Source: Bacillota bacterium (lineage in GTDB: Bacteria > Bacillota > Clostridia > Christensenellales > SZUA-584). Taken from it: a DNA stretch of 64,000 nt. The stretch is from NCBI GenBank assembly GCA_023428025.1, contig JAEYZN010000031.1, forward strand, positions 8,948-72,947, written 5' to 3'. Positions 1 through 64,000 of this stretch are shown one piece after another; position 1 is the first letter of the stretch; every line of letters starts with the position of its first letter. The notes below the pieces were generated by a model that had not been told where the DNA came from, did not search any database, and was given only the letters and a program-made list of their open reading frames with translations. Position numbers and translations under genes: made by a program.

Positions 1-175
1 GGACATAGCCGTCTTCCTGAGCAAACAGGAACACGATGCCGCTGCTGTTGCGCACGGCGGGAAAGCCGTACAGCTCACACCTTTCCCAGGCCAGCAGTTC
101 CGCGTAAAAATCGCGCAGCTTTATCCCGTCATCACAATCCACCATGACATTGCCCAGACAGACTTCCCGTTTCAT
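1..175 (-). CDS. VOC/glyoxalase-like domain protein, N-terminal part only (gene runs off the window start)
   Basis: Absent from the ORF track because it is truncated. Hand translation from ATG 175-173 gives MKREVCLGNVMVDCDDGIKLRDFYAELLAWERCELYGFPAVRNSSGIVFLFAQEDGYV. AGGAGG lies at 183-188 (minus strand). The V.D..D....FY..LL.W pattern resembles glyoxalase-like VOC folds; the family call is from motif memory only. Confidence 0.4.
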   Translation of the reverse strand, partial: MKREVCLGNVMVDCDDGIKLRDFYAELLAWERCELYGFPAVRNSSGIVFLFAQEDGYV

Positions 176-476
176 CATTCCCCCTCCTGACAGATTGGAT
201 TATACAAGTACGGCTATCAGAATAATACAATTCTGTATGAATAAAGTCAATGAAAGCAGGGGGTACTGAAATCCTGTATAAGCCTGAAGGGAAAGATATA
301 ATGGGCAAAAGACCAGATAGAAAAATTCAGCAGCTTTTCACGGCTACTATGCTTTTGCAGAGAGGATCGGCTATACAGTCAGGAATACTAATTCTGATGT
401 TAATGATAGGCTGAGGCCAATATCTCAGCCGACGTATGATATCTTGGAATAAAATAAAAGCGAGGGGCTCCATAGA

Positions 477-1919
477 ATGAAAAGAAATTTATTTATTAAA
501 ATAAAATTGGCTATTTATCCTCTGGTATTAATTGTTTGCCTATCTGCTTGCGCTCCAACACCTGAGAATCCATTGATCGTAAACAAGGGGGATGACCATT
601 TATCACAGCAACTGCTAGAATCAAATTCATCAGAAAAAATTTATAATATTGAATCAGATATTTGGAAAGAAAACTTTGATATTGGAAAAGATCAAGTCAA
701 TATTCCAATGAAAGTTCGTATAGACGCAAAAATATTAATTCCAAGTGTCAAAAAATTTCCTGTCGCCCTGATACAGCTTAAAGACTTTAATAAATCAGAT
801 TTAAAACGAGTGGCTGAAGGTTTTTTAGAGGGAAGCATCCGGATTGCTGATAACGGATATTTATCAAAAGAAGAATTGTCGGATATCATTATTAACATTA
901 AAAAAGATATTGCAGATTTAGAACAAGAGCCGGAATCCGAAGAAACAAACAGCGCCATTGAACAATTAAAAGCTTTTCTTCAAGAGTACGAAAAGCAGCT
1001 GTCAAATTATAAGGAATTTGATGAAATACCAGAGATAAATTGGGATACCTTATCTGACAGCGTTAACAATATAGCGTTGACTTCAGTTAATAATAATAAA
1101 ACCTCAGTGCTTATGCAAAACTCTGGTACAAGTACGGAAAGCTTTATGGCTTGCTATAGGGGAAAATATCAGTATTTAACTGAAAAGGGGTATGATTCAA
1201 TAATGGATTATTATCCTTATGAGGATGCAGAACCAAAAGGCGTAAGCATCAGTATCGATAAAGCCAAGAGTATTGCAGATAATCAATTAAGTAAAATGGG
1301 TATTGATAATATGGATTATTATGGATATAGCATCAGGCCAAAACAAAATGTTTATGAACCAACTGAAAGCAATGAACAATGTTTTGTTTTGCATTATACC
1401 AGAACCATTCAGGGGGCACCCACCACTTATACAAATTTGTGGGCGCAATACAGTGGGGAATATGATGAATTGTGGAACTATGAGTTCATGTCATTCTATA
1501 TAGATGATACGGGTATATTGGCGTTCACATGGGATAACCCCAAAGACGTAACTCAAATTATAAATACGAACGTAAAGCTTCTTCCTTTTGAAAATATCAA
1601 GCAGATATTCAGAGACCAGATAAGGATTAGAAATAAATGGCTGGATGAACGGGTGGGATATTATGATGAAACAGATTTAAGCATTACAAGAGTTGAACTT
1701 GGAATGATGGTCATAAAATCTAAAGATACCCAAAATGAATATCTCGCAGTGCCTGTTTGGGATTTTTTTGGAGCCTATAGCACAGTGAGATCAGACAAAG
1801 CCGTTGAGGAGTATAATTTGGACAGCAAGTACGAAGATAACAGGATTTTTAATATGGTGAGTTATTTGACCATAAACGCGGTAGATGGCAGCGTCATCGA
1901 TAGGAGTAATGGATTCTAG
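477..1919 (+). CDS. hypothetical lipoprotein (AT-rich, compositionally foreign)
   Basis: 480-aa ORF. Signal peptide plus lipobox LIVCLSAC/AP. AT-rich codon usage unlike the GC-rich neighbours. No family recognised. Confidence 0.6.
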   Translation: MKRNLFIKIKLAIYPLVLIVCLSACAPTPENPLIVNKGDDHLSQQLLESNSSEKIYNIESDIWKENFDIGKDQVNIPMKVRIDAKILIPSVKKFPVALIQLKDFNKSDLKRVAEGFLEGSIRIADNGYLSKEELSDIIINIKKDIADLEQEPESEETNSAIEQLKAFLQEYEKQLSNYKEFDEIPEINWDTLSDSVNNIALTSVNNNKTSVLMQNSGTSTESFMACYRGKYQYLTEKGYDSIMDYYPYEDAEPKGVSISIDKAKSIADNQLSKMGIDNMDYYGYSIRPKQNVYEPTESNEQCFVLHYTRTIQGAPTTYTNLWAQYSGEYDELWNYEFMSFYIDDTGILAFTWDNPKDVTQIINTNVKLLPFENIKQIFRDQIRIRNKWLDERVGYYDETDLSITRVELGMMVIKSKDTQNEYLAVPVWDFFGAYSTVRSDKAVEEYNLDSKYEDNRIFNMVSYLTINAVDGSVIDRSNGF

Positions 1920-1940
1920 CATCCGTATAATAATGCTTGA

Positions 1941-1975
1941 GATATCGCGAACCGGTAAAATCGATTCGCGATATC
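1941..1975. repeat. palindromic motif, copy A (gATATCGCGAAccggtaaaatcgaTTCGCGATATc)
   Basis: Perfect 11-bp arms at 1941-1951 and 1965-1975. The 33-nt core at 1942-1974 recurs at 13705-13737 with 32/33 identity in the same orientation. Confidence 0.85.
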
Positions 1976-2049
1976 GGTTGCGGCAGAGTGCGTGCAGACC
2001 ATGCAGGATAAATGATAACCAAAAGCTTTGATAAATTGTTATCATGAGC

Positions 2050-2083
2050 AAGCCCGGCACTTAATTCGCCGGGCTTGTTTTGT
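2050..2083 (+). terminator. intrinsic terminator after the lipoprotein gene
   Basis: 9-bp stem aagcccggc (2050-2058) / gccgggctt (2068-2076) with a 9-nt loop, followed by gttttgt. Confidence 0.6.
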
Positions 2084-2100
2084 GACGGCATGACGTCCGA

Positions 2101-3132
2101 CTATTGCTCGGGCTCCAGCCTTTTCACGGAATCGCGGATGATCAGCTCGGTGGCCACTTCGATATTGAGATGATAGCTGTCGGCTTTTTCTATCTTGTCG
2201 ATCAGGCGGGACGCGGCGATGGCGCCGAAATAATGCTTGATCTGGATGGTGGTGATGGGGGGATCAAGCTCGGACATGAGCGCAATATCGTCGAAACCCA
2301 CGAGGGAGAAGTCGTTGGGGACCGAGAGGCCTTTTTTCTTGATGGCTCTTAAAGCGCCGGCCACGTTGTAGTCCAGATCCGTCAGGAAAACGGTCGGCAG
2401 GCTGTCGGCCGGGGTCTCGAGTATCTTCAGGAAATCGGCGCACGCGCCGTCGATCGTGCAGGTGACGTTGAACACATAGCCGGGGTTGTATTCGAGGTTT
2501 TTAAACTGCAGCCCCTCGAGATATCCGAAATAACGGTCGTCGAAGTTGTTGATGCGTGTTTTGCTTTTCAGAAATCCGATGCGGCGGTGGCCCAGGCTGT
2601 AAACATAATCGACGGCATTGGAGACGGCGTTCCGGTTGGCCAGGGTGACCATGTCGTAATTCTCGACAGGAAATCGGGCGTCGAAGATGACGATAGGCTT
2701 ATCAAGGGAATCGTATATGCCGAGCTCGCTTTCGGGAAGCTCGGTGGCATACAAAATGACACCGGCAACCTTGTCCCGCGAGAGGGATTCCAGAAGCAGT
2801 TCCTTGCTCATGCCGGAATTATAGTATGTGATCTCCAACTGATAGTTGTTGAGCACGGCGACGGACTGGATATCGTCAATGACATCCTGAAAGAAAATGG
2901 TGGGGATAAACAGCTGCTTCTGGGCCTTGTGGACGACAAGAACGATGACGCCCTTGACATTGGCGGGGTTGTCGTCCGTGCTGAACTTGCCGCTGGCGTA
3001 ATACTCCTCCAGTATCGCGAACACCTTGTTTTTGGTTTCCGCGCTGACGCCGGGTTTGTTATTGATGGCGAGAGAGACGGTGGAGGGCGAGATATTGAGC
3101 ATTTTTGCAATGTCTTTTGATTTTAAAAGCAA
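2101..3132 (-). CDS. LacI/GalR-family transcriptional regulator
   Basis: 343 aa. N-terminal HTH KDIAKMLNISPSTVSLAINNKPGVSAETKNKV plus a periplasmic-binding-like C-domain. TTG start at 3132 preceded by GGAGGA. Confidence 0.85.
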   Translation of the reverse strand: MLLKSKDIAKMLNISPSTVSLAINNKPGVSAETKNKVFAILEEYYASGKFSTDDNPANVKGVIVLVVHKAQKQLFIPTIFFQDVIDDIQSVAVLNNYQLEITYYNSGMSKELLLESLSRDKVAGVILYATELPESELGIYDSLDKPIVIFDARFPVENYDMVTLANRNAVSNAVDYVYSLGHRRIGFLKSKTRINNFDDRYFGYLEGLQFKNLEYNPGYVFNVTCTIDGACADFLKILETPADSLPTVFLTDLDYNVAGALRAIKKKGLSVPNDFSLVGFDDIALMSELDPPITTIQIKHYFGAIAASRLIDKIEKADSYHLNIEVATELIIRDSVKRLEPEQ

Positions 3133-3418
3133 CTTTTCCTCCGCATTTATACTTCAGGCCAATGGCAGCCCAAGCATCTAAATTAATTTTTATTGAATCA
3201 GAGGCATGTCCGGCTGATCCGTCAGCTTGCCGTCTGGAAAGGGTCGGGTGAAAATTTAAAACATGCCCAGAATTCAATAATATTATTTAATTAGTGGCAT
3301 GTCAATATCGAGAAGACATGGAACGGCAGGCTTCGGGTTTGCCCGGTGGCACATGCCCCGCAAAAACGGCAGGGCATGTGCGGGCAAGTTGGAGATGGCG
3401 GCGCCGGAGGAAACGGGA

Positions 3419-4441
3419 TCACTGGATTTTCAACATGACCTTGAGGCACTCGCCGGGATGGGCAATCGTCCATTCGACGGCCTGCTGCACATCGTCCAGA
3501 TCGAACACCTTGCCGCGCATGACCGCAAGATTCAGGGATTTATCATCAATAAGCTTGGCGGCTTCCGCAAAGTCCGTCGGCGTATACTGGTATGCGCCGA
3601 ATATGCGGAGTTCACGGTCTTCGACCCGGAACATATCCGTGGCGGGGCGTTTGGTGAACACGGCCAGCAGTACGACAACGCCACGGGTCTCGGTAAATTC
3701 GATGCAGTTGGCCAGGCTGTTTTCGTGGCCGGCGCATTCAAACGAGACTTCAACCTTATCGGCACCGGTATGCGCGCGGATAATGGCTTTGAAATCGTCT
3801 TTGGCCGGGTTGATCGGTATCATGCCCAGCTTTTCCACCACCTCCAGGCGGTTTTCCATAAGATCGGTCACGAACACCTGGGCGGCGCCCAGGTGCCTGG
3901 CATATTGCGCAGTGAGCAGGCCGATGGTGCCTGCGCCGGTGACCAGAACCGTTTTGCCGGCGATGCCCTCGGGCGCCAGTTTAACGCCGTGCACGGCGAC
4001 CGCCAGCGGCTCCGCCATGGCGGCGTCCATCAGATCGTCGTTGTTTTTGAATGTGATCACATTGCCGGCGGCGGCCACATAATATTGTGCGGTTCCACCA
4101 TCGTAGAAGCGCTCCTCCGGACAAAGAGCCAGATTTCCCTTCTTATCCAGACACCATTTGCATTTCCCGCAGCTCCTTACGGGCTGGATCGTGGCGGGGA
4201 CGCCAAGCTCAAAGCCTTCTACGCCGTCGCCGATTTCATCTACGTAACCGGAAAATTCATGCCCCAATACGATGGGAAAGGCATCTTTGAGAGTGGGGTG
4301 CTGGTTTTCAAAAATGTGCAGATCGGACCCGCAGAGGCCGTTATATATGACTTTGATGCGGACCTCGCCGGAGCCGGCGTGCGGCTCTGCCACATTTTCG
4401 ATTCTGTACTGGCGCGTACCTATCAATGTTGCTCTTTTCAA
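3419..4441 (-). CDS. Zn-dependent medium-chain alcohol/polyol dehydrogenase (sorbitol/threonine-DH-like)
   Basis: 340 aa. Motifs GLCGSDLH, GHEFSG, structural-Zn cluster CGKCKWC and Rossmann GAGTIG. TTG start preceded by GGAGG. Confidence 0.85.
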   Translation of the reverse strand: MKRATLIGTRQYRIENVAEPHAGSGEVRIKVIYNGLCGSDLHIFENQHPTLKDAFPIVLGHEFSGYVDEIGDGVEGFELGVPATIQPVRSCGKCKWCLDKKGNLALCPEERFYDGGTAQYYVAAAGNVITFKNNDDLMDAAMAEPLAVAVHGVKLAPEGIAGKTVLVTGAGTIGLLTAQYARHLGAAQVFVTDLMENRLEVVEKLGMIPINPAKDDFKAIIRAHTGADKVEVSFECAGHENSLANCIEFTETRGVVVLLAVFTKRPATDMFRVEDRELRIFGAYQYTPTDFAEAAKLIDDKSLNLAVMRGKVFDLDDVQQAVEWTIAHPGECLKVMLKIQ

Positions 4442-4932
4442 TTGATCCTGCCTCCTTGAATATTGATGATTTTGTGACGGGGCGATTCGCCGGTTGGTTG
4501 ATGCTGACGTTCTTTATAGAAAATAATTAGTATCTATTAAAAATATATAAAAATAAATTATACAAGTCAATAGAAAATTTAAATTAAATTTAAATGATGT
4601 ATTGACACGTGGGGGTGTATGAATATATACTTAGACCACAAAAACAAAAAATGTGACCAATAATCGAAAAGACAAAACAAAAAAACCATATTAAAATAGT
4701 TGTGATTACCCTGAATTAGGAAAAGAACACTTTTTTGAAGCAAACAAGGCCCGATATCAACAGATCAATAAGAAATAATAGCCTGCTGATGGACAGTTAT
4801 TGAGCGGAGTCGTTTACTAAAAATATAAAAATAATTGAAATATTGCCCTGGTTACTTAAAGCATGATTATAAGCTTGGCGAAACATTCTCTTTTCGCCAT
4901 GTAATAAAGGAAAATATATCAAGGAGGCAACC

Positions 4933-6030
4933 ATGAAGAAAGTATTATGTACTGTACTCGTTATCGTGCTTGTTGTCGCGATGCTTGCGGCTTGCACGGC
5001 CCCCTCGGCCCCTCCGGCTACGGACTCTGAAGCGCCTGCATCAGAGCCTGCTGCTGCTGACGAGAACGCGGAACAACCCCCGGCTGAAGGGAACGATGAT
5101 TTCTTTGTCGGCCTGGCGTTTGGCGGACTGGACGCGACCCCGACCGTGCTGATGGGCTATCTGACGGAGAAGATGGACGCGCTTGGCTGGAAATATGTCG
5201 TCACCAACGGAGACCTCGACATGAACAAGTACCTGGCGGATGTGGAAAGCTTGTGCCAGCAGAAGCCCGACATGATCATGACCCGCCCGGTAAACGACAC
5301 CGCCAACGCCAGCATCGTGCCGATTTGCGATGCCGCGAAGATTCCCGTTGCATTTATGTCCAGTGCGACGGTCGTGGAAGGCTATGATTACCTGGGGCAC
5401 GTGAGCGACCCGGAGCTTATCCGCGGGGTGCCGCTTGGCAACTGGATCGCCGACTATGTTGAAAGCAACGCCGGCTTCGTTCCCAGGATCGGCATCATCG
5501 TGGGCGCTGCCGCCATCGATTCCAAGGGCGTTTGCGAAAGAACGATCGACGTTGTGGATACGCTGGACGCCAGGGGCGTGGATTATGAAGTGGTGATCTC
5601 CGCCGAGGCCGATCCGAACTGGTCTGCCGCGGGCGGCATGAAAGTGGCCGAGGACTGGCTGCAGAAATACCCGATCGGCGAACTCAACACGATTCTGTGC
5701 TGGAGCGACGAGATGTGCGTCGGCGTGGTGCAGGCGCTGCAGGCGGCCGGCAAGAACCCCGACGATTATCTGGTGCTGAGCTATGACGGGCTGCCGATCG
5801 TTGAGGATTACGTTAAGGAAGGCTGGATTGACGCCACTTCCGCTTTGGGCCTTGAGAAGCAGGCTGACGTGATCATCGAATTCTGCCGCAAGTTTAAGGA
5901 CGGCGAGCTGACCGACGCCGACTTCCAGACATATGCCCAGTCGATCTACGTGATGGACACCGGCAACATCGACGCTCTGCTGGGCGGCGGGCAGCCGGAA
6001 TACTGGGATTACTCCAGCGAGCAGTTCTAA
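4933..6030 (+). CDS. ABC sugar transporter substrate-binding lipoprotein
   Basis: 365 aa. Lipobox MLAAC/TAP, an Ala/Pro/Glu-rich linker, then a type-I periplasmic sugar-binding-like body. AAGGAGG precedes the ATG. First gene of the SBP-ATPase-permease set. Confidence 0.75.
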   Translation: MKKVLCTVLVIVLVVAMLAACTAPSAPPATDSEAPASEPAAADENAEQPPAEGNDDFFVGLAFGGLDATPTVLMGYLTEKMDALGWKYVVTNGDLDMNKYLADVESLCQQKPDMIMTRPVNDTANASIVPICDAAKIPVAFMSSATVVEGYDYLGHVSDPELIRGVPLGNWIADYVESNAGFVPRIGIIVGAAAIDSKGVCERTIDVVDTLDARGVDYEVVISAEADPNWSAAGGMKVAEDWLQKYPIGELNTILCWSDEMCVGVVQALQAAGKNPDDYLVLSYDGLPIVEDYVKEGWIDATSALGLEKQADVIIEFCRKFKDGELTDADFQTYAQSIYVMDTGNIDALLGGGQPEYWDYSSEQF

Positions 6031-6134
6031 AGAAACGGCAACACACTTGAAAGAGTCTTTTCACTCACGACCCCCGGGGGATATAGCCCCCCGGGGATTG
6101 ATGAGTATTAATGCGTTGGAGGTGAACGGCAACT

Positions 6135-7685
6135 GTGGAACAGCAAATGCTCTTTGAAATGAAAAACATCACGAAGATGTTCCCCGGCGTTTTGGCTTTA
6201 TCTGATGTGGATTTGTATTTAAATAAGGGCGAGGTGCTGGCGATCGTGGGCGAGAACGGCGCCGGAAAATCCACTCTTATGAACATCATTCTGGGCAGTT
6301 TAAGACCCGAAAAAGGCGAAATGATTTTTAAGGGGAAACCCTTTACACCGAAGAATCCGGCAGAGGCGCTGGCGGCGGGCATTTCCATGATCCATCAGGA
6401 ACTGACGCTGGTGCCGGAGATGACGGTATCCGAGAACATCTGGCTGGGACAGGAGAAGAAGTTTCAGATCGGCGGGTGGATGAGCATCCCCAGGCGGGAC
6501 GAGGCCACAAAAAAGCTTTTGAATGATTTGAAGATTGACATCAACCCCCGCAAGAAGGTGAAGGACCTGGCGGTGGCGGAGATGCAGCTGGTGGAGATTG
6601 CCCGCGCGGTTTCGCGCGAATCGGACGTCATCATCATGGATGAACCCACCTCTTCGCTGACAAACCGCGAAATCGATATGCTCTACGACATCATCCGGTC
6701 GTTGTCACAGAAGGGCATCTCGGTGACATTCATCACGCATAAGCTGGGAGAGGTTTTTGCCATTTGTGACAACGTGATGATTATGCGGGACGGCCATCTC
6801 ATCGACAGAAAGCCGGTCGGCGACATCACGAGCGACGAGATGATCGCCAAGATGGTGGGCCGGGATATGTCGAACCTTTATCCGAAGGAAGCGGCACAGA
6901 TCGGCGATGTGGTGCTGGACGTGAGGAACCTGACCCGCAAAGGCTTCTTCAGCGACATCAGCTTCAAGGTGCGCAAGGGCGAAATACTCGGCTTCTGCGG
7001 CCTGGTGAAAGCCGGGCGGTCTGAGGTGATGGAATGCCTGTTTGGCATCGAGAGGCCGGATGGCGGCGAGGTGTATCTGAACGGCAGGAAGCTGCGGGTG
7101 GCGTCGACGGGCGATGCCATTGCGCATAAGATGGCGATGGTGACGGAAGACCGCCTGCGCCGCGGACTGATCCATATCCATTCGGTCAAAAAGAACATCG
7201 CGCTGGCGTATCTGCCCAGGATCACGAAGGGCGGCTTTGTGGATATAAAACAGGAAGAAGAGGACTGCCAGCGGGTCAAAGCGGCGACCGGCATCAAGGC
7301 GTCCAACCTGAACCAGCTGGCCGGGCAGCTCTCAGGCGGCAACCAGCAGAAGGTGATCATCGCCAAATGGCTGCTGACGGAGTCTGAGGTGTTCATATTC
7401 GACGAGCCGACGCGCGGCATCGACGTCGGGTCCAAGGCGGAGATATACAAGCTGATGTGCAGCCTGGCAAAGGAAGGCAAGGCCATCATCATGGTGTCGT
7501 CGGAACTGCCGGAGATCATGGCGATGAGCGACCGGATGATCATCATGGCGCACGGCAGGCAGATGGCGGAGCTGAGCCGGAGCGAGTACGACGAGAACAG
7601 GATCATGCATTTTGCGTTCGGGTACGACGATTCCAAAAAGAATGAAGAGGTAAACACAAATGGGACAGAATCTAAGTGTAGCTGA
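6135..7685 (+). CDS. sugar ABC transporter ATP-binding protein (duplicated NBD, RbsA/MglA type)
   Basis: 516 aa. Walker A GENGAGKST, Walker B IIMDEPTS, second-half LSGGNQQKV and FIFDEPTRGIDV. The start is GTG 6135 (GGAGG upstream) or ATG 6147. Confidence 0.9.
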   Translation: MEQQMLFEMKNITKMFPGVLALSDVDLYLNKGEVLAIVGENGAGKSTLMNIILGSLRPEKGEMIFKGKPFTPKNPAEALAAGISMIHQELTLVPEMTVSENIWLGQEKKFQIGGWMSIPRRDEATKKLLNDLKIDINPRKKVKDLAVAEMQLVEIARAVSRESDVIIMDEPTSSLTNREIDMLYDIIRSLSQKGISVTFITHKLGEVFAICDNVMIMRDGHLIDRKPVGDITSDEMIAKMVGRDMSNLYPKEAAQIGDVVLDVRNLTRKGFFSDISFKVRKGEILGFCGLVKAGRSEVMECLFGIERPDGGEVYLNGRKLRVASTGDAIAHKMAMVTEDRLRRGLIHIHSVKKNIALAYLPRITKGGFVDIKQEEEDCQRVKAATGIKASNLNQLAGQLSGGNQQKVIIAKWLLTESEVFIFDEPTRGIDVGSKAEIYKLMCSLAKEGKAIIMVSSELPEIMAMSDRMIIMAHGRQMAELSRSEYDENRIMHFAFGYDDSKKNEEVNTNGTESKCS

Positions 7686-8664
7686 AAATAAGAGAAGATT
7701 GGGCAAAGGCAACGGACTGATGCTGCTGCTCGACAACAAAAGCTTGATATTGTTGATATTCATCTGCATTCTGGCACAAATCGTTTCGGGCGGCATCTTC
7801 TTCAGGGGCGACAACATCTCGTCGGTATTGCGGCAGACCGCCGTGACCAGCATCATGGCCATGGGATACGTCTTTGTGCTGACCAACGGCATGATCGACC
7901 TTTCAACCGGGCACATGCTCAGCCTGTGCGGCATCGTGTACTCGCAGGTGTCTTTTATAGCGCCGGTGGGGGTGGCCATGCTGGCCGCCATAGGCGCCGG
8001 TTTGCTGTGCGGGCTGATCAACGGCATCCTGTCCATCAAGCTCAATCTCATCCCCTTCATCCTCACGCTGGGCACCGCGCAAATATGGCGGGGCATCGCT
8101 TACCTGCTGTGCGACGGTATTTCGGTGAACATCACAGACGAGACCATCAAATACGTCGGCCAGGGCATACTGTTCGGCTTCCTGCCGATGACGGTCGTCA
8201 TCGTTGTTTTGCTGACCGTGATCACCGCGATCGTCGTCTATCGCATGAGATACGGCCGGCATGTGATCGCGACCGGCGGCAACCCGGAAGCGGCGCGCGT
8301 GTCCGGCGTCAATATCCACTTAACGAAGATCATCGCCTTCATCATCATGGGATTTACGGTATCGCTTGCGGGTATCGTGCTGACAGGCCGCGTCGCCATC
8401 GCGATGCCGAACGGCGGCCAGGGCATGGAGATGGATGCGATCTCGGCGGTAATTATCGGCGGCACGTCCCTCTCGGGCGGCAAGGCGAACGTGCTGGGCG
8501 TCATATTCGGCGCGCTGATACTCGGCGCGATCAGCAACCTGCTGAACCTTGCGGGCTTAAGTTCGTTCTGGCAGTGGTTTTTCAAGGGCGTCATCATCGT
8601 GGTGGCGATACTGCTTGACTCTGTCACTGAGAGGATATTCAAAAAACGTCAGCTTGCGGGCTAA
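7660..8664 (+). CDS. sugar ABC transporter permease (RbsC/AraH type)
   Basis: 334 aa and multi-TM. Contains the conserved TGGNPEAARVSGV block. Overlaps the ATPase stop. Confidence 0.85.
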   Translation: MGQNLSVAENKRRLGKGNGLMLLLDNKSLILLIFICILAQIVSGGIFFRGDNISSVLRQTAVTSIMAMGYVFVLTNGMIDLSTGHMLSLCGIVYSQVSFIAPVGVAMLAAIGAGLLCGLINGILSIKLNLIPFILTLGTAQIWRGIAYLLCDGISVNITDETIKYVGQGILFGFLPMTVVIVVLLTVITAIVVYRMRYGRHVIATGGNPEAARVSGVNIHLTKIIAFIIMGFTVSLAGIVLTGRVAIAMPNGGQGMEMDAISAVIIGGTSLSGGKANVLGVIFGALILGAISNLLNLAGLSSFWQWFFKGVIIVVAILLDSVTERIFKKRQLAG

Positions 8665-8688
8665 ATAAATGAAGGAGTGTGGAGTAAT

Positions 8689-9576
8689 ATGACCAGGTAT
8701 GGCACGATATTCAGCTATTGGTCCAGGGATTGGAAGACGGATTGGACGCAGGTGCTGCATAACGCGGCAAAGTCGGACATCAACTGCATCGAGTTTCATG
8801 TGAACCAGACCATGGACTGGCCGGAATCCAAGATCAGGGACTTTGTGTCGCTCGCCAATGATCTCGACATCGAGATACTGATGAACGGCGGCGTGGGCGA
8901 GAACGAAGTGACCTACAGCGACGACCCGAAGATCCGGCAGAATGGCATCGATCTGATCACAAGCTACCTGAAGCAGGCCGCAAGGTTTGGCGCGAAGTTT
9001 TTCGACGGCGGTTATTCGGAGAGCTGGCCGGTGAACCCGCCTGCCGTCATCAACGCCGACCTCAAGAAGCTGTATATGGACAGGGTGGCGGACAGCATTA
9101 AGGAGATGGTGAAGGTGGCGGCGGACCTTGGCATCACGATGGGCATGGAGATCGTGAACCGGTTTGAGGCGTTTCTGGTGAACACCGCCAAAGAGGCGCG
9201 GTATATCGCCGAGCGCGTGGACGCGCCCAACTTCAAGGTGACGATGGACACCTATCACCTGAACATCGAAGAGGACAGCATTGATGAAGCGGTGGACACG
9301 CTGGGCAAGAAGTATATCGGCCACGTGCATCTGGGTGAATCCAACAGAAGGCTGCCCGGACAGGGGACGCAGGTGGACTGGGATAAGGTGTTCGGCGGGC
9401 TGAAGCGTATCGGATACGGTGAGCGGCTGCTGCTGGAGCCGTTCACGATACCGTTCGGCACGGTGGGCAAATCGGTGTTTCTGTGGCGCGACCTGTCGAA
9501 CGGGGCGGGCGAAGAACAGCTCGTCAGGGAAATAAAGGAGTCCATCGCGTTCGTCAAAGCCAAATGGGAGGGCTGA
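8689..9576 (+). CDS. ketose 3-epimerase family enzyme (D-psicose/D-tagatose 3-epimerase-like TIM barrel)
   Basis: Blocks FSYW, MEIVNRFEAFLVNTA, MDTYHLNIEEDS, GHVHLGESNRRLPGQG and LEPF...WRDLS match, from memory, the Agrobacterium D-psicose 3-epimerase metal and active-site blocks. ATG 8689 is chosen over the ORF-track start 8677 because of GGAG spacing. Confidence 0.8.
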   Translation: MTRYGTIFSYWSRDWKTDWTQVLHNAAKSDINCIEFHVNQTMDWPESKIRDFVSLANDLDIEILMNGGVGENEVTYSDDPKIRQNGIDLITSYLKQAARFGAKFFDGGYSESWPVNPPAVINADLKKLYMDRVADSIKEMVKVAADLGITMGMEIVNRFEAFLVNTAKEARYIAERVDAPNFKVTMDTYHLNIEEDSIDEAVDTLGKKYIGHVHLGESNRRLPGQGTQVDWDKVFGGLKRIGYGERLLLEPFTIPFGTVGKSVFLWRDLSNGAGEEQLVREIKESIAFVKAKWEG

Positions 9577-9659
9577 CGCGGGACCAGGCCGGGCAAGACG
9601 TGCGTAGCCGCGCCGTTTGCTGCGCATCAACAACATACTTAAAATAGGGAGGAATGAGT

Positions 9660-10058
9660 ATGCCTGAAGTCACAGGATTGGGACACATCGGAATCTTTGT
9701 GGATGATGTTGAGGTCTCGAAGAAGTTCTATAAGGATATTTTGGGGCTCGAGTGTATTGAACAGTGCACGTTTGACGCGGATGGCAACACGTTTACCTGC
9801 GCGTTCGTCAAGAAGGGCAGCGTCTGCCTGGAGCTGGTCCAGCGGCGGATCGGCGCCAACCCGGGCGACGGCATGACGGACCACGTGGCGTTCGCGGTGG
9901 ACGACGTTGACGCTTTTCGCAAAGAGCTGGAGAAAAAGGGCATCGAGTTTGAAACGAAGGAGCAGATGTATTGCGCGGATATGTTCCCGAGCGGCACCAA
10001 GTGGGTATTCTTCCGCGGGCCGGACAACGAGCATATCGAACTGTGCCAAGTGCTGTAA
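9660..10058 (+). CDS. VOC/glyoxalase-family protein
   Basis: About 132 aa. GHIGIFVDDVEVSKKFYKDILGL ... DHVAFAVDDVDAF, a typical paired beta-alpha-beta-beta-beta module. ATG 9660 lies 6-7 nt after GGGAGGA. Confidence 0.75.
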   Translation: MPEVTGLGHIGIFVDDVEVSKKFYKDILGLECIEQCTFDADGNTFTCAFVKKGSVCLELVQRRIGANPGDGMTDHVAFAVDDVDAFRKELEKKGIEFETKEQMYCADMFPSGTKWVFFRGPDNEHIELCQVL

Positions 10059-10072
10059 GGAGGAATCAGGCA

Positions 10073-10846
10073 ATGCGTAATGTGGTTGTGACGGGCGCCG
10101 CGTCCGGCGTGGGGCTGGCGGCGACGAAGGCGTTTCTGGCGCTGGGCGACAAAGTCTTCATGACGGACTGGAAGGCGGATCAGCTGGAGGCTGTACGCGC
10201 CGAACTGGACAAAGCGTATCCGGGCATGGTGTTGGCCAAGGCGGGCGACGTCGGCCGGTGGGAAGACGTGGCGGCGCTGGCTGGTCTGGTGAAGGGCCAT
10301 GGCGGCGCGGATGTGCTGGCCAACTGCGCGGGCGTGTTCCGCGTGGGGCAGATCGAAGACGCGCCGGAGGAGGATTACGACTTCCAGTTTGACGTTAACG
10401 TGAGGGGAACGTTCCACACGATGAAGGCGTTTGGCCCGCAGATGCTGGCCAAGAAGAAAGGCGCCGTCATCAACGTATCGTCGGTTTCCGGCATGGGCGG
10501 CGACTATAACATGTCTCTTTACTGCGCGACAAAGGGCGCGGTGATCGCGATGTCCAGGGCGGTGGCGATGGATTACTCGATGAAGGGCGTCAGGGTCAAC
10601 ATCATATCGCCGTCGGCCGTGAAAACGCCGATGTTTTTGACGGGCGCCACGGAAAAAGTGCTGGAGAGCTTCCGCATGAACATGCCGGCGCGGGCGCTCT
10701 GCGAGCCGGAATACTGCGCGAACGTCATCGTTTATCTGGCGTCGGACCAAGCCACGCACCTGTGCGGCGTCAACATCCCGGTGGACGGCGGGCTGTCGGC
10801 ATGGAACGGGCAGCCCAACCAGGAGAAGACGGACACGGGCTTATAG
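10073..10846 (+). CDS. SDR-family oxidoreductase
   Basis: MRNVVVTGAASGVGLA (TGxxxGxG), NCAG and the catalytic YCATKGA (YxxxK). AAGGAGG lies upstream of ATG 10073; the ORF-track start 9971 overlaps the previous gene. Confidence 0.85.
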   Translation: MRNVVVTGAASGVGLAATKAFLALGDKVFMTDWKADQLEAVRAELDKAYPGMVLAKAGDVGRWEDVAALAGLVKGHGGADVLANCAGVFRVGQIEDAPEEDYDFQFDVNVRGTFHTMKAFGPQMLAKKKGAVINVSSVSGMGGDYNMSLYCATKGAVIAMSRAVAMDYSMKGVRVNIISPSAVKTPMFLTGATEKVLESFRMNMPARALCEPEYCANVIVYLASDQATHLCGVNIPVDGGLSAWNGQPNQEKTDTGL

Positions 10847-11143
10847 GCAACAGGTAAAAGCATGGCATGTGGCGGGCGGGTGCAATTGGACTGACAGGAC
10901 GAAAGGCTGCCGCGCCCGCTCCGGCCTGCTTGAGAATAATGGCAGGGAAATCATCTGCTGTGTATCGGCAATCGTTATCTGGAATATCAACCGGCCATTA
11001 TCAAGGTGGATAATGGCGCGGCGTGTGAAGCCCGGAAAGAGTGCTTTTCGGGGTGTGGTTTGAGTCGCCATTTTCAGCAATCCGCAAGGATGCGCAAGTG
11101 GCCCCTCATAGAGATAGCCATGTCGAGCAATGAGGAGGAAGCA

Positions 11144-12544
11144 ATGATGATTCGGAAACGCAAACCGATAATTGGACTTTTGGGAATTATGCACGGCCTG
11201 TACGACGTGGACCAACCGGAGCTGCCACGCGAGCAGGAAGCCTGGATCTCCGATGTGGTGAACCGTCTTGCGGATGTTTGCGAGATCGACTTTCCCGGGG
11301 CCGCGAAGGACAGAACGGCGATCGAGCGCATCGTCGGGGCGTTTAATGAAAAGAAGTATGACGGCATCATGGTGGTGAACCTGCTTTACAGCCCCGGCAT
11401 GCGGGTGGTGCAGGCCTTCAAGGATAACCGGCTGCCGGTGCTCATCGCCAACATACAGCCGCTGCCCACTGTCACGGCGGACTGGGATTGGAAGCGCTGC
11501 ACGACGAACCAGGGCATCCACGGCATACAGGACACGGCCAATATGATACTGCGCCTGGGCGTCGAGCCTGTGATCGTCACAGAGGATTGGGAGAGCGCCC
11601 GATTCCATGATTTTGTGTCCGACTGGGCGGCGGCCGCGATGACAGCCAGGGAGTTGAAACGGCGGCGGGCCTGCGTGATGAGCAAGATGCAGGGCATGGG
11701 CGACATACTGGGCGACGAGGTCGCGTACTTCAGGATGCTGGGGATCGAGGTGTATCACGAAGGCATGGGCGGCGTGGTGCGCTGCATGGATAAGGTGACC
11801 GAGGCTGAGGTGGGCGCGTATGTGGCGCTGGACAGACAGAACTTCGAGATATCGCCGGAGCTGCCCGAGGCGTCTCACCGCTATGCGGCCAGGCTCCAGC
11901 TTGCGTTTGAAAGATTCCTGGATGAAAACGGCTATGACGCGTTTTCGGCGAACTTCAACGCCTACAAGGACGACGGGCGTATCAGCCAGCTGCCGATACT
12001 GGGCGCGACCAACATGCTGGCGAAGGGCTACGGCTACGCGGCCGAGGGCGACGTGCACATCATGGCGGTGACGATGATGGGGCATCTCATCGATGAAAAC
12101 CCGCACTTCACCGAGATGTATTCGCTGGACTTCAAGCGAGACGCCACGTTCCTGTCGCACATGGGCGAGGGCAACTGGAGGGTGGCGCGCAAAGACAGGC
12201 CCATCCGGCTGATCGACAGGCCGCTGGACATCGGCGGCCGTGACAATCCGCCCACGCCGATCTACTCGGCGGAACCGGGCCGGGGCACCATCGTGTCGCT
12301 GGTTCCCGTGGAGGGCGACTATTTCCGGCTGGTGGTGTCTCCCGGCACCGTTCTTGACACGGAAGAGATGCCGAACATGCGCATGAATTACACGTTCTTC
12401 CGCCCGGATACCGGTGTGAAGAGCGCGATGGACAACTGGCTGAGATACGGCGGCACACACCATCAGGTGCTGTTCCTTGGGGATGCGGCGAACAAGTTCA
12501 AAATGCTGTGCCATATCATGGGGATCGAATACGCCGAAGTGTAA
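11144..12544 (+). CDS. L-arabinose isomerase-family (AraA-like) sugar isomerase, specificity unknown
   Basis: GYGYAAEGDVHIMA and SHMGEGNW align with the E. coli AraA blocks GYGFAGEGDWKTA and SHMLEVCP (from memory). GAGGAGGA precedes ATG 11144. Confidence 0.7.
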   Translation: MMIRKRKPIIGLLGIMHGLYDVDQPELPREQEAWISDVVNRLADVCEIDFPGAAKDRTAIERIVGAFNEKKYDGIMVVNLLYSPGMRVVQAFKDNRLPVLIANIQPLPTVTADWDWKRCTTNQGIHGIQDTANMILRLGVEPVIVTEDWESARFHDFVSDWAAAAMTARELKRRRACVMSKMQGMGDILGDEVAYFRMLGIEVYHEGMGGVVRCMDKVTEAEVGAYVALDRQNFEISPELPEASHRYAARLQLAFERFLDENGYDAFSANFNAYKDDGRISQLPILGATNMLAKGYGYAAEGDVHIMAVTMMGHLIDENPHFTEMYSLDFKRDATFLSHMGEGNWRVARKDRPIRLIDRPLDIGGRDNPPTPIYSAEPGRGTIVSLVPVEGDYFRLVVSPGTVLDTEEMPNMRMNYTFFRPDTGVKSAMDNWLRYGGTHHQVLFLGDAANKFKMLCHIMGIEYAEV

Positions 12545-12587
12545 AGACCATCTGTGAATATATCATGGATAGATTTGAGGTGAAAAC

Positions 12588-13262
12588 ATGAAAAGATCCG
12601 AAATAAACAGGATTATGCAGGAAGCGCTGGATTTCATGAAGGAGATGAAGTACAACGCGCCGCCGTTTGTCTACTGGACGCCAAAGGACTGGCAAGACAA
12701 AAACAGCGAATACGACGAGGTTCGCGACTGCATGCTGGGATGGGACATCACCGATTTCGGCAGCGGCGACTACCACAAGTGCGGGCTGCTGATGATCACC
12801 ATGCGCAACGGCGTGAAGCAAAGCGATACCTATTTCAAGCCGTATGCCGAAAAGGTTTTGATCGTGGAGGAAGGACAGGTGACACCGTTCCACTACCACT
12901 GGTCGAAGATGGAGGATATCATCAACCGCGGGGGCGGGAACCTGATGGTGCAGCTGCACAACCGCGCGGCGGACGACGGGCTGGCGGACACGCCGGTGAC
13001 GGCCATGGTGGACGGCCGTCGCTTCACCGTGCCCGCAGGAATGATATTGACCATCGGCCCCGGGGAGAGCATCACGCTGCCGCCCGGCCAATATCACAAG
13101 TTCTGGGCGGAGGGCGGCAGGCTCTTCATCGTGGAGGTTTCGAGCGTGAATGAGGACAACACGGATAACCGTTTTCTGGACGCGCCCGCCCGCTTCCCCG
13201 ACATTGAGGAGGATGAAGCGCCGCAGCATCTGATGTTCAACGAGTATCCGCCCGCGAAATAG
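12588..13262 (+). CDS. D-lyxose/D-mannose ketol-isomerase (cupin)
   Basis: 224 aa. KPYAEKVLIVEEGQVTPFHYHWSKMEDIINRGGGNL is the characteristic D-lyxose isomerase cupin block. Confidence 0.8.
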   Translation: MKRSEINRIMQEALDFMKEMKYNAPPFVYWTPKDWQDKNSEYDEVRDCMLGWDITDFGSGDYHKCGLLMITMRNGVKQSDTYFKPYAEKVLIVEEGQVTPFHYHWSKMEDIINRGGGNLMVQLHNRAADDGLADTPVTAMVDGRRFTVPAGMILTIGPGESITLPPGQYHKFWAEGGRLFIVEVSSVNEDNTDNRFLDAPARFPDIEEDEAPQHLMFNEYPPAK

Positions 13263-13329
13263 GCGCCATAACAGTATAGATTCAGATTTTTCCGAATTAC
13301 CCAGAATGTATTGATTTTAGGCCGTTCCT

Positions 13330-13360
13330 GCTGCGGAGCGGCCATTTTTCTGCCTGCGCG
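13330..13360 (+). terminator. intrinsic terminator of the LacI-linked sugar operon
   Basis: Stem ggccgttcc (13330-13338) / ggagcggcc (13345-13353) with one G-U pair and a 6-nt loop, followed by atttttc. Confidence 0.6.
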
Positions 13361-13471
13361 AGGGCGGTGGTAAATATGGCCGGGCTCAGACGGCCGAACC
13401 GGTATACATCATAAATCTGATTTTCTCCATATATAATCTGGTGCAAGCCGGCGTTACGGTCAATGTTCCGG

Positions 13472-13498
13472 ACAAACAAAAACCCCTTCGTAAAGGGG
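13472..13498 (-). terminator. intrinsic terminator immediately downstream (minus strand) of the tRNA-Ser 3'-end copy
   Basis: The minus strand reads cccctt-tacg-aagggg followed by tttttgtttgt. In plus-strand coordinates the stem is 13483-13498 and the U-tract is 13472-13482. Confidence 0.65.
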
Positions 13499-13506
13499 AT
13501 TGTCGC

Positions 13507-13527
13507 TGGCGGAGAGCGTGGGATTCG
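13507..13527 (-). repeat. direct-repeat copy of the tRNA-Ser 3' end (island boundary, att remnant)
   Basis: tggcggagagCgtgggattcg compared with tggcggagagAgtgggattcg at 36265-36285. Identity is 20/21, in the same orientation. Confidence 0.8.
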
Positions 13528-13704
13528 CTCCGCCTGCCTGACGGCAGGCTATCACGCCGGGGCGCGCTGCTTCATCTGCCGCCGGCAGCGCAGAGCGCCC
13601 GTTCGAATCCATCCATGCCAAAACAAAAGGATACGGCTGACGGCGCACTGTTTTGACTTGTATCATATCGACGAAACAGATGCAGCCTCGACGCGGATAT
13701 AAAA

Positions 13705-13737
13705 ATATCGCGAACCGGTAAAAGCGATTCGCGATAT
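13705..13737. repeat. palindromic motif, copy B (ATATCGCGAAccggtaaaagcgaTTCGCGATAT)
   Basis: 32/33 identical to 1942-1974. Perfect 10-bp arms. Confidence 0.85.
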
Positions 13738-13751
13738 GGCTCCGGCCCTGC

Positions 13752-13766
13752 CGCTGGCGGAGAGAG
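13752..13766 (-). repeat. second, shorter tRNA-Ser 3'-end-like copy
   Basis: cgctggcggagagag. Its 12 nt tggcggagagag equal the tRNA end, and the cgc flank is shared with the copy at 13504-13516 but not with the tRNA itself. Confidence 0.5.
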
Positions 13767-14123
13767 ATGCCGCCGAATACCAGCATTTATAACTGAACAG
13801 GCATGGAGAAGAAGTCGTTTGGCCTAATAATTGAGAGGCTCGGTTGTAAGATAAAGAGTTGCCTTGAAGAGTCCATAATTGACCAATATAAACTATTTTA
13901 TGACATATCTAAGTTGCTGGAGCGTCATTGATAGGCCTTCCTCCGCAACCGCCTTATACGGCAGAAAAGCCGAGTTGATTCTTCATCCTCGCCATCCGCA
14001 AAAGCAACCTCAAAAACCGTATTTAAACCAGCCGCTTGAGGTTCATGGCTATAACCGCCACCATTATCCCCGCACAGACGTGTTTGCAATTATTATATCA
14101 GATATAATCCGTTTCTTCAGCGT

Positions 14124-14470
14124 TCATCGCAGTTTTGCCCTTGCGGAGGAATCGATGGCGTCCAGTTGGTTAAGATATTCCTTAACGCGAGCTTAGTAGA
14201 TACGTAGGAACTTGTTAGCGGCAACCATCATGTAAACATAGTAGCGCTTCCCCTCAGATCGTTTCTTGTCGAGAAATTCATATACCGGTTCGTCGGAACG
14301 GGATTTTTGCATGATGCAGAATATGACCTCATACAGTGTTTTCCTTAAAGATGACGAACTACGTTTTGAGATACTGCGGTTTTTTGCCTCAAACGTTCCG
14401 GATTGATACGGCCAAGAAGCTTGGTACAATTATTCTTTGGCATGGTGCCACATGACCACAGGATTCAATA
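14124..14470 (-). pseudogene. IS110-family transposase, C-terminal remnant with in-frame stops
   Basis: PYQSGTFEAKNRSISKRSSSSLRKTLYEV...PVYEFLDKKRSEGKRYYVYMMVAANKFLRIY*ARVKEYLNQL. A TAA at 14193-14195 interrupts the conserved RIYYARVKEYL-type tail. A further stop lies just upstream of 14429, and the N-terminal catalytic half is missing. Confidence 0.6.
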
Positions 14471-14536
14471 TAGATATCTTCAGCCTTTCGAGTTATAATA
14501 ATAATCAGATTTCTCACACCACATATGACAGTCGGA

Positions 14537-14796
14537 ACTATTTATAGCGTGGAGGGAGAGACCTCTGAATCCGTCCTGATATTCTTAAAGCAAAGGCCAA
14601 ACAGAAGGACGTTTATAGGACTTTAATTAGCCAAGGCTCTTACGCCGACAATGAAGAGATGCGAATCGTATATGTAGGGATGACTCAACCACGGAGATTA
14701 TTGATGTTGGCGGGGCCGGTGAAAGACGCTGTTGCTTGGCTAGTATTGTTTAACGCCTTAAGCCTGCAATTTGTAGAAGAAGAGCAGCTTCTATGA
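14537..14796 (+). pseudogene. SF1 (UvrD/RecD-like) helicase C-terminal fragment, frameshifted
   Basis: Frame 2 gives TIYSVEGETSESVLIFL (motif-V-like). Frame 1 gives EEMRIVYVGMTQPRRLLMLAG (motif-VI-like; compare RLLYVGxTRA). The frame switches near 14585-14590 and there is no N-terminal part. Confidence 0.45.
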
Positions 14797-15217
14797 GTAG
14801 GCATCTTGATACATTAAAAAAGATCTGCTATTATAATTAAAATTTATTAGGTTAATTCATCAGATGTAAGTCCATAAAACGGTCAATTAAGGTGATTTGA
14901 TACAGAAAGATGCTTGCAGAGACTATCTGTCTAAGCTGTGATGACCGGACGGATTTATATATGCCCTGTATGCCGCCGCCGAGAGTATTATCACATTACG
15001 GCATAGGTAAGAAGCATTTGCAGAGTCACTTGACGAATTCTGTTATCTGTTTAATCGCGGAGCCATGGGTAGCGTGATATTGACAGACTGCTTCTTGCCG
15101 CGACACAGTCAGCGCCATGAGATGCGCTGACTTATCTTAATCGCCATATTATGATAGTGTTTTAACGTTTGTACTCTTTACACCGACAACTTACATTAAC
15201 CACAGTTCAGGAAGTAT

Positions 15218-17014
15218 ATGAAAAAGATGACGTTCAAGAATTGGAGCATAAAAAATAAACTGCTTTTATATTTTATTTTGATTGCAATTGCATCAATTTT
15301 AGCTGCGGGAATTATCATCAATGCGTTGTTCTCAAATGCGCTGGAAAATGCTTCATATGAATCAACAAAAGTCGCGATTGGGCAAATAAATAATAGTATT
15401 GATTATTCCATTCTGAATTATGAAAATATAATAGATGTTATTGGAAGGAACACACAGGTTATTCGATACATGAGAGGAAACAGCGGACAATCTGCTTCTG
15501 AAGAATGGGGGCTGTTAGAAGCCAATATAAAAAGCTTGATTGATGACTTCCAATATAAGTATTATGGTATTGAAGGCATAGCAATCATAGGACATGATGG
15601 CTCCTTCATAAGCAACGAATTAAGCCCTGTTCAGCAAGAATTATTGGTTAATGAATCGTGGTATACAGAATCTATCGCCAAAACGGAGAAGTTGAATATT
15701 TTTGGTGATATGGGTACCCGTAATATCAAACGCACAGAACAGATAAGTACCAATGATTATTTTACCATTACCAAAGCGATTAAAGACCCTGCAACGAATT
15801 GGCCCATGGGTGTAATAGTCGTAGATTTGAATATCAAGCTTCTGGAAAACTTGGTGAAAAGCACACGGATTGGGAAGAATGGATTTGTTTATATTATAGA
15901 TTCGCAGGATAAAATTATATATTCCCCAAACGAAAAAGTGACATGTCGGGTCAAACAGGAGTGGTTTGGTGATGACAGGACATTTATTAAAATATTAAAG
16001 GGGGCACCATATCAGTTTATTTTCACATCTTCTTTTTATACGGAATGGAAGATTGTTGGTGTATTATATCAAAGTGAGACGATTGCGGAGGTATTAAAAC
16101 TCAGGCTTTATTTACTATATATTCTGATCGGAATATGTTTACTTGCGATTCCTGCATCGATAATGTTATCTTCAAATATCGCAAAACCAATTAAAAAGCT
16201 TCAAATGCTGATGAAACAAGCAGAACAGGGTACATTGGATGTCAGGTTTAATGCAAAGAGCCAAGATGAGATTGGCCAGCTTGGAAACAGTTTCAACAAA
16301 ATGCTGATCGAGATTAAAGAGCTCATGAACGAAATTTATAAGGAGCAGCGAAGCAAGCGAAAAGCTGAATTGCGTATTCTGCAGTCTCAAATCAAGCCGC
16401 ACTTCTTATACAACACATTGGATACGATTCATTGGATGTGCAAGAAATACGAGGCCAAAGATATTATTGAGATCGTGAATGCGCTGACAAAACTATTCCG
16501 CCTTGCGCTCAGTAAAGGTAAGGAAACGATCAGCCTGAAAGAAGAGCTTGAGCATGTTGGGAGCTATCTTATTATACAGAAGGAAAGATATGAAGACCTG
16601 ATAAGCTATGAGATTATTGAAAACGAGCAAATTGGCAGCTTAATGGTGCAAAAGCTCATATTGCAGCCGCTGGTCGAAAATGCAATCTATCATGGACTAA
16701 AGATAAAGAAAGACAAGGGAAGGATCACAGTATCCTCGGAGATAGAGAATGATGTATTATTATTAAAAGTGGAAGATAATGGTATTGGAATTGAAGAAGA
16801 AAAACTCAAGGAGCTGAACGAAATGCTGCAAAGCCAGAGGGATCGCCAAGACGGCTACGGCATATTTAATGTCAATGACAGAATTAAACTCACGTATGGC
16901 GATAAATATGGGCTGGATCTTTACAGTAAGTATGGCGCTGGTACCATAGCGGTGATAAAGCATCCGATCATTGAGGAGGGGGCAATCCATGTTAAAAGTT
17001 TTAATCGCGGATGA
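15218..17014 (+). CDS. sensor histidine kinase, LytS/YesM type (extracytoplasmic sensor domain + HAMP)
   Basis: 598 aa. Two TM segments flank a sensor domain of about 270 aa. HAMP region, H-box IKPHFLYNTLDTI, N-box LVENAIYHG and G-box VEDNGIGI. Confidence 0.9.
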   Translation: MKKMTFKNWSIKNKLLLYFILIAIASILAAGIIINALFSNALENASYESTKVAIGQINNSIDYSILNYENIIDVIGRNTQVIRYMRGNSGQSASEEWGLLEANIKSLIDDFQYKYYGIEGIAIIGHDGSFISNELSPVQQELLVNESWYTESIAKTEKLNIFGDMGTRNIKRTEQISTNDYFTITKAIKDPATNWPMGVIVVDLNIKLLENLVKSTRIGKNGFVYIIDSQDKIIYSPNEKVTCRVKQEWFGDDRTFIKILKGAPYQFIFTSSFYTEWKIVGVLYQSETIAEVLKLRLYLLYILIGICLLAIPASIMLSSNIAKPIKKLQMLMKQAEQGTLDVRFNAKSQDEIGQLGNSFNKMLIEIKELMNEIYKEQRSKRKAELRILQSQIKPHFLYNTLDTIHWMCKKYEAKDIIEIVNALTKLFRLALSKGKETISLKEELEHVGSYLIIQKERYEDLISYEIIENEQIGSLMVQKLILQPLVENAIYHGLKIKKDKGRITVSSEIENDVLLLKVEDNGIGIEEEKLKELNEMLQSQRDRQDGYGIFNVNDRIKLTYGDKYGLDLYSKYGAGTIAVIKHPIIEEGAIHVKSFNRG

Positions 17015-18194
17015 CGAACCCAAAATACGAAAAGGCCTCAGGGAAGCGTTTCAATGGAGCGACATGGGAATGGAGGTTGTCGCATTAGCTGAAGATGGAG
17101 TTGAGGCGCTTAATGCGGCAAAGGAACACCATCCGGATGTCTGCCTGATCGATATTTGCATGCCTGGCCTCAATGGGTTAGAGTTGATAGAAAGACTGAA
17201 AAATATTAACCCGTATGGTGTGAATATAATTGTATCTGGACATGAGGAGTTTGAATACGCAAAATCAGCCATAAACCTTGGGGTTTATGATTATGTGTTA
17301 AAGCCTGTCATTGAAGAGGATTTAAAGAAAATACTTATTAAAGCGGCGGATATTATTGAAAAGGAACGAATCAAAAGGAAGCGGTATGAATGGGCAGAAA
17401 AACAGCTCATGAAAAATATGGCTGTGCTCAAGGACCGTTTTATGCGCGAGTGGCTGGAGGGCTCGTTAAGCAAAGAGGAAATTGAGGAGCAGCTGGTTTT
17501 TTTCAATATAAAGCTTTCCGGTGATATCGGATTGCTTGTGTTAAATACTCAAACAAGCAACCAGCATGACAACCTGCTTTCCGAAAAGCAGGCACATGTT
17601 TTTTCTTTTGTGTTACAGCATTTGTTGGAAGAACGCCTGAGCAAGTTTCCAAACAAAGTGATTACAAGTGATAGCCAAAACAATATTCTTACAGTGGTTG
17701 AAAACGCTGATTTCGACGGGCTTCAAAGAATCTCAAAAAGCATTGAGCAGGAGATCAAAGACAAGCTACAATATGAATGCAGAATATTTTGTTTAAACGC
17801 TGGAAATATATATTCCGAACTGTGTTTATACTATGAGGAAGTTTTAAAAGAAATTGATGAGGCAGCCGACCGCCTGCCTATCATTACAAAAATCACAGAC
17901 TATGTGGAACGGCACTTCAATGAAATGGACTTGGGCTTGAACAGCATTGCCGAGAAATACTCATGGAGCCTTGCGCATTTAAGCCGTGTGTTTAAACGTG
18001 AAATGGGTATTACTTTTATGGAATTTTTAATAAAGGTTCGCATGCGTGAGGCGATAAAGCTTCTGACCAAGACGGATATGCGTATCTATGAAATCGCGGA
18101 AAAAGTGGGTTATCAGAGTCAACACTATTTTTGCGCGCGGTTTAAGAAGATATTTGGTATTGCTCCCACTGAATACCGAGACAAGGCGGAGTGA
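16989..18194 (+). CDS. response regulator with AraC-type HTH output (YesN type)
   Basis: MLKVLIADDEPKIRKGL...DVCLIDICMPGLNG receiver domain. C-terminal AraC HTH YEIAEKVGYQSQHYFCARFKKIFGIAPTEYR. ATG 16989 follows GAGGAGGGGG and overlaps the kinase end. Confidence 0.9.
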   Translation: MLKVLIADDEPKIRKGLREAFQWSDMGMEVVALAEDGVEALNAAKEHHPDVCLIDICMPGLNGLELIERLKNINPYGVNIIVSGHEEFEYAKSAINLGVYDYVLKPVIEEDLKKILIKAADIIEKERIKRKRYEWAEKQLMKNMAVLKDRFMREWLEGSLSKEEIEEQLVFFNIKLSGDIGLLVLNTQTSNQHDNLLSEKQAHVFSFVLQHLLEERLSKFPNKVITSDSQNNILTVVENADFDGLQRISKSIEQEIKDKLQYECRIFCLNAGNIYSELCLYYEEVLKEIDEAADRLPIITKITDYVERHFNEMDLGLNSIAEKYSWSLAHLSRVFKREMGITFMEFLIKVRMREAIKLLTKTDMRIYEIAEKVGYQSQHYFCARFKKIFGIAPTEYRDKAE

Positions 18195-19115
18195 ATGATG
18201 AAGATGGTCAGGTTAAAGAGCATAACTCAGCTAAAATGGCTGGCACTTCTAATCATTCTCGTACTCTGTTCTTCTTGCACTGTACAGAATGAAGGATACC
18301 AACACGTTGTCGGGGTTTCGCTCAATCAGATAAATGATATTTGGAACAGCGAGTTTTGCTCTGCTCTGTTATTAAACAGCAAAAGCGACGAAACGATTAA
18401 CTTTGTGTTTATGGACGCCGCTGGAGACGTGATTCGCCAGAAACAAGATATTGAAAAGCTTATGGATATGGAGGTGGATGCGCTGATTATTGTCCCGGAG
18501 AACATAGATTTTCTGGAAGACATATTATATGAGGCGATTGATCATGAGTGCATTGTGGGCATAGTCGGAAAACTGGTACAGGATGAGGAAATATATACGT
18601 TCAACGTCTATCCGGACAACCCCCGTATTGGGTTTCTCGCTGGACAGTATATGGCGGATAAACTGGATGGCAGCGGTCATATATTGGAAGTGCTTGGCGA
18701 GGAAGATTTGCTGAAAACACAAGAGATTACGGCAGGATTTAGAGAAGCGCTTCAAAACCACGAAGGTATTAAAGTCCCATATGTTCTTGTGGGGAAGGAT
18801 TCGAGGGATACAGTGAAAGAACGGGTTGTGGAAATTTTTCTGAAGGAACCTTTTACGGATGCTGTTTTTGCGCATTCAGACGCAATGGCATGGGGCGCAA
18901 GAATAGCGCTTGATAACCTTGGGCAGACTGCGCTCGTTGTAGGTGTGGGATGGGGAAATAAGGCCGATGCGAAAGCCTTAATTGACAAAGGGGCGATTGA
19001 TGCGGCCGTTTATATATCCACGGGTGCTAGCGAAACATTCGCGCAGATTCAAAAAGCAATTAACGGACAAGATGTAACCAAAAAGATTAAAATACAACCT
19101 GTCGTGATTCACTGA
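18195..19115 (+). CDS. periplasmic sugar-binding-like lipoprotein, probable ligand sensor for the two-component system
   Basis: 306 aa. Lipobox LCSSC/TVQ with a type-I PBP-like body. The start abuts the response-regulator stop (TGAATG). No permease or ATPase follows it. Confidence 0.65.
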   Translation: MMKMVRLKSITQLKWLALLIILVLCSSCTVQNEGYQHVVGVSLNQINDIWNSEFCSALLLNSKSDETINFVFMDAAGDVIRQKQDIEKLMDMEVDALIIVPENIDFLEDILYEAIDHECIVGIVGKLVQDEEIYTFNVYPDNPRIGFLAGQYMADKLDGSGHILEVLGEEDLLKTQEITAGFREALQNHEGIKVPYVLVGKDSRDTVKERVVEIFLKEPFTDAVFAHSDAMAWGARIALDNLGQTALVVGVGWGNKADAKALIDKGAIDAAVYISTGASETFAQIQKAINGQDVTKKIKIQPVVIH

Positions 19116-19184
19116 ACATGTTTAAATGTTTAAACCGTCAGCGTGTTTATTCTGTGTGCACGTGAATTGTTATGATTACCCTTT

Positions 19185-19273
19185 TTGCAAAAAAACAAAC
19201 AATACACGCAAAATAGTATAAAGACTTCCCCGTTGATCATTTCTATAATCTAACTGAAGTGATTGTTAATCAC
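19185..19273 (+). promoter_or_regulatory. candidate activator-dependent promoter P1 (upstream of rhaM-like operon)
   Basis: GCAAAA direct repeats at 19187 and 19208 (21 bp apart), TAAAGACTT at 19219-19227, TATAAT at 19244-19249 and palindrome GTGATTgttAATCAC at 19259-19273. The same layout and spacing occur at 27892-27981. Confidence 0.55.
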
Positions 19274-19363
19274 TCCAAAGAATTATGAACATTAAACAAA
19301 GTGTTTCTATTTGGGCTTTGGTGTTTTATTGACATATAAAAAATGATACAAGAGGAACAGAAA

Positions 19364-19720
19364 ATGAAGAAGTATTGCATGGTTAATGTCATCAAACAGG
19401 AGTATCTGGTTGCTTATATTGAGGCGCATTTAAATCCATGGGAGGAACTGCTCACATGTCTTAAGGAGGCGGGGACACATGAAGAGTGGATATACATGTA
19501 TAAAAACCTTGCCATTCTTTTTATCGAATGCGAAGACATGGATATGTACGTTGAAAAATTTGCAAAAAGCGAGACGGGAAAGAAATGGCTCAAAAAAATG
19601 TCTGAATATCTGGAATTCACAGAATTTGCGGACGATTCAGGTCAGGCAAAAAATTCGCCCGTCAGCTTAAGAAAAGTTTTCGATCTCAATGAGCAGCTTA
19701 GGGGCCATATAATGGATTAA
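19364..19720 (+). CDS. rhaM: L-rhamnose mutarotase-family protein
   Basis: H.NPW.E....LK..G.H...IY, LFIE.E, W...M and NSPVSLRKVFDL parallel E. coli RhaM (HNPIWPEL..., NSPVSSELQEVFYL). ATG 19364 follows GAGGAA. Confidence 0.65.
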   Translation: MKKYCMVNVIKQEYLVAYIEAHLNPWEELLTCLKEAGTHEEWIYMYKNLAILFIECEDMDMYVEKFAKSETGKKWLKKMSEYLEFTEFADDSGQAKNSPVSLRKVFDLNEQLRGHIMD

Positions 19721-19792
19721 TAGCCGTTTCACGAAATAAATTTGCTGACGTTGAAAAATATGTTTGCCGGACCCGGCAGAAAGGTGAGAGAA

Positions 19793-21178
19793 ATGATGAC
19801 AATGAAAAAACCCAGAGCATTAATTGTTCCTTGCAGGTGGATAGAAGGAAACCCCGTCGACGTGATTGACGCTCAGATTAAGTCCGCTTTGGAATTAATC
19901 AATAAAGCAGACATCGATTACGATGTGACAGACATGGTGGTGTATGATAAAGACGCGAATTCAATAAGGCAGAAATATAATGCGGCCAATTATGACTTCT
20001 CAATTATCATTATACCGACTTGGCTTGAGCCAATGCTCCCCATAAGAGCGATCAAGGATTTCCTGAATAAACCCATTGTCGTGTGGGGGTTCGGGACATT
20101 TAATCAATATGGAAAGCGTGTGGATATGGGTTCTATTCCGGGGTCGGGCGTGTTAAAAGGGACGCTTCGGGAAATGGGAGTGGAACATGAATACTTGTAT
20201 TATCTCCCGGGCAACGAAAAGACCGATCAGATAATGTTGACCAGATTAAGAAAGATTGCAAATGTTGCAAGAGCCATTTCGATGCTGGACAAGGCAAAAA
20301 TTGCTTCCATCGGCTATCTTTTTGGCGGTATGACGCTTGGAGATATTGATACTACCAAGATGAACACAGTTTTTGGTCCGGAACTTATGGAAAAGGACTT
20401 GTATTCATTGATCAGGGAAATGGAATCAATTGACGTTTCCGGCCAGGATTATGCTGACACCAGGAAATTTGTTGAAGGACATTTTAAAGCAAGCATAGGT
20501 GACAGAATCGACAAGGCGGTCAGGATGTATATGGTTCTGAAAAACTATGTGGATGATTACAATCTGGCCGCGATTACAGTGAAATGTCATTTTGAGTTAA
20601 GTGTTGAATATGGACAGACGGCTTGCATACCTTTATCAGTTTTAGGAAACTCGGTCGTGGCCGCCTGTGAATCCGACATACCCGTATTGCTAACCCAACT
20701 GGTCATGACCTATCTTTCCGGGGGGAAGAGTTCAGCATATGTCGACCTTCATGAAATCTCAGAGAAAGGACTGCTGATCGGCGCATGCGGATATGCCCCA
20801 TCCAGCATGTGCATCGGAAAGAAAATTGCATGCGGATGCTGCAATCCGGGTGATCAGGCTTCGGATAATTCATATAACGGATACATAACGAATATGAGCC
20901 ACTTGGATAAAGGCAAAGTGACGATCGGTCGCATCCTGAAAGAAAAAGATGGCGGATTTGCACTGCACTATACGACAGGCGATGCGGTTGGTGATATTGG
21001 CCAAATGAACCAATACGGACTTCCCCAATTCGCCTTCACCGAGGTTGTTCTGGATTCCGGGGTCGACAGGTTTGCTCAAAGCCTGGGAAGCCATCATTAC
21101 GCGGTCGTTTATGAGGATCTTCGTGATGAGTTTGACCTGTTCTGCCGATATAAGAATATTAAAAATCTAAAATATTAA
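19793..21178 (+). CDS. L-fucose isomerase-like protein (FucI/AraA superfamily), specificity unknown
   Basis: About 461 aa. The VVAACESDIPVL block resembles FucI ATENDSLN, and the C-terminal half has the isomerase-superfamily layout. Paralogous by eye to the genes at 24841, 26405 and 11144. Confidence 0.6.
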   Translation: MMTMKKPRALIVPCRWIEGNPVDVIDAQIKSALELINKADIDYDVTDMVVYDKDANSIRQKYNAANYDFSIIIIPTWLEPMLPIRAIKDFLNKPIVVWGFGTFNQYGKRVDMGSIPGSGVLKGTLREMGVEHEYLYYLPGNEKTDQIMLTRLRKIANVARAISMLDKAKIASIGYLFGGMTLGDIDTTKMNTVFGPELMEKDLYSLIREMESIDVSGQDYADTRKFVEGHFKASIGDRIDKAVRMYMVLKNYVDDYNLAAITVKCHFELSVEYGQTACIPLSVLGNSVVAACESDIPVLLTQLVMTYLSGGKSSAYVDLHEISEKGLLIGACGYAPSSMCIGKKIACGCCNPGDQASDNSYNGYITNMSHLDKGKVTIGRILKEKDGGFALHYTTGDAVGDIGQMNQYGLPQFAFTEVVLDSGVDRFAQSLGSHHYAVVYEDLRDEFDLFCRYKNIKNLKY

Positions 21179-21201
21179 GAGCAACTGCCGTGCATAAATA
21201 C

Positions 21202-21237
21202 AATCAGATTCCTTAACTTGCATTAAGGAATCTGATT
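21202..21237 (+). other. perfect 15-bp intercistronic hairpin without U-tract
   Basis: aatcagattccttaa (21202-21216), loop cttgca, ttaaggaatctgatt (21223-21237). Lies between the FucI-like gene and rhaA. Confidence 0.8.
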
Positions 21238-21267
21238 CATAAATCTGTATGAATGGCGAGGAAGACA

Positions 21268-22527
21268 ATGGACGAAAAAAACGTAATAATAGGGTTCCAG
21301 TATGCGAAGGCTCTGTATGATGATCTTGGCATCAATGTGGAAGACGCGATGAAAAAAGCGGATACCATACCGGTATCCATGCATTGCTGGCAAGGTGATG
21401 ATCTGATTGGTTTTGATGGCATAGGTGAATTAACGGGCGGAATTGCTGCGACCGGCAATTTTTTTGGCCGTGCGCGGACGCCTGACGAACTGAGAAAGGA
21501 TATTGATGAAGCCTTAAAGCTGGCACCTGGAGAGAAGAAGCTCAATCTGCATGCATGTTATGCTGAAAAGCAAAACAAACATGTGAATCGCGATGAGATC
21601 ACCATAGAGCTTTTCCAAAACTGGGTGGATTGGGCGGCCCAACGGAATCTGGGCTTGGATTTCAACCCCACATTTTTCTCACATCCGATGATGGACGGGG
21701 ATCTGTCGCTGGCCAGTCCGAAGGAAGACAAAAGGAAATTCTGGGTCGAGCACGGAAAACGCTGCCGTGAAATTGGCCTAGAATTTACGAAAAGACTTGC
21801 AAAACCGTGCATAGTAAATTACTGGATGCCGGATGGCTATAAGGATAACCCTGCCGATACAGTCAGGCTGCGCGCTTTGATGACGGATTCACTTGACGAA
21901 ATATTCGAAAAGGATTTTCAGAGTACGCTGTTAAAGGAATCGCTTGAAAGCAAACTGTTTGGTTTTGGTCTTGAAAGCTATACCGTTGTAAGCCATGAAT
22001 ATGCGCTTGGCTATGCGATCACGAGAAATAAGTTGTATTGCCTTGACGCGGGACATTTCCATCCCACGGAGACAATAAGCTCAAAGCTTAGTGCGCTCGT
22101 GCCTTTCGTGAAAGGCATCATGCTACACGTCAGCCGCGGCGTCCGCTGGGACAGCGATCATGTTGTGCTACTGGATGACGAGCTACAAAGAATCATGGAC
22201 GAAATCGTCCTGAATGCCTATGAAGGCAGAGTCAACATCGGTCTGGATTATTTTGACGCATCAATCAATAGAATCGTCTGCTGGGTCATCGGTATGCGCA
22301 ATACCAGAAAAGCGATATTAAGCTCATGCCTCGCGCCCATAGAGAAGGCGCGATTAGCCGAAAGGAATGGGGACTATACAGCGAGAATCGCGCTTATGGA
22401 GGAAAGAAAGCTTCTGCCCGTGGGAGCGGTTTGGGATTATTACTGCATGACGCGAAATGTGCCGGTAGCAGAAGACTGGCTCAAGGATGTCAAACAGTAT
22501 GAATGCGATGTACTGTCAAAGAGATAA
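21268..22527 (+). CDS. rhaA: L-rhamnose isomerase
   Basis: PVSMHCWQGDD, LNLHA, LGLDFNP, ESKLFG.G.ESYTV, LDAGHFHPTE, HVSR.VRWDSDHVV.LDDE and GLD.FDASINR match E. coli RhaA block for block. Start 21268 aligns with the E. coli N-terminus. Confidence 0.92.
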   Translation: MDEKNVIIGFQYAKALYDDLGINVEDAMKKADTIPVSMHCWQGDDLIGFDGIGELTGGIAATGNFFGRARTPDELRKDIDEALKLAPGEKKLNLHACYAEKQNKHVNRDEITIELFQNWVDWAAQRNLGLDFNPTFFSHPMMDGDLSLASPKEDKRKFWVEHGKRCREIGLEFTKRLAKPCIVNYWMPDGYKDNPADTVRLRALMTDSLDEIFEKDFQSTLLKESLESKLFGFGLESYTVVSHEYALGYAITRNKLYCLDAGHFHPTETISSKLSALVPFVKGIMLHVSRGVRWDSDHVVLLDDELQRIMDEIVLNAYEGRVNIGLDYFDASINRIVCWVIGMRNTRKAILSSCLAPIEKARLAERNGDYTARIALMEERKLLPVGAVWDYYCMTRNVPVAEDWLKDVKQYECDVLSKR

Positions 22528-22573
22528 CGGCCTGAATTGTGAATGACGAGGCCATAGGGAAAGGCATTATTTG

Positions 22574-24112
22574 ATGAGGTACTATTTAGGGCTTGACAAC
22601 GGGGGGACAACGACAAAAGCCGCGCTCTTCAATCAGAAAGGCGAGGAAGTCTGCGTGGCGTCCACAGAAACACGGATGCTCATTCCGCAGCCGGGTTTTA
22701 TCGAGCGGGACATGGAGGAGATGTGGGGGGCAAATTGTCAGGTCATTAAGCGCGTTATCAAAAGCTCTGGAATCGATCCCAAAAATATCGCCGGCGTAGC
22801 AGTATGTGGTCACGGCAAGGGGCTCTATCTGTGGGGCAAAAACGGCAGACCTGCCCGTCCCGGTATTATTTCCACAGACAACAGGGCGTATGAATACCCG
22901 CTGCGCTGGAAGGAAAACGGAGTGGAGCCGCTTGCGTTCAAGCTATCCTACCAGCATATTCTCGCCTGCCAGCCGGTATCGTTGTTAGCTTGGTTACTCG
23001 ACAATGAACCGGAAGTTACAGACAATATAGAGTGGATTTTTGAATGTAAGGATTATATCCGATTTCGCCTGACCGGCGAGGCGTATGGGGAAATCACTGA
23101 TTATTCAGGAACCAGCCTGATCAATCTGTATACCGGAACGTATGACGACAAGTTAATCGGTCTTTTTGGCCTTGAAAAATTGAGGAAAGCATTGCCGCCG
23201 CTGCGTAGATCAATGGATATATGCGGCTATGTAACCGGGGACGCCGCCGCGGAATGCGGCCTTACTGCCGGGACGCCAGTTGCGGGCGGGATGTTTGATA
23301 TCGACGCGTGTGCCGTGGCGGTCAATGTGCTGTCCGAAAAGAACATTTGTATGATTGCCGGTACGTGGAGTATCAACGAGTATATACGCAGAGAACCGGT
23401 GGTAGACGGTTCCATCCTCATGAATTCGCTGTTCTGTCTGCCGGGCTATTATCTGATAGAAGAATGCAGTCCGACGTCGGCAGGAAATAACGAATGGTTT
23501 ATTAAAACGTTTTTGCAGGAAGCCATTAAGTTGGAACGAATTAACGGTGAGAGAATATATGACCAGATTAACGAAAATGTCGGGAGGATTCCGGCTCAGG
23601 AGTTTTGCCCAATCTTTTTTCCCTTTCTGATGGCGAGCAATGTGCACCCGAACGCCAAAGGATGTTTTCTGGGCATAAGCAACTATCATACGCGGACCCA
23701 CTTTCTACGCGGCATTTACGAGGGAATAGCCTACTCCCACAAGTACCACCTTGAGAAGCTTCTGCGTACGACTCCCGCCGCGCCCGAGAGCATACGTTTA
23801 GCCGGCGGTGTAGCCCATTCCAAGGTATGGACGCAGATATTTGCTGATGTGACGGGATTCCCTGTTGAAACCGTCAAGGTGAACGAGACCGGCGCGCTTG
23901 GCTGCGCCATCGCCGCGGCGGTAGCGGTAGGAGATTATGCTGATATTATGGAAGCGGCAGATAATATGTGTTCCATCGCACACGCTGTTGAGCCTATAAG
24001 CGCTAATATTTCAGCATATCAGGAAAAATATGAACTCTACATGAAATCTATATTTGCCCTTGATGCTGTATGGGATGACTATAGAAACCTATATGAAAGG
24101 ATGGTGATTTGA
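22574..24112 (+). CDS. lyxK: FGGY-family kinase, L-xylulose/3-keto-L-gulonate kinase (LyxK) type
   Basis: YYLGLDNGGTTTKAALF, PQPGFIERDMEEMW, ECSPTSAGNNEWF, FFPFLMASN and HTRTHFLRGIYEGIAYSH parallel E. coli LyxK (WLGLDCGGSWLKAGLY, EASPTSSGNLEWF, HTRAHLLQAIYEGVVFSH). It is unlike RhaB. Confidence 0.75.
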   Translation: MRYYLGLDNGGTTTKAALFNQKGEEVCVASTETRMLIPQPGFIERDMEEMWGANCQVIKRVIKSSGIDPKNIAGVAVCGHGKGLYLWGKNGRPARPGIISTDNRAYEYPLRWKENGVEPLAFKLSYQHILACQPVSLLAWLLDNEPEVTDNIEWIFECKDYIRFRLTGEAYGEITDYSGTSLINLYTGTYDDKLIGLFGLEKLRKALPPLRRSMDICGYVTGDAAAECGLTAGTPVAGGMFDIDACAVAVNVLSEKNICMIAGTWSINEYIRREPVVDGSILMNSLFCLPGYYLIEECSPTSAGNNEWFIKTFLQEAIKLERINGERIYDQINENVGRIPAQEFCPIFFPFLMASNVHPNAKGCFLGISNYHTRTHFLRGIYEGIAYSHKYHLEKLLRTTPAAPESIRLAGGVAHSKVWTQIFADVTGFPVETVKVNETGALGCAIAAAVAVGDYADIMEAADNMCSIAHAVEPISANISAYQEKYELYMKSIFALDAVWDDYRNLYERMVI

Positions 24113-24113
24113 C

Positions 24114-24812
24114 TTGCTGGAACAACTGAAAGAGGATGTGCTGGCGGCAAACCTGCTTCTTTCACGATACGGATTGATTGTTTTAACATGGGGAAATGTA
24201 TCCGCCATTGATCGAAGAGCAGGTTTGGTCGTCATCAAACCAAGCGGTATGGAATATTCTGAAATGAAAGCGGAGGACATGGTCGTTGTAGACTTGGACG
24301 GTAATATTGAAGAGGGCGTGCGGCGCCCGTCATCGGATCTCGCAACGCACCTAGAGCTGTACCGCAATTTTAAGAATATTGGGGGAATTGTTCATACGCA
24401 TTCAAGAATGGCTACGGCTTTTGCCCAAGCCGAACGCAGTATACCCTGCTATGGAACCACGCATGCCGATTATTTTTACGGAGAAATTCCAGTAACACGC
24501 AAGCTAACGCCTTTAGAAATAAAAAACGACTATGAGCTTAATACGGGTAAAGTCATCGTTGAATCTTTTAAAACCATTTGCCCGGAGCATATGCCTGCCG
24601 TATTAGTCAGCAAGCATGGGCCATTTACATGGGGCAAAAACGCTTTAAATGCGGTGGAAAATGCGCTGGTCCTTGAAGAAGTCGCGGAAATAGCATACCG
24701 CTCCATCTCTATAAGCAGTGATATCACACCTGCTCAAAAGGATCTGACAGATAAGCACTTTTTCCGGAAGCATGGAAAAAATGCTTATTATGGCCAGATT
24801 AATATCCAATAA
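24114..24812 (+). CDS. araD: L-ribulose-5-phosphate 4-epimerase (AraD/SgbE type, class II aldolase fold)
   Basis: MLEQLKEDVLAANLLL...LTWGNVSAIDR...VIKPSGM.Y..M...DMVVVD...PSSD..TH..LY...IGGIVHTHS...TTHADYFYGEIP is near-colinear with E. coli AraD. TTG start. Confidence 0.9.
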   Translation: MLEQLKEDVLAANLLLSRYGLIVLTWGNVSAIDRRAGLVVIKPSGMEYSEMKAEDMVVVDLDGNIEEGVRRPSSDLATHLELYRNFKNIGGIVHTHSRMATAFAQAERSIPCYGTTHADYFYGEIPVTRKLTPLEIKNDYELNTGKVIVESFKTICPEHMPAVLVSKHGPFTWGKNALNAVENALVLEEVAEIAYRSISISSDITPAQKDLTDKHFFRKHGKNAYYGQINIQ

Positions 24813-24840
24813 AAAATTATATTTAAAAAGGAGAAGGATT

Positions 24841-26340
24841 ATGAATATACCTTTAACCAAAAAACCCCTTCAGCCCCGAGTCGGAATTTATTCAGTCGGT
24901 TTAAAAGCCTATTGGCCGCAGTTTGAGGGATTACGCGAACGTCTGATTAGATATGGAAAGTTTATTGAGAATCGTATCTCCGCTGATGCCAGTGTATTCA
25001 ATTATGGGATGGTGGACTCATCGGATGAAGCGAGAAAAGCAGGGGAATGGTTTAATTCACATAACGTTGACATTGTGTTTTGTCATGCGGCAACTTATTG
25101 CTCGAGCGACTGCGTTCTTCCGGTTCATCAGATTTGTAAAGCGCCTTTTGTCGTTTTGAACCTCCAGCCGGCAGCAAGGGTTAATTATGCCAAAACCAGC
25201 ACTGGCGAATGGCTTGCTCATTGTGGCGCATGCCCGGTTCCTGAGTTTTCGAATGCCTTTAATCGAGCTGGTTTAGGTTTCGAATCAATCAACGGACTGC
25301 TGGGACTGGATAAGTCGCCCGAAATATCCGTGACGGACGAAGTTACGAATGAGCGCCCTGAGGCGATAAAAGCGTGGAGGCAGATACGCGAATATGTGAA
25401 GGCTGCAGGCGTTAAAAGAATGCTCCAGCACGCGCGGTTTGGCTTTTTGGGCAATACGTTCAACGGAATGCTGGACATGTACAGCGATTTGACAATGCTG
25501 CAGGGCCAGCTGGGTATTCATGTGGAAATCATAGAAATGAGTAATCTCTATCACTATTTTAAGACGGTCACAGACGAGGAGATAAAGGAAAAACAAAACC
25601 TGATCAACGATTTCTTTATCATTTCGGGCGATTCGGCCGCTGATCCCATTACAAAAAAACCAACCGCAGAACAACTGGAATGGTCAGCGCGGGTAGCAGT
25701 GGCTCAGGAAAAAATGGTTAGAGACTACGATTTGGATGCATTAACTTATTATTATCACGGCGCGGATGATGATATATTCGAACAAATACAGGGAGGGTTT
25801 ATCGTCGGTCATTCACTTTTGACGGCATCCGGCATACCCTGTGCGGGAGAAGGGGATATCAAAACCAATGCCGCAATGAAAATATGCGATTATCTTAATG
25901 TGGGCGGTAGTTACAGTGAAATCGTAACAACGGATTATATGGATGGCACCATTCTCCTTGGGCACGATGGCCCGTTCCATATTGCAATATCTAATAAGAA
26001 GCCGATTCTCAGGGGCATGAAACTCTATCATGGCAAACGCGGCCTTGGCGTTTCCGTGGAAGCGAAAGTGGCTCCGGGTCCCATCACCACCTTGGGTGTG
26101 ACTCAGAACCATGGGGGTTCCCTGAAAATGATCATCAGTGAAGGCGAAGCGACTGATGGGGAGATTATGCAGGTTGGGAATACACAGACACCTGTGAGAT
26201 TTTCTGTTGACCCCGACACATATTTCTATAAGTGGTTCAAAGAAGCGCCCACACATCATTGCGCGATGTCGGTGGGACACAATGCAGAACTGTTCACCAA
26301 AGTGGCGACAATGATGAATATACCCTGTTGCGTGCTGTAA
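24841..26340 (+). CDS. AraA-like sugar isomerase paralogue 1, specificity unknown
   Basis: 499 aa from ATG 24841 (AAAGGAGAAGG upstream). GIPCAGEGDIKTNA and LLGHDGPF blocks, which correspond to AraA GEGDWKTA / GSHMLE. Confidence 0.65.
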   Translation: MNIPLTKKPLQPRVGIYSVGLKAYWPQFEGLRERLIRYGKFIENRISADASVFNYGMVDSSDEARKAGEWFNSHNVDIVFCHAATYCSSDCVLPVHQICKAPFVVLNLQPAARVNYAKTSTGEWLAHCGACPVPEFSNAFNRAGLGFESINGLLGLDKSPEISVTDEVTNERPEAIKAWRQIREYVKAAGVKRMLQHARFGFLGNTFNGMLDMYSDLTMLQGQLGIHVEIIEMSNLYHYFKTVTDEEIKEKQNLINDFFIISGDSAADPITKKPTAEQLEWSARVAVAQEKMVRDYDLDALTYYYHGADDDIFEQIQGGFIVGHSLLTASGIPCAGEGDIKTNAAMKICDYLNVGGSYSEIVTTDYMDGTILLGHDGPFHIAISNKKPILRGMKLYHGKRGLGVSVEAKVAPGPITTLGVTQNHGGSLKMIISEGEATDGEIMQVGNTQTPVRFSVDPDTYFYKWFKEAPTHHCAMSVGHNAELFTKVATMMNIPCCVL

Positions 26341-26404
26341 ACAGGGATATGTCTGGAATAAAGAGAAAGGAGATATATGAAATATAATTCATATAAATAG
26401 TAAT

Positions 26405-27817
26405 ATGCAGTATTTAAAGGGTAAAGTAGGCCTGATGGCAATTGGCTTAGATGCATATTGGGTACAATTCGGCGATATGAAAAACAAAATATTGGGCTAT
26501 TATGAAAGCATTGAAAATAAAGTTTCGGAATATGCTGATATTGTTTCAGTGGGTTTGGTTGATAATGCCGAAGCTGCGCGCAAAGCAGCCGCCAGTTTTA
26601 GAACAGAGGATGTGGATGTGGTGTTCTGCCACTGCGCGACGTACTGTCCGTCTGACCGGCTGATATTAGCCGTCAAGGATATCGACGTCCCCGTTGTTCT
26701 GCTTAATATCCAGTCGGTTAAAGCGCTGGATATGAGCACGATAAAAGAAATTCCGGACTTTCTTTCGGATGGGTGCACATGCGCCTGTCTACCGGAAATG
26801 ACTGCGGCTCTGGCTCGCTTTTCGAAAAGATTTGATGTGATAACCGGATACCTTACCGGCGATGCAGAAACGAATCAGGCGCTTCAGTCCTGGTGCGTAG
26901 CAGCCTCCGTCCGCAGGTGTCTGCGGTACCGGAATATTGGCTTCGTGGGCCATGCGTTTTCGGGAATGCTGGATATTTATGTCGACGAAGTAGAACTGCT
27001 TAACACTCTGGGCATTTATACGCACCATATAGAATTCAACGATATCATCGATGAGGCCAAACAGGCGTCAACCACGGATATCGGCTTGTGGGACAAAAAG
27101 TTCGCAGATGTTTTTGGAAAGGAAGAACGGGGCGATATCAACGTGCTGTGCCGTTACACGGAAGCGCTTCAAAGAATTACCAATAAACTATCACTGTTTG
27201 GAGTGGCCTGTCACTATGCAGGAAATTATCAGGTGGAAGAGGAAATGGTGTCAGCATTGAACCCTGCGTTTTCCATGCTGATGAAAAGCAGAATCGCCTG
27301 TACGGTTGAAGGTGATATTCAGGCGGCTGTTGCCATGTTCATTCTGAAAAGAATACTGGGATCTGCAATGCTTGCCGAATTGTATTCGATGGATTTTAAC
27401 GATCAGACATGCATCATCGGACACAGCGGAGCGGGTGATCCGGATGTTTCCGATGAGACGCCTTTGCTGAAAGAATCAAACGTATTCCACGGCAGAAAGG
27501 GGAAGGGCTACCTGACCCAATTCTATCCGAAAGCCGGGCCGGTCACTCTGCTCGCACTTTCACGGGATGACCAGGGTTTCAAACTTGTTGCCGCCGAAGG
27601 GATCTGTGAGAAAGGCGCTACCATGTCCATTGGCGACACGAATTGCAGAGTCAGATTTGAGGGCGGTTTGCGGAATTTTGTAAATGAGTGGGCAAGCAAA
27701 GGCCCGTCGCATCACAGCGTGCTGGGTATCGGACATGATCTGGATACCATCAAACGGGTGGCGATGGTATTGCGCCTTCCGCTGAGTATCGTTACCGTCG
27801 GCAGCCTGGGTACATAA
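26405..27817 (+). CDS. AraA-like sugar isomerase paralogue 2, specificity unknown
   Basis: 470 aa. RIACTVEGDIQAAV and IIGHSGAGDP blocks. The N-terminus KGKVGLMAIGLDAYW parallels PRVGIYSVGLKAYW of paralogue 1. It has no SD of its own (see the mini-ORF finding). Confidence 0.65.
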   Translation: MQYLKGKVGLMAIGLDAYWVQFGDMKNKILGYYESIENKVSEYADIVSVGLVDNAEAARKAAASFRTEDVDVVFCHCATYCPSDRLILAVKDIDVPVVLLNIQSVKALDMSTIKEIPDFLSDGCTCACLPEMTAALARFSKRFDVITGYLTGDAETNQALQSWCVAASVRRCLRYRNIGFVGHAFSGMLDIYVDEVELLNTLGIYTHHIEFNDIIDEAKQASTTDIGLWDKKFADVFGKEERGDINVLCRYTEALQRITNKLSLFGVACHYAGNYQVEEEMVSALNPAFSMLMKSRIACTVEGDIQAAVAMFILKRILGSAMLAELYSMDFNDQTCIIGHSGAGDPDVSDETPLLKESNVFHGRKGKGYLTQFYPKAGPVTLLALSRDDQGFKLVAAEGICEKGATMSIGDTNCRVRFEGGLRNFVNEWASKGPSHHSVLGIGHDLDTIKRVAMVLRLPLSIVTVGSLGT

Positions 27818-27851
27818 GATTTGAGGCTCTGGAACAAAATAGACAACTGTC

Positions 27852-27892
27852 GAACACGCATGCGTGGAAACACGTCATGCGTGTTCTTTTAT
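27852..27892 (+). terminator. intrinsic terminator after the isomerase genes
   Basis: gaacacgcatg (27852-27862) / catgcgtgttc (27876-27886) with an inner cgtg-gaaa-cacg, followed by ttttatt. Confidence 0.75.
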
Positions 27893-27981
27893 TGCAAAAA
27901 AGTAAACATTCTACTCAAAATATAATAAAGACTTTGGGTCGCGCCAAATCTATAATCAAAAAATAAGTGATCAAGAATCAC
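27892..27981 (+). promoter_or_regulatory. candidate activator-dependent promoter P2 (upstream of the island ABC importer)
   Basis: GCAAAA at 27894 and TCAAAA at 27915 (21 bp apart), TAAAGACTT at 27926-27934, TATAAT at 27951-27956 and palindrome GTGATcaagaATCAC at 27967-27981. Offsets are identical to P1 (repeat to TATAAT = 57 nt in both). Confidence 0.55.
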
Positions 27982-27999
27982 AATTAAAGGAGGAAATCA

Positions 28000-29037
28000 A
28001 TGAAGAAACTAATGGAAATTGCCATTGCGGTGTTGCTGGTCTTAGTGGTTGTGATTGGTTGCTCGGCTCCGGCTGAGAAGTCCGCTGCTTCAGAACCGGC
28101 AACGGAAAATGTGCAACCGGCCGAAGCTCCTGCCGAACAGCCAAACGAGCAATCTTCCGAAGAACCTGTAGGCAATGATAAGCCGGTTATCGGCATTTCT
28201 GTTTCCGGATTTGCGGCTCCGTATTTCAAAGCTTTGATAGCTGCAGCAGAAATGGAAGCCGAAGCGCAGGGGGTTGAATTAAAAGTGCTTGACGCCGAAT
28301 GGGATTCGCAAAAACAGGCAACTCAGGTTGAGAGCCTTATTGCTGCAGGATGTGACGTCATTGAAATCATTCCGTGCGACTCCACTGCGATTATTCCGAC
28401 AATGGAAAAAGTCAATGCGGCAGGTATCCCTCTGGTTGTGGTAAACACCCAGCATGACCCGGCATCCGAAGACCTTATTGTCACATTCGTTGGCGCGAGC
28501 ATGGAAGATGAAGCTGCGATGGCTGCGGAAGCGGTAAAAGAGATTCTTGGCGCTGAAGGCGGCAAGGTTGTGATCGTTGAAGGCGCAGCCGGTTCATTTC
28601 CTGCAATCCATAGAACAAGCGGGTTCTTGGCAGCCATTGAAGGCGCAAACATTGAAGTGCTTGCGAACCAGAATGCTGGCTGGGACAGAGCGACGGCTAT
28701 GGCGGTAATGGAAGACTTCCTGACGGCGTATCCCGATATCGATGCACTGTACGCGCATGACGACAACATGGTCATCGGTTGCATTCAGGCGATCAAAGAT
28801 GCCGGCAGAGAAGATGAGATTAAGGTCGTCTCGATCAGCGGAACAATTGAAGGCTATGATGCAATCCGTAACGGTGAATTGTACAGCACCGTCTCGCAAC
28901 CGCCGGATTGGGAAGGCATGATGGCTGTCCAGGTCGCGGTTGGCATTTTGAACGGCGAAGAATACCCCAAATGGGTAAAAACACCGATCGCTCAGGTTAC
29001 AGCGGAAAACGTTGACAAATTCAAAGGCGTTTGGTAA
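28000..29037 (+). CDS. ABC sugar transporter substrate-binding lipoprotein (SBP-1)
   Basis: 345 aa. Lipobox VVIGC/SAP with an acidic/Pro linker. GFAAPYF, DALYAHDD and STVSQPPDWEG blocks are shared with the protein at 33780. Confidence 0.8.
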   Translation: MKKLMEIAIAVLLVLVVVIGCSAPAEKSAASEPATENVQPAEAPAEQPNEQSSEEPVGNDKPVIGISVSGFAAPYFKALIAAAEMEAEAQGVELKVLDAEWDSQKQATQVESLIAAGCDVIEIIPCDSTAIIPTMEKVNAAGIPLVVVNTQHDPASEDLIVTFVGASMEDEAAMAAEAVKEILGAEGGKVVIVEGAAGSFPAIHRTSGFLAAIEGANIEVLANQNAGWDRATAMAVMEDFLTAYPDIDALYAHDDNMVIGCIQAIKDAGREDEIKVVSISGTIEGYDAIRNGELYSTVSQPPDWEGMMAVQVAVGILNGEEYPKWVKTPIAQVTAENVDKFKGVW

Positions 29038-29157
29038 AGGGTTATGGTTGGGTAAACGCGGAAACGCGTATACCCAACTCTTTTTCAATGTATTGTTAAG
29101 GTGAAATTAATAAAGTTAATTATTATTTGAGCGACATATTGCAGGTGGGAAATAGTG

Positions 29158-30648
29158 ATGAAACAAAATATGATACTTGAATTAAAGAATGTAAGCAAGA
29201 GTTTTCCCGGGGTTAAAGCGCTGGATGATGTTTCATTTGAACTGATGAAAGGTGAGGTTCATGCTTTATGCGGTGAAAACGGCGCCGGTAAATCCACTCT
29301 CATGAAGATCCTGTATGGGGTTTATCATCTGGATTCAGGACAGATATGGATCAAGGGCGAAAAAAAAGATATTGAGTCTCCGCTGGTGGCACAAGCCAAC
29401 GGCTTAAGCATAATATTTCAGGAGTTCAATCTGGTGGAAACACTGTCAGTTGCTGAGAACATATATCTTGGCCGATTGAGAGTGCAGAAGGGAAAAGTGG
29501 GCTGGAAAACGATCCACGCGAATGCAAAGGAGTTACTCTCCCATATTGGATGTGATATTAATACTAGACTGCTAATAAGCGAACTGAGCATTTCGCAGAA
29601 GCAAATGGTGGAGATTGCCAAAGCGCTATCATATAACGCCGAGGTAATCGTGATGGACGAACCTTCCGCGACGTTGACGGAAAAGGAAGTTGAAAATCTT
29701 TATAAAATCGTCGCGGAGCTCAAAACGAAGGGAATCAGCGTTATCTATATATCTCACAAGCTTGAAGAGGTCTTTGATATCTCCGACAGGGTATCAGTGC
29801 TCAGAGACGGAAAGCTGGTCTGCACAGATGAGACAAAGAATCTTGATAAACAGAAAATCATTGGCCACATGGTGGGGCGTTCGTTTGATCAAGAATTCCC
29901 ATCCAGGGGGAGCTGCTGCGGTGAAGAAGTATTGCGTGCTGAAAATATTGTGCGCAGAGGTGTTCTTAAAAACATCAGTATTAATCTAAACAAGGGGGAA
30001 GTACTTGGTTTGGCAGGTTTGGTTGGTGCTGGCCGAACGGAATTGGTGCGTGCAATTTTTGGTGCTGACAAGTTTCGGAGTGGTACCATTATGATACATG
30101 GCAGGAAAGTAGCAATACGAAAACCAATTGACGCAATAAAAAACAAAATTGCGCTTGTGACAGAAGATAGAAAGGACCAAGGCTTGATACTTAAATTTCC
30201 AATCAAGCTAAACATTACGATTACTGATCTGAAGAGGATAGTTAATTTTGGGCTGATTAACAAAAGAAAAGAAGTTGCTTTTGCAAACGAATATGCGAAG
30301 AAACTGTCAGTGAAGACACCAAGCATCAACCATAAATGCATAAATCTATCTGGCGGGAATCAGCAAAAAGTGGTTCTGGCAAAGTGGCTATTTGCAAACG
30401 CAGATATATTGATACTGGATGAACCGACGAGAGGTATTGATGTTGGCGCAAAACACGAGATCTATTTGATTATCAATGAATTGGTACGACAAGGAAAATC
30501 TGTAATACTAATATCTTCAGAACTTCCAGAGGTACTGGCGATGAGTGACAGGATCGTTGTATTGCATGAGGGCGAAGTAAAAGGAGAGTTTGACAATCGA
30601 GAAAGACAAGTGGTTGCCGAGCAGATAATGCTCTGCGCAATTGGGTGA
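29158..30648 (+). CDS. sugar ABC transporter ATP-binding protein (duplicated NBD)
   Basis: GENGAGKSTLMK, VIVMDEPSATL, LSGGNQQKVVLAKWL and LILDEPTRGIDVGAK. Confidence 0.9.
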   Translation: MKQNMILELKNVSKSFPGVKALDDVSFELMKGEVHALCGENGAGKSTLMKILYGVYHLDSGQIWIKGEKKDIESPLVAQANGLSIIFQEFNLVETLSVAENIYLGRLRVQKGKVGWKTIHANAKELLSHIGCDINTRLLISELSISQKQMVEIAKALSYNAEVIVMDEPSATLTEKEVENLYKIVAELKTKGISVIYISHKLEEVFDISDRVSVLRDGKLVCTDETKNLDKQKIIGHMVGRSFDQEFPSRGSCCGEEVLRAENIVRRGVLKNISINLNKGEVLGLAGLVGAGRTELVRAIFGADKFRSGTIMIHGRKVAIRKPIDAIKNKIALVTEDRKDQGLILKFPIKLNITITDLKRIVNFGLINKRKEVAFANEYAKKLSVKTPSINHKCINLSGGNQQKVVLAKWLFANADILILDEPTRGIDVGAKHEIYLIINELVRQGKSVILISSELPEVLAMSDRIVVLHEGEVKGEFDNRERQVVAEQIMLCAIG

Positions 30649-31649
30649 TTCGGAATTGTATGAGAGGTAAAGTTATGCAAACTATAGGGAATTTAAAAAG
30701 GCTTCCAGCTATTGTCGGCTTCTTATCAAGGATCAAAATGCTTATCGCACTAATGGTGCTCATCATTATATCTTCGTTTATATCCGATGTGTTTATGAGC
30801 ACTAACAATATTTTCAACATACTGCGTCAGGTATCCATGAACGGGATACTAGCTTGTGGAATGACGTTTGTTATGCTGACGGGTGGTTTCGATCTGTCTG
30901 TTGGTTCCATTATTTCTGTATCTGCAGTTGTTGCTATCGGCCTGCAAAGTAGCATGGGTGTTGCAGGAGCAATTATCGTGGCATTGCTTATTGGTATTAT
31001 TGCGGGAAGCATTAATGGAATTATTCTTTCAAAAATCAATGCAAACTCTGGAGATGCGTTTATGATTACGCTCGGATCGCAACTGGTTTTTGCGGGGATT
31101 GCGCTGCTGTATACAGATGCGCGTGTTTTACCTGGCAGTTCTGATCCTTTTTATGAATTTATCGGTCAGGGAAGGGTGTTGGCTGGTATTCCCATGCCGG
31201 TTTTCATCTTTTTAGCCATTGCGATCATCGGACAATTTGTCCTGTCTTTTACCGGCTTTGGGAGAAAAGTATATCTGCTGGGCGGCAACTATGAGGCGGC
31301 GCGTTTATCTGGAATTAAGGTTGGTTTTTATAAGGCTTCTGTTTATATGATTGTGGGTTTTTGCGCAGCGATTGCCGGAATCATACTCAGTTCACGCACA
31401 AGAGGCGGATCACCACTTGCGGGTGTCGGATATGAGATGGACGCAATCGCAGCCGTGGTTGTCGGCGGTATCAGTATGAAAGGCGGAGAAGGCAGCATTC
31501 TCAAAACGTTGGTTGGCGTCTTTATCATCGGTGTGCTGAGCAACATTCTTAACTTAATAGGCCTATCATCATTTAACCAGATGATCGTAAAAGGATTTGT
31601 CATCGTCGCTGCGGTTTGGTTGGACAGTCGAAAAAAGCCGAGCAAATGA
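30645..31649 (+). CDS. sugar ABC transporter permease 1
   Basis: Multi-TM with the GGNYEAARLSGIKV block. The start is uncertain: GTG 30645 (overlapping the upstream stop), ATG 30660 or ATG 30675. Confidence 0.8.
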   Translation: MIRNCMRGKVMQTIGNLKRLPAIVGFLSRIKMLIALMVLIIISSFISDVFMSTNNIFNILRQVSMNGILACGMTFVMLTGGFDLSVGSIISVSAVVAIGLQSSMGVAGAIIVALLIGIIAGSINGIILSKINANSGDAFMITLGSQLVFAGIALLYTDARVLPGSSDPFYEFIGQGRVLAGIPMPVFIFLAIAIIGQFVLSFTGFGRKVYLLGGNYEAARLSGIKVGFYKASVYMIVGFCAAIAGIILSSRTRGGSPLAGVGYEMDAIAAVVVGGISMKGGEGSILKTLVGVFIIGVLSNILNLIGLSSFNQMIVKGFVIVAAVWLDSRKKPSK

Positions 31650-32611
31650 GGTTAAGGAAAATGGAAACCACTTTAAAAAGACTGAGTAAAAAACTGTTCA
31701 AAGAAAAGATTCTGGTAGCGGGTATCGGGTTTTTTATCGCGGTAGCAATCGTCAACCCACCTTTTCTGACAATTGAAAACTTATCCAACCTGACAATTCA
31801 AATATCATTATATGGAATTGCGGCAATCGGGATGACATTTGCGATTATCGGTGGAGAGTTTGATTTGTCGATCGGATCTATGATATCTTTGTGCGGTGTA
31901 TTGGTAGCGGTTTTCTATCCGATTTTTGGGCTGGGCCTGTCATTGATCATCGCTGTTATTTCTGGAATTTTGCTAGGAGTTATCAATGGTTTGCTGGTTG
32001 CAAAGGCTAATATCAATGCATTTATCGTAACGTTTGGTGGAATGATTACATATAAAGGGCTTGCGCTGACGTTTGCAGATGGCAGGCCGGTAATTTGTCA
32101 AAGTGAAGCGTTGAATTATTTTGGAGATATGCGCGCGGGTGGCATCCCGATTATGTTTCTAATTTTCCTTGTGTTGCTGGCTATTAGTGTTTATTTACTA
32201 GGGTATACGCGTTTTGGCCGCAATGTTTATGCGGTTGGCGGAAATATTGACGTAGCCGCGGCAACTGGGCTGAATACCTGGATTTACAAATTCGCCATAT
32301 TTGCGATTAACGGTCTGGCGGCGGCGGTTATCGGCATATTAATGACGGCGCGACTCAACACAGGTTCTCCGGTTATGGGAGATGATATCACACTGACCGT
32401 TATCGCAAGCGTTGTTTTGGGTGGAACAAGCCTGTCAGGAGGCAAAGGTAATACATTCCGGACGTTGCTTGGTGTGGTTGTGATGATGATGCTGGCCAAT
32501 GCGTTTGACCTGCTCGTGATCCAGCCATATATTCAAAAGGTTATCAAAGGGCTTATCATTATCGCTGTTGTGGCTTTCGACAGCTATAATAAGAAAAAGC
32601 TGATTGTTTAG
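31646..32611 (+). CDS. sugar ABC transporter permease 2
   Basis: Multi-TM with the GGNIDVAAATGLN block. ATG 31646 overlaps the upstream stop (ATGA); the alternative start is ATG 31661. Confidence 0.8.
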   Translation: MRLRKMETTLKRLSKKLFKEKILVAGIGFFIAVAIVNPPFLTIENLSNLTIQISLYGIAAIGMTFAIIGGEFDLSIGSMISLCGVLVAVFYPIFGLGLSLIIAVISGILLGVINGLLVAKANINAFIVTFGGMITYKGLALTFADGRPVICQSEALNYFGDMRAGGIPIMFLIFLVLLAISVYLLGYTRFGRNVYAVGGNIDVAAATGLNTWIYKFAIFAINGLAAAVIGILMTARLNTGSPVMGDDITLTVIASVVLGGTSLSGGKGNTFRTLLGVVVMMMLANAFDLLVIQPYIQKVIKGLIIIAVVAFDSYNKKKLIV

Positions 32612-32763
32612 AATTTTCCGCAGTAAATGATATTTCTCACAAAACGTAGCGGTGAACTTTAGGGTCTCATCGCTACACACTTATATAATGAATGACTTTT
32701 TAAAATGAGGGATCCTTGGCCTGTGGCGTATATGCAAAAAAAATATGGGATAGCAGGTATAAA

Positions 32764-33768
32764 ATGAGACAACTGGCATTTTACTTCTTTTTAATATTGG
32801 GGTTGCTGGTTTCTTTGGCAGGATGCGCGCCGCTGGATAATAGAGATGCAACCGAAAAAAAAATTGAAGAGACGACCATATCGAGTGAATCTGTGGTGGA
32901 ATACGTGGAGATATGCAGCACAATCACTATTGGCGTTGCCTTGCTGGATGAGGAAAATTTATTCATTTCGCAACTCAAAAAGGCAATGAGCCAAACTGCG
33001 GATGACGTAGGAGTGGTTCTGATATTCAAGAATGGCAAGAATAATCCGCAAAAGCAGGTGAAGCATGTGGAGGAATTTATTTCGCAGATGGTCGATATTA
33101 TAATCCTCAACGCAGCCTCTTATTCTGACTGCGCTCCTGCGGTTGATTTAGCCGTACAAAAGGGTATTCCCATCGTGACGGTGAACACCAAAGTGGAAAA
33201 TCAATATAAGTGTGAGTCTTTTATCGGCTCTGATGCTGTTCAATCGGGGCGTTTACAACTGCAAAGTGTAGCAAATGTTTTTGACGGAAAGTGCAGCTTT
33301 TTATACTTAAAAGGTCCGATTGGCCATGAAGCGGAGCTTGGAAGAAAAATCGGGATGAATGAGATTTTATCGCAGTTCCCCGATATGCATTTGATTTATG
33401 AACAGTCTGCAAACTGGAGCATGTCGGAAGCGTATATTATTACTAAAAACAGCCTCGCGACGTATGATAAAATTGACGCTGTTGTAGCGCAAAATGATGA
33501 AATGGCGCTCGGAGCCCTACAGGCAATCAATGACGCCGGTAAGTCAGGGCAAATCAAAGTGTTCGGTATTGATGCGATACCGGAAGCTCTGCAAGCTATC
33601 AAGGAGGGGGAGATGGAATCCACCGTTCTTCAAAACGCAGATATACAGGGGAAAGAGGCCATATTGGCAGCGAAAAGCATAGCGTTGGGTAAAAAAGTTA
33701 AAAAAGAAATAATGATTTCCTATAAGCTTATAGATAAAGAAAACATTAATTTTTATTTAAGTGAGTGA
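32764..33768 (+). CDS. sugar-binding lipoprotein (SBP-2, distinct from SBP-1/3)
   Basis: MRQLAFYFFLILGLLVSLAGC/AP lipobox. Type-I PBP body with VVAQNDEMALGA and KVFGIDA blocks. Confidence 0.75.
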   Translation: MRQLAFYFFLILGLLVSLAGCAPLDNRDATEKKIEETTISSESVVEYVEICSTITIGVALLDEENLFISQLKKAMSQTADDVGVVLIFKNGKNNPQKQVKHVEEFISQMVDIIILNAASYSDCAPAVDLAVQKGIPIVTVNTKVENQYKCESFIGSDAVQSGRLQLQSVANVFDGKCSFLYLKGPIGHEAELGRKIGMNEILSQFPDMHLIYEQSANWSMSEAYIITKNSLATYDKIDAVVAQNDEMALGALQAINDAGKSGQIKVFGIDAIPEALQAIKEGEMESTVLQNADIQGKEAILAAKSIALGKKVKKEIMISYKLIDKENINFYLSE

Positions 33769-33779
33769 TCAAGGTGTTG

Positions 33780-34754
33780 ATGAAACGTATTTTGTTTTTT
33801 GTTATTACTTGTATGATTTTATTAAGCGGATATGGCTGCAAACAGAGTATTACTGAAAACCAAACTGACCCTTATGTTGCAAGACGCATTCAGTCAGGTA
33901 AAAGCATTGGATTTTCGGTGGCGGGTTTTGCAGCGCCATATTTTAGCGTATTGATAGACTATGCAAAGCTTGAAGCCTTAGAAAATGATGTATATCTTTA
34001 TGTGAAGGATGCGAAGTGGAATACCGTTCAGCAATCAGCGGATATTGATGAGTTTATCGGTCTTGGCGTTGATGCCATTTGTGTGATACCAATTGATTCC
34101 AAGCAAATCATACCTTCTTTTGAGAAAGTAAAAAAGGCAGATATACCGCTTATTGATGTTAACGTACAGCACGATCCGCAGGCAGAGGGCTTGATTGACT
34201 GCTTTGTCGGTGCCAGCATGACCAAGCAAGCCGCAATGGCGGCTGAGTCGTTAATGGGGCTGATGAAAGAAGATGATACAAACATAATTATGCTGGAAGG
34301 GGCGGCAGGGAATTTTGCTACAATTGGAAGAGCAAAGGGATTTGAAGAGATGATTGCCGGAACCAGATTTAAAATAATCGGCCGCGCATACACAGGCTGG
34401 GAAAAAGATAAAGCGGAAGAAATAATGAAAGAAATGCTTGAAAAATATGATGATATCGATGCGCTGTATGCGCATGACGATGATATTGCAATAGGAGCAA
34501 TACAGGCGATAAAGGCTTCCGGACGGGCAGGAGAGTTCCCGATAGTTTCCATATCAGGGAATATTGACGGCTATGAAGCGATTAAACGAGGCGAGATATT
34601 AAGCACCGTATCGCAGCCTCCGGATTGGGAAGGAATAATGGCAATACGTGTGGCAATTGATCTGATGGAGGGGAGAGAAGTAAAAAAGTGGATTGAAACC
34701 CCTGTTGCGCTGGTTACAAAAGAGAATGTATCGGAGTATAAGGGACTCTGGTAA
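33780..34754 (+). CDS. sugar-binding lipoprotein (SBP-3, paralogue of SBP-1)
   Basis: MKRILFFVITCMILLSGYGC/KQ lipobox. GFAAPYF, DALYAHDDD, STVSQPPDWEG and a ...KGLW C-terminus are colinear with the protein at 28000-29037. Confidence 0.8.
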   Translation: MKRILFFVITCMILLSGYGCKQSITENQTDPYVARRIQSGKSIGFSVAGFAAPYFSVLIDYAKLEALENDVYLYVKDAKWNTVQQSADIDEFIGLGVDAICVIPIDSKQIIPSFEKVKKADIPLIDVNVQHDPQAEGLIDCFVGASMTKQAAMAAESLMGLMKEDDTNIIMLEGAAGNFATIGRAKGFEEMIAGTRFKIIGRAYTGWEKDKAEEIMKEMLEKYDDIDALYAHDDDIAIGAIQAIKASGRAGEFPIVSISGNIDGYEAIKRGEILSTVSQPPDWEGIMAIRVAIDLMEGREVKKWIETPVALVTKENVSEYKGLW

Positions 34755-34825
34755 GCGTTTAATAAGCAAAGAGAAGGTCAAACAGGTGCCTATCAAAAAG
34801 TTACACAAGATAGATAAAAAATGAT

Positions 34826-34852
34826 AAAGAGCTGGCAGCTCTTTTTATTTTA
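34826..34852 (+). terminator. intrinsic terminator after the ABC/SBP genes
   Basis: aaagagc-tggca-gctcttt followed by ttattttat. Confidence 0.6.
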
Positions 34853-34971
34853 TATTGAAAAACAGTATCGAATTGGTACAGTTCGATAAAATACATCGGG
34901 CATTCCTTAGATACCTACATTTATGACAGGCCGGAATTAGAATAAACTTAAAAAAGGATTGTAAAATAGAA

Positions 34972-35822
34972 ATGATAGCGCGAAATGAACAGCTTGGCCT
35001 TTATGAAAAAGCAATTCCATACGAAACAGATTGGAAAACAAAACTGGTCTCGGCAAAAGAAGCGGGCTTTGACTTTTTCGAAATCAGCATTGATGAGTCG
35101 AAAGAGCGGATGCTAAGGCTCGACTGGGATATGAGCCAAAGAAAAGAGTTGGTCAATGCAAGCCTTAAAGCCGGACTTCAGATCCGCACAATGTGCTTAA
35201 GCGGACACCGCAAGTATCCGCTTGGCAGCGGGAAAAAGGAAATAGAAAATAAATCGCTTGAGATTATGAAAAAAGCCATTGATTTAGCAGCTTTCATTGG
35301 CGTGCGTATTATCCAAATAGCAGGATACGATGTTTATTATGATGAGCAGTCTTGCCCTGAGACGAGAGAACGTTTCGCATTGAATTTGGAAAAAAGTGTG
35401 GAGATGGCGTCGCGCGTGGGTATTATCTTGGCGCTGGAAACAATGGAAAACGACTTTATGAATACGGTGAAGAAAGCAATGAAGTTTGTGAGCATGATTA
35501 ATTCTCCGTATTTAAAGATTTATCCCGATTCGGGCAATATTGCGAACGCTGTGCGTGATGTTCGAACTGACATTATGTATGGAGATGGACATATTGTCGC
35601 CGCGCACTTGAAAGAAACAAACCCCGGCGTATTTCGCGAAGTGCCGTATGGAATGGACATGTGGATTTTGTTGAAGCGATAAAAGCATATAAAAAGGTTG
35701 GAGTCAATATGTTTCTTGCGGAGTTTTGGTGCGTAAATGGAAGTAATTGGAGGAAGATATTAAAGCAATACAATCAGTTTTTGAGGAACAAAATAGAACT
35801 AGCAAATAGATCTGAGAATTGA
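34972..35822 (+). pseudogene. sgbU: L-xylulose-5-phosphate / L-ribulose-5-phosphate 3-epimerase (UlaE/SgbU type) with a 1-nt frameshift
   Basis: LGLYEKA.P, GFDF.E.S.DE..ER..RLDW, MCLS.HR..PLGS, IQ.AGYDVYY and YPD.GN are colinear with E. coli UlaE. Frame 1 stops at 35682 (VPYGMDMWILLKR*). The next frame continues as NGHVDFVEAIKAYKKVGVNMFLAEFW... to 35822. The junction is at 35650-35655 (ggaatgga where ggaaatgga is expected). Confidence 0.75.
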
Positions 35823-35835
35823 GACTAAAAACGCC

Positions 35836-36218
35836 TTGATATTCCTGCTTGAACAGATGGTGAACAGCAATGTCTCTGAGGTGATGTTTAAGAAAGCAGG
35901 AGGAGCTTGCCGGTCAACGTATCGCGCTGAAAGCCGAACTGAATGAAATCAGGGACGACACCAGATACATCAAGGATATGGTTGTAAGTTCAAGGTCAGA
36001 AATTACATTGAATCGCTCGACAGGGAAACGGCGGTTGAACTGATTGACCATATCAAGGTGTTTAAAAAGGAAAAGGCGGCTGAGGGCGGCTATGTTCAAA
36101 GAGTCGATATATACTTCGACTTCATCGGCAAATCAATTATTTGGACTTCGATAATTTCAAGGACTATCTGAAAGACAAGATATCCAAAGACCCGGCAACA
36201 AGCCAAAAAGCCGGATAA
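35836..36218 (+). pseudogene. large serine recombinase, C-terminal (DUF4368-like) fragments in three frames
   Basis: EELAGQRIALKAELNEIRDDTRYIKDM (coiled coil), then NYIESLDRETAVELIDHIKVFKKEKAAEGGYVQRVDIYFDFIGK, then INYLDFDNFKDYLKDKISKDP. This matches the L.RE...LID.I.V....(x)..I.I.Y.F.G tail typical of clostridial large serine recombinases. The N-terminal resolvase domain is absent. Confidence 0.55.
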
Positions 36219-36264
36219 TCCTGCTAAAAGAAAAATCACAAGGCATGAATATACCTTGTGATCA

Positions 36265-36354
36265 TGGCGGAGAGAGTGGGATTCGAACCCACGGTTGCTT
36301 GCGCAACACCGGTTTTCAAGACCGGCACTTTAAACCAGACTCAGACATCTCTCC
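36265..36354 (-). tRNA. tRNA-Ser (anticodon UGA), class II with long variable arm, CCA encoded
   Basis: Hand fold: GGAGAGA/TCTCTCC acceptor, CCGGT-CTTGAAA-ACCGG anticodon arm, GTTGC-GCAA-GCAAC variable arm, GTGGG-TTCGAAT-CCCAC T arm, then GCCA. Caveat: the D stem has only 2 Watson-Crick pairs in my fold (T10/T25 mismatch). Confidence 0.85.
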
Positions 36355-36365
36355 AAAGCATTGTC

Positions 36366-36395
36366 AGTATAGCAAAAGCAAAGCGGATGCGTCAA
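36366..36395 (-). promoter_or_regulatory. sigma-A-type promoter of tRNA-Ser
   Basis: The minus strand reads TTGACG (36395-36390), an 18-nt spacer, then TATACT (36371-36366). The -10 element ends 11 nt before the mature tRNA 5' end. Confidence 0.6.
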
Positions 36396-36567
36396 GCGAT
36401 GCGGCGGAGAAGTTAACGATATAATATAGTCCTAAAAAAGAAAAAAAAGTACAATACCCGTTTGGCGCAAGTTCATTATAATGGCGGTAAAAGCTGAGGA
36501 CGCACACTTTTACGAATGCTGTTTTGGTGATACAATAAGTTTAAGTGAAAGTGACTGGCGGTGAAGA

Positions 36568-37818
36568 ATGAGCAGGCTGGATACGGCGCAGGCCCTTGTG
36601 CACACTTTCGGCAATGCCGTGGGCATTCACTGCTTTGCCGTGGACATGTCGGGCAAGGGAAGCGCGAACAACGGCCTGTTCTGCCAAATCTGCTGTCAGA
36701 AACAGATTGACGAAAACGGACGGGCGGCCTGCGAAAGCCTGATGGAATACGCCATCTACCAGTCGGAACGGTGGGGCGGCAAATATGAGTTTTTGTGCCC
36801 TGCCGGGGCGGCCTTCATCGCGGCCCCGGGGTTAAGGCACGGCATGCTGGAATACGGGCTCATCGCCGGACCGTTCCTGATGGTGGAGCCGCACGACTTT
36901 CTGGAAGAAGGGTTCCCCGGGCTGTTTGCCGGCAGCACGCGCGACATCGCCGTGGCGGCCAAAACGCTGCCGTATATTGAACCCCGGCGCGTGTCGTCGC
37001 TGGCGGATATGCTGTTTATGATCACGGCCTATACCGAACAGCGGGACAGCGAAGACCTGAGGCTGCTGGAGCAGACCAGCGCCCGATATAATGAGATATT
37101 TTCAACCATACAGGATATAAAGACGGGCGCGCGTACGCAGGAATACCCGCTGGAGACGGAGAAGAGGCTGCAGCGGTATATCGCCGCGGGTGACAAGGCC
37201 GGTGCGCAGCGGGCGCTGAATGAGATTCTGGGCGCGATTTTCTTTGCGGCCGGGGCGGATTTCGCGGTGATCAAGATGCGCGTGACGGAGCTGCTGGTGC
37301 TGCTGTCGCGGGCGGCGATAGACGGCGGCGCGGAGCCGGGGCGGATATTCGGCCTCTCGCGGGACTTTCTGACGGAGATTACCGGGTTTCACACGCTGGA
37401 CGACCTCAGCATCTGGCTTTCCGGCATCCTGTCCAGCTTCACCGGGCTGGTGTTTGCCGTTCCGGAGACCAAGCACACAGACACGATACAAAAAGTGATG
37501 GAATATGTGAACGCGAACTATATGAAGCGCATGAGCCTCAATGACATATCCGAGCATGTGTCGTTCAGCGTGTCGTATTTGAGCCGCATATTTAAGGAAG
37601 AAAAGGGGATGAGCCTCTCGTCGTACATCAACGAGGTGCGCATCCGCAACGCCAAGTCCATGCTGCTGGGAAGTGACATCCCGCTCTCGTCGCTGGCATA
37701 CTGCTGCGGGTTTGACGACCAGAGCTATTTTTCCAAGGTGTTCAAGAAACTCACCGGCACGACGCCGGGCAAATACCGCGAAAAGCGGGGGATCATCAAT
37801 AAAAAGACGGAGGAATAG
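36568..37818 (+). CDS. AraC-family transcriptional regulator with N-terminal PocR-type sensory domain
   Basis: 416 aa. The N-terminal Cys-containing PocR-like region is FCQICCQ...CESLMEYAIYQSERWGGKYEFLCPAGAAFIAAP. The C-terminal AraC HTH is LNDISEHVSFSVSYLSRIFK...SSLAYCCGFDDQSYFSKVFKKLTGTTPGKYR. Confidence 0.8.
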   Translation: MSRLDTAQALVHTFGNAVGIHCFAVDMSGKGSANNGLFCQICCQKQIDENGRAACESLMEYAIYQSERWGGKYEFLCPAGAAFIAAPGLRHGMLEYGLIAGPFLMVEPHDFLEEGFPGLFAGSTRDIAVAAKTLPYIEPRRVSSLADMLFMITAYTEQRDSEDLRLLEQTSARYNEIFSTIQDIKTGARTQEYPLETEKRLQRYIAAGDKAGAQRALNEILGAIFFAAGADFAVIKMRVTELLVLLSRAAIDGGAEPGRIFGLSRDFLTEITGFHTLDDLSIWLSGILSSFTGLVFAVPETKHTDTIQKVMEYVNANYMKRMSLNDISEHVSFSVSYLSRIFKEEKGMSLSSYINEVRIRNAKSMLLGSDIPLSSLAYCCGFDDQSYFSKVFKKLTGTTPGKYREKRGIINKKTEE

Positions 37819-37821
37819 AGC

Positions 37822-38457
37822 ATGAGCATATTTGAAGAAATGAGCTCCTTTCTGCAGCAGGGCCGGGCGCCCAAGGTTAAGGAGCTGGTGACTCAGGCGC
37901 TGGCCGACGGCGAGGACGCAAAAAAGATATTGGAAGAAGGCCTGCTCTCCGGTATGGCGATCATCGGCGGAAAGTTCAAAAACAACGAGGTGTATGTGCC
38001 TGAGGTGCTGATTGCCGCCCGGGCGATGAACGCGGGCATGGAGATTTTGAAGCCGTCGCTGGCCAGCAACGATGTGAAGGCCGTGGGCAAGGCGATCTTA
38101 GGGACGGTGAAGGGCGACCTGCACGACATCGGCAAGAACCTCGTCAAGATCATGCTGGAGGGCAAGGGCATTGAGGTGATCGACCTGGGCACCGACGTGG
38201 CGCCCGAGACGTTCATCCAGGCGGCGATCGACAATGACGCGAAGGTCGTGGCGTGCTCGGCGCTGCTGACGACGACGATGGGCGTGATGAAGGACGTGGT
38301 GGACAAAGCCAAGGAGATGGGCGTGCGCGACAAGCTGTCCATCATGGTGGGCGGCGCGCCGGTCACCGAGAACTACAAGGATTCCATCGGCGCGGACTAT
38401 TACGCGTCGGACGCGGCTTCCGCGTCGGACGTGGCGTATCAGATACTGAGCGCATAA
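37822..38457 (+). CDS. stand-alone corrinoid (B12)-binding protein, methyltransferase-cognate type
   Basis: 211 aa. N-terminal helical cap plus a Rossmann B12-binding domain with DxHxxG (GDLHDIGKN), SALLTTTM and MVGGAP blocks. Starts 3 nt after the regulator stop. Confidence 0.8.
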   Translation: MSIFEEMSSFLQQGRAPKVKELVTQALADGEDAKKILEEGLLSGMAIIGGKFKNNEVYVPEVLIAARAMNAGMEILKPSLASNDVKAVGKAILGTVKGDLHDIGKNLVKIMLEGKGIEVIDLGTDVAPETFIQAAIDNDAKVVACSALLTTTMGVMKDVVDKAKEMGVRDKLSIMVGGAPVTENYKDSIGADYYASDAASASDVAYQILSA

Positions 38458-38611
38458 ATATCAAAAAGCAATATAGTGTGTAATGGCGGCCGGTTTGAAG
38501 TGACCGGCTGTTATTTTTATGGATGATATTGTTGAAGATGCGCATGGTTGACAGGGCTTTGCCTGTATGCGATGATATTTGTATCAATTCAGATTAGACG
38601 GAGAGTTAAAT

Positions 38612-39136
38612 ATGGCGCTGAGAGAGATACGCAAGATCGGCGACGAGGTGCTGCGCAAAACCTGCAAGCCGGTGACCGAAGTGAACGACAGGATCAGGAT
38701 GCTGCTGCAGGACATAGAGGATACGCTGAAAAGCGACGACAACGGGGCGGGGCTGGCCGCGCCGCAGATCGGCATATTGCGCCGCTTGATCGTGGTGAAC
38801 GGCCCGGACGGCTATCTCAAGCTGGTGAATCCGCGTATCGTGGCGGCGGAGGGCGAGCATGAGGTGGAGGAAGGCTGCCTGAGCGTGCCGGGCAGGTGGG
38901 GCAAGCTGATGCGCCCCGTGAAGGTGAAGGTGGCGGCGCTCAACGAGAACGGCGAAGAAGTGTCGATCGACGCCGAGGACGACTACGCCAAGCTGATGTG
39001 CCACGAGATCGACCATCTGGACGGCATACTGTTCATCGACAAAGTCACGGAGTTTCTGGACGACGGGGACGGAGATGACGACGATGAAGACGGGGACGAC
39101 GAGGACTGGGACGAAGACGAAGCCGACGAGGACTGA
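38612..39136 (+). CDS. def: peptide deformylase with polyacidic C-terminal tail
   Basis: Motifs GLAAPQIG, EGCLSVPG and HEIDHLDG. ATG 38612 follows GGAGAG. The last 25 residues are DDGDGDDDDEDGDDEDWDEDEADED. Confidence 0.9.
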   Translation: MALREIRKIGDEVLRKTCKPVTEVNDRIRMLLQDIEDTLKSDDNGAGLAAPQIGILRRLIVVNGPDGYLKLVNPRIVAAEGEHEVEEGCLSVPGRWGKLMRPVKVKVAALNENGEEVSIDAEDDYAKLMCHEIDHLDGILFIDKVTEFLDDGDGDDDDEDGDDEDWDEDEADED

Positions 39137-39171
39137 GAAACACCTGATGAAGCTTAAAGGAGGGCGACGCC

Positions 39172-39423
39172 ATGCTGGAATTCAAATACGATACCCAATT
39201 GCTTATTGAAGGGGACGGCCTTCAGGAGGATGAGATCAACAGGTACATTTCAGAAAACATTGAAGGCGACAGCCTGCTGGCTGTGGGGGACGACAAGCTG
39301 ATCAAGATCCATTACCATACCAACACGCCATGGAAGGTGCTGGAATATTGCGATACCCTGGGGGACATCTACGACATCGTTGTGGAGAATATGGAACGCC
39401 AGGAGAACGGCCTGCAGGGCTAG
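39172..39423 (+). CDS. small protein resembling the central domain of FakA/YloV (DAK2-fusion fatty-acid kinase subunit); stand-alone or gene fragment
   Basis: 83 aa. GDSLLAVGDDKLIKIHYHTNTPWKVLEYCDTLGDIYDIVVENMERQ parallels the GDS.VVV.D...KVHVHTN.P......G.L..IKIENM..Q block. It has its own AAAGGAGG and no Dak2 domain upstream. Confidence 0.5.
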   Translation: MLEFKYDTQLLIEGDGLQEDEINRYISENIEGDSLLAVGDDKLIKIHYHTNTPWKVLEYCDTLGDIYDIVVENMERQENGLQG

Positions 39424-39493
39424 CCACCGGCGCCGGATAATCTTTATTCAGTTTACAGAAGCGATATCAGCCGCGAGCGGGCGGTATCGTTTT

Positions 39494-39982
39494 TTATTCC
39501 ACACCGAACATCAGCCGCGCCAGTTCCCGGCCCGCCCGCGTTTTGAAGTATTTGTGGTGAAAGGTGACGAAGGCTTCGTGCGTGAAGTCGGCCTCGTCGC
39601 GGTTGACCAGAAAGTCCGCCTCGATGATGATCTGGTAGTCGATGCCATTAACGTCCGTGTAGGTATGGTGGTGGGCGATGATGTACTGCACGCGCTCTGA
39701 GACGGCTGCGCTCGCGCCGCAGCGCTCCAGTATCGGGCGGGCGATGGCGGGGCCTTCTTTTTCCTGCAGCTTGCCGCCGCACGCGCCGTATTTTTCCTCG
39801 CAGTGGCGGATGGCGATGTCGTGCAGCACCGCGGTCAGCTCGACGACTGTCAGCGCTTCGCCGGTCAGGCCTTCTTTCTCTGCAATGGCGCGGGCAAAGC
39901 CCAGCACCTTGAGCGCGTGACCCACGCGGCGGGTGTCGCTGCCGTTGACTTTTACCATCTCCAATATCGCCTGGCCTGTCAT
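39494..39982 (-). CDS. HD-domain phosphohydrolase
   Basis: 162 aa. Contains H...LHDI (HD motif) and IIAHHHTY. Confidence 0.75.
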   Translation of the reverse strand: MTGQAILEMVKVNGSDTRRVGHALKVLGFARAIAEKEGLTGEALTVVELTAVLHDIAIRHCEEKYGACGGKLQEKEGPAIARPILERCGASAAVSERVQYIIAHHHTYTDVNGIDYQIIIEADFLVNRDEADFTHEAFVTFHHKYFKTRAGRELARLMFGVE

Positions 39983-40101
39983 ATTTTCTCTCCTTTGACG
40001 TGTATACGTTGATATTGTGACAAGACAAGTATATAATCATTTACAGGGATTTAACAATAATCCCGAACCGAAATTATACTTATATATTATTGGAGCCTGT
40101 C

Positions 40102-41121
40102 ATGAATATCTTCTACCCGCTTAAAAAGGCGCTTATTTTGCGTAACCTTGAAAAGCGCAGGCAAGCGCACCCCTTTGCCGCCGAAGAGGCGGAACGCCAC
40201 TCGATGCCCGCGGACGCGGGCGATGACCAGAACAACAGCCACTATTTCTCCTGCCATGACCTTATGGGCAACAGCCTGCTGATTCGCCATGCCCAGCGGG
40301 GCGTGAAACACATCGAGGTGTGGTTTGCTTACCGCGACGCGGCGGGCCGCGCGTATATCAGCGGCAGGCAGCTCTACGCCGCGGGCGAAGCGTCCACCGG
40401 CGTGGCCTGTGTGGAGCCGGGCAAAACGTGGACGTTCTCATATGACGGCGAGGCGCAGGACCTGCGCTCCGGCCGGACAGTCCCTGCGGAGCTGGACGCC
40501 ACGTTCAACGCGATGGGCGGCATATTCGAGTTCGGCCACGACGTGGACGCGCGCGTGATGGCGGCGGCGATCGCGAAAGAGAAATGGAGCCGGGCGTTCT
40601 TCGAGGAGCTGCAGAGCAACGACCAGGTGCACTACGAGCAGCCGGGCCGGGCCGCCGGCACGCTGGAGCTGGGCGGGGAGATCATCCCGTTCAATCTTCC
40701 GGCGATGCGCGACCACTCCTTCGGCAAGCGCGACTGGAGCTACATGAACAGACACTTCTGGCTGATGGCGCTGATGGAGGACGGGCGGCAGCTGAACGCC
40801 AACATGGTGAGCTACCCGGTGCTGAAGCTGATGACCGGCTATTATGCGGACGGCGGCAAAACGGTGTGCGTGGAGAACGCGCGCATCGTGGAAGACGTGG
40901 TGAGGCCGCATGAGGTGCCGGAGGCGTTCACGTTTGAGGCACAGCTGACGGACGGGCGGGCCTTAAGCGTGGCGTGCCGCCGCGAGGCGGTGTTCCCGTT
41001 CCCGTTTGCGGGCGGGGCGTATACCATCTATGAGGGCGTGGGCGCGTTTGAGCTGGATGGCGCGAAGGGACGCGGCATACTCGAGTTCGGCTGGAACGGC
41101 GATCCGTCCCGCTGCGTGTGA
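40102..41121 (+). CDS. hypothetical protein (about 339 aa), family not recognised
   Basis: GC-rich ORF with a consistent frame. ATG 40102 lies 6 nt after TGGAG. Notable block RDHSFGKRDWSYMNRHFW. It ends 13 nt before the next gene. Confidence 0.6.
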   Translation: MNIFYPLKKALILRNLEKRRQAHPFAAEEAERHSMPADAGDDQNNSHYFSCHDLMGNSLLIRHAQRGVKHIEVWFAYRDAAGRAYISGRQLYAAGEASTGVACVEPGKTWTFSYDGEAQDLRSGRTVPAELDATFNAMGGIFEFGHDVDARVMAAAIAKEKWSRAFFEELQSNDQVHYEQPGRAAGTLELGGEIIPFNLPAMRDHSFGKRDWSYMNRHFWLMALMEDGRQLNANMVSYPVLKLMTGYYADGGKTVCVENARIVEDVVRPHEVPEAFTFEAQLTDGRALSVACRREAVFPFPFAGGAYTIYEGVGAFELDGAKGRGILEFGWNGDPSRCV

Positions 41122-41134
41122 CGGGAGGGCGGCC

Positions 41135-43504
41135 ATGATATACAGGATCACGGAGATACCCGAGGCGGCGCTCAAAGCCGTGGGCGGCAAGGCGCGCGGA
41201 CTGCACAGCCTGGCGGCGTGCGGCCTCAATGTGCCGGACGGCTTTGTGGTGACGGACGCCGGAAGCGCGGCGGCGGCGGACGACGCGGCGGCATATTATG
41301 AGATGCTGGGGCTGGGGAAAGTGGCGGTGCGGTCGTCCGCGGCGGCGGAAGATGGCATGGATTTTTCCAGCGCCGGGCAATACAGCACGTACCTCAACGT
41401 GGCGGGCAAGGCCGCCGTCAGGCAGGCTGTGCGGGACTGCGCGGCCTCATTGCACAGCGAAACGGCACGGCAGTACGCGGCGACGTTCATCGGCGCGAAG
41501 AGCGCGCAGATGTGCGTGGTGGTGCAGGCGATGGCGGAAGGCGAGTTCTCCGGCGTGTGCTTCACGCAGCACCCGGACGGGCGCGGCGGCCTGCTGATCG
41601 AGGCGGTGGAAGGGCTGGGCGAGGCGCTGGTGTCCGGCCACGCCACGGCGGTGGCCTGCCGCGTGGACGAAGAAACGCTGGCAGCGCCGGACAGCGGCTT
41701 TATGAGCGCGGCGCTGGTGCGCGAGATCGCCGCGGGAGCGCTCAGGGCAAAGGATTATTTCGGGTGCGAGCTGGACATCGAATGGGCCGTAAGGGGCAGC
41801 GAGGTGTTCTGGCTGCAGGCGCGTCCCATCACGGTGCAGGACGAGCCGGACGCGTTTGAGCTGGACAACACGGGCGTGAAGGATGACGACGTGGTGACGA
41901 CGTGCAATGTGGGCGAGATGCTGCCCGGCGCGGTGACGCCGCTGTCCATATCGACCAGCGTTTACGGCATCGACTACGGCATGCGCCGGATGATCGCGCA
42001 TGTGGGCGGGGCGAAGCATTTAGGCGACATACCGCCCGGCAGCTGCGTGACCAACTTCGGGAATCATCTGTTTATCAATATATCCTCGCTGTATGCCATT
42101 GCCGACCATGTGGTGGGCGCGACACGGGAGGGCGTGGAGCTGAGCCTGTGCGGCCGGCTGCTGGAGAACGTGCCGCAGCCGCCGGTCCCCAGGGTATCGA
42201 AGCTGGCCAGGATGAACAACGCGCGCAAGTATTTCACGATGATACTGCGCACCGGCCGGGCCTGCCGCAAGCTCAAAAACCTGGCGGACAGGGCGGACAT
42301 TCCCGCCCGCAGGACGGCCAAAGAGCAGCTGGCTGAGATAGACCAGCGGATATGGATGAACAATGAGGCGTTCTGGCTGCACTACATCACCTCGGGGCAC
42401 TCGGGGTCCATGAGCAGCGCGCTGTTTTTGATACTGATGGCGGACGGGTGCGACGCGGACACGGCCAAGGCGAAGATCGCCGGGGTGCTGGAGGATATCG
42501 ACGGCATCGAGAGCGTGGACATACTGCGCTCGCTGCGCCGGGCGGCGCGCGCATTGATCGCCGAGAAACCGGACATCGCGGCCCTGAGCGCCAAGGAGCT
42601 GGCGGCGTATCTGAAAACGTGCGGGCCGGAAAGCCGGCAGGCGCTGGACGAATTTTTGCAGCGGCACGGCCACCGCGCGATACGCGAGGCGGAGCTGCGC
42701 AGCCAATCGTGGCACGCGGACGAGGAGAGCCTGTGCAATTATCTGAAGACGGTGATATCGACCGGCGCGGAGGAGACGGCCAAAACGCGGGCGGTGGAGA
42801 AAAATATCGAGGCACTGCTGGCAGAGCAGAAGGGCCTGCTGAGCTGGATGACGCGCAGCATCATCTCTCAGGCGCGCAAGGGCGTGGTGAACCGCGAGTA
42901 CACCAAGTCCCAAAGCATCCGCGTGGTGGACAAATTCAAGACGGCTTACCGGCAGCTGGCGGCGCTGCTGGTGCAAGACGGCATACTGCCCGACGCGGAC
43001 CTCGTCTTCTTCCTGACGCATGACGAGCTGAAGCGGCTGGTGGACGGCGGCGATCTGGCGCTGGTGAAGCGGGCGCTGGCGCGGCGCAGGCTGCTGGAGC
43101 AGCAGAAGACCTTCCGCTACGACGAGGTGTGCGTGGGACGGCCCCGGCCAAAGCTGACCGTGGTGCGCCCCGCCGAGGGCACGGCGGTGCTGGCGGGCAC
43201 GTCATTAAGCCGCGGCACGGCGACGGGGCGGGCGCGCGTGGTGCGCAGCGTGGACGAGGCCAACAGCCTGGAGCCCGGCGAGATCATGGTGGCGGCGTTC
43301 ACCGACATCGGCTGGTCCCCGTATTATTGCATGCTGGGCGCGCTGGTGACCGAGGTGGGCTCGGCGCTGTCGCACGGGGCGGTGGTCGCAAGGGAGTACG
43401 CGCTGCCGCTGGTGTCCGGCGTGGCGTTTGCCACCGAGGTGATCCGCACCGGCGACATGATCAGCGTGGACGGCACGGCGGGCACGGTGGCCATCATCGA
43501 ATAG
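41135..43504 (+). CDS. PEP-utilising enzyme family protein with rifampicin-phosphotransferase-like architecture (ATP-grasp N-domain, central domain, C-terminal swivel His domain)
   Basis: 789 aa from ATG 41135 (GGGAGGG upstream). N-terminal GGKARGLHSL...VPDGFVV and VAVRSSAAAEDGMDFSSAGQYSTYLNV (PPDK_N). C-terminal GEIMVAAFTDIGWSPYY...GSALSHGAVVAREYALP (mobile His domain). No PEP/pyruvate TIM barrel. Confidence 0.75.
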   Translation: MIYRITEIPEAALKAVGGKARGLHSLAACGLNVPDGFVVTDAGSAAAADDAAAYYEMLGLGKVAVRSSAAAEDGMDFSSAGQYSTYLNVAGKAAVRQAVRDCAASLHSETARQYAATFIGAKSAQMCVVVQAMAEGEFSGVCFTQHPDGRGGLLIEAVEGLGEALVSGHATAVACRVDEETLAAPDSGFMSAALVREIAAGALRAKDYFGCELDIEWAVRGSEVFWLQARPITVQDEPDAFELDNTGVKDDDVVTTCNVGEMLPGAVTPLSISTSVYGIDYGMRRMIAHVGGAKHLGDIPPGSCVTNFGNHLFINISSLYAIADHVVGATREGVELSLCGRLLENVPQPPVPRVSKLARMNNARKYFTMILRTGRACRKLKNLADRADIPARRTAKEQLAEIDQRIWMNNEAFWLHYITSGHSGSMSSALFLILMADGCDADTAKAKIAGVLEDIDGIESVDILRSLRRAARALIAEKPDIAALSAKELAAYLKTCGPESRQALDEFLQRHGHRAIREAELRSQSWHADEESLCNYLKTVISTGAEETAKTRAVEKNIEALLAEQKGLLSWMTRSIISQARKGVVNREYTKSQSIRVVDKFKTAYRQLAALLVQDGILPDADLVFFLTHDELKRLVDGGDLALVKRALARRRLLEQQKTFRYDEVCVGRPRPKLTVVRPAEGTAVLAGTSLSRGTATGRARVVRSVDEANSLEPGEIMVAAFTDIGWSPYYCMLGALVTEVGSALSHGAVVAREYALPLVSGVAFATEVIRTGDMISVDGTAGTVAIIE

Positions 43505-43559
43505 GCATCAAAAGAAAGACCAGCTATAAAAAATCAAGTAAAATGAAGAAAAGTTTTAT

Positions 43560-43610
43560 TAGGGCCTGTTAACATAATCCGAAGCGGGTGGATTATGTTA
43601 ACAGGCCCTA
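43560..43610. repeat. perfect 21-bp inverted repeat (hairpin) at a GC-content boundary
   Basis: tagggcctgttaacataatcc (43560-43580), loop gaagcgggt, ggattatgttaacaggcccta (43590-43610). Lies between convergent genes with no U-tract on either side. Confidence 0.9.
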
Positions 43611-43617
43611 GAATTGA

Positions 43618-44181
43618 TTAGCGAAGCAGTAAAGCTCTGTCAATCAGCTTGTTGTACAAATAGGTATCAAAAGGATCAAAATGATCTTTAGTAAAATAAC
43701 TGGCAGCAAACCATGCAATATCAGTATTCTCAGAAAGCTGAGGGCGGACTTGTTCCTGTTCATCACAGATAAGTAGATACGCCACTGATAAATGTAAATG
43801 TGCGTTAACATAACGGCCTCTTCGCCTATGACCGAATACAGGAAGGATGTCAATGGAGGCGATATGCCTTGAGAGCGGATTTATGGAAACAACCCCTGTT
43901 TCCTCTGCGGCTTCTTTGATGGCGACATGCAGCAAATCACTATCACCATCTGCATGTCCGCCTGTCCAAGCCCAAACGTTACGGATATTGTGGTGAACCA
44001 ATAGCACCTTATCTAACTGTTTATTCATCAAAAAGCCTGAACTCGTTATGTGAGCAATAGGGTTCTCTCGAAAGAGTACATTATGATTGTACTGTTGAAT
44101 GTAAGATAAAATTATGCTCTTATCGGTATCTTCTTGCTCATTAGCTGGTGTGAACAGCCTAATATTGTTTATGTAATCCAT
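43618..44181 (-). CDS. NUDIX hydrolase
   Basis: 187 aa. Nudix box GGHADGDSDLLHVAIKEAAEETGV. AT-rich. Confidence 0.8.
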   Translation of the reverse strand: MDYINNIRLFTPANEQEDTDKSIILSYIQQYNHNVLFRENPIAHITSSGFLMNKQLDKVLLVHHNIRNVWAWTGGHADGDSDLLHVAIKEAAEETGVVSINPLSRHIASIDILPVFGHRRRGRYVNAHLHLSVAYLLICDEQEQVRPQLSENTDIAWFAASYFTKDHFDPFDTYLYNKLIDRALLLR

Positions 44182-44194
44182 GTGACACCTCCTG

Positions 44195-44750
44195 CTAGAT
44201 GTTTTTCTTTGGTGACGTTGGCGGGTATGGCCTGTTCTCTCTGGGAATTGTAAAAATGATGTTTTCCTCTTGCTTTAAGGGACTGGTAATACTCCGGCAG
44301 AATGGAGCCGCAGAATGTCCCCCGGTTGGCGGCAAACCAAACAGCCCGCCGCAGATAGGGCGAACCGCGCTTGGATATCTTCTGTTTTGTTTCGGTAAAC
44401 TTGCCGATTGTGCTGCCTTAACATCATCCAGCAGGGCAATTATTCGCCGTTTGCAGTCGCCACAGTTGTCCACAAGCACCATCCGAAACAGGGTTAATTG
44501 CCTTATGGCAACAATGTTTTCGTTAGGTATGCAGCGCATCCTACCGGTCGCGGTCAGCTCATTCGTATCTGACCGTAAAGACAGGGGTTCAATTCTTTCG
44601 TACGAAGCCACACTTCAAGGAGAACAGACTGCGCGCTCTGCCTGTTACGCTTATTATCCCACATCCATCACAGGATAACAAGTTTTCATACGGCGTTCCT
44701 GTCAAAACACGAGGAGGCGCGGCTGACTCCGTTCGCCTCCTCATATAAGG
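44195..44750 (-). pseudogene. IS110-family transposase remnant (frameshifted, internally deleted)
   Basis: One minus-strand frame gives GKFTETKQKISKRGSPYLRRAVWFAANRG...YYQSLKARGKHH (the diagnostic SKRGSPYLRRA.W.AA block, about 44328-44378). Other pieces lie in different frames (CGIISVTGRARSLFSLKCGFVRK resembles the VGIDVSKG... N-terminus). Total length is far below a 400-aa transposase. Confidence 0.55.
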
Positions 44751-45038
44751 TATTGTAAGCAGGGGGTTATCTGCCTGGCAATACTGGCGAGTCAATCCCG
44801 CCATCTTCCTGCAATATAACGCGCAGCCTGTCCCAAAACACGGACAGCGGCGGCGCGTTTTGTTTTTGCCCGCATATAATTATGATAATGAACAGTTTGT
44901 TAAAAGCTGTGCGCTGTGATGGATTTTATGCGGGGGCTGTTATATAATGCAGGCTATGTTTGTATAATTCTGGTGCGGGCTTGAAAAGGCGGCGCAGTGG
45001 ATGTTATAATGACAGCTTGAACAAACAAAGGAGTTTGT

Positions 45039-45584
45039 ATGGATTTCTTACTGGATTTTTTGGCGAAGCCAAGCATTTGGCTTTATCTGTTCGTATTTTT
45101 TGGCAAGATACTCGAGGTGGCGGTGGCCACCGTGCGTATTGTGCTGATTAACCGCGGCGAGCGCGTGAAGGGGTCCATCACCGGCTTTTTCGAAGTATCG
45201 TTGTGGCTGGTGGTGACGGGCACCGTGCTCGTCGGCTTTCAGGAGGACCTGCTGCGCTGCCTGATATTTGCGGTGGCGTTCGCCCTCGGCAACTATGTGG
45301 GGTCGTGGATTGAAAGCAAGCTGGCGTTTGGCCTGTGCTCGATACAGGTGATCGTGAACGAGGAAGGCGAAGCGGAATGTATGGCGAAGCTGCTTCGGGA
45401 AAAAGGCTTTGCGGTGACGCTGATGGAGGGCGAGGGCAAGTCCGGCAGGCGCGAGATACTGCTGCTGCACCTGAAGCGCAAGAGCATCCCGGCGGCGGTG
45501 GCGCTGATCAAGTCGCAGCTGTGCAACGCGGTGATTACCGTGAACGACATCAGGACGATCAACGGCGGGTATATCAAAAAATGA
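45039..45584 (+). CDS. UPF0316/DUF2179-family membrane protein
   Basis: 181 aa. Three N-terminal TM helices plus a C-terminal DUF2179-like domain (AKLLREKGFAVTLMEGEGKSG...ITVNDI). Confidence 0.65.
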   Translation: MDFLLDFLAKPSIWLYLFVFFGKILEVAVATVRIVLINRGERVKGSITGFFEVSLWLVVTGTVLVGFQEDLLRCLIFAVAFALGNYVGSWIESKLAFGLCSIQVIVNEEGEAECMAKLLREKGFAVTLMEGEGKSGRREILLLHLKRKSIPAAVALIKSQLCNAVITVNDIRTINGGYIKK

Positions 45585-46159
45585 GACGGTTTGTGTGCGT
45601 GTACGCGTCCAGCAGTAAATGGCTGGATGAAACATATGTGAACGCGGCAACGGCGTTGGGCCGGGCGCTGGCGGCGCGGGGCATCGGCCTCGTGTACGGC
45701 GCGGGCGCGGAAGGGCTGATGGGCGCGCTGGCGCGCGGCGCGGCGGGAGCCGGGGGTACGGTGGTCGGCGTGGTGCCTGAGAAGATGAATGTGGACGGCG
45801 TCATTTACGACGGGTGCACCGAGCTGTTTGTGACGCGCACCATGCGCGAGCGCAAGGCGCTGATGGAGGAGAAGGCGGACGCGTTTGTCGCGCTGCCCGG
45901 CGGCTTCGGCACGTTCGAGGAGCTGCTGGAGATCATCACCTTAAAGCAGCTGGGATATCATCGGAAACCCATCGCGATACTCAACACAAACGGGTATTAC
46001 GACGCCCTCATCGAGCAGTTTGACACGGCGGTGGCGCAGAAGTTCGCCTCTCCCGACGTGCTGACGCTGTTCGGCGTGTTCGGGGATATCGGCAAGGCGC
46101 TGGCTTATATTGAGAATGACCAGCCGACGGAGTATATTAAAAACAGGCTGTTCAAGTAA
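45581..46159 (+). CDS. LOG-family nucleotide 5'-monophosphate nucleosidase (TIGR00730-type)
   Basis: VCVYASSS, GLVYGAG..GLMG and the LPGGFGTFEELLE (PGGxGTxxE) motif. ATGA overlap with the upstream stop. Confidence 0.85.
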   Translation: MRRFVCVYASSSKWLDETYVNAATALGRALAARGIGLVYGAGAEGLMGALARGAAGAGGTVVGVVPEKMNVDGVIYDGCTELFVTRTMRERKALMEEKADAFVALPGGFGTFEELLEIITLKQLGYHRKPIAILNTNGYYDALIEQFDTAVAQKFASPDVLTLFGVFGDIGKALAYIENDQPTEYIKNRLFK

Positions 46160-46174
46160 ACACGGAGGATGAAC

Positions 46175-46444
46175 ATGAAAGCGATCGTAACAGTGACGGG
46201 ACGGGACAAGACGGGCATCATCGCGGGCGTGTCGGCGGCGCTGTCGGCATGCGGCGTGAACATACTGGACATTAGCCAGACGGTGCTGCAGGATTACTTT
46301 GCGATGATCATGCTGGTGGACCTCTCCGGCAGCAAGCTGTCGTTCGCGGACCTTTCCGACAAGCTGACCGAGACGGGCCGGGACATCTGCATGGATATCC
46401 GCATCATGCGCGAGGAGATATTCGATGCGATGCACCGTATCTAG
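46175..46444 (+). CDS. ACT-domain protein (UPF0237 type)
   Basis: MKAIVTVTGRDKTGIIAGVSAALSACGVNILDISQTVLQDYFAMIMLVD. ATG 46175 lies 6 nt after GGAGG. Confidence 0.8.
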   Translation: MKAIVTVTGRDKTGIIAGVSAALSACGVNILDISQTVLQDYFAMIMLVDLSGSKLSFADLSDKLTETGRDICMDIRIMREEIFDAMHRI

Positions 46445-46467
46445 ACTTCGCTCTGGCAATAATAAAA

Positions 46468-46490
46468 GCGGGAGGCCACCGGCCCCCCGC
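46468..46490 (-). terminator. candidate intrinsic terminator (minus strand) for the serpin operon
   Basis: The minus strand reads gcggggggcc-ggt-ggcctcccgc followed by ttttattatt. Confidence 0.45.
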
Positions 46491-46507
46491 AAACAGATGA
46501 TTTATTT

Positions 46508-46543
46508 GTGCCTTGGGCCAACCCGAGGCACATTTTTATTTTT
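46508..46543 (+). terminator. candidate intrinsic terminator (plus strand) for the ACT gene
   Basis: gtgccttggg-ccaa-cccgaggcac (one G-U pair) followed by atttttattttt. The U-tract overlaps the serpin-1 stop region. Confidence 0.5.
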
Positions 46544-47759
46544 GCGACGGGTCGTTCACCGCGCCCAAAAAGGCGATCGCGCCGTCTTCCAGGGAATAGA
46601 TGGCGAACAGGAACGGCCGGTCCGCGTAGAATGTGGCCGGCGGTTCCACCAGCGCGCTGGTCGCCTCCATCTCCACCACGGTGACGGCGGCGGCTTCCGC
46701 GCCCAGCTCGTCGACGCGGATATAGCACTTGTGCAGCACGGCGGAGATAAACAGCTGTTCCTGATCCGTCATGCCGGAGAAATCCGCCTCGCCGGGCGCG
46801 AACGCCTTCTGCATGCCCATGGCTTTGAGCGTATCGGCCAGCGGCGCAAAGAAGGAGAACTCGAACTTGGGCAGGCGGATGGATACCGGCTGCTCGGCCA
46901 TGCCAGCCAGCGCGTCGCTGAAAAGACCGCCGTTCATGGAGGCGAGCAGATCGGGGATGCCCGTGCCCTCCGCGGGAAGGATGAAGGCCATGGCATAATG
47001 CCCCTCGTCCGCCTGGCTCTTGAAGCGCAATGAGATCATGGAGAATTGGTCGTCCGAATAGTACGGCACCGACCAGTCGCTGTGCATGAACGGGACGGTG
47101 ACGCTGCCGCCCGGCGCGGCGAATTCGCGGTCCGAGGTGTCGTTCGCTTCGAAGGGCAACTCCCATTCGCCGAGGTAGTACAGCGCGTTAGCGAGTATCA
47201 GGCGCGTCAGCGGGTCCGGCTCTTCCGAAAGTATTTTATCGATCCGGCCATGGGTTTTGTTTTTGGCCCATGCGTTGACGGCGTCCATCGCACCGGGAAT
47301 GGCGAGCGGCCTGGCGTCCGCCATGTATTCTTCCGTAACGGTCTTGATGTAATCGTCTTTATATTCGTAGTCGTCCAGCAGCCACACGGCGTTGGCGGCC
47401 TCCATGCCGCCGGTGTTGGCGCGCCACATCAGTTGGCGGCACGCGTCGGTGATCTGCTCATCCGTCAGATCGTCAAGGCCCAGCGCGGCGGCCATCTCGG
47501 CGGCGGTATCGCCTTTGGCGCCCGCGCGCGCCATACACAGCGCCAGCTCGATGCTGACGGGCGACAGCGCGAGGTTGGCATCGGTCTTATACAGATGTGA
47601 CGCCGTTGAAAAACCGAAGCTGTTGACACCGGACACGAAACGGCTGTCCAGCGGCTCGATGGTTTGTTTCACCAGCTTGCCGTCGTAACCCGCGGCGGCG
47701 CTGGCGCAGGCGCTTAAAAGCAGAGCGGCGGACAATATGAGAAGCAGTATTTTCTTCAT
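46536..47759 (-). CDS. serpin-family lipoprotein, paralogue 1
   Basis: Lipobox LLLSAC/ASA. Serpin blocks NAVNAW...THG.I, NALYY.GEW..PF, hinge ELGAEAAAVT and FYADRPFLF. ATG 47759 is preceded by GGAGGT; the ORF-track start 47774 lies inside the SD. Confidence 0.9.
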   Translation of the reverse strand: MKKILLLILSAALLLSACASAAAGYDGKLVKQTIEPLDSRFVSGVNSFGFSTASHLYKTDANLALSPVSIELALCMARAGAKGDTAAEMAAALGLDDLTDEQITDACRQLMWRANTGGMEAANAVWLLDDYEYKDDYIKTVTEEYMADARPLAIPGAMDAVNAWAKNKTHGRIDKILSEEPDPLTRLILANALYYLGEWELPFEANDTSDREFAAPGGSVTVPFMHSDWSVPYYSDDQFSMISLRFKSQADEGHYAMAFILPAEGTGIPDLLASMNGGLFSDALAGMAEQPVSIRLPKFEFSFFAPLADTLKAMGMQKAFAPGEADFSGMTDQEQLFISAVLHKCYIRVDELGAEAAAVTVVEMEATSALVEPPATFYADRPFLFAIYSLEDGAIAFLGAVNDPSQK

Positions 47760-47779
47760 GGGGTATACCTCCATAGCAT

Positions 47780-49003
47780 TTAGTTTATTGACGGATTGTT
47801 GACCGCGCCCAAAAAGGCGATCGCGCCGTCCTCCAGGGAGTAGATGACGAACAGGAACGGACGGTCCGCAAAGAATTTGGCGGGTTCCTCCGTTGGGGCC
47901 CCGGCGGCGGGCGCCTCCACCACGGTGACGGCGGCGGCTTCCGCACCCAGCTCATCGATACGCACATAGCACTTGTGCAATACGCTGGATATGAACAGCT
48001 GCTCCTGATCCGTCATGCCGGAGAAGTCCGCTTCACCCAGCGTGAACGCCTTCTGCATGCCCATGGCTTTCAGCGTATCGGCCAGCGGCACGAAGAAGGA
48101 GAACTCGAACTTGGGCAGGCGAATCCACACCTCCTGCTCGGCCATGCCAGCCAGCGCGTCGCTGAAAAGGCCGCCGTTCATGGAGGCGAGCAGGTCGGGG
48201 AGACGGACGCCCTCGGCGGGGAGGATGAAGGCCATGGCGTAATGCCCCTCGTCCGCCTGGCTCTTGAAGCGCAGCGAGATCATGGAGAACTGATCGTCCG
48301 AATAGTAGGGTACGGACCAGTCGCTGTGCATGAAGGGGACGGTGACGCTGCCGTCCGGCGCGGCGAACTCGCGGTCCGCGGTGTTGTTGGCTTCGAAGGG
48401 CTTTTCCCACTCTCCGAGGTAATATAACGCATTGGTAAGTATCAGCCGCGTCAGAGGATCAGCCTCCTGCTGCATGATCTGATCGATCCGGCCGTGGGTT
48501 TTGTCTTTCGCCCATGCGTTGACGGCGTTCATCGCGCCGGGGATGGCAAGCGGCCTGGCGTCCGCCATATACTCTTCCGTGATCGTCCTGATGTAATCGT
48601 CGTTGTACTGATAGTCGTCCAGCAGCCAGACGGCGTTGGCGGCCTCCATGCCGCCGGTGTTGGCGCGCCACATCAGCTGGCGGCACGCGTCCGTGATCTG
48701 CTCATCCGACAAATCCACAAGACCCAGCGCGGCGGCCATCTCGGCGGCGGTATCGCCCTTGGCGCCCGCGCGCGCCATGCACAGCGCCAGCTCGATGCTG
48801 ACGGGCGACAGCGCGATATTTGTATCCGTTTTATATAGCTTTGACGCGGCGGCAAAGCCGAAGCTGTTGGCGCCGGAGACGAAACGGCTGTCCAGCGGCT
48901 CGATGGTCTGCTTCACCAGCTTGCCGTCGTAGCCCGCGGCGGCGCTGGCGCATGCGCCGAGCAGCAGAACCACAGACAGTGTAAGCAGCAGCAGTTTCTT
49001 CAA
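47780..49003 (-). CDS. serpin-family lipoprotein, paralogue 2
   Basis: Lipobox LLLGAC/ASA with the same scaffold blocks. Probable TTG start at 49003, 7 nt after GGAGGA. Confidence 0.9.
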   Translation of the reverse strand: MKKLLLLTLSVVLLLGACASAAAGYDGKLVKQTIEPLDSRFVSGANSFGFAAASKLYKTDTNIALSPVSIELALCMARAGAKGDTAAEMAAALGLVDLSDEQITDACRQLMWRANTGGMEAANAVWLLDDYQYNDDYIRTITEEYMADARPLAIPGAMNAVNAWAKDKTHGRIDQIMQQEADPLTRLILTNALYYLGEWEKPFEANNTADREFAAPDGSVTVPFMHSDWSVPYYSDDQFSMISLRFKSQADEGHYAMAFILPAEGVRLPDLLASMNGGLFSDALAGMAEQEVWIRLPKFEFSFFVPLADTLKAMGMQKAFTLGEADFSGMTDQEQLFISSVLHKCYVRIDELGAEAAAVTVVEAPAAGAPTEEPAKFFADRPFLFVIYSLEDGAIAFLGAVNNPSIN

Positions 49004-49022
49004 ATCAGTTTCCTCCAATCGT

Positions 49023-50306
49023 TCATTTGGCCGACGGGTTGTTGACAGCGCCCAGGAAGGCGATCGCGCCGTCCTCCAGAGAGTAGATGGCGAACAGGAA
49101 GGGGCGGTCCGCGTAGAATGTTGGCGGCTGCTCTATCAGTGCGCCTCTGAGTGTCATTTCGACCACCGTGGCTGCGGCGGCTTCCGCACCCAACTCATCG
49201 ATACGCACATAGCACTTGTGCAGCACGCTGGAAATGTATAATGACTCCTGGTCCGTCATGCCGGAGAAATCCGCCTCATCGGGGGTGAACGCTTTCTGCA
49301 TGCCCATGGCTTTGAGCGTGTCGGCCAGCGGCGCAAAGAAGGAAAACTCGAACTTGGGCAGGCGTATCCACACCTCCTGCTCGGACATGGAGGCCAGCGC
49401 ATCACGGAAACGGCTGCCGTTCATGGAGGCGAGCAGATCGGGGATGGCGGCGCCCTTCGCGGGGAGGATGAAGGCCATGGCGTAATGCCCCTCGTCCGCG
49501 TTGCTCTTGAAGCGCAATGAGATCATGGAGAACCGGCCGTCCGAGTAGTAGGGCACCGTCCAGCTGCTGTGCATGAAGGGAACGGTGACGCTGCCGCCCG
49601 GCGCGGCGAATTCGCGGTCCGCAGTGTTGTTGGCGTTGAACGGCAATTCCCATTCGCCAAGATAGTACAGCGCGTTGGTGAGTATCAGACGCGTCAGCGG
49701 ATCGGGCTCCTGCTGCATGATCTTGTCGATTCGGCCGTGGGTTTTGTCATTGGCCCATGCGTTGACGGCGTCCATCGCGCCGGGGATGGCAAACGGCATG
49801 AGGTCTGCCATATACTCTTCCGTAATTGTCCTGATGTAATCGTCGTTGTACTGGTAATCGTCCAGCAGCCAGGCGGCGTTGGCGGCCTCCATGCCGCCGG
49901 TGTTGGCGCGCCACATCAGCTGGCGGCACGCGTCCGCGATCTGCTCATCCGTCAGATGACCAAGGCCCAGCACGGCGGCCATCTCGGCGGCGGTATCGCC
50001 CTTGGCGCCCGCGCGCGCCATGCACAGCGCCAGCTCGATGCTGACGGGAGAGAGCGCGAGGTTGGCGTCGGCGGCATAGAGCTTGGACGCGGCGGCAAAA
50101 CCGAAGCTGTTGGCGCCGTTGACGAAGCTGCCGTCCAGCGGCGTTATGGGCTGGGGTTGGAGCCGGGTACGGTAGCTCACGGGCTGCATGGATGTCGCCG
50201 GTGAATGGGAAACGGCGGAAGCCGTGGGCCCGGAGGCCTCCGGCGAGGCGCAGCCGGTGAACAAGAGCAATGCGGCCAGCGCGAGCATAATACACTTTTT
50301 CAGCAC
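49023..50306 (-). CDS. serpin-family lipoprotein, paralogue 3 (extra Pro/Ser-rich N-terminal linker)
   Basis: Lipobox LLFTGC/ASP. Linker SPEASGPTASAVSHSPATSMQPVSYRTRLQPQPITPL, followed by the same scaffold. GTG start 50306, 9 nt after GGAGGAG. Confidence 0.9.
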   Translation of the reverse strand: MLKKCIMLALAALLLFTGCASPEASGPTASAVSHSPATSMQPVSYRTRLQPQPITPLDGSFVNGANSFGFAAASKLYAADANLALSPVSIELALCMARAGAKGDTAAEMAAVLGLGHLTDEQIADACRQLMWRANTGGMEAANAAWLLDDYQYNDDYIRTITEEYMADLMPFAIPGAMDAVNAWANDKTHGRIDKIMQQEPDPLTRLILTNALYYLGEWELPFNANNTADREFAAPGGSVTVPFMHSSWTVPYYSDGRFSMISLRFKSNADEGHYAMAFILPAKGAAIPDLLASMNGSRFRDALASMSEQEVWIRLPKFEFSFFAPLADTLKAMGMQKAFTPDEADFSGMTDQESLYISSVLHKCYVRIDELGAEAAAATVVEMTLRGALIEQPPTFYADRPFLFAIYSLEDGAIAFLGAVNNPSAK

Positions 50307-50667
50307 GAGGGATCACTCCTCCACTTAAGTAAACGCTGATTAATTCGAAAAACTGTCTTGGCGGCTATTTCCGCGCCCTGCTGTGTCGCTAATCTTGAAA
50401 TAGCGCTGCGATGAGTGCGATTTTGCTCCTTGCAGGACCCAAAACTATCTCGCCAATCCATCATTCCTCATTTATTCAGTGTTTACTTATGGTTAACAAA
50501 AATATGACGCATCGTTTAAGCCCAAGGTTCCAAATATGATGGAAAAACGGCAATTGATGGATTATAATCTTTACCAATGGAACAAATATATTGGCAAACG
50601 GGTCATATTGAGCAGCGTACGCGCATATAAATGCAGGTGAATTCTTTTTTGCGAGGTGTCGTATTTG

Positions 50668-51468
50668 ATGAATAAGGGCAAGAGCGGTATCGCGTTTGGG
50701 GGCGGCGGCACCAGGGGCATCGCGCATCTGGGCGTGGTCCGCGTGCTTCAGCAGAACGGCATTGATTTTGATTGCGTGACGGGAAACTCGGCCGGGGCCA
50801 TCGCCGGGGCGCTGTATGCCGCGGATATCCCGTGGGAGCAGCTTTACGACTTTGTTCTGAGCATACGCGACAGGAACGTGCTGCCCAAACGGCCGGCGCT
50901 GCTGACATACATGAGCCCCGAGATCATCGAACGGCTGGCCGATTGCTTTTTGAAGGATATGCGGTTTGAAGATTTGCACCGTCCGTTTTGCGCGGTGGCG
51001 GTGGACCTCACGCAGGGCACGCTGGAAACGTTGTGCAGCGGCAGCGTGTCCAAGGCGCTGTCGGCCAGCTGCGCGGTGCCGGGCGTATTCTCGCCGGTGC
51101 GCATCGGCGACAGGACGTATATAGACGGCGGCACGCTGCGCAGCATCCCCACGCAGGAGCTGCGGGACATGGGCGCGGAGAAGGTGGTGGGCATCAACCT
51201 CAACTCCGACCGCAGCCGCGGCACCAGCAGCATGCGGCGTATCGACGTGTTTCTGACGGCGTATAACCTCAGCATCAACATCAACAGCCAGATATGCGAA
51301 AAATGCGCGGACCTGATGCTGAAGCCGAAGCTGGACAGCTTCGCGCGCCACAGCTTGAAAAGCGTGGACGAACTGCTCAAAATCGGCGAGGAAACGGCGG
51401 CCGAACACCTGGACGACATCAAAAAGCTGCTGAATACGGATGAGGAAGAAACGGCGGCGGGCGCCTGA
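50668..51468 (+). CDS. patatin-like phospholipase
   Basis: GIAFGGGGTRG (oxyanion hole), GNSAG (GxSxG nucleophile) and YIDGG (catalytic Asp). ATG 50668 follows GAGGTG. Confidence 0.85.
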   Translation: MNKGKSGIAFGGGGTRGIAHLGVVRVLQQNGIDFDCVTGNSAGAIAGALYAADIPWEQLYDFVLSIRDRNVLPKRPALLTYMSPEIIERLADCFLKDMRFEDLHRPFCAVAVDLTQGTLETLCSGSVSKALSASCAVPGVFSPVRIGDRTYIDGGTLRSIPTQELRDMGAEKVVGINLNSDRSRGTSSMRRIDVFLTAYNLSININSQICEKCADLMLKPKLDSFARHSLKSVDELLKIGEETAAEHLDDIKKLLNTDEEETAAGA

Positions 51469-51572
51469 AAATTCCGGTTGTAGATTTTGTCACTGTGTAG
51501 TAAAATACTGTCGGGTATTATTGTAGCATGGCAGGGTCTTTTTTGTTGTCACAAAAAATGTAGTATGGAAGG

Positions 51573-53120
51573 ATGGTTCATATTATGACAGCCCAAATCA
51601 TTATTGCCGGCCTCTATGTATTGTTGCTTCTGGGTATCGCTGGTTACTCCTTTTTTTCCAAACGCAAAGCCAAAACAACGGATGATTTCTTTTTAGGCGG
51701 CCGCAAGATCGGCGCGTGGATGTCCGCGTTCGCTTACGGCACGACGTATTTTTCCGCGGTCATTTTCATGGGTTACGCGGGCAAGTACGGCTGGAACTTA
51801 GGGGTCTCCACAACGTGGATCGGCATTGCCAACGCGGTGGTGGGCACGTTTGTGGTGTGGCGGCTGATGGCGAGGCCCACCAGGCGCATCACGCACAGGC
51901 TGAATTCGGCCACGATGCCGGACTTCTTCCTGAAACGGTACAACTCGTCCAGCATGAAGATCACGGCGGCGCTGATCATTTTCGTGTTTCTGGTGCCATA
52001 TTGCGCGAGCGTCTATCAGGGCCTCGGATACTTCTTTGAGAGCGTGTTCGGGCTGCCCTATGAATATTGCATGATCGTGATGGCGGTGCTGACGGCGATC
52101 TATCTGCTGGCCGGCGGGTATATCGCGACGGCGCTGACCGACTTCATACAGGGCCTCATCATGATCGGCGGTGTGGTGCTGATGGTGGTGATGGTGGTGG
52201 CGCGCCCCGAGGTGGGCGGCTTGGCCGCAGGCCTTGCGAAGCTTGGCGAGCTGCCCGAGGTGGGGCCTGCGCTGGCATCGCCGTTTGGTTCGACGCAGAA
52301 CGCCATATTGCTGATATCGCTGATACTGCTGACCAGCCTTGGCACCTGGGGCATGCCGCAGATGGTGCATAAATTCTACGCGATCAAGGACGGCAAAGCC
52401 ATCAATCGCGGAACGGTCATTTCCACGCTGTTCGCGCTGATCATCGGCGGCGCGGCGTATTTCACCGGCGCGTTTGGCCGCCTGTTCCTGGCGGAAGCGC
52501 CCGAGAACCTGGACACGGTGATGCCGCAGGTGCTGAATGCGGCGCTGCCGCCCGCGATGCTGGGCCTGATCCTGGTGCTGCTGCTGGCGGCTTCGATGTC
52601 CACGCTGTCGTCGCTGGTGCTGGTGTCGTCGTCCTCCATCTCGATGGACCTGGTGAAGGGCGTCTGGAAGAAGGACATGAAGGACAAGAGCGTGATGGGC
52701 CTGATGCGCGTGCTGTGCGCGGTGTTTGTCATTATATCGCTTGTGATCGCGCTGCTGCAGCCCGCCGCCATCGTGACGCTGATGTCGTACTCGTGGGGCG
52801 CGCTGTCCGGCTGCTTCCTCGCGCCGTTCCTGTTGGGCGTGCGCTGGAAGGGCATGACCAAGGCGGGCGCCTGGGCGGGCATCCTGACCGGCCTTATCAT
52901 CGTGGTGCCGCTGATGGTGCTGAACTCGATCGGCGGCATACTGCCCGCGTGGCTGAGCCCGCCGGCCATCGGGTCCATCGCGATGATCGCCTCGCTGGTC
53001 GTGACGCCCGTGGCGAGCGTGATGACGAAGAAATTCGATGCGGCGCACATCGAGAAGGTGTTCGGTGAGGACACGGCTGCGGCGGCTTCTGCGGAGGCTG
53101 AACAGGCGGCGGAGGCGTAA
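51573..53120 (+). CDS. sodium:solute symporter (SSF) family transporter
   Basis: 515 aa with about 13 TM segments. DDFFLGGRKIGAWMSAFAYGTTYFSAV is the typical SSF N-terminal block. The alternative start is ATG 51585. Confidence 0.8.
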   Translation: MVHIMTAQIIIAGLYVLLLLGIAGYSFFSKRKAKTTDDFFLGGRKIGAWMSAFAYGTTYFSAVIFMGYAGKYGWNLGVSTTWIGIANAVVGTFVVWRLMARPTRRITHRLNSATMPDFFLKRYNSSSMKITAALIIFVFLVPYCASVYQGLGYFFESVFGLPYEYCMIVMAVLTAIYLLAGGYIATALTDFIQGLIMIGGVVLMVVMVVARPEVGGLAAGLAKLGELPEVGPALASPFGSTQNAILLISLILLTSLGTWGMPQMVHKFYAIKDGKAINRGTVISTLFALIIGGAAYFTGAFGRLFLAEAPENLDTVMPQVLNAALPPAMLGLILVLLLAASMSTLSSLVLVSSSSISMDLVKGVWKKDMKDKSVMGLMRVLCAVFVIISLVIALLQPAAIVTLMSYSWGALSGCFLAPFLLGVRWKGMTKAGAWAGILTGLIIVVPLMVLNSIGGILPAWLSPPAIGSIAMIASLVVTPVASVMTKKFDAAHIEKVFGEDTAAAASAEAEQAAEA

Positions 53121-53175
53121 AAAAGAGAAGAATCCGCAATGACCCAAGAGATGCTCTGATAGGGGTATGGGATAG

Positions 53176-53219
53176 GGAAGCGCTGTAAAGCCCGTCTTTT
53201 ACAGCGCTTCCTTGTTTTT
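53176..53219 (+). terminator. intrinsic terminator of the symporter gene
   Basis: A stem of about 15 bp, ggaagcgctgtaaag / ctttTacagcgcttcc (one bulge), with a 5-nt loop, followed by ttgttttt. Confidence 0.75.
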
Positions 53220-53238
53220 CAAAGACAAATTATACGAT

Positions 53239-53463
53239 TCACTTACGTCCATATGGGATGGGATTATTCGTTAGCCCAACCAAATAGTCCAGGCTTGTTT
53301 GATACAGCAGCGCTAATTTCATTAAGTGATTAACGGGAATTTGCCTCTTGCCTGTCTCGTAATTGCTGTAAACCCTTTGATCGATACCCAGCGCTTCACC
53401 TACCTGGGTCTGGGTCAATTCCCTATCTTCCCGGCAATCTTTCAATCTTAGATATATAAACAT
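53239..53463 (-). CDS. XRE-family HTH transcriptional regulator
   Basis: 74 aa. LKDCREDRELTQTQVGEALGIDQRVYSNYETGKRQIPVNHLMKLALLYQTSLDYLVG (HTH_3 pattern). Confidence 0.8.
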   Translation of the reverse strand: MFIYLRLKDCREDRELTQTQVGEALGIDQRVYSNYETGKRQIPVNHLMKLALLYQTSLDYLVGLTNNPIPYGRK

Positions 53464-53552
53464 TTTGTCACCTCAAAAGAATTATATTTACTATCAAAAA
53501 ATAGTGTTAAAATTACTACCAAATAATAGTAAAATAATGCGGGGGTGATTAA

Positions 53553-53761
53553 ATGAACATCAGAGAGGAAAGCGCGCGTCAGATCAAAACAATGCAGAAA
53601 TTTTAGGTTTTTCCGTAAAAAAAGAAAGTGGTCAATCAAAAAAAATGTCGGAGCTATCCGGAATAAGCGAAGCAGTTTTAAAGGGAATTGAGAGTGGGGA
53701 GGATTTTGGTATTTTATATCTTTATAAACTGTGCGGTATTTATGATATAGAACCACGTTAA
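53553..53761 (+). pseudogene. degenerate XRE-type HTH gene (nonsense codons plus frameshift in an A8 run)
   Basis: ATG 53553 after GGGGGTGA gives MNIREESARQIKTMQKF*, with stops at 53604 and 53616. After the A8 run (53638-53645) another frame reads MSELSGISEAVLKGIESGEDFGILYLYKLCGIYDIEPR*, which is the recognition-helix half of an HTH_3 domain. Confidence 0.4.
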
Positions 53762-53876
53762 ATATTTCTAAATAAAAAATGATGGTAGGGGCATGAAAAA
53801 GACTTGCCGATATCAGCCTTTTAATCAATAATAAGCATGAATAAGCATGCTAATCTCTTATTAGGAGATAAAACAT

Positions 53877-54077
53877 ATGATAAGCTATGAGCCTTTTTAT
53901 CAAACACTGTTTCGTAAAAACATAACGGAATATCAACTGATATTCAAATATGGGTTTTCGTCTAATATTTTGCACAGGATGAAGCATGGAAAAGCGATAA
54001 CGATGAAGACACTCGACACACTGTGCTTTATTCTGGATTGTGAAGTGCCCGATATCATTAAGCATATAAAAGAATAA
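53877..54077 (+). CDS. small Cro/CI-type HTH protein (YozG/HTH_26-like)
   Basis: 66 aa. MISYEPFYQTLFRKNITEYQLIFKYGFSSNILHRMKHGKAITMKTLDTLCFILDCEVPDIIKH, the typical short HTH_26 layout. Confidence 0.65.
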   Translation: MISYEPFYQTLFRKNITEYQLIFKYGFSSNILHRMKHGKAITMKTLDTLCFILDCEVPDIIKHIKE

Positions 54078-54128
54078 TCGAGCGCCCAATGCGGAGTGGC
54101 TGGGCAGCTTTCGGGAAAAGCTCTCCTG

Positions 54129-54162
54129 AAATAAAAAGCCGGATCGATGGTATCGACCCGGC
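54129..54162 (-). terminator. intrinsic terminator of tkt
   Basis: The minus strand reads gccgggtcgat-acc-atcgatccggc (one mismatch) followed by tttttattt. Confidence 0.7.
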
Positions 54163-54178
54163 TTCGTTGCATGTTTGC

Positions 54179-56161
54179 TTATTTCGCGAGCGACGCCTTG
54201 GCCTTGGCGACGATATTGTCCGCCGTGAACCCGAAGGCGGAGAACAGCTGCTTGGCGGGGCCGGATGCGCCGAAGCGGTCCAGCGCGATGATCTCGCCCT
54301 TGAAGCCCGCGTATTTGTGCCAGCCGAACGACGCGCCCGCTTCCACGACGACGCGGCGGTCGATGGAATCCGGCAGCACGCTCTGCTTGTAGGCTTCGTC
54401 CTGCTCTTCGAACACGTCCATGCACGGCATGGAGACCACGCGTACGCTGATCCCCTCTTCAGAGAGCTTCTTCGCGGCTTCCATGCACTGCTCGACCTCG
54501 CTGCCCGTGCCGATGAGGATGACCTTCGGGTCGCTGCCGAAGTCCTTCAGCACGTAAGCGCCCTTGAGCGCCGCGGCGCCGGTCTCGTCGTAAAGCGGCA
54601 GCGTCTGGCGGGTGAGCGCGATGACGGAGGGGCCCTTCGCCTTGAGCGCGAAGATGTAGGCCGCGGCCGTTTCCTTGGAATCCGCCGGACGCCACATGTA
54701 GGTGCCCGGCGTGGCGCGCAGGCAAGCCAGCTGTTCGATGGGCTGGTGGGTAGGGCCGTCTTCGCCGACGCCGATGGAGTCGTGCGTCATGACATAAATC
54801 ACCGGCAGGCCCATCAGCGCGGACATGCGGACAGCGTTTTTCAGATAGTCCGTGAAGACGAAGAACGTGGCCACATACGGGATGATGCCACCGTGCAGCG
54901 CCTGACCGTTGGCGATGGCCGCCATAGCGAATTCGCGGACACCGTAGTGGATGTTCTGGCCTTCGGGCGTTGCGGCGGAGAAATATTCCCGGCCCTTGAG
55001 CACCGTGTTGTTGGAGGGGCCCAGGTCTGCGCTGCCGCCGAACAGGCCGGGCAGCTTGTCGGCCAGCCTGTTGAGCAGGACGCCGGAAGACTGGCGGGTG
55101 GCCAGCGGTTTGTCGAACTCGTACAGCGACGGATCGGACAGGACGGACTCGTCCACGGGATTAAAGCACTTGTCCCACAGCACCGCCATGTCCGGATAGG
55201 CTTTGCGGTAGGCCGCGAACAGCGCGTTCCACTTCGCTTCCGCCTCGGCGTAGCCCTTCTGACGGGCTTCGGCTTCGGCTTTCACTTCGTCCGGAACAAA
55301 GAAGCTCTCGGGGTAATCCCAGCCGATCGTCCTCTTGAGCAGCGCGATATTCTCGTCGCCCAGCGGCGAGCCGTGGCAGGAGGCTTTGCCCTGCACAGCG
55401 GGGCAGCCGTAGCCGATATCCGTTTTGATGATGATGATGGACGGCTTGCCCGTTTCGGCCTTCGCCTTCTCGATGGCGTCCGCGATGGCGTCCACATCCT
55501 CGTTGCCGTCTTGCACATGCAGCACCTGCCAGCCGTAAGCGTCGAAGCGCTTTGCCACATCTTCGTCGAACGCGAAATCCGTCTCACCCTCGATGGTGAT
55601 CTTGTTGCGGTCGTACAGCAGGATCAGCTTGCCGAGCTTCAATGTGCCGGCCAGGGAGCAGGCCTCGGACGCGACGCCTTCCATCAGGCAGCCGTCGCCG
55701 GAAAGCGCGTAGGTATAATGGTCCACGACCTTGTAGCCGTCTTTGTTGAACATGGCCGCGAGATGCGCCTCGGCCATCGCCATGCCGACCGCGTTCGCGA
55801 TGCCCTGGCCCAGCGGGCCGGTGGTGGTCTCAATGCCCGGCGCGTGGCCGTATTCGGGATGTCCGGCGGTCCTGGAGCCGTACTGCCGGAAATTTTTCAG
55901 GTCGTCGATGGTGACATCGTAACCGAAGGTGTGCAGCAGCGCGTAGAGCAGCATGGAGCCGTGGCCCGCGGAGAGCACGAAACGGTCTCTGTCCGGCCAG
56001 CCCGGGCTTTTGGGGTTGTGCTTTAAATACCGGGACCAGAGCGTGTACGCCATGGGCGCCGCGCCCAGCGGCAGACCCGGATGCCCGCTGTTGGCCTTCT
56101 GCACACCCTCCGCCGCGAGAAGCCGCACGGTGCTGATGGACAGCCTGTCGATGTTGTTCAT
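54179..56161 (-). CDS. tkt: transketolase
   Basis: About 660 aa. SGHPG.PLG, GHPE and [11 protein letters not shown] (ThDP-binding), plus [13 protein letters not shown] 56161 follows AGGAGG; the ORF-track start 56176 contains the SD. Confidence 0.93.
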
Positions 56162-56368
56162 ATAATTCCTCCTCATATTATAACCGTCCGCTGCCTGTGC
56201 CGGAGCTCTAAGCCCGTGCGCGTCGGTTTTTTATCTGTCAGAAACACGCCAACAGCAACATTATAGTGGCTGGGTATGCGATGCACAATAGGAAATCATG
56301 GATTTGAGAGTTTGTGCAGGGTAAATGCAACTCATTTTTTCGCCAAAATCGATATCCGCTGCGGCGTA

Positions 56369-57055
56369 TCAGCGGCGGCGGTTGGACAGCATCGCGAAGC
56401 GCAGCACGTTGAGCAGCGCGACCAGCGTGGCGGCCACGTAGGTGAGCGCGGCGGCGTTCAGCATCTTCCTGGCGCCGTACAGCTCCTCGTCCGTCAGCAT
56501 GTTCTGCGCCGACAGCGCGGCCAGCGCGCGTTTGGAGGCGTTGAACTCGACGGGCAGCGTGATCACCTGAAACACGAATATGGCGAGGAAGATGTACACG
56601 ACGACGGAGATGATGTTGGAATAGCCCAGCATGAAGCCGAAGATCAGCAGCGGCCACAGCAGATAGGACGCGAAGCTGACGACGGGCGCGAGCAGGCTGC
56701 GGATTTGCAGCGGGAAATAGCCCGTGCCGTGCTGCAGCGCGTGGCCGGACTCGTGCGCGGCCACCGCGACGGCGGCCACCGAGCTGCCCGCGTAGTTGGC
56801 CTGCGACAGGTTCAGCGTTTTTTTCATGGGGTTGTAGTTGTCGGACAGCACGCCCTGCGCCGCACCTATCTGCACATGCTGCAGGCCGTTCGCAAAGAGG
56901 ATGCGCGACGCCATCTCCCGGCCGGTGATGCCGCTCACCACGGGCAGCTTGGAATAGGTATTGTAAGCGCTGTTTACTTTGGACTGCGCCCAGATGGCCA
57001 CGATGATGCCGGGGATCATCAGCAGCATCGTCCAGTCCCAATAGAAATAGTTCAT
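56369..57055 (-). CDS. membrane zinc metallopeptidase (YugP/Zn_peptidase_2 family)
   Basis: 228 aa. HExxH as AAHESGHALQH and an N-terminal TM. Its ATG shares one nucleotide with the upstream stop (TGATG). Confidence 0.75.
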   Translation of the reverse strand: MNYFYWDWTMLLMIPGIIVAIWAQSKVNSAYNTYSKLPVVSGITGREMASRILFANGLQHVQIGAAQGVLSDNYNPMKKTLNLSQANYAGSSVAAVAVAAHESGHALQHGTGYFPLQIRSLLAPVVSFASYLLWPLLIFGFMLGYSNIISVVVYIFLAIFVFQVITLPVEFNASKRALAALSAQNMLTDEELYGARKMLNAAALTYVAATLVALLNVLRFAMLSNRRR

Positions 57056-57618
57056 CAGACACCTCCCTCATTTGGTTGTAGTTTGTGCGGCGGGCGCTCT
57101 TTGATACGCAGCGCGCCGGCCGCGCGGCTGAACGTGGTACCGGCGACGATGCCGGTGATGGCGCCGGACACCGCGCCCACGGCGATCAGCACAAACGCGT
57201 AATAGAACAGATTCGATTCGCCCGTCAGCAGCACCGCGACGCCCACCTGCGACATGTTGTGGATGCACGCGCCGATCATCGAGATGCCGACCAGCGAGAG
57301 CGGCTTTATCCACCGCTGCGCCGCCGCCATGAACAGGATGCTGAGCAGCGCGCCGGGCACGGAATACAGGAACATGCCGAGGCCGCCCGAGAACAGCGCC
57401 GCGAGGAAGGTGCGCAGCACGCCCACCGCCAGCGCCGCGGGCACCGAAAAATACGTCAGTATGAACATCGAGATGATGTTGGCCAGGCCCAGCTTGACGC
57501 CGGGAATGGGCAGCGGCACCAGCGCTCCCAGCATGTTCTCGGCGACGGCGAGCACCAGCGATATGGCGAGCAGCGCGGAGAGCGTGGCGATGCGGCGCGC
57601 GGAAAGGCTACTCTGCAA
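57055..57618 (-). CDS. Gx transporter family protein (heptaprenyl-diphosphate-synthase component-I-like membrane protein)
   Basis: About 187 aa with 5-6 TM segments. AVAENMLGALVPLPIPGVKLGLANI block. Probable TTG start 57618, 7 nt after GAGGTG; the ORF-track start 57759 would overlap the upstream gene by 150 nt. Confidence 0.65.
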   Translation of the reverse strand: MQSSLSARRIATLSALLAISLVLAVAENMLGALVPLPIPGVKLGLANIISMFILTYFSVPAALAVGVLRTFLAALFSGGLGMFLYSVPGALLSILFMAAAQRWIKPLSLVGISMIGACIHNMSQVGVAVLLTGESNLFYYAFVLIAVGAVSGAITGIVAGTTFSRAAGALRIKERPPHKLQPNEGGV

Positions 57619-57970
57619 TGATGTCCACCTCGCTTTCGCTTTTGCCCTCGACGGTGACGGAGACGTGATTGGGCAGACAGGCCATGCTGGACCCCGGCTT
57701 TTGCAGCCAGCCGGCGTGGATGCATTCCTTGCCGGGGCAGTCCGACTCAATGTAGGCAATGGCGCCGTCTTTGACCTGCAGCTGCACGTCGCCCACCCAG
57801 AAGGTTTGATCGACGCTCAGGTCAACCTGCCGCACCACATTGCCGTCCAGCCGGACCACGGCGGTGCTGCCCGCTTCGCCCACGCCCGACATCAGGACAA
57901 TGCCTGCGGCGGCGATGGCGATGAGCAGGACAAAGAGTATGATATCCGCTTTTTTAATTATTTGCTTCAT
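57608..57970 (-). CDS. NusG domain II-containing protein (DUF1312)
   Basis: 120 aa from ATG 57970. N-terminal TM followed by the ...IESDCPGKECIHAGWL...ACLPNHVSV block, which is characteristic of NusG_II proteins paired with Gx transporters. Confidence 0.65.
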   Translation of the reverse strand: MKQIIKKADIILFVLLIAIAAAGIVLMSGVGEAGSTAVVRLDGNVVRQVDLSVDQTFWVGDVQLQVKDGAIAYIESDCPGKECIHAGWLQKPGSSMACLPNHVSVTVEGKSESEVDIIAE

Positions 57971-58226
57971 TCGTCTATATAAACGCTTTCCCTCAGGCAA
58001 AACGCAATGAGCTTTCGGTCGGCAAAAGGCTCTGATTCTGCGCGCCAAAATATTTTTCTGTATTTATTATAAATTGTGAGCCTTATCGGCGCAATATTTG
58101 CCCCGTATAAATGGTCTGTATTAAAAGGAAGAATTGTTGAATAAACTGTGAACATTATGGCAGCATGTTGACTTGGAGGAGCGAATCGGCTAATGTAAGT
58201 AAGCACTAACTTAAGTTGGAGGAGAG

Positions 58227-58790
58227 ATGGGCACAAGAGAGAAAATCATGGAGGCGGCGCGCGATCTGTTTGAACAGAAAGGCTTTGCGGCGGCCACCAC
58301 AAAGGAGATCGCGGCGCAGGCGGGCGTTTCCGAGGTGACGCTGTTCCGGCATTTCGAATCCAAGCGGAGCCTGTTCAATGAGACGCTGCACAGCTGCCTG
58401 CATCCGTATACGGTGGAGGATTATCTGAAACACAGCGTGACATACGATCTGCGGACGGACCTGAAGCACATCGGCTATGATCTGCTGAACACTTACAAGA
58501 AGAACGCCCCGCTGATCCGGATGGTGATGCGCGACAAGTTCCGCGGCACCGAGCCGGAGCGGGACGCGCGCAAGAATGAGCAGCACGCCGAACACAGCCT
58601 GCTGACGTATTTCAAGGCGATGAAGGAGGCCGGCCATTTGAACGCCGATCCGAAGATGGCGCTCAAGCTGTATATGACAAATATAATGGGACATTTTTAC
58701 AGGGGAATGTACGCCATGCATTGTGATGGAAAAGACGATATGTATTTTGACTGGATGCTGGATAAGATCATCAGCATTCTGGAGAAATAG
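58227..58790 (+). CDS. TetR/AcrR-family transcriptional regulator
   Basis: MGTREKIMEAARDLFEQKGFAAATTKEIAAQAGVSEVTLFRHFESKRSLF (TetR_N HTH). Confidence 0.88.
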   Translation: MGTREKIMEAARDLFEQKGFAAATTKEIAAQAGVSEVTLFRHFESKRSLFNETLHSCLHPYTVEDYLKHSVTYDLRTDLKHIGYDLLNTYKKNAPLIRMVMRDKFRGTEPERDARKNEQHAEHSLLTYFKAMKEAGHLNADPKMALKLYMTNIMGHFYRGMYAMHCDGKDDMYFDWMLDKIISILEK

Positions 58791-58819
58791 AAAATTTAAA
58801 CTTTGGAGAAGGACACAAC

Positions 58820-60547
58820 ATGAGGAAGCTTTTCAGGTATTTAAAGCCCTACAAATGGCAGGCCCTGATCGTGGTGGTGATGACCGCGGTACAGGCGCTC
58901 TCCCAGCTTTATCTGCCCAACCTGATGTCCGACATCGTCAACGAGGGTGTTGTCGCCAAGGATATCGACCTTATACTTCAGACAGGCCTTGTGATGCTGG
59001 GCTATACGCTGGTCGTGACGGTGTGCACGGTGCTGGCGCGGCTCTACGCATCCAAAACGGCCGTGGGATTTGCCAGGGACCTGCGGCGGGACATATTCAA
59101 GACGGTGGAGGGCTACTCGCTGGGCGAGTTTGACAAGATCGGCACCGCGTCGCTGATCACGCGGTCCACCAACGACGTGACGCAGATCATGAACGTGATG
59201 GTGATGATACTCTCGATGCTGCTGGCGGCGCCCATCACGGCGGCGGGCGGCATCATCATGGCGGTGCAGAAAGATGCCGGGCTGTCGTGGCTGATCGTGG
59301 TCATCATCGTGCTGATGTCGCTGCTGATACTCGGCATCGCGCTCAAGGTGATGCCGCTGTTCAAATCTTTGCAGAAGAAGATCGACCGGGTGAACCTGGT
59401 GCTGCGCGAGAATTTGACGGGTATCCGCGTGATCCGCGCGTTCAACAAGACGGAATACGAACAGGCGCGTTTTGACGAGGCCAATACGGACCTGACGGAC
59501 ACGTCGGTGACGGCGTACCGCTGGATGAGCCTGCTGTTTCCCACCATCATGGTGGTGCTGAACCTGGCGACGGTGGGGGTGCTGTGGTTCGGCGGACAGC
59601 TGGTGGACACCGGCGCGACGCAGGTGGGCGACCTGATGGCGTTCCAGCAGTATGTGATGCAGGTGATGTTTGCGCTGATCATGGCGACGATGATGTTTGT
59701 GATGCTGCCGCGCGCGTCGGCGTCGGCGGAACGCATCAACGAGATATTTGGACTGGTTCCCAGTATCACGGACAAGACGGATAAGGCCCCCGAGACCGTA
59801 AAAAAGGGACACGTGGAGTTCAAGGATGTCAGCTTCTATTACCACGGCGCGCAGGAACCGGCCATCTCCGGCATATCGTTTGCGGCGAAGCCCGGCGAGG
59901 TGACGGCGATCATCGGCAGCACGGGCTCCGGCAAGTCCACCCTGGTTAAGCTGATACCCCGGTTTTACGACGCGAGCGAAGGCCAGGTGCTGGTGGACGG
60001 CGTGGACGTGAAGGACTATCCGCAAAGCGCGCTGCGCGAGAAGGTGGGGTTTGTGCCGCAGAAGGTGAGCCTGGTCTCCGGCACCATCGCCAGCAACATC
60101 CGCTACGGCAAGGAGGACGCGACGGACGAGGAGATAGACCGCGCGGTCCGCATCGCGCAGGCGGCGGAGTTTGTATCCTCTCTGGAGGAAGGCACGGAAG
60201 CGCCGGTGGCGCAGGACGGCACGAATTTCTCCGGCGGGCAGAAACAGCGGCTGTCCATCGCGCGGGCGCTGGTGAGAAAGCCTGAGGTATATATATTTGA
60301 CGACAGCTTTTCGGCGCTGGATTTTAAAACGGACGCGAAGCTGAGGCAGGCGCTGGCCGCCGAGACCACGGACGCGACGGTGCTGATCGTGGCGCAGCGC
60401 GTGAGCACCGTGATGGGGGCGGACAACATCATCGTGCTGGATGAGGGCAAGGTGGCCGGACAGGGCCGGCATAAGGAACTGATGGACAGCTGCGAGACGT
60501 ACAGAGAGATCGTGTCGTCGCAGCTGTCGGTGGAGGAACTGGCATGA
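58820..60547 (+). CDS. ABC exporter permease/ATPase, subunit with non-catalytic Walker B (heterodimer partner A)
   Basis: 575 aa. 6-TM domain plus NBD. Walker A GSTGSGKST, signature FSGGQKQRLSIARAL and Walker B YIFDDSFSALD (Asp in place of the catalytic Glu). Confidence 0.88.
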   Translation: MRKLFRYLKPYKWQALIVVVMTAVQALSQLYLPNLMSDIVNEGVVAKDIDLILQTGLVMLGYTLVVTVCTVLARLYASKTAVGFARDLRRDIFKTVEGYSLGEFDKIGTASLITRSTNDVTQIMNVMVMILSMLLAAPITAAGGIIMAVQKDAGLSWLIVVIIVLMSLLILGIALKVMPLFKSLQKKIDRVNLVLRENLTGIRVIRAFNKTEYEQARFDEANTDLTDTSVTAYRWMSLLFPTIMVVLNLATVGVLWFGGQLVDTGATQVGDLMAFQQYVMQVMFALIMATMMFVMLPRASASAERINEIFGLVPSITDKTDKAPETVKKGHVEFKDVSFYYHGAQEPAISGISFAAKPGEVTAIIGSTGSGKSTLVKLIPRFYDASEGQVLVDGVDVKDYPQSALREKVGFVPQKVSLVSGTIASNIRYGKEDATDEEIDRAVRIAQAAEFVSSLEEGTEAPVAQDGTNFSGGQKQRLSIARALVRKPEVYIFDDSFSALDFKTDAKLRQALAAETTDATVLIVAQRVSTVMGADNIIVLDEGKVAGQGRHKELMDSCETYREIVSSQLSVEELA

Positions 60548-62592
60548 GTGAGACAAATAAAGCAGCCGGCAGCAAGGGCATGCCGACGGGCAGAGGGCGC
60601 GGACGCGGCCCCGGCGGGCCGGGCGGACCGGGCGCCGGTATGCCGATTGAGAAGGCGAAGGATTTCAGAGGCGGATTAAGACGCCTGATGACGTATCTGA
60701 CGCTGCACAAGGTGGCGCTGGCCATTGTGGTGATAACGGCGATCGGCAGCGCGGTGTTCTCGATATTCGGGCCCAAGATATTGGGCAACGCGACGACGGA
60801 GCTGTTTGCGCCGATGTCGGCCAAGGTGGAGGCGTTCTCCGAGCTGAAGGAGATATTGCCGGAGGACGTGGTGGATCAGATATCGAGCGGCGAGATACCG
60901 CAGGATGAGCTGATGTCGGTGATCCAGCAGAACGTGGACATGACGAAGCCTGAGAACCTGGCGGTGCTGCAGGACGCGTATGCGAAATATCAGGCGGCCA
61001 GCGAGCAGAAGATCGACTTCGCCAAGATCGGCGGCATCCTGCTCACCGTGATCGTGCTCTATCTGATCAGCGGGCTGTTTACGTTCGTCATGAACTTTGT
61101 GATGGCCAAGACGTCGCAGCAGGTGGTGTACGACATGCGGCGCCAGGTGGATGAAAAGCTGGCGCGGCTGCCGCTGAAGTATTTCGACGGGCACACGCAC
61201 GGCGAGATACTCTCCCGCGTGACCAACGACATCGACACGATATCCACGACGCTCTCGCAGGGGCTGACGCAGGTGATATCGTCGGTGATGATGCTGATCG
61301 GTATTATCGTGATGATGCTGACGATATCGTGGGTGATCACGCTGGTGACGCTGGTGATGCTGCCTTTGAGCTTCATCTTCATCCAGATCATCGTGAAAAA
61401 GTCCCAGAAGTTCTTCAAGGGGCAGCAGCAGGAGATCGGCCACATCAACGGGCATGTGGAGGAGATGTACGGCGCGCACACCGTGGTGAAGGCGTTCGGC
61501 AAAGAAGATGAGAGCGTCGCGAAGTTTGACGAGATCAACGAGCGGCTGTATACGGTGGGCTGGAAGGCGCAGTTTCTGTCCGGCATCATGATGCCGCTGA
61601 TGAACTTTGTGAGCAACCTGGTGTATGTGTTCGTGTGCGCCATCGGCGGGATCATGGTGATAGGCGGCCAGATCTCCATCGGCGACGTACAGGCGTTCAT
61701 CCAGTATTCGCGGCAGTTCACGCAGCCCATCATGCAGGTGGCGCAGATCGCCAACGTGCTGCAGTCTACCGTGGCGGCGGCGGAGCGCGTGTTTGAGGTG
61801 CTGGACGAGGAGGAGATGCCGGCGGACAGCCATGACAACGTGATCGAGTTCCCCAAGGGCGCGGTCAAGTTCGACCATGTGTCGTTCGGATACAACCCGG
61901 GCGTCACCATCATCAAGGACTTGGAACTCGCCGTGAAGCCGGGCGACGTGGTCGCCATCGTGGGGCCGACGGGCGCGGGCAAGACGACGCTGGTGAACCT
62001 GCTGATGCGTTTCTACGACGTGGATGAGGGCAGCATATCGGTGGACGGCGTGGACATCCGCACGCTGCCGCGCGAGGACCTGCGCAGACAGTTCGGCATG
62101 GTGCTGCAGGATACGTGGCTGTTCGGCGGCACGATATACGACAACATCAAGTACGGCAAGGAGAACGCCACGGACGAGCAGGTTTACCGCGCGGCGAAGA
62201 TGGCGCACGCGGACCATTTCATCCGCTCGCTGCCGGAGGGCTACGGCACGGTGCTCAACGAGGAGGCGTCCAACATATCGCAGGGACAGCGGCAGCTCAT
62301 CACCATCGCGCGGGCGCTGCTGGCCGACCCGCCGATACTGATACTGGACGAGGCGACGAGCAGCGTGGACACGCGTACCGAGGCGTACATCCAGAACGCG
62401 ATGATCGCGCTGATGAAGGGGCGCACCAACTTCGTGATCGCGCACCGGCTGTCCACCATCCGCAGCGCGTCCACGATACTCGTGATGAACGAGGGGCGCA
62501 TCATCGAACAGGGCAACCACGCGGAGCTGATGGCGCTGAACGGCTTCTATGCCGACCTGTACAACAGCCAGTTCGCGGGCGCGGCGGTGTAA
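60544..62592 (+). CDS. ABC exporter permease/ATPase, subunit with degenerate signature (heterodimer partner B)
   Basis: 682 aa. Gly/Pro/Arg-rich N-terminus, Walker A GPTGAGKTT, degenerate signature ISQGQRQLITIARAL and canonical Walker B LILDEATSSVD. Overlaps the partner A stop. Confidence 0.88.
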   Translation: MSETNKAAGSKGMPTGRGRGRGPGGPGGPGAGMPIEKAKDFRGGLRRLMTYLTLHKVALAIVVITAIGSAVFSIFGPKILGNATTELFAPMSAKVEAFSELKEILPEDVVDQISSGEIPQDELMSVIQQNVDMTKPENLAVLQDAYAKYQAASEQKIDFAKIGGILLTVIVLYLISGLFTFVMNFVMAKTSQQVVYDMRRQVDEKLARLPLKYFDGHTHGEILSRVTNDIDTISTTLSQGLTQVISSVMMLIGIIVMMLTISWVITLVTLVMLPLSFIFIQIIVKKSQKFFKGQQQEIGHINGHVEEMYGAHTVVKAFGKEDESVAKFDEINERLYTVGWKAQFLSGIMMPLMNFVSNLVYVFVCAIGGIMVIGGQISIGDVQAFIQYSRQFTQPIMQVAQIANVLQSTVAAAERVFEVLDEEEMPADSHDNVIEFPKGAVKFDHVSFGYNPGVTIIKDLELAVKPGDVVAIVGPTGAGKTTLVNLLMRFYDVDEGSISVDGVDIRTLPREDLRRQFGMVLQDTWLFGGTIYDNIKYGKENATDEQVYRAAKMAHADHFIRSLPEGYGTVLNEEASNISQGQRQLITIARALLADPPILILDEATSSVDTRTEAYIQNAMIALMKGRTNFVIAHRLSTIRSASTILVMNEGRIIEQGNHAELMALNGFYADLYNSQFAGAAV

Positions 62593-62627
62593 ACGGCGTA
62601 TCTCATAAATTACAGAAAATTCGCAGA

Positions 62628-62660
62628 CAGAGGCGCGGGAACCAGCGCCTCTGTTTTGTT
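62628..62660 (+). terminator. intrinsic terminator of the ABC exporter operon
   Basis: cagaggcgc (62628-62636), loop gggaacca, gcgcctctg (62645-62653), followed by ttttgtt. Confidence 0.8.
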
Positions 62661-62867
62661 ATAAGGGGATTGACCGGAATACGAAAAATATATCCCGGAG
62701 CAGCAAAGCCGAAAAACGGCCGGAAAACCACAGGTATTTCAGCAAGACAATATCTTGACAAGCGCGGCGGCTGGGCTTTAATCTTATTGATTGTAAACAA
62801 TATGTGAAACAAGCGCTTTATTAATATTTTATACCCATCTTTTGTGTATGATGGTAACGAGGTAAGC

Positions 62868-63557
62868 ATGAAGTTCAGCCAGTTTGAAACGCACTGCCAC
62901 ACGGCGGAAACCAGCCCGTGCGGCATACTGACCGCCGCGGAGGTGGTGGACGGCATGAAGGCGGCCGGATATGCCGGAACGTTTATCACCGACCACTTCT
63001 ACTCCCGGTTCTTTGAGAAGGGCCATTTGGCCGACCGGCCGTGGGAGGAGAAGGCCGAAAAGTACCTGACAGGGTACAGGGCGGCAAAAAAGCGCGGCGA
63101 CGAGGTGGGCGTGAAGGTGTTTCTGGGGCTGGAGGTGCAGCCGGAGGATTCGCCGTTTGAGTTTCTCGTGTTCGGGCCGGATGAGCGTTTCCTCATGGAG
63201 ACGGGGCCGTTTTACCGGCTGCCCACGCCCGAGTTTTACACGCTGATGCACGACAACGGATTCCTCGTGTTTCAGGCGCACCCGTACCGCTTCGGCTTAT
63301 CGCCCGAGAACCCGGCTTATTTTGACGGCATCGAGATCGTCAACGCACAGCCGCGCGGCAACAGCCGGAACAAGCTGGCGCTCAGGTTTGCGATGGAGAA
63401 CGATATCATGGTGATCGCCGGGGGGGACGTGCATCTGCTGGGCGATATCGGCCGGGCCGGTATCATGCTGCCGGAGACGGTGGACAGCGTGGCGGAGTTT
63501 ATTGCATATTACCGCGAGGTGAGAACGCCGGAGCTGATCGTCACCTATGGCGCGTGA
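62868..63557 (+). CDS. PHP-domain (polymerase/histidinol-phosphatase-like) metal-dependent phosphoesterase
   Basis: MKFSQFETHCHTAETSPCG...FITDH...FQAHPYR...GGDVH, the PHP His/Asp metal-ligand pattern. ATG 62868 follows GAGGTA. Confidence 0.7.
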   Translation: MKFSQFETHCHTAETSPCGILTAAEVVDGMKAAGYAGTFITDHFYSRFFEKGHLADRPWEEKAEKYLTGYRAAKKRGDEVGVKVFLGLEVQPEDSPFEFLVFGPDERFLMETGPFYRLPTPEFYTLMHDNGFLVFQAHPYRFGLSPENPAYFDGIEIVNAQPRGNSRNKLALRFAMENDIMVIAGGDVHLLGDIGRAGIMLPETVDSVAEFIAYYREVRTPELIVTYGA

Positions 63558-63593
63558 CATGCCGGCGGATCAGAATAAAGGGGTGATGGTATA

Positions 63594-63968
63594 ATGTTTG
63601 GAAAGATGTTTGTCGGGCGGAACGGCCCGGACCAGCTTTCCCTGGCTATGATGATACTGGCGCTTATATTGAGCTTTGTGCCATGGACATATATGTTTAT
63701 CATATCGCTGGCGCTCATGCTGCTGGCAATTTGGCGCATGTTTTCCAAGAACATCGACAAGCGCCGCAGGGAAAATTTCGTGGTGCTCAAGCTGGTTAAT
63801 AATACAAAAGCGTGGTATTATAGGATTAATGCGCGGCGGCAGCAAAGCAAGCAGTATAAGATATTCAAATGCCCCCAATGCGGGCAGAAGCTGCGCGTGC
63901 CGCGGGGCAAGGGGAAGGTATCCATCAAGTGTTCCAAATGCGGGAACAAGCTGCTGAAAACCACTTGA
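63594..63968 (+). CDS. small membrane protein with C-terminal zinc ribbon
   Basis: 124 aa. Two TM helices followed by CPQCGQKLRVPRGKGKVSIKCSKCGNK (CxxC...CxxC). Confidence 0.6.
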   Translation: MFGKMFVGRNGPDQLSLAMMILALILSFVPWTYMFIISLALMLLAIWRMFSKNIDKRRRENFVVLKLVNNTKAWYYRINARRQQSKQYKIFKCPQCGQKLRVPRGKGKVSIKCSKCGNKLLKTT

Positions 63969-64000
63969 CCGCATCAATATAAACAACAAAAGGGGTAAGG

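Follow-up and report, generated by a model that had tools for sequence, protein, structure and literature searches.

A 22,498-bp island occupies positions 13767-36264 of the window (the whole 64,000-nucleotide stretch of Bacillota bacterium DNA that was analyzed) at the 3' end of a tRNA-Ser(UGA) gene. The island is low in GC and carries sugar-utilization genes. It likely represents the immobilized remains of an integrative, probably mobilizable element with a TnpX/TndX-like large serine recombinase as its integrase. An earlier note on this DNA had described a horizontally acquired island at this gene with fossilized mobility genes. Both points are supported here, and what survives of the integrase is a serine-type fragment.

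Boundaries and Composition of the Island

The ends of the island are formed by a perfect 12-bp direct repeat, TGGCGGAGAGAG. An exact repeat search of the window finds this 12-mer twice, where 0.02 matches are expected: at 13755-13766 (attL core) and, inside the tRNA gene, at 36265-36276 (attR core), both read on the plus strand. It corresponds to tRNA positions 65-76, the last 12 nt of the gene, comprising T-stem base 65, the 3' strand of the acceptor stem, the discriminator base, and CCA. The tRNA gene itself (36265-36354, minus strand) is intact with an encoded CCA, and ARAGORN and Rfam (tRNA model, 56.4 bits) both make the call that had been reported for it; a promoter-like site lies at 36395-36366 on the same strand.

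The repeat sits exactly at a compositional boundary as well as at the tRNA end. The island has 43.6% GC versus 55.5% and 58.3% in the flanks, its GC3 is 41-56% versus 78-81%, and its tetranucleotide distance to the host is 0.40-0.60 versus 0.14-0.25. These windowed statistics uphold the lower-GC interior that had been proposed from spot counts, which proved exact on recount (13/60, 42/60, and 32/60).

At 13755-13766, homology to L005, a related strain that lacks the island, stops and homology to the attP-like joints of two other contigs, L105 and L109, begins. The left (P') arm at 13767-13829 (plus strand) is kept in the element family, with 77-81% identity to the sequence that follows the core at 8970-9032 in L105 and 10401-10461 in L109. 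The right (P) arm contains a hairpin on the minus strand (36234-36263) that is conserved in L097, L105, and L109; it is the island-supplied terminator that now serves the tRNA. In L105/L106 and L109-L111, the right arm runs directly into the core and the core into the left arm, an attP-like arrangement, and the two ends of the window island align to these joints up to the core and from the core onward. These joints lie inside long contigs and so represent tandem or nested elements rather than observed circles.

The Recombinase Remnant and Its Family

At 35843-36218 on the plus strand, a TnpX/TndX-like large serine recombinase gene survives as its last ~125 codons (~375 bp), which carry two frameshifts and read toward the tRNA. 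A six-frame Pfam scan places a DUF4368 match at about 36004-36132 on this strand (E=7.8e-9), and at the DNA level 35843-36276 is 76-82% identical to the large serine recombinase genes of L105 and L109-L112 at their 3' ends; together these results confirm the C-terminal fragment that had been noticed beside the tRNA. At the amino acid level, the remnant is 71-78% identical to four relatives (P0241-P0244), and it aligns to residues 375-561 of an intact 562-aa relative (P0249) and to the C-terminal part of a 601-aa recombinase in L107. The L107 protein was also run by tblastn onto the L109 and L112 copies. The best matches of the family are TnpX among solved proteins (E=2.8e-33) and TndX among annotated ones (38% identity).

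The six-frame scan found no Resolvase, Recombinase, or zinc ribbon domain encoded in the window, while all three are present in L109 and P0249. Lacking the catalytic, Recombinase, and zinc-ribbon domains, the window locus is a pseudogene fragment, not a recombinase. As the earlier note had it, no intact recombinase remains in the island; there is no intact integrase or transposase either, and no Phage_integrase domain occurs in its ORFs or in the six-frame translation of its two decayed ends.

Nearly complete family members occupy the same position as the remnant. The L109 recombinase has Resolvase, Recombinase, Zn-ribbon, and DUF4368 domains and a single 1-nt frameshift, and the L112 recombinase has one in-frame stop. 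In all copies, ~45-50 bp separate the end of the gene from the core, with the window remnant ~45 bp from attR. All family copies that can be placed in genomic context are broken, and none pairs an intact recombinase with a tRNA junction; the nearly intact L109 and L112 genes have an attP-like joint or a truncated contig beside them, with no tRNA within 10 kb.

The opposite end of the island is a decayed noncoding stretch (13830-15217) with no intact gene. It includes the previously reported IS110 transposase fragment, ~80 C-terminal codons at about 14193-14429 on the minus strand (Transposase_20, E=0.007; tblastn to an annotated IS110 transposase, E=5e-12). This C-terminal piece is all that is found of a DEDD transposase (DEDD_Tnp_IS110 plus Transposase_20), so it does not count as an IS110 insertion sequence. 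An SF1-helicase fragment also reported here is not borne out: a Pfam search as permissive as E<=10 gives no match, and neither does a DNA comparison.

Many Occupants at One tRNA End

At least eight different inserts are found at the tRNA-Ser 3' end among relatives, and one relative (L099-L101, with 85% PocR identity) has none, its core genes lying 88 bp from the tRNA. Eight different occupants together with an island-free relative show that this tRNA end is a recombination hot spot. The L005 locus, with ~96% identical flanks, shares homology with the window on both sides, reaching the core and the tRNA end, and has a 1.6-kb MatE segment where the window has the 22.5-kb island. None of the loci compared is a precise empty site of B arm, core, and tRNA; L005, with its other occupant, and the more distant, island-free L099 are the nearest examples. 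The island in L097 carries a different cargo (GH127 and an ABC transporter) yet has the same right arm beside the same tRNA, and in L012 a second serine recombinase lineage adjoins the same tRNA end. No locus in any relative holds a cargo homolog above 50% identity.

Given this diversity, the island may have been gained by homologous recombination across the conserved flanks from a conspecific carrier strain, a possibility that we take seriously but consider unlikely. These flanks are the tRNA/PocR side and the old remnant/LyxI side, many alternative alleles circulate in related populations at 82-97% flank identity, and alleles differ between close strains even though every context-placed recombinase copy is dead. 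However, such an exchange merely shifts integration to another strain, since attL and attR still need an original site-specific event. In addition, the exact RhaA protein of the island is found in the same four contigs only, with no second carrier that has different flanks.

Proposed History of Integration

In the history we favor, site-specific integration by the element's own serine recombinase, a circular element would have carried an attP made up of the recombinase 3' end and terminator hairpin, then TGGCGGAGAGAG, then the P' arm. It would have inserted by recombination within the 12-mer, probably with the crossover at one of the GA dinucleotides by analogy to TndX. Insertion would have restored a complete tRNA gene and supplied it with an element-derived terminator, while the old tRNA end was pushed to 13755-13766 and its terminator to 13705-13737. 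Later deletions would have left just ~375 bp of the recombinase gene and removed any mobilization genes, an IS110 copy would have decayed at the left end, and the island would now be fixed.

Serine integrases need just a 2-bp overlap, so the 12-bp identity is no proof of the recombinase type. A tyrosine integrase, since deleted, could have integrated the island and left the serine remnant as an unrelated passenger or later insertion, although we regard this as improbable. An older 21-nt scar at the same tRNA (described below) ends in the T-loop, which is reportedly typical of tyrosine-integrase sites. Such an enzyme could have been lost with the sequence that has decayed at the left end (~1.4 kb) and at the right, and tyrosine integrases dominate at tRNA sites (PMC7192596). 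Against this, the spacing from the recombinase 3' end to the core is constant in five independent contexts, the gene tables list no Phage_integrase domain at any locus with the same att, and the L012 occupant brings a second serine recombinase lineage to this tRNA end. We infer that a serine recombinase was the integrating enzyme.

Older Scars and Nested Terminators

Positions 13507-13527 (plus strand) hold a 21-nt copy of the 3' end of tRNA-Ser, matching 36265-36285 at 20/21 in the same orientation, as the earlier note had it, with identity running from CCA into the T-loop. These are the sole two matches in the window at <=3 mismatches, with 0.03 expected by chance. L005 carries this scar as well, with a different single substitution, from which it follows that the ancestral copy matched perfectly. 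Also as described before, an intrinsic terminator lies on the minus strand at 13498-13483, 9 nt downstream of the 21-nt copy; the terminator scan gives CCCCTTTACGAAGGGG followed by a T-run, and this is the oldest fossil terminator of the tRNA.

Between the scar and the island, the GC-rich stretch 13528-13754 (59%) is left over from an element that integrated earlier. It is older than the island and has homologous pieces in L005 (6175-6229 and 6895-7057, 90-92% identical). It holds a second fossil terminator on the minus strand at 13705-13737, a 13-bp stem (ATATCGCGAA...TTCGCGATAT) and T-run, with the 12-bp copy of the tRNA end 18 nt upstream of it. Another copy of this hairpin is found at 1942-1974. 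The locus contains three nested units of a tRNA end plus terminator. A prior element of a different type would have integrated in the same manner, leaving the scar at 13507-13527 and the older terminator at 13483-13498.

The earlier note had taken the 21-nt repeat as the end of a single island of ~22.8 kb (13507-13527/36265-36285), with 13528-13754 included. That repeat is real and significant and is followed by a terminator, but we find this extent very hard to credit. The sequence at 13507-13754 is GC-rich (59%) and present, as homologous pieces, in island-free L005, the family-conserved left arm begins at 13767, right after the perfect 12-bp repeat, and the 21-nt and 12-bp repeats have the second fossil terminator between them. 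With the left end at the 13755-13766 copy, the island measures 22,498 bp and two or more integrations, one after the other, are recorded at the locus. It also means that the empty-site junction suggested previously, the tRNA joined to 13472-13527, is the wrong one; the junction matching the true empty site is GGCCCTGCCGC+TGGCGGAGAGAG+TGGGATTCGAACC.

A reading in which the relatives lost an ancestral region by deletion, with its composition shaped by local selection rather than transfer, draws on the exact empty site not being among the loci recovered, but is scarcely credible given GC3 of 41-56% versus about 80% in the flanks, the att repeats, recombinase remnant, and IS fragment, a nearest RhaA homolog at just 69% identity with no close cargo homologs in the relatives' loci, and core genes adjacent to the tRNA in the island-free relative.

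Cargo and the Predicted Sugar Pathway

The description of the cargo as mostly intact holds for 16 genes and fails for one that is frameshifted; all lie on the plus strand. A sensor module (15218-19115, Pfam) consists of a dCache-HAMP histidine kinase (15218-17014), a receiver-AraC response regulator (16971-18194), and a periplasmic-binding-protein-like partner (18195-19115). The catabolic block (19343-27817) begins with a RhaM-like mutarotase (19343-19720), assigned by Pfam only. It continues with an AraA/SftI-like isomerase (19742-21178), the L-rhamnose isomerase RhaA (21268-22527), which passes its NCBIfam cut-off (603.8 versus 572), an XylB-like FGGY kinase (22571-24112), an AraD-type L-ribulose-5-phosphate 4-epimerase of the class II aldolase fold (24114-24812; 359 versus a cut-off of 257), and two further AraA/FucI-like isomerases (24772-26340 and 26405-27817). 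A ribose-type sugar ABC transporter (28000-34754) comprises a binding protein (28000-29037), a double ATPase (29155-30648), two permeases (30645-32611), and two additional binding proteins (32716-34754). The other assignments in the catabolic and transporter blocks draw on Pfam and NCBIfam.

The last gene, an L-ribulose-5-phosphate 3-epimerase of the UlaE/SgbU type (34972-35822), is a pseudogene broken by a single frameshift near 35660. Of the 286 model positions, 2-231 are matched by 34972-35682 and 235-283 by 35661-35822, which is in another frame. Along with the two-component sensor and the ABC transporter, the island thus encodes four aldose-ketose isomerases, one kinase, and a pair of epimerases, of which one is frameshifted; this supports the claim of largely intact cargo for sugar sensing, uptake, and catabolism.

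A canonical L-rhamnose regulon, in which RhaA comes with a rhamnulokinase and a rhamnulose-1-phosphate aldolase, was considered and rejected, as the kinase is not a rhamnulokinase and the aldolase-fold protein is the AraD-type 4-epimerase. The kinase scores 56.6 versus the rhamnulokinase cut-off of 528 and falls below every equivalog cut-off, with XylB closest. The predicted catabolic route points to an L-pentose or a deoxy or rare sugar as the substrate. The histidine kinase, AraC-type regulator, and binding-protein sensor are predicted to switch on the ribose-type importer and a catabolic route, a regulatory logic that we infer from these domains. The route would run from the mutarotase through the aldose-ketose isomerases (RhaA and three AraA-like) and the FGGY kinase to the 3-epimerase and 4-epimerase, yielding D-xylulose-5-phosphate. 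Because the 3-epimerase is frameshifted, the proposed pathway may be broken.

The same set of predicted activities is found in the L-lyxose/L-xylulose and L-ascorbate branches of E. coli (RhaA; LyxK/SgbK; SgbU/UlaE; SgbE/UlaF/AraD), namely an L-rhamnose-type isomerase, an FGGY kinase, an L-ribulose-5-phosphate 3-epimerase, and a 4-epimerase. In those branches the 3- and 4-epimerase lead to D-xylulose-5-phosphate. Unlike them, the island has a kinase below the equivalog cut-offs, a frameshifted 3-epimerase, three extra AraA/SftI-like isomerases, and predicted regulation by a two-component system, not RhaS/RhaR or UlaR. The donor-lineage search that had been proposed yields no nameable donor; 5.8 billion proteins include no RhaA relative closer than the one at 69% identity.

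Relation to Known Integrative Elements

The recombinase belongs to the same Resolvase, Recombinase, Zn-ribbon, and DUF4368 family as those of the clostridial mobilizable elements Tn4451, Tn4453, and Tn6104 (TnpX) and of Tn5397 (TndX). As in all of these, the recombinase gene is found at the very end of the element, pointing toward the joint, and in the island's relatives a small NikA/MobC-like mobilization gene is found upstream of it. GA dinucleotides in the core are shared with both the Tn4451-type elements and Tn5397. The cargo of Tn6104 includes a two-component system and ABC transporters, as does the window island (PMC4430133). Unlike these elements, the island has one specific target, the tRNA-Ser(UGA) 3' end, where a 12-bp attP/attB identity rebuilds the gene, and the window copy keeps just the last ~125 recombinase codons, with <40% amino acid identity to TndX. 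No relaxase, whether of the TnpZ type or another, is found in the window, and relatives show only the NikA/MobC-like accessory gene. The Tn4451 family is marked by a Mob relaxase with oriT and many GA-centered sites, while the window and L097 islands share one tRNA site; the island is not assigned to that family.

Tyrosine-integrase tRNA islands and prophages of the Islander/TIGER type share the intact tRNA with a displaced copy of its 3' end, foreign composition, an apparently sporadic occurrence from strain to strain, accretion in tandem, and a decayed integration module. The island differs from them in having a serine-type integrase remnant and no tyrosine integrase, and in an identity block of 12 bp that stops at position 65 rather than in the T-loop or the anticodon loop.

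In SCC/SCCmec elements, Ccr large serine recombinases target the 3' end of rlmH, where they insert cargo that varies while the gene is preserved. These elements have short direct repeats, form tandem or composite arrays, include many recombinase-less "pseudo" elements, and make the site a point of accessory-gene exchange. The island may be functionally alike by analogy, although the recombinase subfamily, the target (a tRNA, not rlmH), and the hosts differ.

Serine integrases are seldom linked to tRNA genes: 4.9% of their elements lie at t(m)RNA genes versus 44.5% for tyrosine integrases, and no experimental case is known (PMC7192596). The island is a known kind of element, an ordinary genomic island. 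Its unusual feature is most likely the use of a tRNA target by a serine integrase, the role that the remnant's family would have had, as enzymes of this type rarely use one.

The tRNA-Ser gene and the island at its 3' end

The only tRNA in the window is tRNA-Ser(tga), which ARAGORN places at 36265-36354 on the minus strand, the position given in the earlier note, and which Rfam backs at 56.4 bits. Its last 21 nt read TGGCGGAGAGAGTGGGATTCG on the plus strand and recur with one mismatch at 13507-13527; these are the only two matches in the window at three or fewer mismatches, against 0.03 expected by chance. Both this repeat and the minus-strand intrinsic terminator downstream of its distal copy (13498-13483) were recovered as the earlier note had described them. 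The sequence between the repeats also differs from its surroundings by every compositional statistic applied, and the spot GC counts originally offered for this contrast are exact on recount. GC content is 43.6% between the repeats, while the left and right flanks have 55.5% and 58.3%, respectively. Island genes have 41-56% GC at third codon positions versus 78-81% for flank genes, and the tetranucleotide distance from the host profile is 0.40-0.60 within the island versus 0.14-0.25 outside. Short low-GC patches are found amid GC-rich surroundings at 4001-5000 (42%) and 53001-54000 (40%). The possibility that 13507-13790 is another RNA gene was rejected: ARAGORN found none there, and the one Rfam match, to an sRNA at 24.6 bits versus a threshold of 40, is the terminator hairpin.

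The island in tRNA-Ser is real, and the core of the original interpretation is right; the boundary and the meaning assigned to the 21-nt repeat need correcting.

Attachment sites and boundaries

The closest strain is represented by L005, an island-free contig with flanks about 96% identical to the window. It also has the 21-nt scar, as TGGCAGAGAGAGTGGGATTCG with a different single substitution, along with pieces homologous to window 13528-13582 and 13596-13762. Because these sequences occur in L005, the GC-rich (59%) segment 13507-13754 is older than the island. Homology between the window and L005 stops where GGCCCTGCCGC meets TGGCGGAG, and just past this point the window has the full 12-mer TGGCGGAGAGAG at 13755-13766, a perfect copy of 36265-36276 that occurs only twice in the window against 0.02 expected. 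The boundary lies at this 12-bp core and not, as first proposed, at the 21-nt repeat.

The att boundaries were fixed with the contigs of four short homologues, found using the reconstructed recombinase fragment as a query. In L105/L106 and L109-L111, the core, TGGCGGAGAG(A/G)G, comes after the 3' end of the recombinase gene and a conserved hairpin and before about 75 bp homologous to window 13767-13829. In BLAST alignments, window 35843-36276 matches L105 8518-8969 (76%) and L109 9951-10398 (82%), both ending with the last base of the core, while window 13755-13829 matches L105 8958-9032 (81%) and L109 10389-10461 (77%), both beginning at its first base. These contigs thus hold a contiguous P arm, core, and P' arm (the right and left arms, respectively), forming an attP-like joint. 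In the window the two parts of the joint lie apart, as attL (13755-13829) at one end and attR, which comprises the right arm and the tRNA, at the other. In L097 the right arm adjoins the same tRNA with different cargo. The alignments set the island interior at 13767-36264 (22,498 bp), in agreement with the drop in GC. From the 12-bp boundaries, the empty site is predicted to be GGCCCTGCCGC-TGGCGGAGAGAG-TGGGATTCGAACC, and a circular joint would be expected to read ...ACCTTGTGATCA-TGGCGGAGAGAG-ATGCCGCCGAATACC....

The attP-like joints sit in long contigs of lower GC (35-50%), and no tRNA lies within 10 kb of them; they probably mark where tandem or nested elements meet and do not represent circles. 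In the window's reconstructed attP, an imperfect dyad (GGCGG ... CCGCC) is centred near the 3' end of the core. The core contains three GA dinucleotides; TndX uses a central GA dinucleotide (PMC4430133).

A layered record of insertions

Each tRNA-end copy has its own minus-strand terminator downstream, three in all: the current, island-supplied terminator at 36263-36234, one 18 nt past the 12-mer at 13737-13705, and one 9 nt past the 21-mer at 13498-13483. At least two successive integrations are therefore recorded, each of which displaced the previous tRNA end along with its terminator. The identity block of the 21-nt scar extends from the CCA into the T-loop, a pattern that Williams, in 2002, reportedly described as typical of tyrosine-integrase sites. 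In L005, two old modules of tRNA end plus remnant are found at 6154-7057 with a PNPOx gene in between, indicating tandem accretion and loss. The window has a single, hybrid-looking copy of this module, which is consistent with the collapse of tandem old elements by recombination in its lineage.

A 33-nt hairpin with a perfect stem, ATATCGCGAACCGGTAAAA(G/T)CGATTCGCGATAT, occurs twice in the window, at 1942-1974, just past a low-GC (38%) DUF6034 gene at the left edge (477-1919, plus strand), and at 13705-13737 in the old remnant, where it is the fossil tRNA terminator. The two copies form a 43-bp pair that is 91% identical (0.02 expected). These direct repeats bracket the whole sugar operon from LacI to D-lyxose isomerase (about 2.0-13.5 kb), so this operon may stem from an older event at tRNA-Ser. 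A DUF6034 gene is also carried by the tRNA-Ser island of L096, a related contig (692-2137), which hints that the variable region reaches far to the left of the reported island. On the other side, the 96%-identical L005 lacks a 1.2-kb low-GC segment (43518-44745) that includes a gene for a NUDIX hydrolase (43618-44181, minus strand); this is a second small strain-specific indel.

A TnpX/TndX-like serine recombinase

Six-frame translations of the two gene-free island ends were scanned against Pfam. The tRNA-proximal end contains, at about 36004-36132 of the plus strand, a match to DUF4368 (E=7.8e-9), the domain found at the C-terminus of large serine recombinases of the TnpX/TndX type. At the far end, the minus strand has a weak match to Transposase_20 (IS110) at about 14298-14411, strengthened by tblastn, where an annotated IS110 transposase matched with E=5e-12. 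The mobility-gene fossils described in the earlier note, a serine-recombinase C-terminal fragment abutting the tRNA and an IS110 fragment at the far end, are thereby borne out, while its SF1-helicase fragment is unsupported at any threshold. It was also correct that no intact recombinase is left: no intact recombinase, integrase, or transposase open reading frame (ORF) occurs anywhere between the repeats.

An exhaustive HMMER search aligned the window-type C-terminus with residues 375-561 of a 562-aa recombinase that is intact and has all four domains. Among solved structures, the nearest is TnpX of Tn4451 (E=2.8e-33), and the best annotated relatives are TndX proteins at 38% identity. The gene adjoining the joint in L109-L111 encodes Resolvase, Recombinase, Zn-ribbon, and DUF4368 domains and has a single 1-nt frameshift, and the one in L112 is broken by a single in-frame stop. 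A NikA/MobC-like gene lies upstream of the recombinase in L109-L112, joined in L112 by an AAA_25 gene, which suggests that the element is mobilisable.

No tyrosine integrase was found in the island or in the recombinase-carrying loci compared (the L109-L112 set), and the sole integrase trace, here and in sister elements, is the TnpX/TndX-like serine recombinase. From this and from the cohesion of the gene with its att sequence across five contexts, we infer that the serine recombinase would have carried out integration. None of the family copies placed in context combines an intact recombinase with a tRNA junction. Only two full-length recombinases, both distant (24-25%), came out of a metagenome scan that used the alignment of the recombinase C-terminus; they confirm the fold family, not the att site. 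Scans of viral contigs gave nothing or a chance match. The copies in L105, L109-L112, L097, and the window are each inactivated differently, by one frameshift, by one nonsense codon, or by reduction to a 189-aa C-terminal ORF, a stub of about 375 bp, or a stub of about 100 bp. One 3.3-Mb genome has five or more copies of intact relatives at 54% identity, so some family members may be less site-specific.

Sugar-utilisation cargo

The cargo genes are all on the plus strand. They encode a sensor module, in which a dCache-HAMP histidine kinase is joined by a receiver-AraC response regulator and a binding-protein-like partner. The enzymes include a RhaM-like mutarotase, an L-rhamnose isomerase above its NCBIfam cut-off, and three putative AraA/FucI/SftI-like isomerases. 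Also present are an FGGY kinase nearest to xylulokinase yet under every cut-off, an AraD-type L-ribulose-5-P 4-epimerase, and a ribose-type ABC transporter with three binding proteins. The last gene, for an L-ribulose-5-P 3-epimerase (34972-35822), has one frameshift, with 34972-35682 covering model positions 2-231 and 35661-35822, in the other frame, covering 235-283. A self-contained and mostly intact sugar regulon, as the cargo had been called, is a fair description, though the label needs softening. The island cargo has neither rhamnulokinase nor rhamnulose-1-P aldolase and so does not match the canonical rhamnose pathway; its enzymes suggest a route from isomerase to kinase and then through the 3-epimerase and 4-epimerase to D-xylulose-5-P. 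No donor lineage can be named because the best non-self match in a search for RhaA homologues is only 69% identical, and the relatives' loci contain no cargo homologues above 50% identity.

The host-like left flank (2101-13262) is itself a rare-sugar operon, with LacI, a Zn-dependent alcohol dehydrogenase (minus strand; from the gene table of the same-strain contig L003), a binding protein, an ABC ATPase, a permease, a TIM-barrel isomerase, a glyoxalase, an SDR, an AraA-like isomerase, and D-lyxose isomerase. At tRNA-Ser, two sugar modules that differ in origin therefore lie back to back. A contig scan with the D-lyxose isomerase gave one close relative (L017, 89%), whose locus, with no tRNA-Ser in its vicinity, proved uninformative.

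Alternative occupants of the tRNA-Ser end

Contigs from related strains and species were reached through homologues of the right-flank PocR/AraC regulator, whose names point to Christensenellales. The same tRNA-Ser is kept beside PocR in all of them, and in all cases their divergence from one another starts exactly at the tRNA 3' terminus. Beyond this point the window has its 22.5-kb island; L005 has MatE and PNPOx genes; L007/L011, a different two-component/ABC sugar cluster; L008, type I restriction-modification and TniQ; L096, TniQ, a sigma factor, and DUF6034; L012, type I restriction-modification and an N-terminally truncated serine recombinase of another lineage; and L097, GH127 and a sugar ABC transporter. 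L010 holds a further occupant, and the island-free L099-L101 have hydrogenase-maturation genes and a methyltransferase ending 88 bp from the tRNA. With these alternative contents, the tRNA-Ser end is a hot spot. The exact empty site was not recovered among the relatives' loci examined. Exact look-ups of both flanking-gene proteins and RhaA returned only four contigs, all island-bearing and of the same strain, and thus neither an empty site nor a second context.

The recombinase of L012 (8502-9842) belongs to a different large serine recombinase lineage that abuts tRNA-Ser; it has Recombinase and Zn-ribbon domains without DUF4368, its catalytic domain is missing, and its ORF, unstopped ahead of the tRNA, continues in antisense across the entire tRNA gene. 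In L008 (8336-9544) and L096 (8259-9503), the tRNA end is closest to a gene for a TniQ-domain protein of some 400 aa, behind which lie type I restriction-modification in the former and the sigma factor and DUF6034 in the latter. A hairpin near the tRNA end is conserved between the two; the last 33 bp before the tRNA are common to L008 and L007 and different in L096. The TniQ alleles may represent a third element family at this site.

The Logan contig L002, which starts exactly at the tRNA 3' end, was set aside as a case of within-sample polymorphism; this start more likely comes from shared tRNA k-mers, because other Logan contigs break variously inside the tRNA. Six such contigs from different samples (L002, L013, L098, and L102-L104) are broken at or inside the tRNA-Ser gene. 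The breaks probably reflect shared tRNA k-mers or strain mixtures in assembly graphs and are unusable as evidence of excision.

Relationship to known systems and significance

The locus resembles classical tRNA islands in its rebuilt gene, short direct repeat, sporadic occurrence, and tandem accretion, but differs in the type of its integrase. It shares the recombinase family and gene layout with clostridial mobilisable transposons but is unlike them in its single, specific tRNA target, with which it has 12 identical bp in common. By analogy, the site appears functionally similar to that of SCC-type cassette chromosomes. In a survey of 2,168 genomes, t(m)RNA genes were used by 44.5% of tyrosine-integrase elements versus 4.9% (14/297) of serine-integrase elements, with no serine-integrase/tRNA case reported and proof called for (PMC7192596). 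By these figures, the pairing here is uncommon, yet computationally anticipated (PMC7192596).

Genomic islands in tRNA genes are textbook knowledge and this one is dead, so its mere presence is unsurprising. Its value rests mainly on the pairing of a serine integrase with a tRNA and on a clean layered insertion record: the corrected anatomy, two nested scars each with a fossil terminator, makes the locus readable as such a record. We give about even chances to a broader proposal, in which a TnpX/TndX-like subfamily targets the 3' end of the tRNA-Ser(UGA) acceptor stem through 12 bp of attP/attB identity, rebuilding the tRNA and supplying a new terminator, and in which this end would be a cassette-exchange site in gut Christensenellales, with modules for sugar utilisation, restriction-modification, and efflux traded among strains and layered one upon another. 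If true, the pairing flagged as unproven (PMC7192596) would gain a well-defined case open to testing. The recombinase family offers attP, attB, attL, and attR sequences and near-intact genes for testing tRNA use. One tRNA end in uncultured gut Christensenellales hosts at least eight alternative sets of genes, including several sugar-utilisation modules, and is therefore likely to drive differences in carbohydrate niche at the strain level.

Follow-up and report, generated by a model that had tools for sequence, protein, structure and literature searches.

A tRNA-Ser-flanked sugar-use island in a Bacillota genome, with a LyxK-type kinase, four aldose-ketose isomerases and a frameshifted 3-epimerase

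The window analysed here, a 64 kb stretch of DNA, contains a horizontally acquired catabolic island for sugar use that extends from ∼13.5 to 36.3 kb (Table 1). The island measures 22.7 kb, is low in GC and carries at both ends 21/22-nucleotide repeats of the 3' end of a tRNA-Ser gene; the window holds two matches to this sequence where chance would give 0.00. At the left repeat, which probably marks the left boundary, the fraction of GC drops from 0.56 to 0.39, and the stretch that follows this repeat (13.5–15.2 kb) is without intact genes. Near the right end lie short broken ORFs that, read from their translations rather than from an HMM match, may be the remnant of a recombinase. The operon genes occupy one strand and are tightly spaced.

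Table 1. Features of the island, with positions in the 64 kb window
Feature	Position	Strand	Basis or remark
Left direct repeat	13506..13527	+	tRNA-Ser 3' end copied, 21/22 nt
Sensor histidine kinase	15218..17014	+	domains dCache_1, HAMP, His_kinase (PF06580), HATPase_c
Response regulator with AraC-type HTH output domain	16989..18194	+	domains
Periplasmic-binding-protein-fold protein	18195..19115	+	Peripla_BP_4, 99 bits
Distant RhaM-family mutarotase	19364..19720	+	Pfam PF05336
Iso1, AraA/FucI-fold aldose-ketose isomerase, rare family	19793..21178	+	fold match
RhaA-family isomerase (L-rhamnose isomerase family)	21268..22527	+	NF002203
LyxK-type FGGY kinase	22574..24112	+	E. coli comparison and tree
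L-ribulose-5-phosphate 4-epimerase (AraD/SgbE/UlaF orthologue)	24114..24812	+	NF006047
Iso2, AraA-type isomerase	24841..26340	+	AraA residues kept
Iso3, Iso2 paralogue	26405..27817	+	28% identity to Iso2
Terminator-like hairpin between enzyme and transporter genes	27858..27884	+	consensus scan only
SBP1, ribose-type (CUT2) sugar-binding lipoprotein	28000..29037	+	profile matches
CUT2 ABC ATPase, two ATP-binding domains	29158..30648	+	xylose, arabinose, ribose models
Two CUT2 permeases	30675-31649 and 31661-32611	+	profile matches
SBP2 and SBP3, sugar-binding proteins	32764-33768 and 33780-34754	+	profile matches
UlaE/SgbU-type L-xylulose-5-P 3-epimerase, interrupted	34972..35822	+	frames 34972-35682 and 35661-35822
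Short broken ORFs like C-terminal part of large serine recombinase	35830..36240	+	translations only
tRNA-Ser(TGA)	36265..36354	-	3' end toward island; right repeat copy 36264-36285

The first three genes of the island appear to form a sensory unit, the binding-protein gene abutting that of the response regulator. Sugar sensing by three genes of this kind is known from XylFII-LytS-YesN of Clostridium beijerinckii. The gxgX-gxgRS system predicted in Caldicellulosiruptor (PMC8579813) shares the same three-gene architecture by domain content, and by this analogy and by its position the binding protein of the window would work with the sensor and not in transport; here the unit adjoins a CUT2 ABC operon. 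That operon encodes a pentose-type importer in which three binding proteins are present for one translocator. For the ATPase the nearest models are those for xylose, arabinose and ribose, each scoring under its own cut-off, and the transporter parts as a whole are nearest to the corresponding pentose systems. The RhaS model for rhamnose (cut-off 342) fits the binding proteins poorly: SBP2 reaches only 56 bits and SBP3 gives no match at E<=1e-10.

A sequence-only reading of this DNA had listed five enzymes, namely the mutarotase, RhaA, the LyxK-type kinase, the 4-epimerase and the 3-epimerase, and had proposed that they constitute an L-lyxose/L-xylulose route instead of a rhamnose operon. All five are indeed encoded at the positions given in that reading, but the inventory had overlooked three further isomerases, the CUT2 importer, the sensory system and a frameshift in the 3-epimerase. 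The mutarotase scores 48.8 bits against PF05336 (cut-off 23.4), but the TIGR02625 equivalog, with its cut-off of 99.6, gives no more than 31.5 bits; identity to E. coli RhaM is 30% over 95 amino acids. RhaA exceeds its NF002203 cut-off (603.8 versus 572 bits), is 50% identical to the E. coli enzyme and retains its hydrophobic loop residues. Its highest identity, 61%, is to RhaA proteins adjoining RhaB and RhaM in canonical clusters; by sequence it is indistinguishable from these and may have a role in rhamnose use. RhaA enzymes in general isomerize L-lyxose, as the earlier proposal assumed, and also convert D-allose, L-mannose and D-gulose (review PMC11485043).

The canonical L-rhamnose operon (RhaA, RhaB, RhaD, RhaM and RhaT or RhaSTPQ) shares with the window the RhaA orthologue and the distant RhaM-family protein; in contrast, the 64 kb contain no rhamnulokinase, rhamnulose-1-P aldolase, lactaldehyde enzyme (with FucO as the query) or RhaS-type binding protein. 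Searches of the window by tblastn with E. coli RhaB-type, RhaD, FucO, FucI, SgbH, UlaD, YiaK and XylA sequences yielded nothing beyond the genes named here, and Pfam annotation disclosed no rhamnose enzymes in the flanks, so that the asserted absence of a RhaB-type kinase, RhaD and FucO holds across the window. As SgbH/UlaD and YiaK are absent from it, L-xylulose-5-P would have to arise by direct phosphorylation of L-xylulose, and an ascorbate or 2,3-diketogulonate route does not apply. The expectation that automated annotation would label the cluster 'rhamnose utilisation' is not borne out by the source annotations of homologues, which are named 'L-xylulokinase', 'carbohydrate kinase' and 'L-fucose/L-arabinose isomerase family'.

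The assignment of the kinase to the LyxK type, and not to the rhamnulokinases, is upheld by both comparisons made. It is 37% identical to E. coli LyxK at 328 bits, compared with 142 for LsrK, 112 for XylB and 51 for RhaB, and in the tree it joins LyxK with 100% bootstrap, apart from RhaB, FucK, XylB, LsrK, AraB and GlpK. Orthology to AraB was considered and rejected, as the score of 111 bits lies well under the cut-off, 428. The protein is a predicted L-xylulose or pentulose 5-kinase; other members of its family also stand on their own or within polyol-type clusters. A LyxK-type kinase finds no distal primary hydroxyl on L-rhamnulose, and 4-epimerization leads from the L-series to the D-series for pentuloses only. 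The 4-epimerase, at 359 bits against NF006047 (cut-off 257), is 56–59% identical to SgbE, AraD and UlaF.

One of the closest known counterparts of this enzyme set is the L-lyxose route of E. coli (cryptic yiaK-S), which MetaCyc covers as 'L-lyxose degradation'. The same four families occur in both, RhaA, a LyxK-clade kinase, AraD/SgbE and UlaE/SgbU, with D-xylulose-5-P as the same predicted product. For the route from L-lyxose through LyxK, SgbU and SgbE, PMC6958661 cites Sanchez 1994 and Ibanez 2000. In E. coli the four genes are distributed over rha and yia, and a regulatory mutation is required for the route to operate, whereas in the window they sit in one operon-like island of a high-GC Firmicute-like genome. 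YiaK, the YiaMNO TRAP transporter and SgbH are missing here; the island has in addition two-component control, three AraA/FucI-fold isomerases and a CUT2 ABC importer served by three binding proteins, and its 3-epimerase is frameshifted.

An unrelated metagenome contig (L075, Logan SRR29870296) carries the same RhaA, kinase, 3-epimerase and 4-epimerase set, in the order LacI regulator, RhaA, IU-nucleoside-hydrolase-family protein, Bmp-type ABC system, LyxK-like kinase, UlaE and AraD. Its kinase is 65% identical to that of the window, its RhaA 56% and its UlaE 49%. This contig differs from the window in that it has no AraA/FucI-type isomerases, a Bmp/PnrA-type transporter, a glycoside or nucleoside hydrolase and an intact UlaE. 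Partial sets recur as well: kinase, UlaE and AraD in locus L005, RhaA followed by a LyxK-like kinase on a Christensenellaceae chromosome (L022), and UlaE followed by the kinase in L076 and L079. The co-occurrence of all four genes in L075 supports the proposed module leading from L-lyxose through L-xylulose to D-xylulose-5-P. A dedicated route of this kind, with the other isomerases accessory or unrelated, would agree with this recurrence, with the grouping of the kinase, with the known activity of RhaA enzymes on L-lyxose and with the lack of SgbH/UlaD, RhaB and RhaD in the window. It is nevertheless an unlikely description of the whole cluster: three catalytically plausible isomerase genes reside inside the same operon, one translocator is equipped with three binding proteins, and the frameshift strikes precisely the L-xylulose-specific step. 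The proposed module recurs as a gene set, but the extra isomerases and binding proteins indicate that a route with L-lyxose as its only substrate does not describe the cluster.

The 3-epimerase gene matches NF009689 with 303 bits (cut-off 200) and has lost one nucleotide near 35652: GGAATGG is present where GGAAATGG would restore the frame. The resulting product of 236 amino acids is without the conserved Glu of 'L(I/A)E(M/F)W', the last catalytic, metal-binding Glu. The truncated form is recorded on four contigs, including ENA ERZ27268830 and Logan SRR13347293, and every recorded copy is frameshifted. This enzyme is the sole L-xylulose-specific step of the route and, as the catalytic Glu is removed, the L-xylulose branch is probably inactive or decaying in this strain, barring a compensating paralogue elsewhere. 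The frameshift in all recorded copies, the recombinase left only as fragments and the left end without intact genes could be taken to mean that the entire island is a decaying, non-functional relic, its gene combination devoid of current physiological meaning. This is very improbable: the sixteen other genes are full length and intact over about 20 kb, catalytic residues are kept, and the island sequence is identical in the two assemblies just named, although both may stem from the same data.

The three additional isomerase genes lie between those of the mutarotase and RhaA (Iso1) and directly after araD (Iso2 and Iso3). Iso1 has only 63 homologues at E<=1e-10, and its nearest curated model, the sulfoquinovose isomerase SftI (NF048012), gives 92.9 bits, far under the cut-off of 700; its AlphaFold model (pLDDT 90.9) aligns by Foldseek with L-arabinose and L-fucose isomerases at a TM of about 0.8. 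FGGY kinases flank Iso1 homologues in 11 metagenome loci, and in locus L070 a homologue adjoins RhaA. Iso2, by contrast with this rare family, belongs to a very large one, 65–70% conserved across phyla, whose members turn up in many unrelated settings: alone with an AraC regulator, in rhamnose and fucose clusters or with other kinases. In 7 of the 17 related loci Iso3 lies beside Iso2 or in its vicinity. The metal-binding and catalytic residues of E. coli AraA (E306, E333, H350 and H450) are kept in Iso2, Iso3 and 20 sampled members of the Iso2 family.

The succession of kinase, araD and Iso2, with gaps of 1 to 28 nucleotides, resembles an ara operon and follows the logic of the canonical L-arabinose pathway (AraA, AraB, AraD), in which an AraA-fold isomerase, a pentulose kinase and AraD are neighbours. 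AraD is a clear orthologue, but the window isomerases are only about 18–20% identical to E. coli AraA, far under the AraA equivalog cut-off, and the kinase falls in the LyxK clade. Iso2, with or without Iso3, could still act as a non-orthologous L-arabinose isomerase and the kinase as an L-ribulokinase, while RhaM and RhaA would feed L-rhamnulose to host rhaB and rhaD elsewhere, in a composite for the L-sugars of plant cell walls. Rodionov et al. predicted such an isomerase, AraI, beside rhaA in Caldicellulosiruptor, where rhaA is apart from rhaB and rhaD (PMC8579813), and in Christensenellaceae (L014, L018, L019) Iso2 lies within clusters with RhaB, RhaM and RhaA, sometimes with FucI and FucU. 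The affinity of RhaA for rhamnose-cluster enzymes and the kept AraA residues fit this composite, and so does the tolerated frameshift: UlaE would be dispensable, which would explain its decay. The composite is doubtful all the same, as the kinase is no AraB orthologue, the binding proteins are not RhaS-type, it is less parsimonious to have an acquired island depend on rhaB and rhaD of its host, and AraI may not belong to the Iso2 family: the Iso2 homologue of C. hydrothermalis differs from araI in its upstream region.

Hexoses offer another conceivable supply. AraA enzymes convert D-galactose to D-tagatose, and the substrates of E. coli LyxK include a six-carbon compound, 3-keto-L-gulonate, which is phosphorylated at C6. 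Together with the action of RhaA enzymes on D-allose, L-mannose and D-gulose, this would allow ketohexoses (D-psicose, D-tagatose, L-fructose and others) to be made by RhaA and the AraA/FucI-type isomerases, phosphorylated at C6 by the kinase and epimerized as hexulose-6-phosphates by the two epimerases to fructose-6-P. Such a funnel is highly unlikely: AraD and UlaE score above curated cut-offs as pentulose-5-P epimerase orthologues, the transporter resembles pentose systems, and the window gave no gene for an aldolase, a PfkB kinase or the tagatose pathway.

The tentative best explanation is a convergent funnel for several substrates, most likely aldopentoses, of which L-lyxose would supply one branch. 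Judging from its architecture, the sensor binding protein, the histidine kinase and the AraC-type regulator would turn the operon on; the single translocator and its three binding proteins would bring in more than one sugar, and the RhaM-like mutarotase would provide the correct anomer. Four aldose-ketose isomerases would then yield 2-ketoses, RhaA converting L-lyxose to L-xylulose, and Iso1, Iso2 and Iso3 acting on L-arabinose and/or other pentoses to give L-ribulose, L-xylulose or D-ribulose. The single LyxK-type kinase would phosphorylate the distal primary hydroxyl, the 3-epimerase would turn L-xylulose-5-P into L-ribulose-5-P, and the 4-epimerase would deliver D-xylulose-5-P to the pentose-phosphate pathway. 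Why a pentose funnel would be selected for is not obvious, given how rarely L-lyxose, L-xylose and L-ribose occur in nature. In the strain at hand the impairment would concern the L-xylulose branch, whereas the L-ribulose branch of isomerase, kinase and AraD is still encoded intact and may draw, for example, on L-arabinose.

The sugar-use cluster differs in composition from the DNA around it, with a GC fraction of 0.39–0.51 at 14–36 kb against 0.53–0.64 on either side. A tRNA-Ser(TGA) gene borders it with its 3' end toward the cluster, and a 21/22-nt copy of this 3' end forms direct repeats at the two boundaries, none being expected by chance. The GC shift, the tRNA gene and the flanking repeats together indicate that the cluster is an island of ~22.7 kb integrated at the tRNA. 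No intact integrase or recombinase gene was found in it: between the epimerase gene and the tRNA there are only short broken ORFs, which we infer from their sequence to be serine-recombinase-like remnants, and no intact genes occur at 13.5–15.2 kb. A chimeric assembly is ruled out by the identical junctions in the ENA and Logan assemblies and by the tRNA-derived bracketing repeats; the island is identical in these two assemblies across the stretches that each covers.

All genes from 15.2 to 35.8 kb lie on the plus strand. Families were assigned with NCBIfam and Pfam profiles, and gene starts were taken from calls recorded for identical contigs; in an exact look-up for the kinase, the ATG-start version matched a record and the TTG-start version matched none. 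By profile comparison the transporter is a CUT2 system nearest to xylose, arabinose and ribose systems, and its three sugar-binding proteins (SBP1, SBP2 and SBP3) are remote from the RhaS model for rhamnose. The 75-nt gap between the genes for Iso1, one of three additional isomerases, and RhaA contains a perfect palindromic hairpin with a 16-bp stem, which might serve in attenuation within the operon or in RNA processing.

Features of the island and its surroundings (positions in the window)
Feature	Position	Strand	Assignment
Lipoprotein-like ORF, 480 aa	477-1919		GC3 0.33
Second rare-sugar cluster	2101-13262		
Xylose-isomerase-like TIM-barrel protein	8677-9576		
AraA-family isomerase	11006-12544		25% identical to E. 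coli AraA
D-lyxose isomerase cupin	12588-13262		PF07385, 318 bits
Direct repeat	13506-13527		tRNA-Ser 3' end
Histidine kinase (dCache, HAMP, PF06580, HATPase)	15218-17014	+	NCBIfam/Pfam
AraC-output response regulator	16989-18194	+	NCBIfam/Pfam
Binding-protein-fold protein, candidate sensor	18195-19115	+	NCBIfam/Pfam
RhaM-like protein	19364-19720	+	Pfam 48.8 bits; equivalog model not passed
Iso1	19793-21178	+	weak SftI match, AlphaFold model
Palindromic hairpin	21202-21237		
RhaA	21268-22527	+	603.8 bits, cut-off 572
FGGY kinase	22574-24112	+	LyxK clade; no curated equivalog
AraD	24114-24812	+	NF006047
Iso2	24841-26340	+	AraA catalytic residues kept
Iso3	26405-27817	+	AraA catalytic residues kept
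SBP1	28000-29037	+	NCBIfam/Pfam
ABC ATPase	29158-30648	+	NCBIfam/Pfam
Two permeases	30675-32611	+	NCBIfam/Pfam
SBP2	32764-33768	+	NCBIfam/Pfam
SBP3	33780-34754	+	NCBIfam/Pfam
UlaE/SgbU gene, two frames	34972-35682 and 35661-35822	+	NF009689
Short broken ORFs	35830-36240		
Direct repeat	36264-36285		tRNA-Ser 3' end
tRNA-Ser(TGA)	36265-36354	-	
PocR-domain AraC regulator, B12-binding-domain protein	36568-38457		
Match to LOG-family gene of L070	45854-46023		
Three tandem serpin genes	46536-50306	-	each ~290 bits to PF00079

The surroundings have features of their own. The second rare-sugar cluster, of host-like high GC, adjoins the island and also comprises a LacI regulator, a Zn-alcohol-dehydrogenase-like gene on the minus strand, a CUT2 ABC system, a glyoxalase-like gene and an SDR. 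Immediately beyond the tRNA on the right, the genes for the PocR-domain regulator and the B12-binding-domain protein belong to the host and have no relation to the island. The serpin genes encode products of 412, 412 and 427 aa, a triple array that is unusual for a bacterium, and positions 1–2000, low in GC (0.38), may be another foreign segment.

The sequence-only reading had taken five enzymes of the cluster as an L-lyxose/L-xylulose route and not a rhamnose operon. All five are real: RhaA, AraD and UlaE exceed their NCBIfam cut-offs, the RhaM-like protein passes its Pfam model and the kinase is LyxK-like. AraD reaches 359 bits with NF006047 (cut-off 257) and is 56–59% identical to E. coli SgbE, AraD and UlaF. 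The kinase is 37% identical to E. coli LyxK (328 bits; reference sequence from NC_000913) and passes no curated equivalog, the top models being XylB (232 bits) and LsrK (200 bits). In a neighbour-joining tree whose references were seven E. coli paralogues only (LyxK, XylB, RhaB, AraB, FucK, LsrK and GlpK), the kinase and its ~65% identical relatives, chiefly from Clostridia, clustered with LyxK in every one of 300 bootstrap replicates (100%); within this limited reference set it belongs to the LyxK clade and not with the rhamnulokinases, which bears out the kinase type proposed.

The presences and absences claimed are likewise correct for the 64 kb, as profile scores, null results of tblastn with 25 E. 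coli reference proteins and annotation of the flanks show. RhaB is missing from the window, whose sole FGGY gene reaches 57 bits with the RhaB model (cut-off 528) and 51 bits in comparison with the E. coli protein. Searches of the whole window by tblastn detected no second FGGY gene and no match to RhaD, FucO, FucI, SgbH, UlaD, YiaK or XylA, and the remainder, flanks included, codes for unrelated functions. A canonical L-rhamnose operon is absent from the window, which lacks RhaB, RhaD and the lactaldehyde enzyme FucO; so is a canonical L-arabinose operon, orthologous AraA and AraB both being missing (the kinase reaches 111 bits against a ribulokinase cut-off of 428). The ascorbate or 2,3-diketo-L-gulonate route (Ula or YiaK-S) is ruled out for the window, where tblastn found neither a UlaD/SgbH decarboxylase nor a YiaK reductase.

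The core of the pathway, as homology supports it, would consist of three steps: phosphorylation of a ketopentose by the LyxK-type kinase, conversion of L-xylulose-5-P to L-ribulose-5-P by UlaE, and conversion of L-ribulose-5-P to D-xylulose-5-P by AraD. The second of these enzymes is damaged. The UlaE/SgbU orthologue scores 303 bits with NF009689 (cut-off 200) despite truncation, but a 1-nt deletion breaks the gene at residue 228 of about 283, ahead of a conserved Glu. The first frame stops at 35682 after '...PYGMDMWILLKR', and the last 53 residues are encoded in a different frame. Adding one A at 35652 (GGAATGG to GGAAATGG) yields a protein of 283 aa, collinear with both UlaE (284 aa) and SgbU (286 aa) and containing the 'LIEMW'-type Glu located after the break; this residue we take to be E251, the fourth ligand of the metal in UlaE. 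Since four contigs, drawn from ENA, Logan and NCBI-derived assemblies, carry a record of the truncated 236-aa product, the lesion is in the data and is not one assembler's artefact. The window therefore lacks an intact gene for L-xylulose-5-P 3-epimerase, and in this strain the diagnostic step of the L-xylulose route is, on its reading frame, a pseudogene. Access to central metabolism would then be left only to substrates giving L-ribulose (or D-ribulose); that the cluster is a relic is one rival reading. The proposed L-lyxose/L-xylulose route has thus stood in part: the kinase clade, AraD and the RhaA family speak for it, whereas the frameshifted UlaE/SgbU gene and three overlooked isomerases speak against it. 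The frameshift illustrates that pathway prediction based on gene content can fail precisely at the diagnostic step.

The overlooked isomerases, Iso1, Iso2 and Iso3, belong to the AraA/FucI superfamily, judged by catalytic residues for Iso2 and Iso3 and by a fold model for Iso1. Iso2 and Iso3, paralogues with 28% identity to each other, are only ~18–20% identical to E. coli AraA, and E306, E333, H350 and H450 of AraA are kept in both and in the 20 Iso2-family members sampled; neither reaches the AraA equivalog cut-off of 622, scoring 43 and 37 bits respectively. Iso1 has no Pfam match and only a weak match to SftI. Its AlphaFold model (pLDDT 90.9) gives a TM of about 0.8 to L-arabinose and L-fucose isomerase structures, and hhalign of the Iso1 family with E. 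coli FucI returned a probability of 13%, the N-terminal region alone being aligned. Searches of PDB sequences with the three proteins found no usable relatives.

The families differ greatly in size. Iso1 is rare, with 63 matches at E<=1e-10; a metagenome scan with the single sequence gave no match, a repeat using the family alignment detected 34 loci, all of them lacking the full cluster, and an FGGY kinase usually adjoins family members. The Iso2 family is huge and 65–70% conserved across phyla; its genes occur elsewhere alone or with other kinases, and Iso3 adjoins or is near Iso2 in 7 of 17 related loci. Three Christensenellaceae MAG contigs (L014, L018 and L019) carry Iso2 inside canonical RhaB/RhaM/RhaA clusters, once with FucI and FucU, as an additional isomerase in deoxy-sugar clusters. 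A contig from a relative of the host (L070, ENA ERZ27268947 k141_5089, 1-3924) encodes the C-terminal part of RhaA at its start, Iso1 (75% identical) and two binding proteins, in an order unlike that of the window; its downstream LOG-family gene matches the window.

That a single kinase is supplied by four isomerases and three binding proteins suggests that several substrates converge on one trunk, in place of the rival reading of a dedicated L-lyxose route. Inversion at C4 turns the L-series into the D-series in pentuloses only, and L-rhamnulose lacks the distal primary hydroxyl for a LyxK-type kinase; on these two arguments pentoses are favoured, a hexose funnel being the rival, and on the second RhaA probably serves here a non-deoxy substrate such as L-lyxose. 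Activity on L-lyxose is general among RhaA-family enzymes (PMC11485043), and the window RhaA shows no mark of specialization in its sequence. Among the candidate substrates L-arabinose, which would enter through an AraA-type isomerase, is the most abundant, and the gene order of kinase, araD and Iso2 resembles an ara operon. In its widest form, an 'all-L-pentose' funnel, RhaA, Iso1, Iso2 and Iso3 would each take a different aldopentose (L-lyxose, L-xylose, L-arabinose, L-ribose or D-arabinose) delivered by the three binding proteins, and a single broad pentulokinase with the 3-/4-epimerase pair would collapse all products to D-xylulose-5-P. We regard this scheme as improbable; were it true, the three isomerases would represent new AraA/FucI-superfamily substrate specificities, and L-lyxose/L-xylulose catabolism would be native and operon-encoded in anaerobic Firmicutes.

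A further rival is a composite rhamnose and arabinose cluster relying on rhaB and rhaD of the host. In its favour, the window RhaA is nearest to the RhaB-associated RhaAs of rhamnose clusters and keeps the hydrophobic-loop residues; RhaAs adjoining LyxK-like kinases form no subclade of their own and show no loss of this loop. In Caldicellulosiruptor, moreover, rhaA lies apart from rhaB/rhaD and adjoins a predicted non-orthologous arabinose isomerase, AraI (PMC8579813). That the Iso2 family corresponds to this predicted L-arabinose isomerase (Athe_0707) is no more than a lead: the Iso2 homologue of C. hydrothermalis (P0215, in L028) has no AraR site and an upstream region unlike the published araI alignment, and a literature search on Csac_0877, Athe_0707 or TM0951 found nothing relevant.

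The L-lyxose/L-xylulose route proposed from sequence finds its best support in other genomes, where the set of RhaA, kinase, UlaE and AraD recurs independently. The kinase family comprises 3,981 homologues at E<=1e-30, mainly in Clostridia, labelled 'L-xylulokinase' by JGI and 'carbohydrate kinase' by NCBI. The kinase occurs alone in L003 and L004, with UlaE and AraD in L005, after UlaE in a polyol-type cluster in L076 and L079, and after RhaA in a Christensenellaceae chromosome (L022). A Logan contig (L075, SRR29870296, 807-12320) encodes a LacI regulator, RhaA, an IU-nucleoside-hydrolase-family protein, a Bmp/PnrA-type binding protein with its ABC system, a LyxK-like kinase, UlaE and AraD, an arrangement suggestive of a compound, glycosidic or nucleoside-like, from which the sugar joins the same L-xylulose-type trunk.

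The substrates of the cluster are predicted, and its pathway logic is already known from E. coli, where L-lyxose is used through LyxK, SgbU and SgbE (PMC6958661, PMC11485043). While this logic is shared, the window cluster differs in its organization as a single island, host lineage, extra isomerases, multi-binding-protein importer and two-component control; a literature search turned up no description of such a cluster occurring natively. In a 2011 survey LyxK function was placed only in a few Gammaproteobacteria (PMC3245297), and the present kinase would extend it to a large family, mainly of Clostridia. The three uncharacterized AraA/FucI-fold isomerase families, one huge and one very rare, are candidates for new aldose specificities and matter for carbohydrate ecology in gut and rumen and for making rare sugars enzymatically. 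Should the module function in the predicted way, a pathway known only from regulatory mutants of E. coli would have a native counterpart encoded in an operon.

Follow-up and report, generated by a model that had tools for sequence, protein, structure and literature searches.

Serpin paralogues that combine a conserved scaffold with a variable bait have long been known in mammalian and insect serpin clusters, and are described here in a bacterial operon. The reactive centres of the tandem SERPINA1 and SERPINA3 clusters of mammals are hypervariable (Hill and Hastie 1987; Ohta 1994; Barbour 2002; as cited in PMC3966226 and PMC12646145), and different target proteases have been inferred or shown for mammalian and insect paralogues (PMC3966226, PMC12646145). 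As in the locus below, the paralogues of these clusters, and those of insect serpin-1 (alternative exon 9), share a scaffold on which the reactive-centre loop (RCL) is the hotspot. The bacterial array differs in consisting of lipoprotein genes in an operon, with only 1-3 copies, and its loop types look old and stable between orthologues whereas turnover in the animal clusters is rapid; dN/dS above 1 is not seen in the window.

Siropins 1 and 2 of Eubacterium siraeum share 63% of their residues overall but only 48% in the RCL. They act as inhibitors of neutrophil elastase and PR3 of the host, and these enzymes cut siropins at P3-P2 and at a P6-P5 Val-Glu bond (PMC5127057). Compared by their published description, they resemble the proteins of the window in being paralogues from one gut Firmicute with small-residue, inhibitory-type hinges, but tandem arrangement, lipoprotein anchoring and concerted evolution are not described for them, siropin 1 is predicted to be intracellular (PMC5127057), and the window paralogues are much closer to each other (80-86% identical). 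Chloropin, from the free-living green sulfur bacterium Chlorobium limicola (PDB 8gxv), was described as a single protein, modulated by heparin and DNA, that inhibits thrombin and KLK7 and has a P1 residue, Arg383, confirmed by mass spectrometry (PMC10090351).

The cellulosomal serpins PinA (Clostridium thermocellum), Dpi (C. cellulolyticum) and Doc-Serpin (R. flavefaciens) likewise come from Clostridia and are displayed at the cell surface, with a proposed role in shielding surface assemblies against proteolysis; they are, however, anchored by dockerin modules, whereas the window serpins have no dockerin and carry a lipobox instead. Miropin of Tannerella forsythia, like the window serpins a bacterial protein and made by a host-associated anaerobe, is a lipoprotein associated with the cell surface. 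Its breadth of inhibition, which extends to many host proteases, derives from several reactive sites within the same loop. Miropin has been called multispecific in a review. The window would obtain such breadth from three genes with different loops rather than from a single loop.

A tandem array of three serpin genes

The window, the 64,000-nt stretch of DNA analysed here, derives from an uncultured gut-type bacterium. Three full-length serpin genes lie head to tail on its minus strand between 46536 and 50306, as listed ORFs at 46536-47774, 47780-49018 and 49023-50306. Copies 1, 2 and 3 of the initial annotation are designated S1, S2 and S3, and are third, second and first in the operon, respectively (Table 1). 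The true starts of S1 (ATG, 47759) and S2 (TTG, 49003) are probably 15 nt inside their ORFs, because a GGAGG ribosome-binding site (RBS) precedes each and the products in database gene calls have 407 residues. S2 is identical to the 407-aa database protein P0002, whose gene call (L007, 3001-4224) corresponds to 49003-47780 of the window, S1 is identical to the 407-aa protein P0003, and a gene call identical to that of S3 is recorded in other assemblies. Spacers of 19 and 20 nt separate the genes, and the terminator-like hairpin downstream of S1, followed by the tail TTTTATTATT, appears to close the operon. A search upstream of S3 revealed no sigma-70-like promoter. The GGAGG sites, short spacers and terminator together suggest that S3, S2, S1 and the terminator form one co-transcribed unit. 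The triplet is not an assembly artefact, as an identical 7.2 kb is present in another assembly record and all three genes recur in a second strain.

Table 1. Positions in the window of the serpin genes, their expression signals and their functional elements
Feature	Coordinates	Strand	Evidence
S3, operon gene 1, 427-aa predicted serpin lipoprotein, GTG start	49023..50306	-	ORF, PF00079 E 2.9e-86
S2, operon gene 2, 407-aa predicted serpin lipoprotein, TTG start	47780..49003	-	ORF, PF00079
S1, operon gene 3, 407-aa predicted serpin lipoprotein, ATG start	46536..47759	-	ORF, PF00079
RBS of S3, GGAGGAG	50316..50322	-	sequence inspection
RBS of S2, GGAGGAA	49010-49016	-	
RBS of S1, GGAGGTA	47766-47772	-	
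Predicted lipoprotein signal peptide of S3, lipobox F-T-G-C at end	50250..50306	-	sequence inspection
Predicted lipoprotein signal peptide of S2, lipobox L-G-A-C	48950-49003	-	sequence inspection
Predicted lipoprotein signal peptide of S1, lipobox L-S-A-C	47706-47759	-	sequence inspection
Hinge of S3, P17-P5, ELGAEAAAATVVE	49158..49196	-	translation verified
Hinge of S2, same element	47915-47953	-	
Hinge of S1, same element	46671-46709	-	
Variable distal RCL of S3, MTLRGALIEQPPTF	49116..49157	-	translation verified
Variable distal RCL of S2, APAAGAPTEEPAKF	47873..47914	-	translation verified
Variable distal RCL of S1, MEATSALVEPPATF	46629..46670	-	translation verified
Putative inter-paralogue conversion tract in S3	49874..50048	-	maximal identical tract 175 bp, S2 donor 48631-48805
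Intrinsic-terminator-like hairpin and T-run, 46 nt past S1 stop	46468..46490	-	10-bp stem, 9 G-C pairs

The tandem serpin triplet read from the sequence by the initial annotation was borne out by a scan with the Pfam Serpin profile PF00079, which matches all three proteins end to end (profile 3-370 of 370, E 1e-86 to 1e-87). The other two proteins are 86% and 80% identical to S1, and the genes differ at 176-229 nucleotide positions scattered along their whole length (dS about 0.45). Chloropin is the best PDB sequence match (8gxv, E=8e-47) and miropin is also matched (5ncs and related entries, E about 1e-41 to 1e-34). An AlphaFold2 model of S3 has the serpin fold (mean pLDDT 87.6; Foldseek probability 1.00 to serpins), with pLDDT below 50 exactly at residues 386-395, consistent with a bait loop that is exposed and flexible. 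The hinge in this model is already in sheet A, a latent or cleaved-like, loop-inserted state that is uninformative on the native state. All three copies have the hinge ELGAEAAA[V/A]TVVE, in which E-x-G-A-E-A-A-A is nearly invariant, and P17 Glu, P15 Gly, P13 Glu, P12-P10 Ala-Ala-Ala and P8 Thr are invariant, across 120 homologues. Relative to the textbook motif ExGTEAAAA, this hinge has Leu at P16 and Ala at P14; positions P14 and P12-P9 are free of Pro and of charged residues, and the hinge appears to be of the inhibitory type. All three serpins are predicted lipoproteins, and a lipobox is present in every homologue from related loci whose 5' end is intact; the linker of S3 is of the long Ala/Pro/Ser type found in first-position genes.

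The same syntenic slot (transporter (SSF), patatin, serpins, ACT, LOG, DUF2179) contains 1-3 serpins in related metagenome-assembled Bacillota/Christensenellaceae genomes, so that multiple copies are normal for the clade. Since most relatives carry 2-3 copies, and the homologues found number more than 2500, the initial generalization that bacterial serpins are rare and mostly single-copy fails in this clade. Contigs of the related genomes often end within the serpin array.

Divergence and conservation of the distal loop

Re-translation reproduced exactly the loop sequences and coordinates reported initially, and likewise the six of 14 loop residues common to S1 and S2. The greater divergence claimed for the loop also holds on alignment: 10 of its 14 columns vary versus 79 of 370 over the mature protein (hypergeometric P=5.7e-5), and the only 14-column windows of the mature protein with 10 variable columns are those that overlap the distal RCL. 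The signal peptide and N-terminal linker vary even more; within the folded domain, divergence peaks at the distal RCL. Across the family, the loop has an entropy of 2.34 bits and the body a mean of 1.2 bits.

Between orthologues, RCL identity (71-92%) is similar to that of the body (79-85%), whereas paralogues with body identities of 60-89% have loop identities of only 21-50%. Loop conservation reaches 92% for L002_2 and L009_2 and is 71-86% for first-position genes, and inside one 90% cluster the loop differs at only 1-2 positions. This contrast argues for maintained, distinct specificities over a freely drifting loop, and to that extent the specificity diversification originally proposed is supported. 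Positive selection is, however, not demonstrated, since dN/dS calculated per region is 0.17-0.43 in the loop, below 1 in all pairs, and dN in the loop (0.42-0.61) roughly matches dS in the scaffold (0.44-0.48); for the same reason, neutral loop drift is still compatible with the window data alone. A nonsynonymous excess in the loop is significant in one of the three pairs (Fisher P=0.014, 0.13, 0.064).

Each window loop is closer to some loop from a foreign genome than to those of its own paralogues; when ranked with 110 distinct foreign loops, the paralogue loops come 3rd to 59th (shuffle P 0.003, 0.03, <0.004). The nearest to the S2 loop is APAAEPPSEPPPE, present in L002_3 and P0052 from other genomes, and the nearest to the S1 loop is MEATSAPMEPLTT in P0058, a protein with a body only 66% identical. 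Loop types recur in genomes with scaffolds that have diverged to 64-72%, and the scaffolds of the window paralogues are mutual nearest relatives (clade bootstrap 100%).

Probable recombination among the paralogues

The N-terminus of S3 is 49% identical to that of the first-position gene L009_1 versus 19% to S2, whereas its body is 87% identical to S2 versus 61% to L009_1. S3 is a mosaic: its N-terminus and loop are of the first-position type, and its body resembles that of S2. Over 6981 bp, the window and the sister strain L008 differ at 8 positions, all inside the 36 bp from 49937 to 49972, and at all eight L008 matches the S2 sequence. This converted allele was found in one metagenome assembly only and, with S2-shared flanks of 76 and 63 bp, could be an assembly chimera. 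Applied to S1, S2 and S3, a run-length test for conversion gave a weak signal (P=0.002, 0.50, 0.009), the first value reflecting the foreign 5' end of S3. The conserved scaffold and variable loop described initially as a signature of diversification are present but, as the mosaic S3 and the 36-bp patch suggest, the sameness of the scaffolds probably results partly from inter-paralogue recombination or gene conversion, besides purifying selection.

Likely function and alternative explanations

Taken as a whole, the locus is probably an operon of three surface-tethered inhibitory serpins with distinct baits and homogenised scaffolds. After export directed by the lipoprotein signal peptide, an N-terminal lipidated Cys and flexible linker would tether each protein to the outer face of the cell membrane. 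Each is most likely a suicide-substrate inhibitor, because each has an inhibitory-type hinge; cleavage of the exposed bait loop by a protease would cause the loop to snap into beta-sheet A and trap the protease covalently. As the three baits differ, the array would cover different extracellular serine proteases and, presumably, guard the cell surface in a gut habitat rich in proteases. The array would be an ancient locus, syntenic across related genomes and with 1-3 serpins in each, in which selection keeps the loop types within orthologous lineages while, in the window lineage, non-allelic recombination or gene conversion homogenises the scaffolds and spares the 5' end and loops.

The putative scissile bonds and targets follow from counting. 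With the hinge Gly as P15, P1 is Thr in S1, Ala in S2 and Arg in S3, exactly as counted initially, giving P4-P4' sequences of MEAT/SALV, APAA/GAPT and MTLR/GALI, respectively. The counted register is unreliable in this family, because it places Gly at P1 in 51 of 135 members; most counted P1 residues are small (Thr, Ala, Ser, Gly). The Arg of S3 is in register with Arg383 of chloropin (...VVMQLR/S versus ...VVEMTLR/G in S3). S3 alone of the triplet carries this Arg, which is the only one of the three counted P1 residues in register with an experimentally mapped P1. S3 would thus target trypsin-like enzymes; those targeted by S1 and S2 would be elastase- or PR3-like, or subtilisin-like, with a preference for small or aliphatic residues. 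Elastase-type enzymes might, however, treat the three copies alike since Val(P6)-Glu(P5) is present in all.

That dipeptide, the bond at which siropin 2 is cut by elastase and PR3, is one reason to consider that the copies are redundant duplicates, providing dosage or a broad spectrum against the same proteases with a mostly unconstrained, drifting loop, and cleaved at a common Val-Glu site or at several alternative sites as in miropin. The frequent Gly at the counted P1, the near equality of loop dN and scaffold dS and an omega below 1 are consistent with this, but loops that orthologues conserve as well as the scaffold, that change at only 1-2 positions within a cluster and that recur where scaffolds have diverged do not behave as unconstrained, and we regard redundancy as unlikely. 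There is a somewhat doubtful case for the same inhibitory mechanism being directed at the producer's own or its neighbours' bacterial proteases, subtilisin-like or otherwise secreted: cellulosomal serpins are proposed to guard surface complexes against subtilisin-like proteases, the lipobox would tether the serpins to the producer's own surface, and small counted P1 residues suit subtilisin- or elastase-type enzymes. No candidate target protease gene is, however, linked to the locus in the window or in the related-genome loci examined, Pfam finds PF00079 only and no dockerin or other cellulosome module, characterised gut-bacterial serpins target host elastase and PR3, and the rare P1 Arg of S3 suits trypsin-like host enzymes.

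Use of the fold for binding or as a chaperone, with a loop that varies because it is not a bait, would fit the off-consensus P16 and P14 and the loop-inserted AlphaFold2 model. Such non-inhibitory function is nevertheless very improbable, given that key hinge residues are invariant in the homologues, that the hinge lacks the Pro and charged replacements usual in non-inhibitory serpins, that the closest solved relatives, chloropin, tengpin and miropin, are inhibitors, and that orthologues keep their loop types. A short hypervariable stretch within otherwise similar repeats, and related contigs that often break inside the array, could also indicate programmed hypervariation, for example by a diversity-generating retroelement, or one gene duplicated in assembly. 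Both are hardly credible and were rejected: the conserved neighbourhood has no annotated reverse transcriptase, a template repeat is absent as only the three paralogues match each other within the window, the paralogues have diverged across the whole gene, and the same 7 kb is identical in another assembly record and has 8 differences in a second strain.

Organization of the array and predicted protein features

The three serpin genes lie on the minus strand in the order S3, S2 and S1, copies 3, 2 and 1 of the initial annotation, and the products of S2 and S3 have 86% and 80% identity, respectively, with that of S1. Translation of S1 and S2 probably begins at the ATG at 47759 and the TTG at 49003, both 15 nt within the ORFs, as a GGAGG precedes each and independent gene calls yield the identical 407-aa products. 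The genes are separated by spacers of 19 and 20 nt and a terminator-like hairpin follows S1, an arrangement that indicates one operon. A promoter scan found no sigma-70-like sequence on the correct strand upstream of S3. The operon runs opposite to both of its flanks (patatin and symporter genes on one side, genes for ACT, LOG and DUF2179 proteins on the other) and to almost every other gene in the window, and this inverted orientation is conserved in related genomes (loci L008, L009 and L012).

Coordinates of the serpin ORFs and of the hairpin downstream of S1
Feature	Position	Strand	Remark
S1 ORF	46536-47774	-	PF00079 match
S2 ORF	47780-49018	-	PF00079 match
S3 ORF	49023-50306	-	PF00079 match
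Terminator-like hairpin, strong	46468-46490		46 nt past S1

All three N-termini have a basic n-region followed by a hydrophobic h-region and a lipobox (L-S-A-C in S1, L-G-A-C in S2, F-T-G-C in S3), each conforming to [LVIF]-x-[GAS]-C; the signal peptides, delimited by inspection alone, are MKKILLLILSAALLLSAC, (M)KKLLLLTLSVVLLLGAC and (M)LKKCIMLALAALLLFTGC. With signal peptides that close with a lipobox, S1, S2 and S3 are predicted lipoproteins. Residues 20-44 of S3 (50175-50249 in the window) form a linker that joins the serpin domain to the lipidated Cys. In genes that are first in an array, S3 and those of the related loci L001, L002, L003 and L009, this linker exceeds the others by 20-30 residues, has a high content of Ala, Pro and Ser, is predicted to be disordered, and precedes a conserved V-[AS]-Y-R-x-x-L motif. 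The linker of second and third genes is the short C-A-S-A-A-A-G-Y-D-G-K-L. Such differences in tether length may set how far from the membrane each inhibitor is held.

A scan with the serpin HMM, PF00079 (MEROPS I4), which had been proposed as a check on the family assignment, returned full-length matches for all three proteins (positions 3-370 of 370; 290-295 bits against a cut-off of 27; E-values of 1e-86 to 1e-87). The Pfam scan detected no other domain, and the dockerin module that distinguishes cellulosomal serpins is thus absent. An AlphaFold2 model of S3 (mean pLDDT 87.6, pTM 0.83) matched tengpin, conserpin, antithrombin and CBG in a Foldseek search of the PDB with probability 1.00 and target-normalised TM-scores of 0.84-0.90, which supports the serpin fold, defined by three beta-sheets, eight to nine helices and an exposed reactive-centre loop (RCL). 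Confidence drops in two places, the linker past the lipidated Cys (residues 20-35) and the variable portion of the loop (residues 386-395). As the hinge (residues 373-383) is modelled as a strand, and the top matches are latent or loop-cleaved structures (latent tengpin, latent conserpin, cleaved CBG and PAI-1), the predicted structure depicts a relaxed rather than the native metastable state.

Inhibitory serpins have the hinge consensus ExGTEAAAA at P17-P9, with small uncharged residues that permit loop insertion. The hinge shared by S1-S3, E-L-G-A-E-A-A-A-[V/A], agrees at P17, P15, P13 and P12-P10, and in S3 also at P9; P8 Thr is retained in all three, and there is no Pro or charged residue at P14 or P12-P9 in any of them. 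Leu rather than E, K or R at P16 and Ala rather than Thr at P14 are conservative departures, so that by sequence the hinge has the inhibitory pattern with two such changes. The hinge D-E-L-G-A-E-A-A-A and the downstream strand F-x-A-D-R-P-F scarcely vary across 120 homologues with identities of 51-99%.

Divergence of the reactive-centre loops

The loop, here the 14 residues that follow the shared hinge, had been singled out by the initial annotation as the site at which otherwise near-identical copies differ, and the loop sequences, their coordinates and the 6 of 14 identities counted between S1 and S2 all proved exact. The excess divergence of the loop withstood alignment: S1-S3 differ in 10 of its 14 columns, compared with 79 of 370 in the mature protein (P=5.7e-5), and the only 14-column windows of the mature part that attain 10 variable columns overlap the loop. 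An RCL significantly more divergent than the scaffold, as in SERPINA-type clusters, is therefore present. Across the 120 homologues, the hinge-to-strand stretch is the most variable of the folded domain (2.34 bits against a mean of 1.2) and also varies in length.

Positive selection was not borne out by a per-region dN/dS comparison. For the three gene pairs, Nei-Gojobori estimates for the scaffold are dS 0.44-0.48, dN 0.06-0.09 and omega 0.13-0.19. Loop dN is 0.42-0.61, approximately equal to scaffold dS, and loop omega is 0.17-0.43, below 1, although with saturated dS and 14 codons that provide ~11 silent sites this pairwise estimate has low power. When nonsynonymous and synonymous changes are compared between the loop and the remainder of the gene, the nonsynonymous excess of the loop reaches significance in a single pair of the three (P=0.014, 0.13 and 0.064). 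With omega <1 and loop dN close to scaffold dS, S1-S3 alone do not allow positive selection to be told apart from an older divergence or from the drift of a loop under no constraint. Programmed hypervariation, by a diversity-generating retroelement with its adenine-specific changes or otherwise, was also considered and rejected, as the gene neighbourhoods of the related loci have no annotated reverse transcriptase, the window holds no template repeat or other further copy of the loop-coding DNA, and the differences extend across the whole genes.

Comparison with the related loci is more informative. Orthologues in the second position of L002 and L009 have 92% identical loops and 85% identical bodies, and orthologues in the first position 71-86% and 79-83%, respectively, whereas paralogues have loops that are 21-50% identical on bodies that are 60-89% identical. 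Within one 90% cluster the loops differ at one or two positions only. These patterns support a loop that is constrained within a lineage and different between paralogues, as distinct, maintained specificities predict, and provide the strongest support for the diversification proposed initially, of which the part on loop diversification, with types that are maintained and orthologous loops as conserved as their scaffolds, is upheld.

Ancestry of the scaffolds and related loci

A simple history of the array would be a recent triplication followed by rapid evolution of the loops. In the scaffold tree, S1-S3 do form a clade with 100% bootstrap support, but this is nested in a clade of second- and third-position genes, and four other genomes contribute their first-position genes to a clade apart, likewise supported at 100%. 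S3 is a first gene with the long linker typical of that position, yet its body groups with second- and third-position genes. Its N-terminal region is 49% identical to that of L009_1, the first serpin of L009, and 19% identical to that of S2; its body is 87% identical to S2 and 61% to L009_1. By these comparisons S3 is a mosaic, with an N-terminus from a different, older gene lineage than its body, and triplication with a fast-evolving loop was rejected as the whole story. Each loop in the window is also nearer to a loop from a foreign genome than to those of its own paralogues; set against 110 distinct foreign loops, the paralogue loops take ranks between 3rd and 59th (P by shuffling 0.003, 0.03 and <0.004). 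The closest relatives of the S3 loop, MTLRGALIEQPPT, are MRDGGALIEQEPAN and MMAGGALIEDLPPQ, both from first-position genes; the S2 loop is closest to APAAEPPSEPPPE and the S1 loop to MEATSAPMEPLTT, although the scaffold that bears the latter is just 66% identical. Most simply, the genes of the array would have differentiated long ago, and their bodies would then have been homogenised by non-allelic recombination or gene conversion that spared the 5′-end and the loops.

A candidate conversion tract is visible in the sister strain (L008). Over 6981 aligned bases it differs from the window at 8 positions, all at 49937-49972 in S3 and all with the S2 base, a 36-bp patch within a maximal tract of 175 bp. 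The converted allele occurs in one assembly and the unconverted allele in two, all of them metagenome assemblies, and an assembler could in principle have generated the patch as a chimera, by threading a de Bruijn graph through the shared flanks of 76 and 63 bp. A Sawyer-type run-length test on the three window genes was weakly significant and is confounded by the foreign 5′-end of S3. Gene conversion or recombination between the paralogues, a test for which was suggested by the initial annotation, is supported by the mosaic S3, the scaffold clade at 100% bootstrap and the S2-like patch, the run-length statistic adding little. In L012 (6001-8582), two array serpins are mutual closest relatives (bodies 83% identical, 100% bootstrap) with loops that are 50% identical; as this pair shows the same contrast between body and loop, scaffold homogenisation, or independent duplication, is not confined to the lineage of the window.

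An assembly artefact was rejected as the source of the array itself: a 245-kb metagenome contig matches the window at 100% identity along 7.2 kb, the same three genes are present in the sister strain, and the identical or near-identical 7 kb thus recurs in other assemblies. The related loci, from MAGs labelled Bacillota or Christensenellaceae, share the neighbourhood, with a sodium:solute symporter, patatin, the serpins on the opposite strand, an ACT-domain protein, a LOG-like protein and DUF2179 in syntenic order. One, two or three serpins occupy the slot, and as several of these contigs break within the array, the MAG copy numbers are minimum values. The contigs of L009 and L010, two strains whose identity makes their comparison uninformative, stop ~200 nt into a third serpin copy, that of L001 runs ~280 nt beyond the second of its serpin genes, and that of L006, 3.8 kb in length, is composed solely of serpins. 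Near-identical scaffolds break short-read assemblies, and serpin copy numbers in MAG catalogues are consequently too low. The generalization that bacterial serpins are rare and mostly single-copy is wrong for this clade, in which multiple copies are the rule at this locus.

Mammals and insects provide the classical examples of serpin paralogues in tandem that have a hypervariable reactive centre and were shaped by gene conversion and selection (PMC3966226, PMC12646145). The window array resembles such SERPINA-type clusters in its tandem paralogues, RCL hotspot and apparent non-allelic conversion or recombination, and differs in that dN/dS >1 on the RCL was not seen in the low-power pairwise test of its loops. 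It adds an evolutionary twist to the known pattern and, with scaffolds homogenised and bait loops maintained by lineage, suggests that rules from animal clusters hold also for a prokaryotic operon; the definition and working of serpins are unchanged by it. One gut Firmicute with two diverged serpin paralogues has been characterised (PMC5127057). A search of reviews and of a superfamily phylogeny, incomplete in its coverage of the literature, found no tandem lipoprotein serpin operons, Christensenellaceae serpins or concerted evolution in bacterial serpins; if correct, the history proposed here would give bacterial serpins their first reported example of concerted evolution with partitioned loops.

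Possible targets and other features of the window

Counting from the hinge places Thr, Ala and Arg at P1 of S1, S2 and S3, respectively. The best solved relative is chloropin (8gxv; E=8e-47), which inhibits thrombin and KLK7 and whose P1, Arg383, was mapped by mass spectrometry (PMC10090351). Its sequence ...VVMQLR|S aligns without gaps with ...VVEMTLR|G of S3, and with the two Arg in register a trypsin-like target for S3 is, by analogy, reasonable. Arg or Lys occupies the counted P1 in only 6 of 135 relatives, including S3 and its sister-strain copy, making S3 an unusual member of the family. The assignments for S1 and S2 are much less secure, because counting often yields Gly (51 of the 135) and because neutrophil elastase and PR3 cleave the Eubacterium siraeum siropins at other bonds, P3-P2 and the Val-Glu bond at P6-P5 (PMC5127057); Val-Glu at P6-P5 is common to S1, S2 and S3.

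No linked target protease was found among the scanned window ORFs or the syntenic neighbours, and the targets are therefore presumably extracellular. The siropin precedent favours host digestive or neutrophil proteases, and cellulosomal serpins suggest bacterial subtilisins. We propose, tentatively and with a little less than even confidence, that a clade of uncultured, gut-type Bacillota, known from Christensenellaceae-like MAGs, has a syntenic, surface-anchored, SERPINA-like serpin operon directed at different proteases. Non-allelic gene conversion would repeatedly homogenise the scaffolds while selection would keep distinct the bait loop of each copy and the long tether of the first gene, and the cell would display a small inhibitor panel, with the rare, trypsin-directed P1-Arg copy among its members, aimed at different proteases of host or microbial origin. 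Bacterial serpins are poorly understood, with just a handful characterised, and interest in those of gut bacteria centres on their development as anti-inflammatory agents that act on elastase and PR3 of the host. A trio of nearly identical scaffolds that carry different baits provides a natural experiment on how the loop sets specificity in a bacterial serpin, and could reveal whether gut commensals field panels of inhibitors against several host proteases simultaneously.

Elsewhere in the window, positions 14000-36400 have a low G+C content (39-47%, compared with 55-64% on either side) and every gene is on the plus strand. The region encodes a Cache/HAMP histidine kinase, an AraC-type response regulator, rhamnose isomerase, an FGGY sugar kinase, arabinose/fucose-isomerase-like proteins and an ABC sugar transporter with its binding protein, and looks like a horizontally acquired sugar-utilisation island. 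It ends beside a tRNA-Ser(TGA) gene on the minus strand (36265-36354); an Rfam scan identified only a tRNA and no rRNA. Just past this tRNA gene, 36568-38457 encodes a PocR-sensor/AraC-type regulator and, after it, a small protein that carries two B12-binding domains. Positions 1-2000 are likewise low in G+C (38%) and contain a plus-strand ORF of 480 aa (477-1919) with a full-length match to DUF6034.
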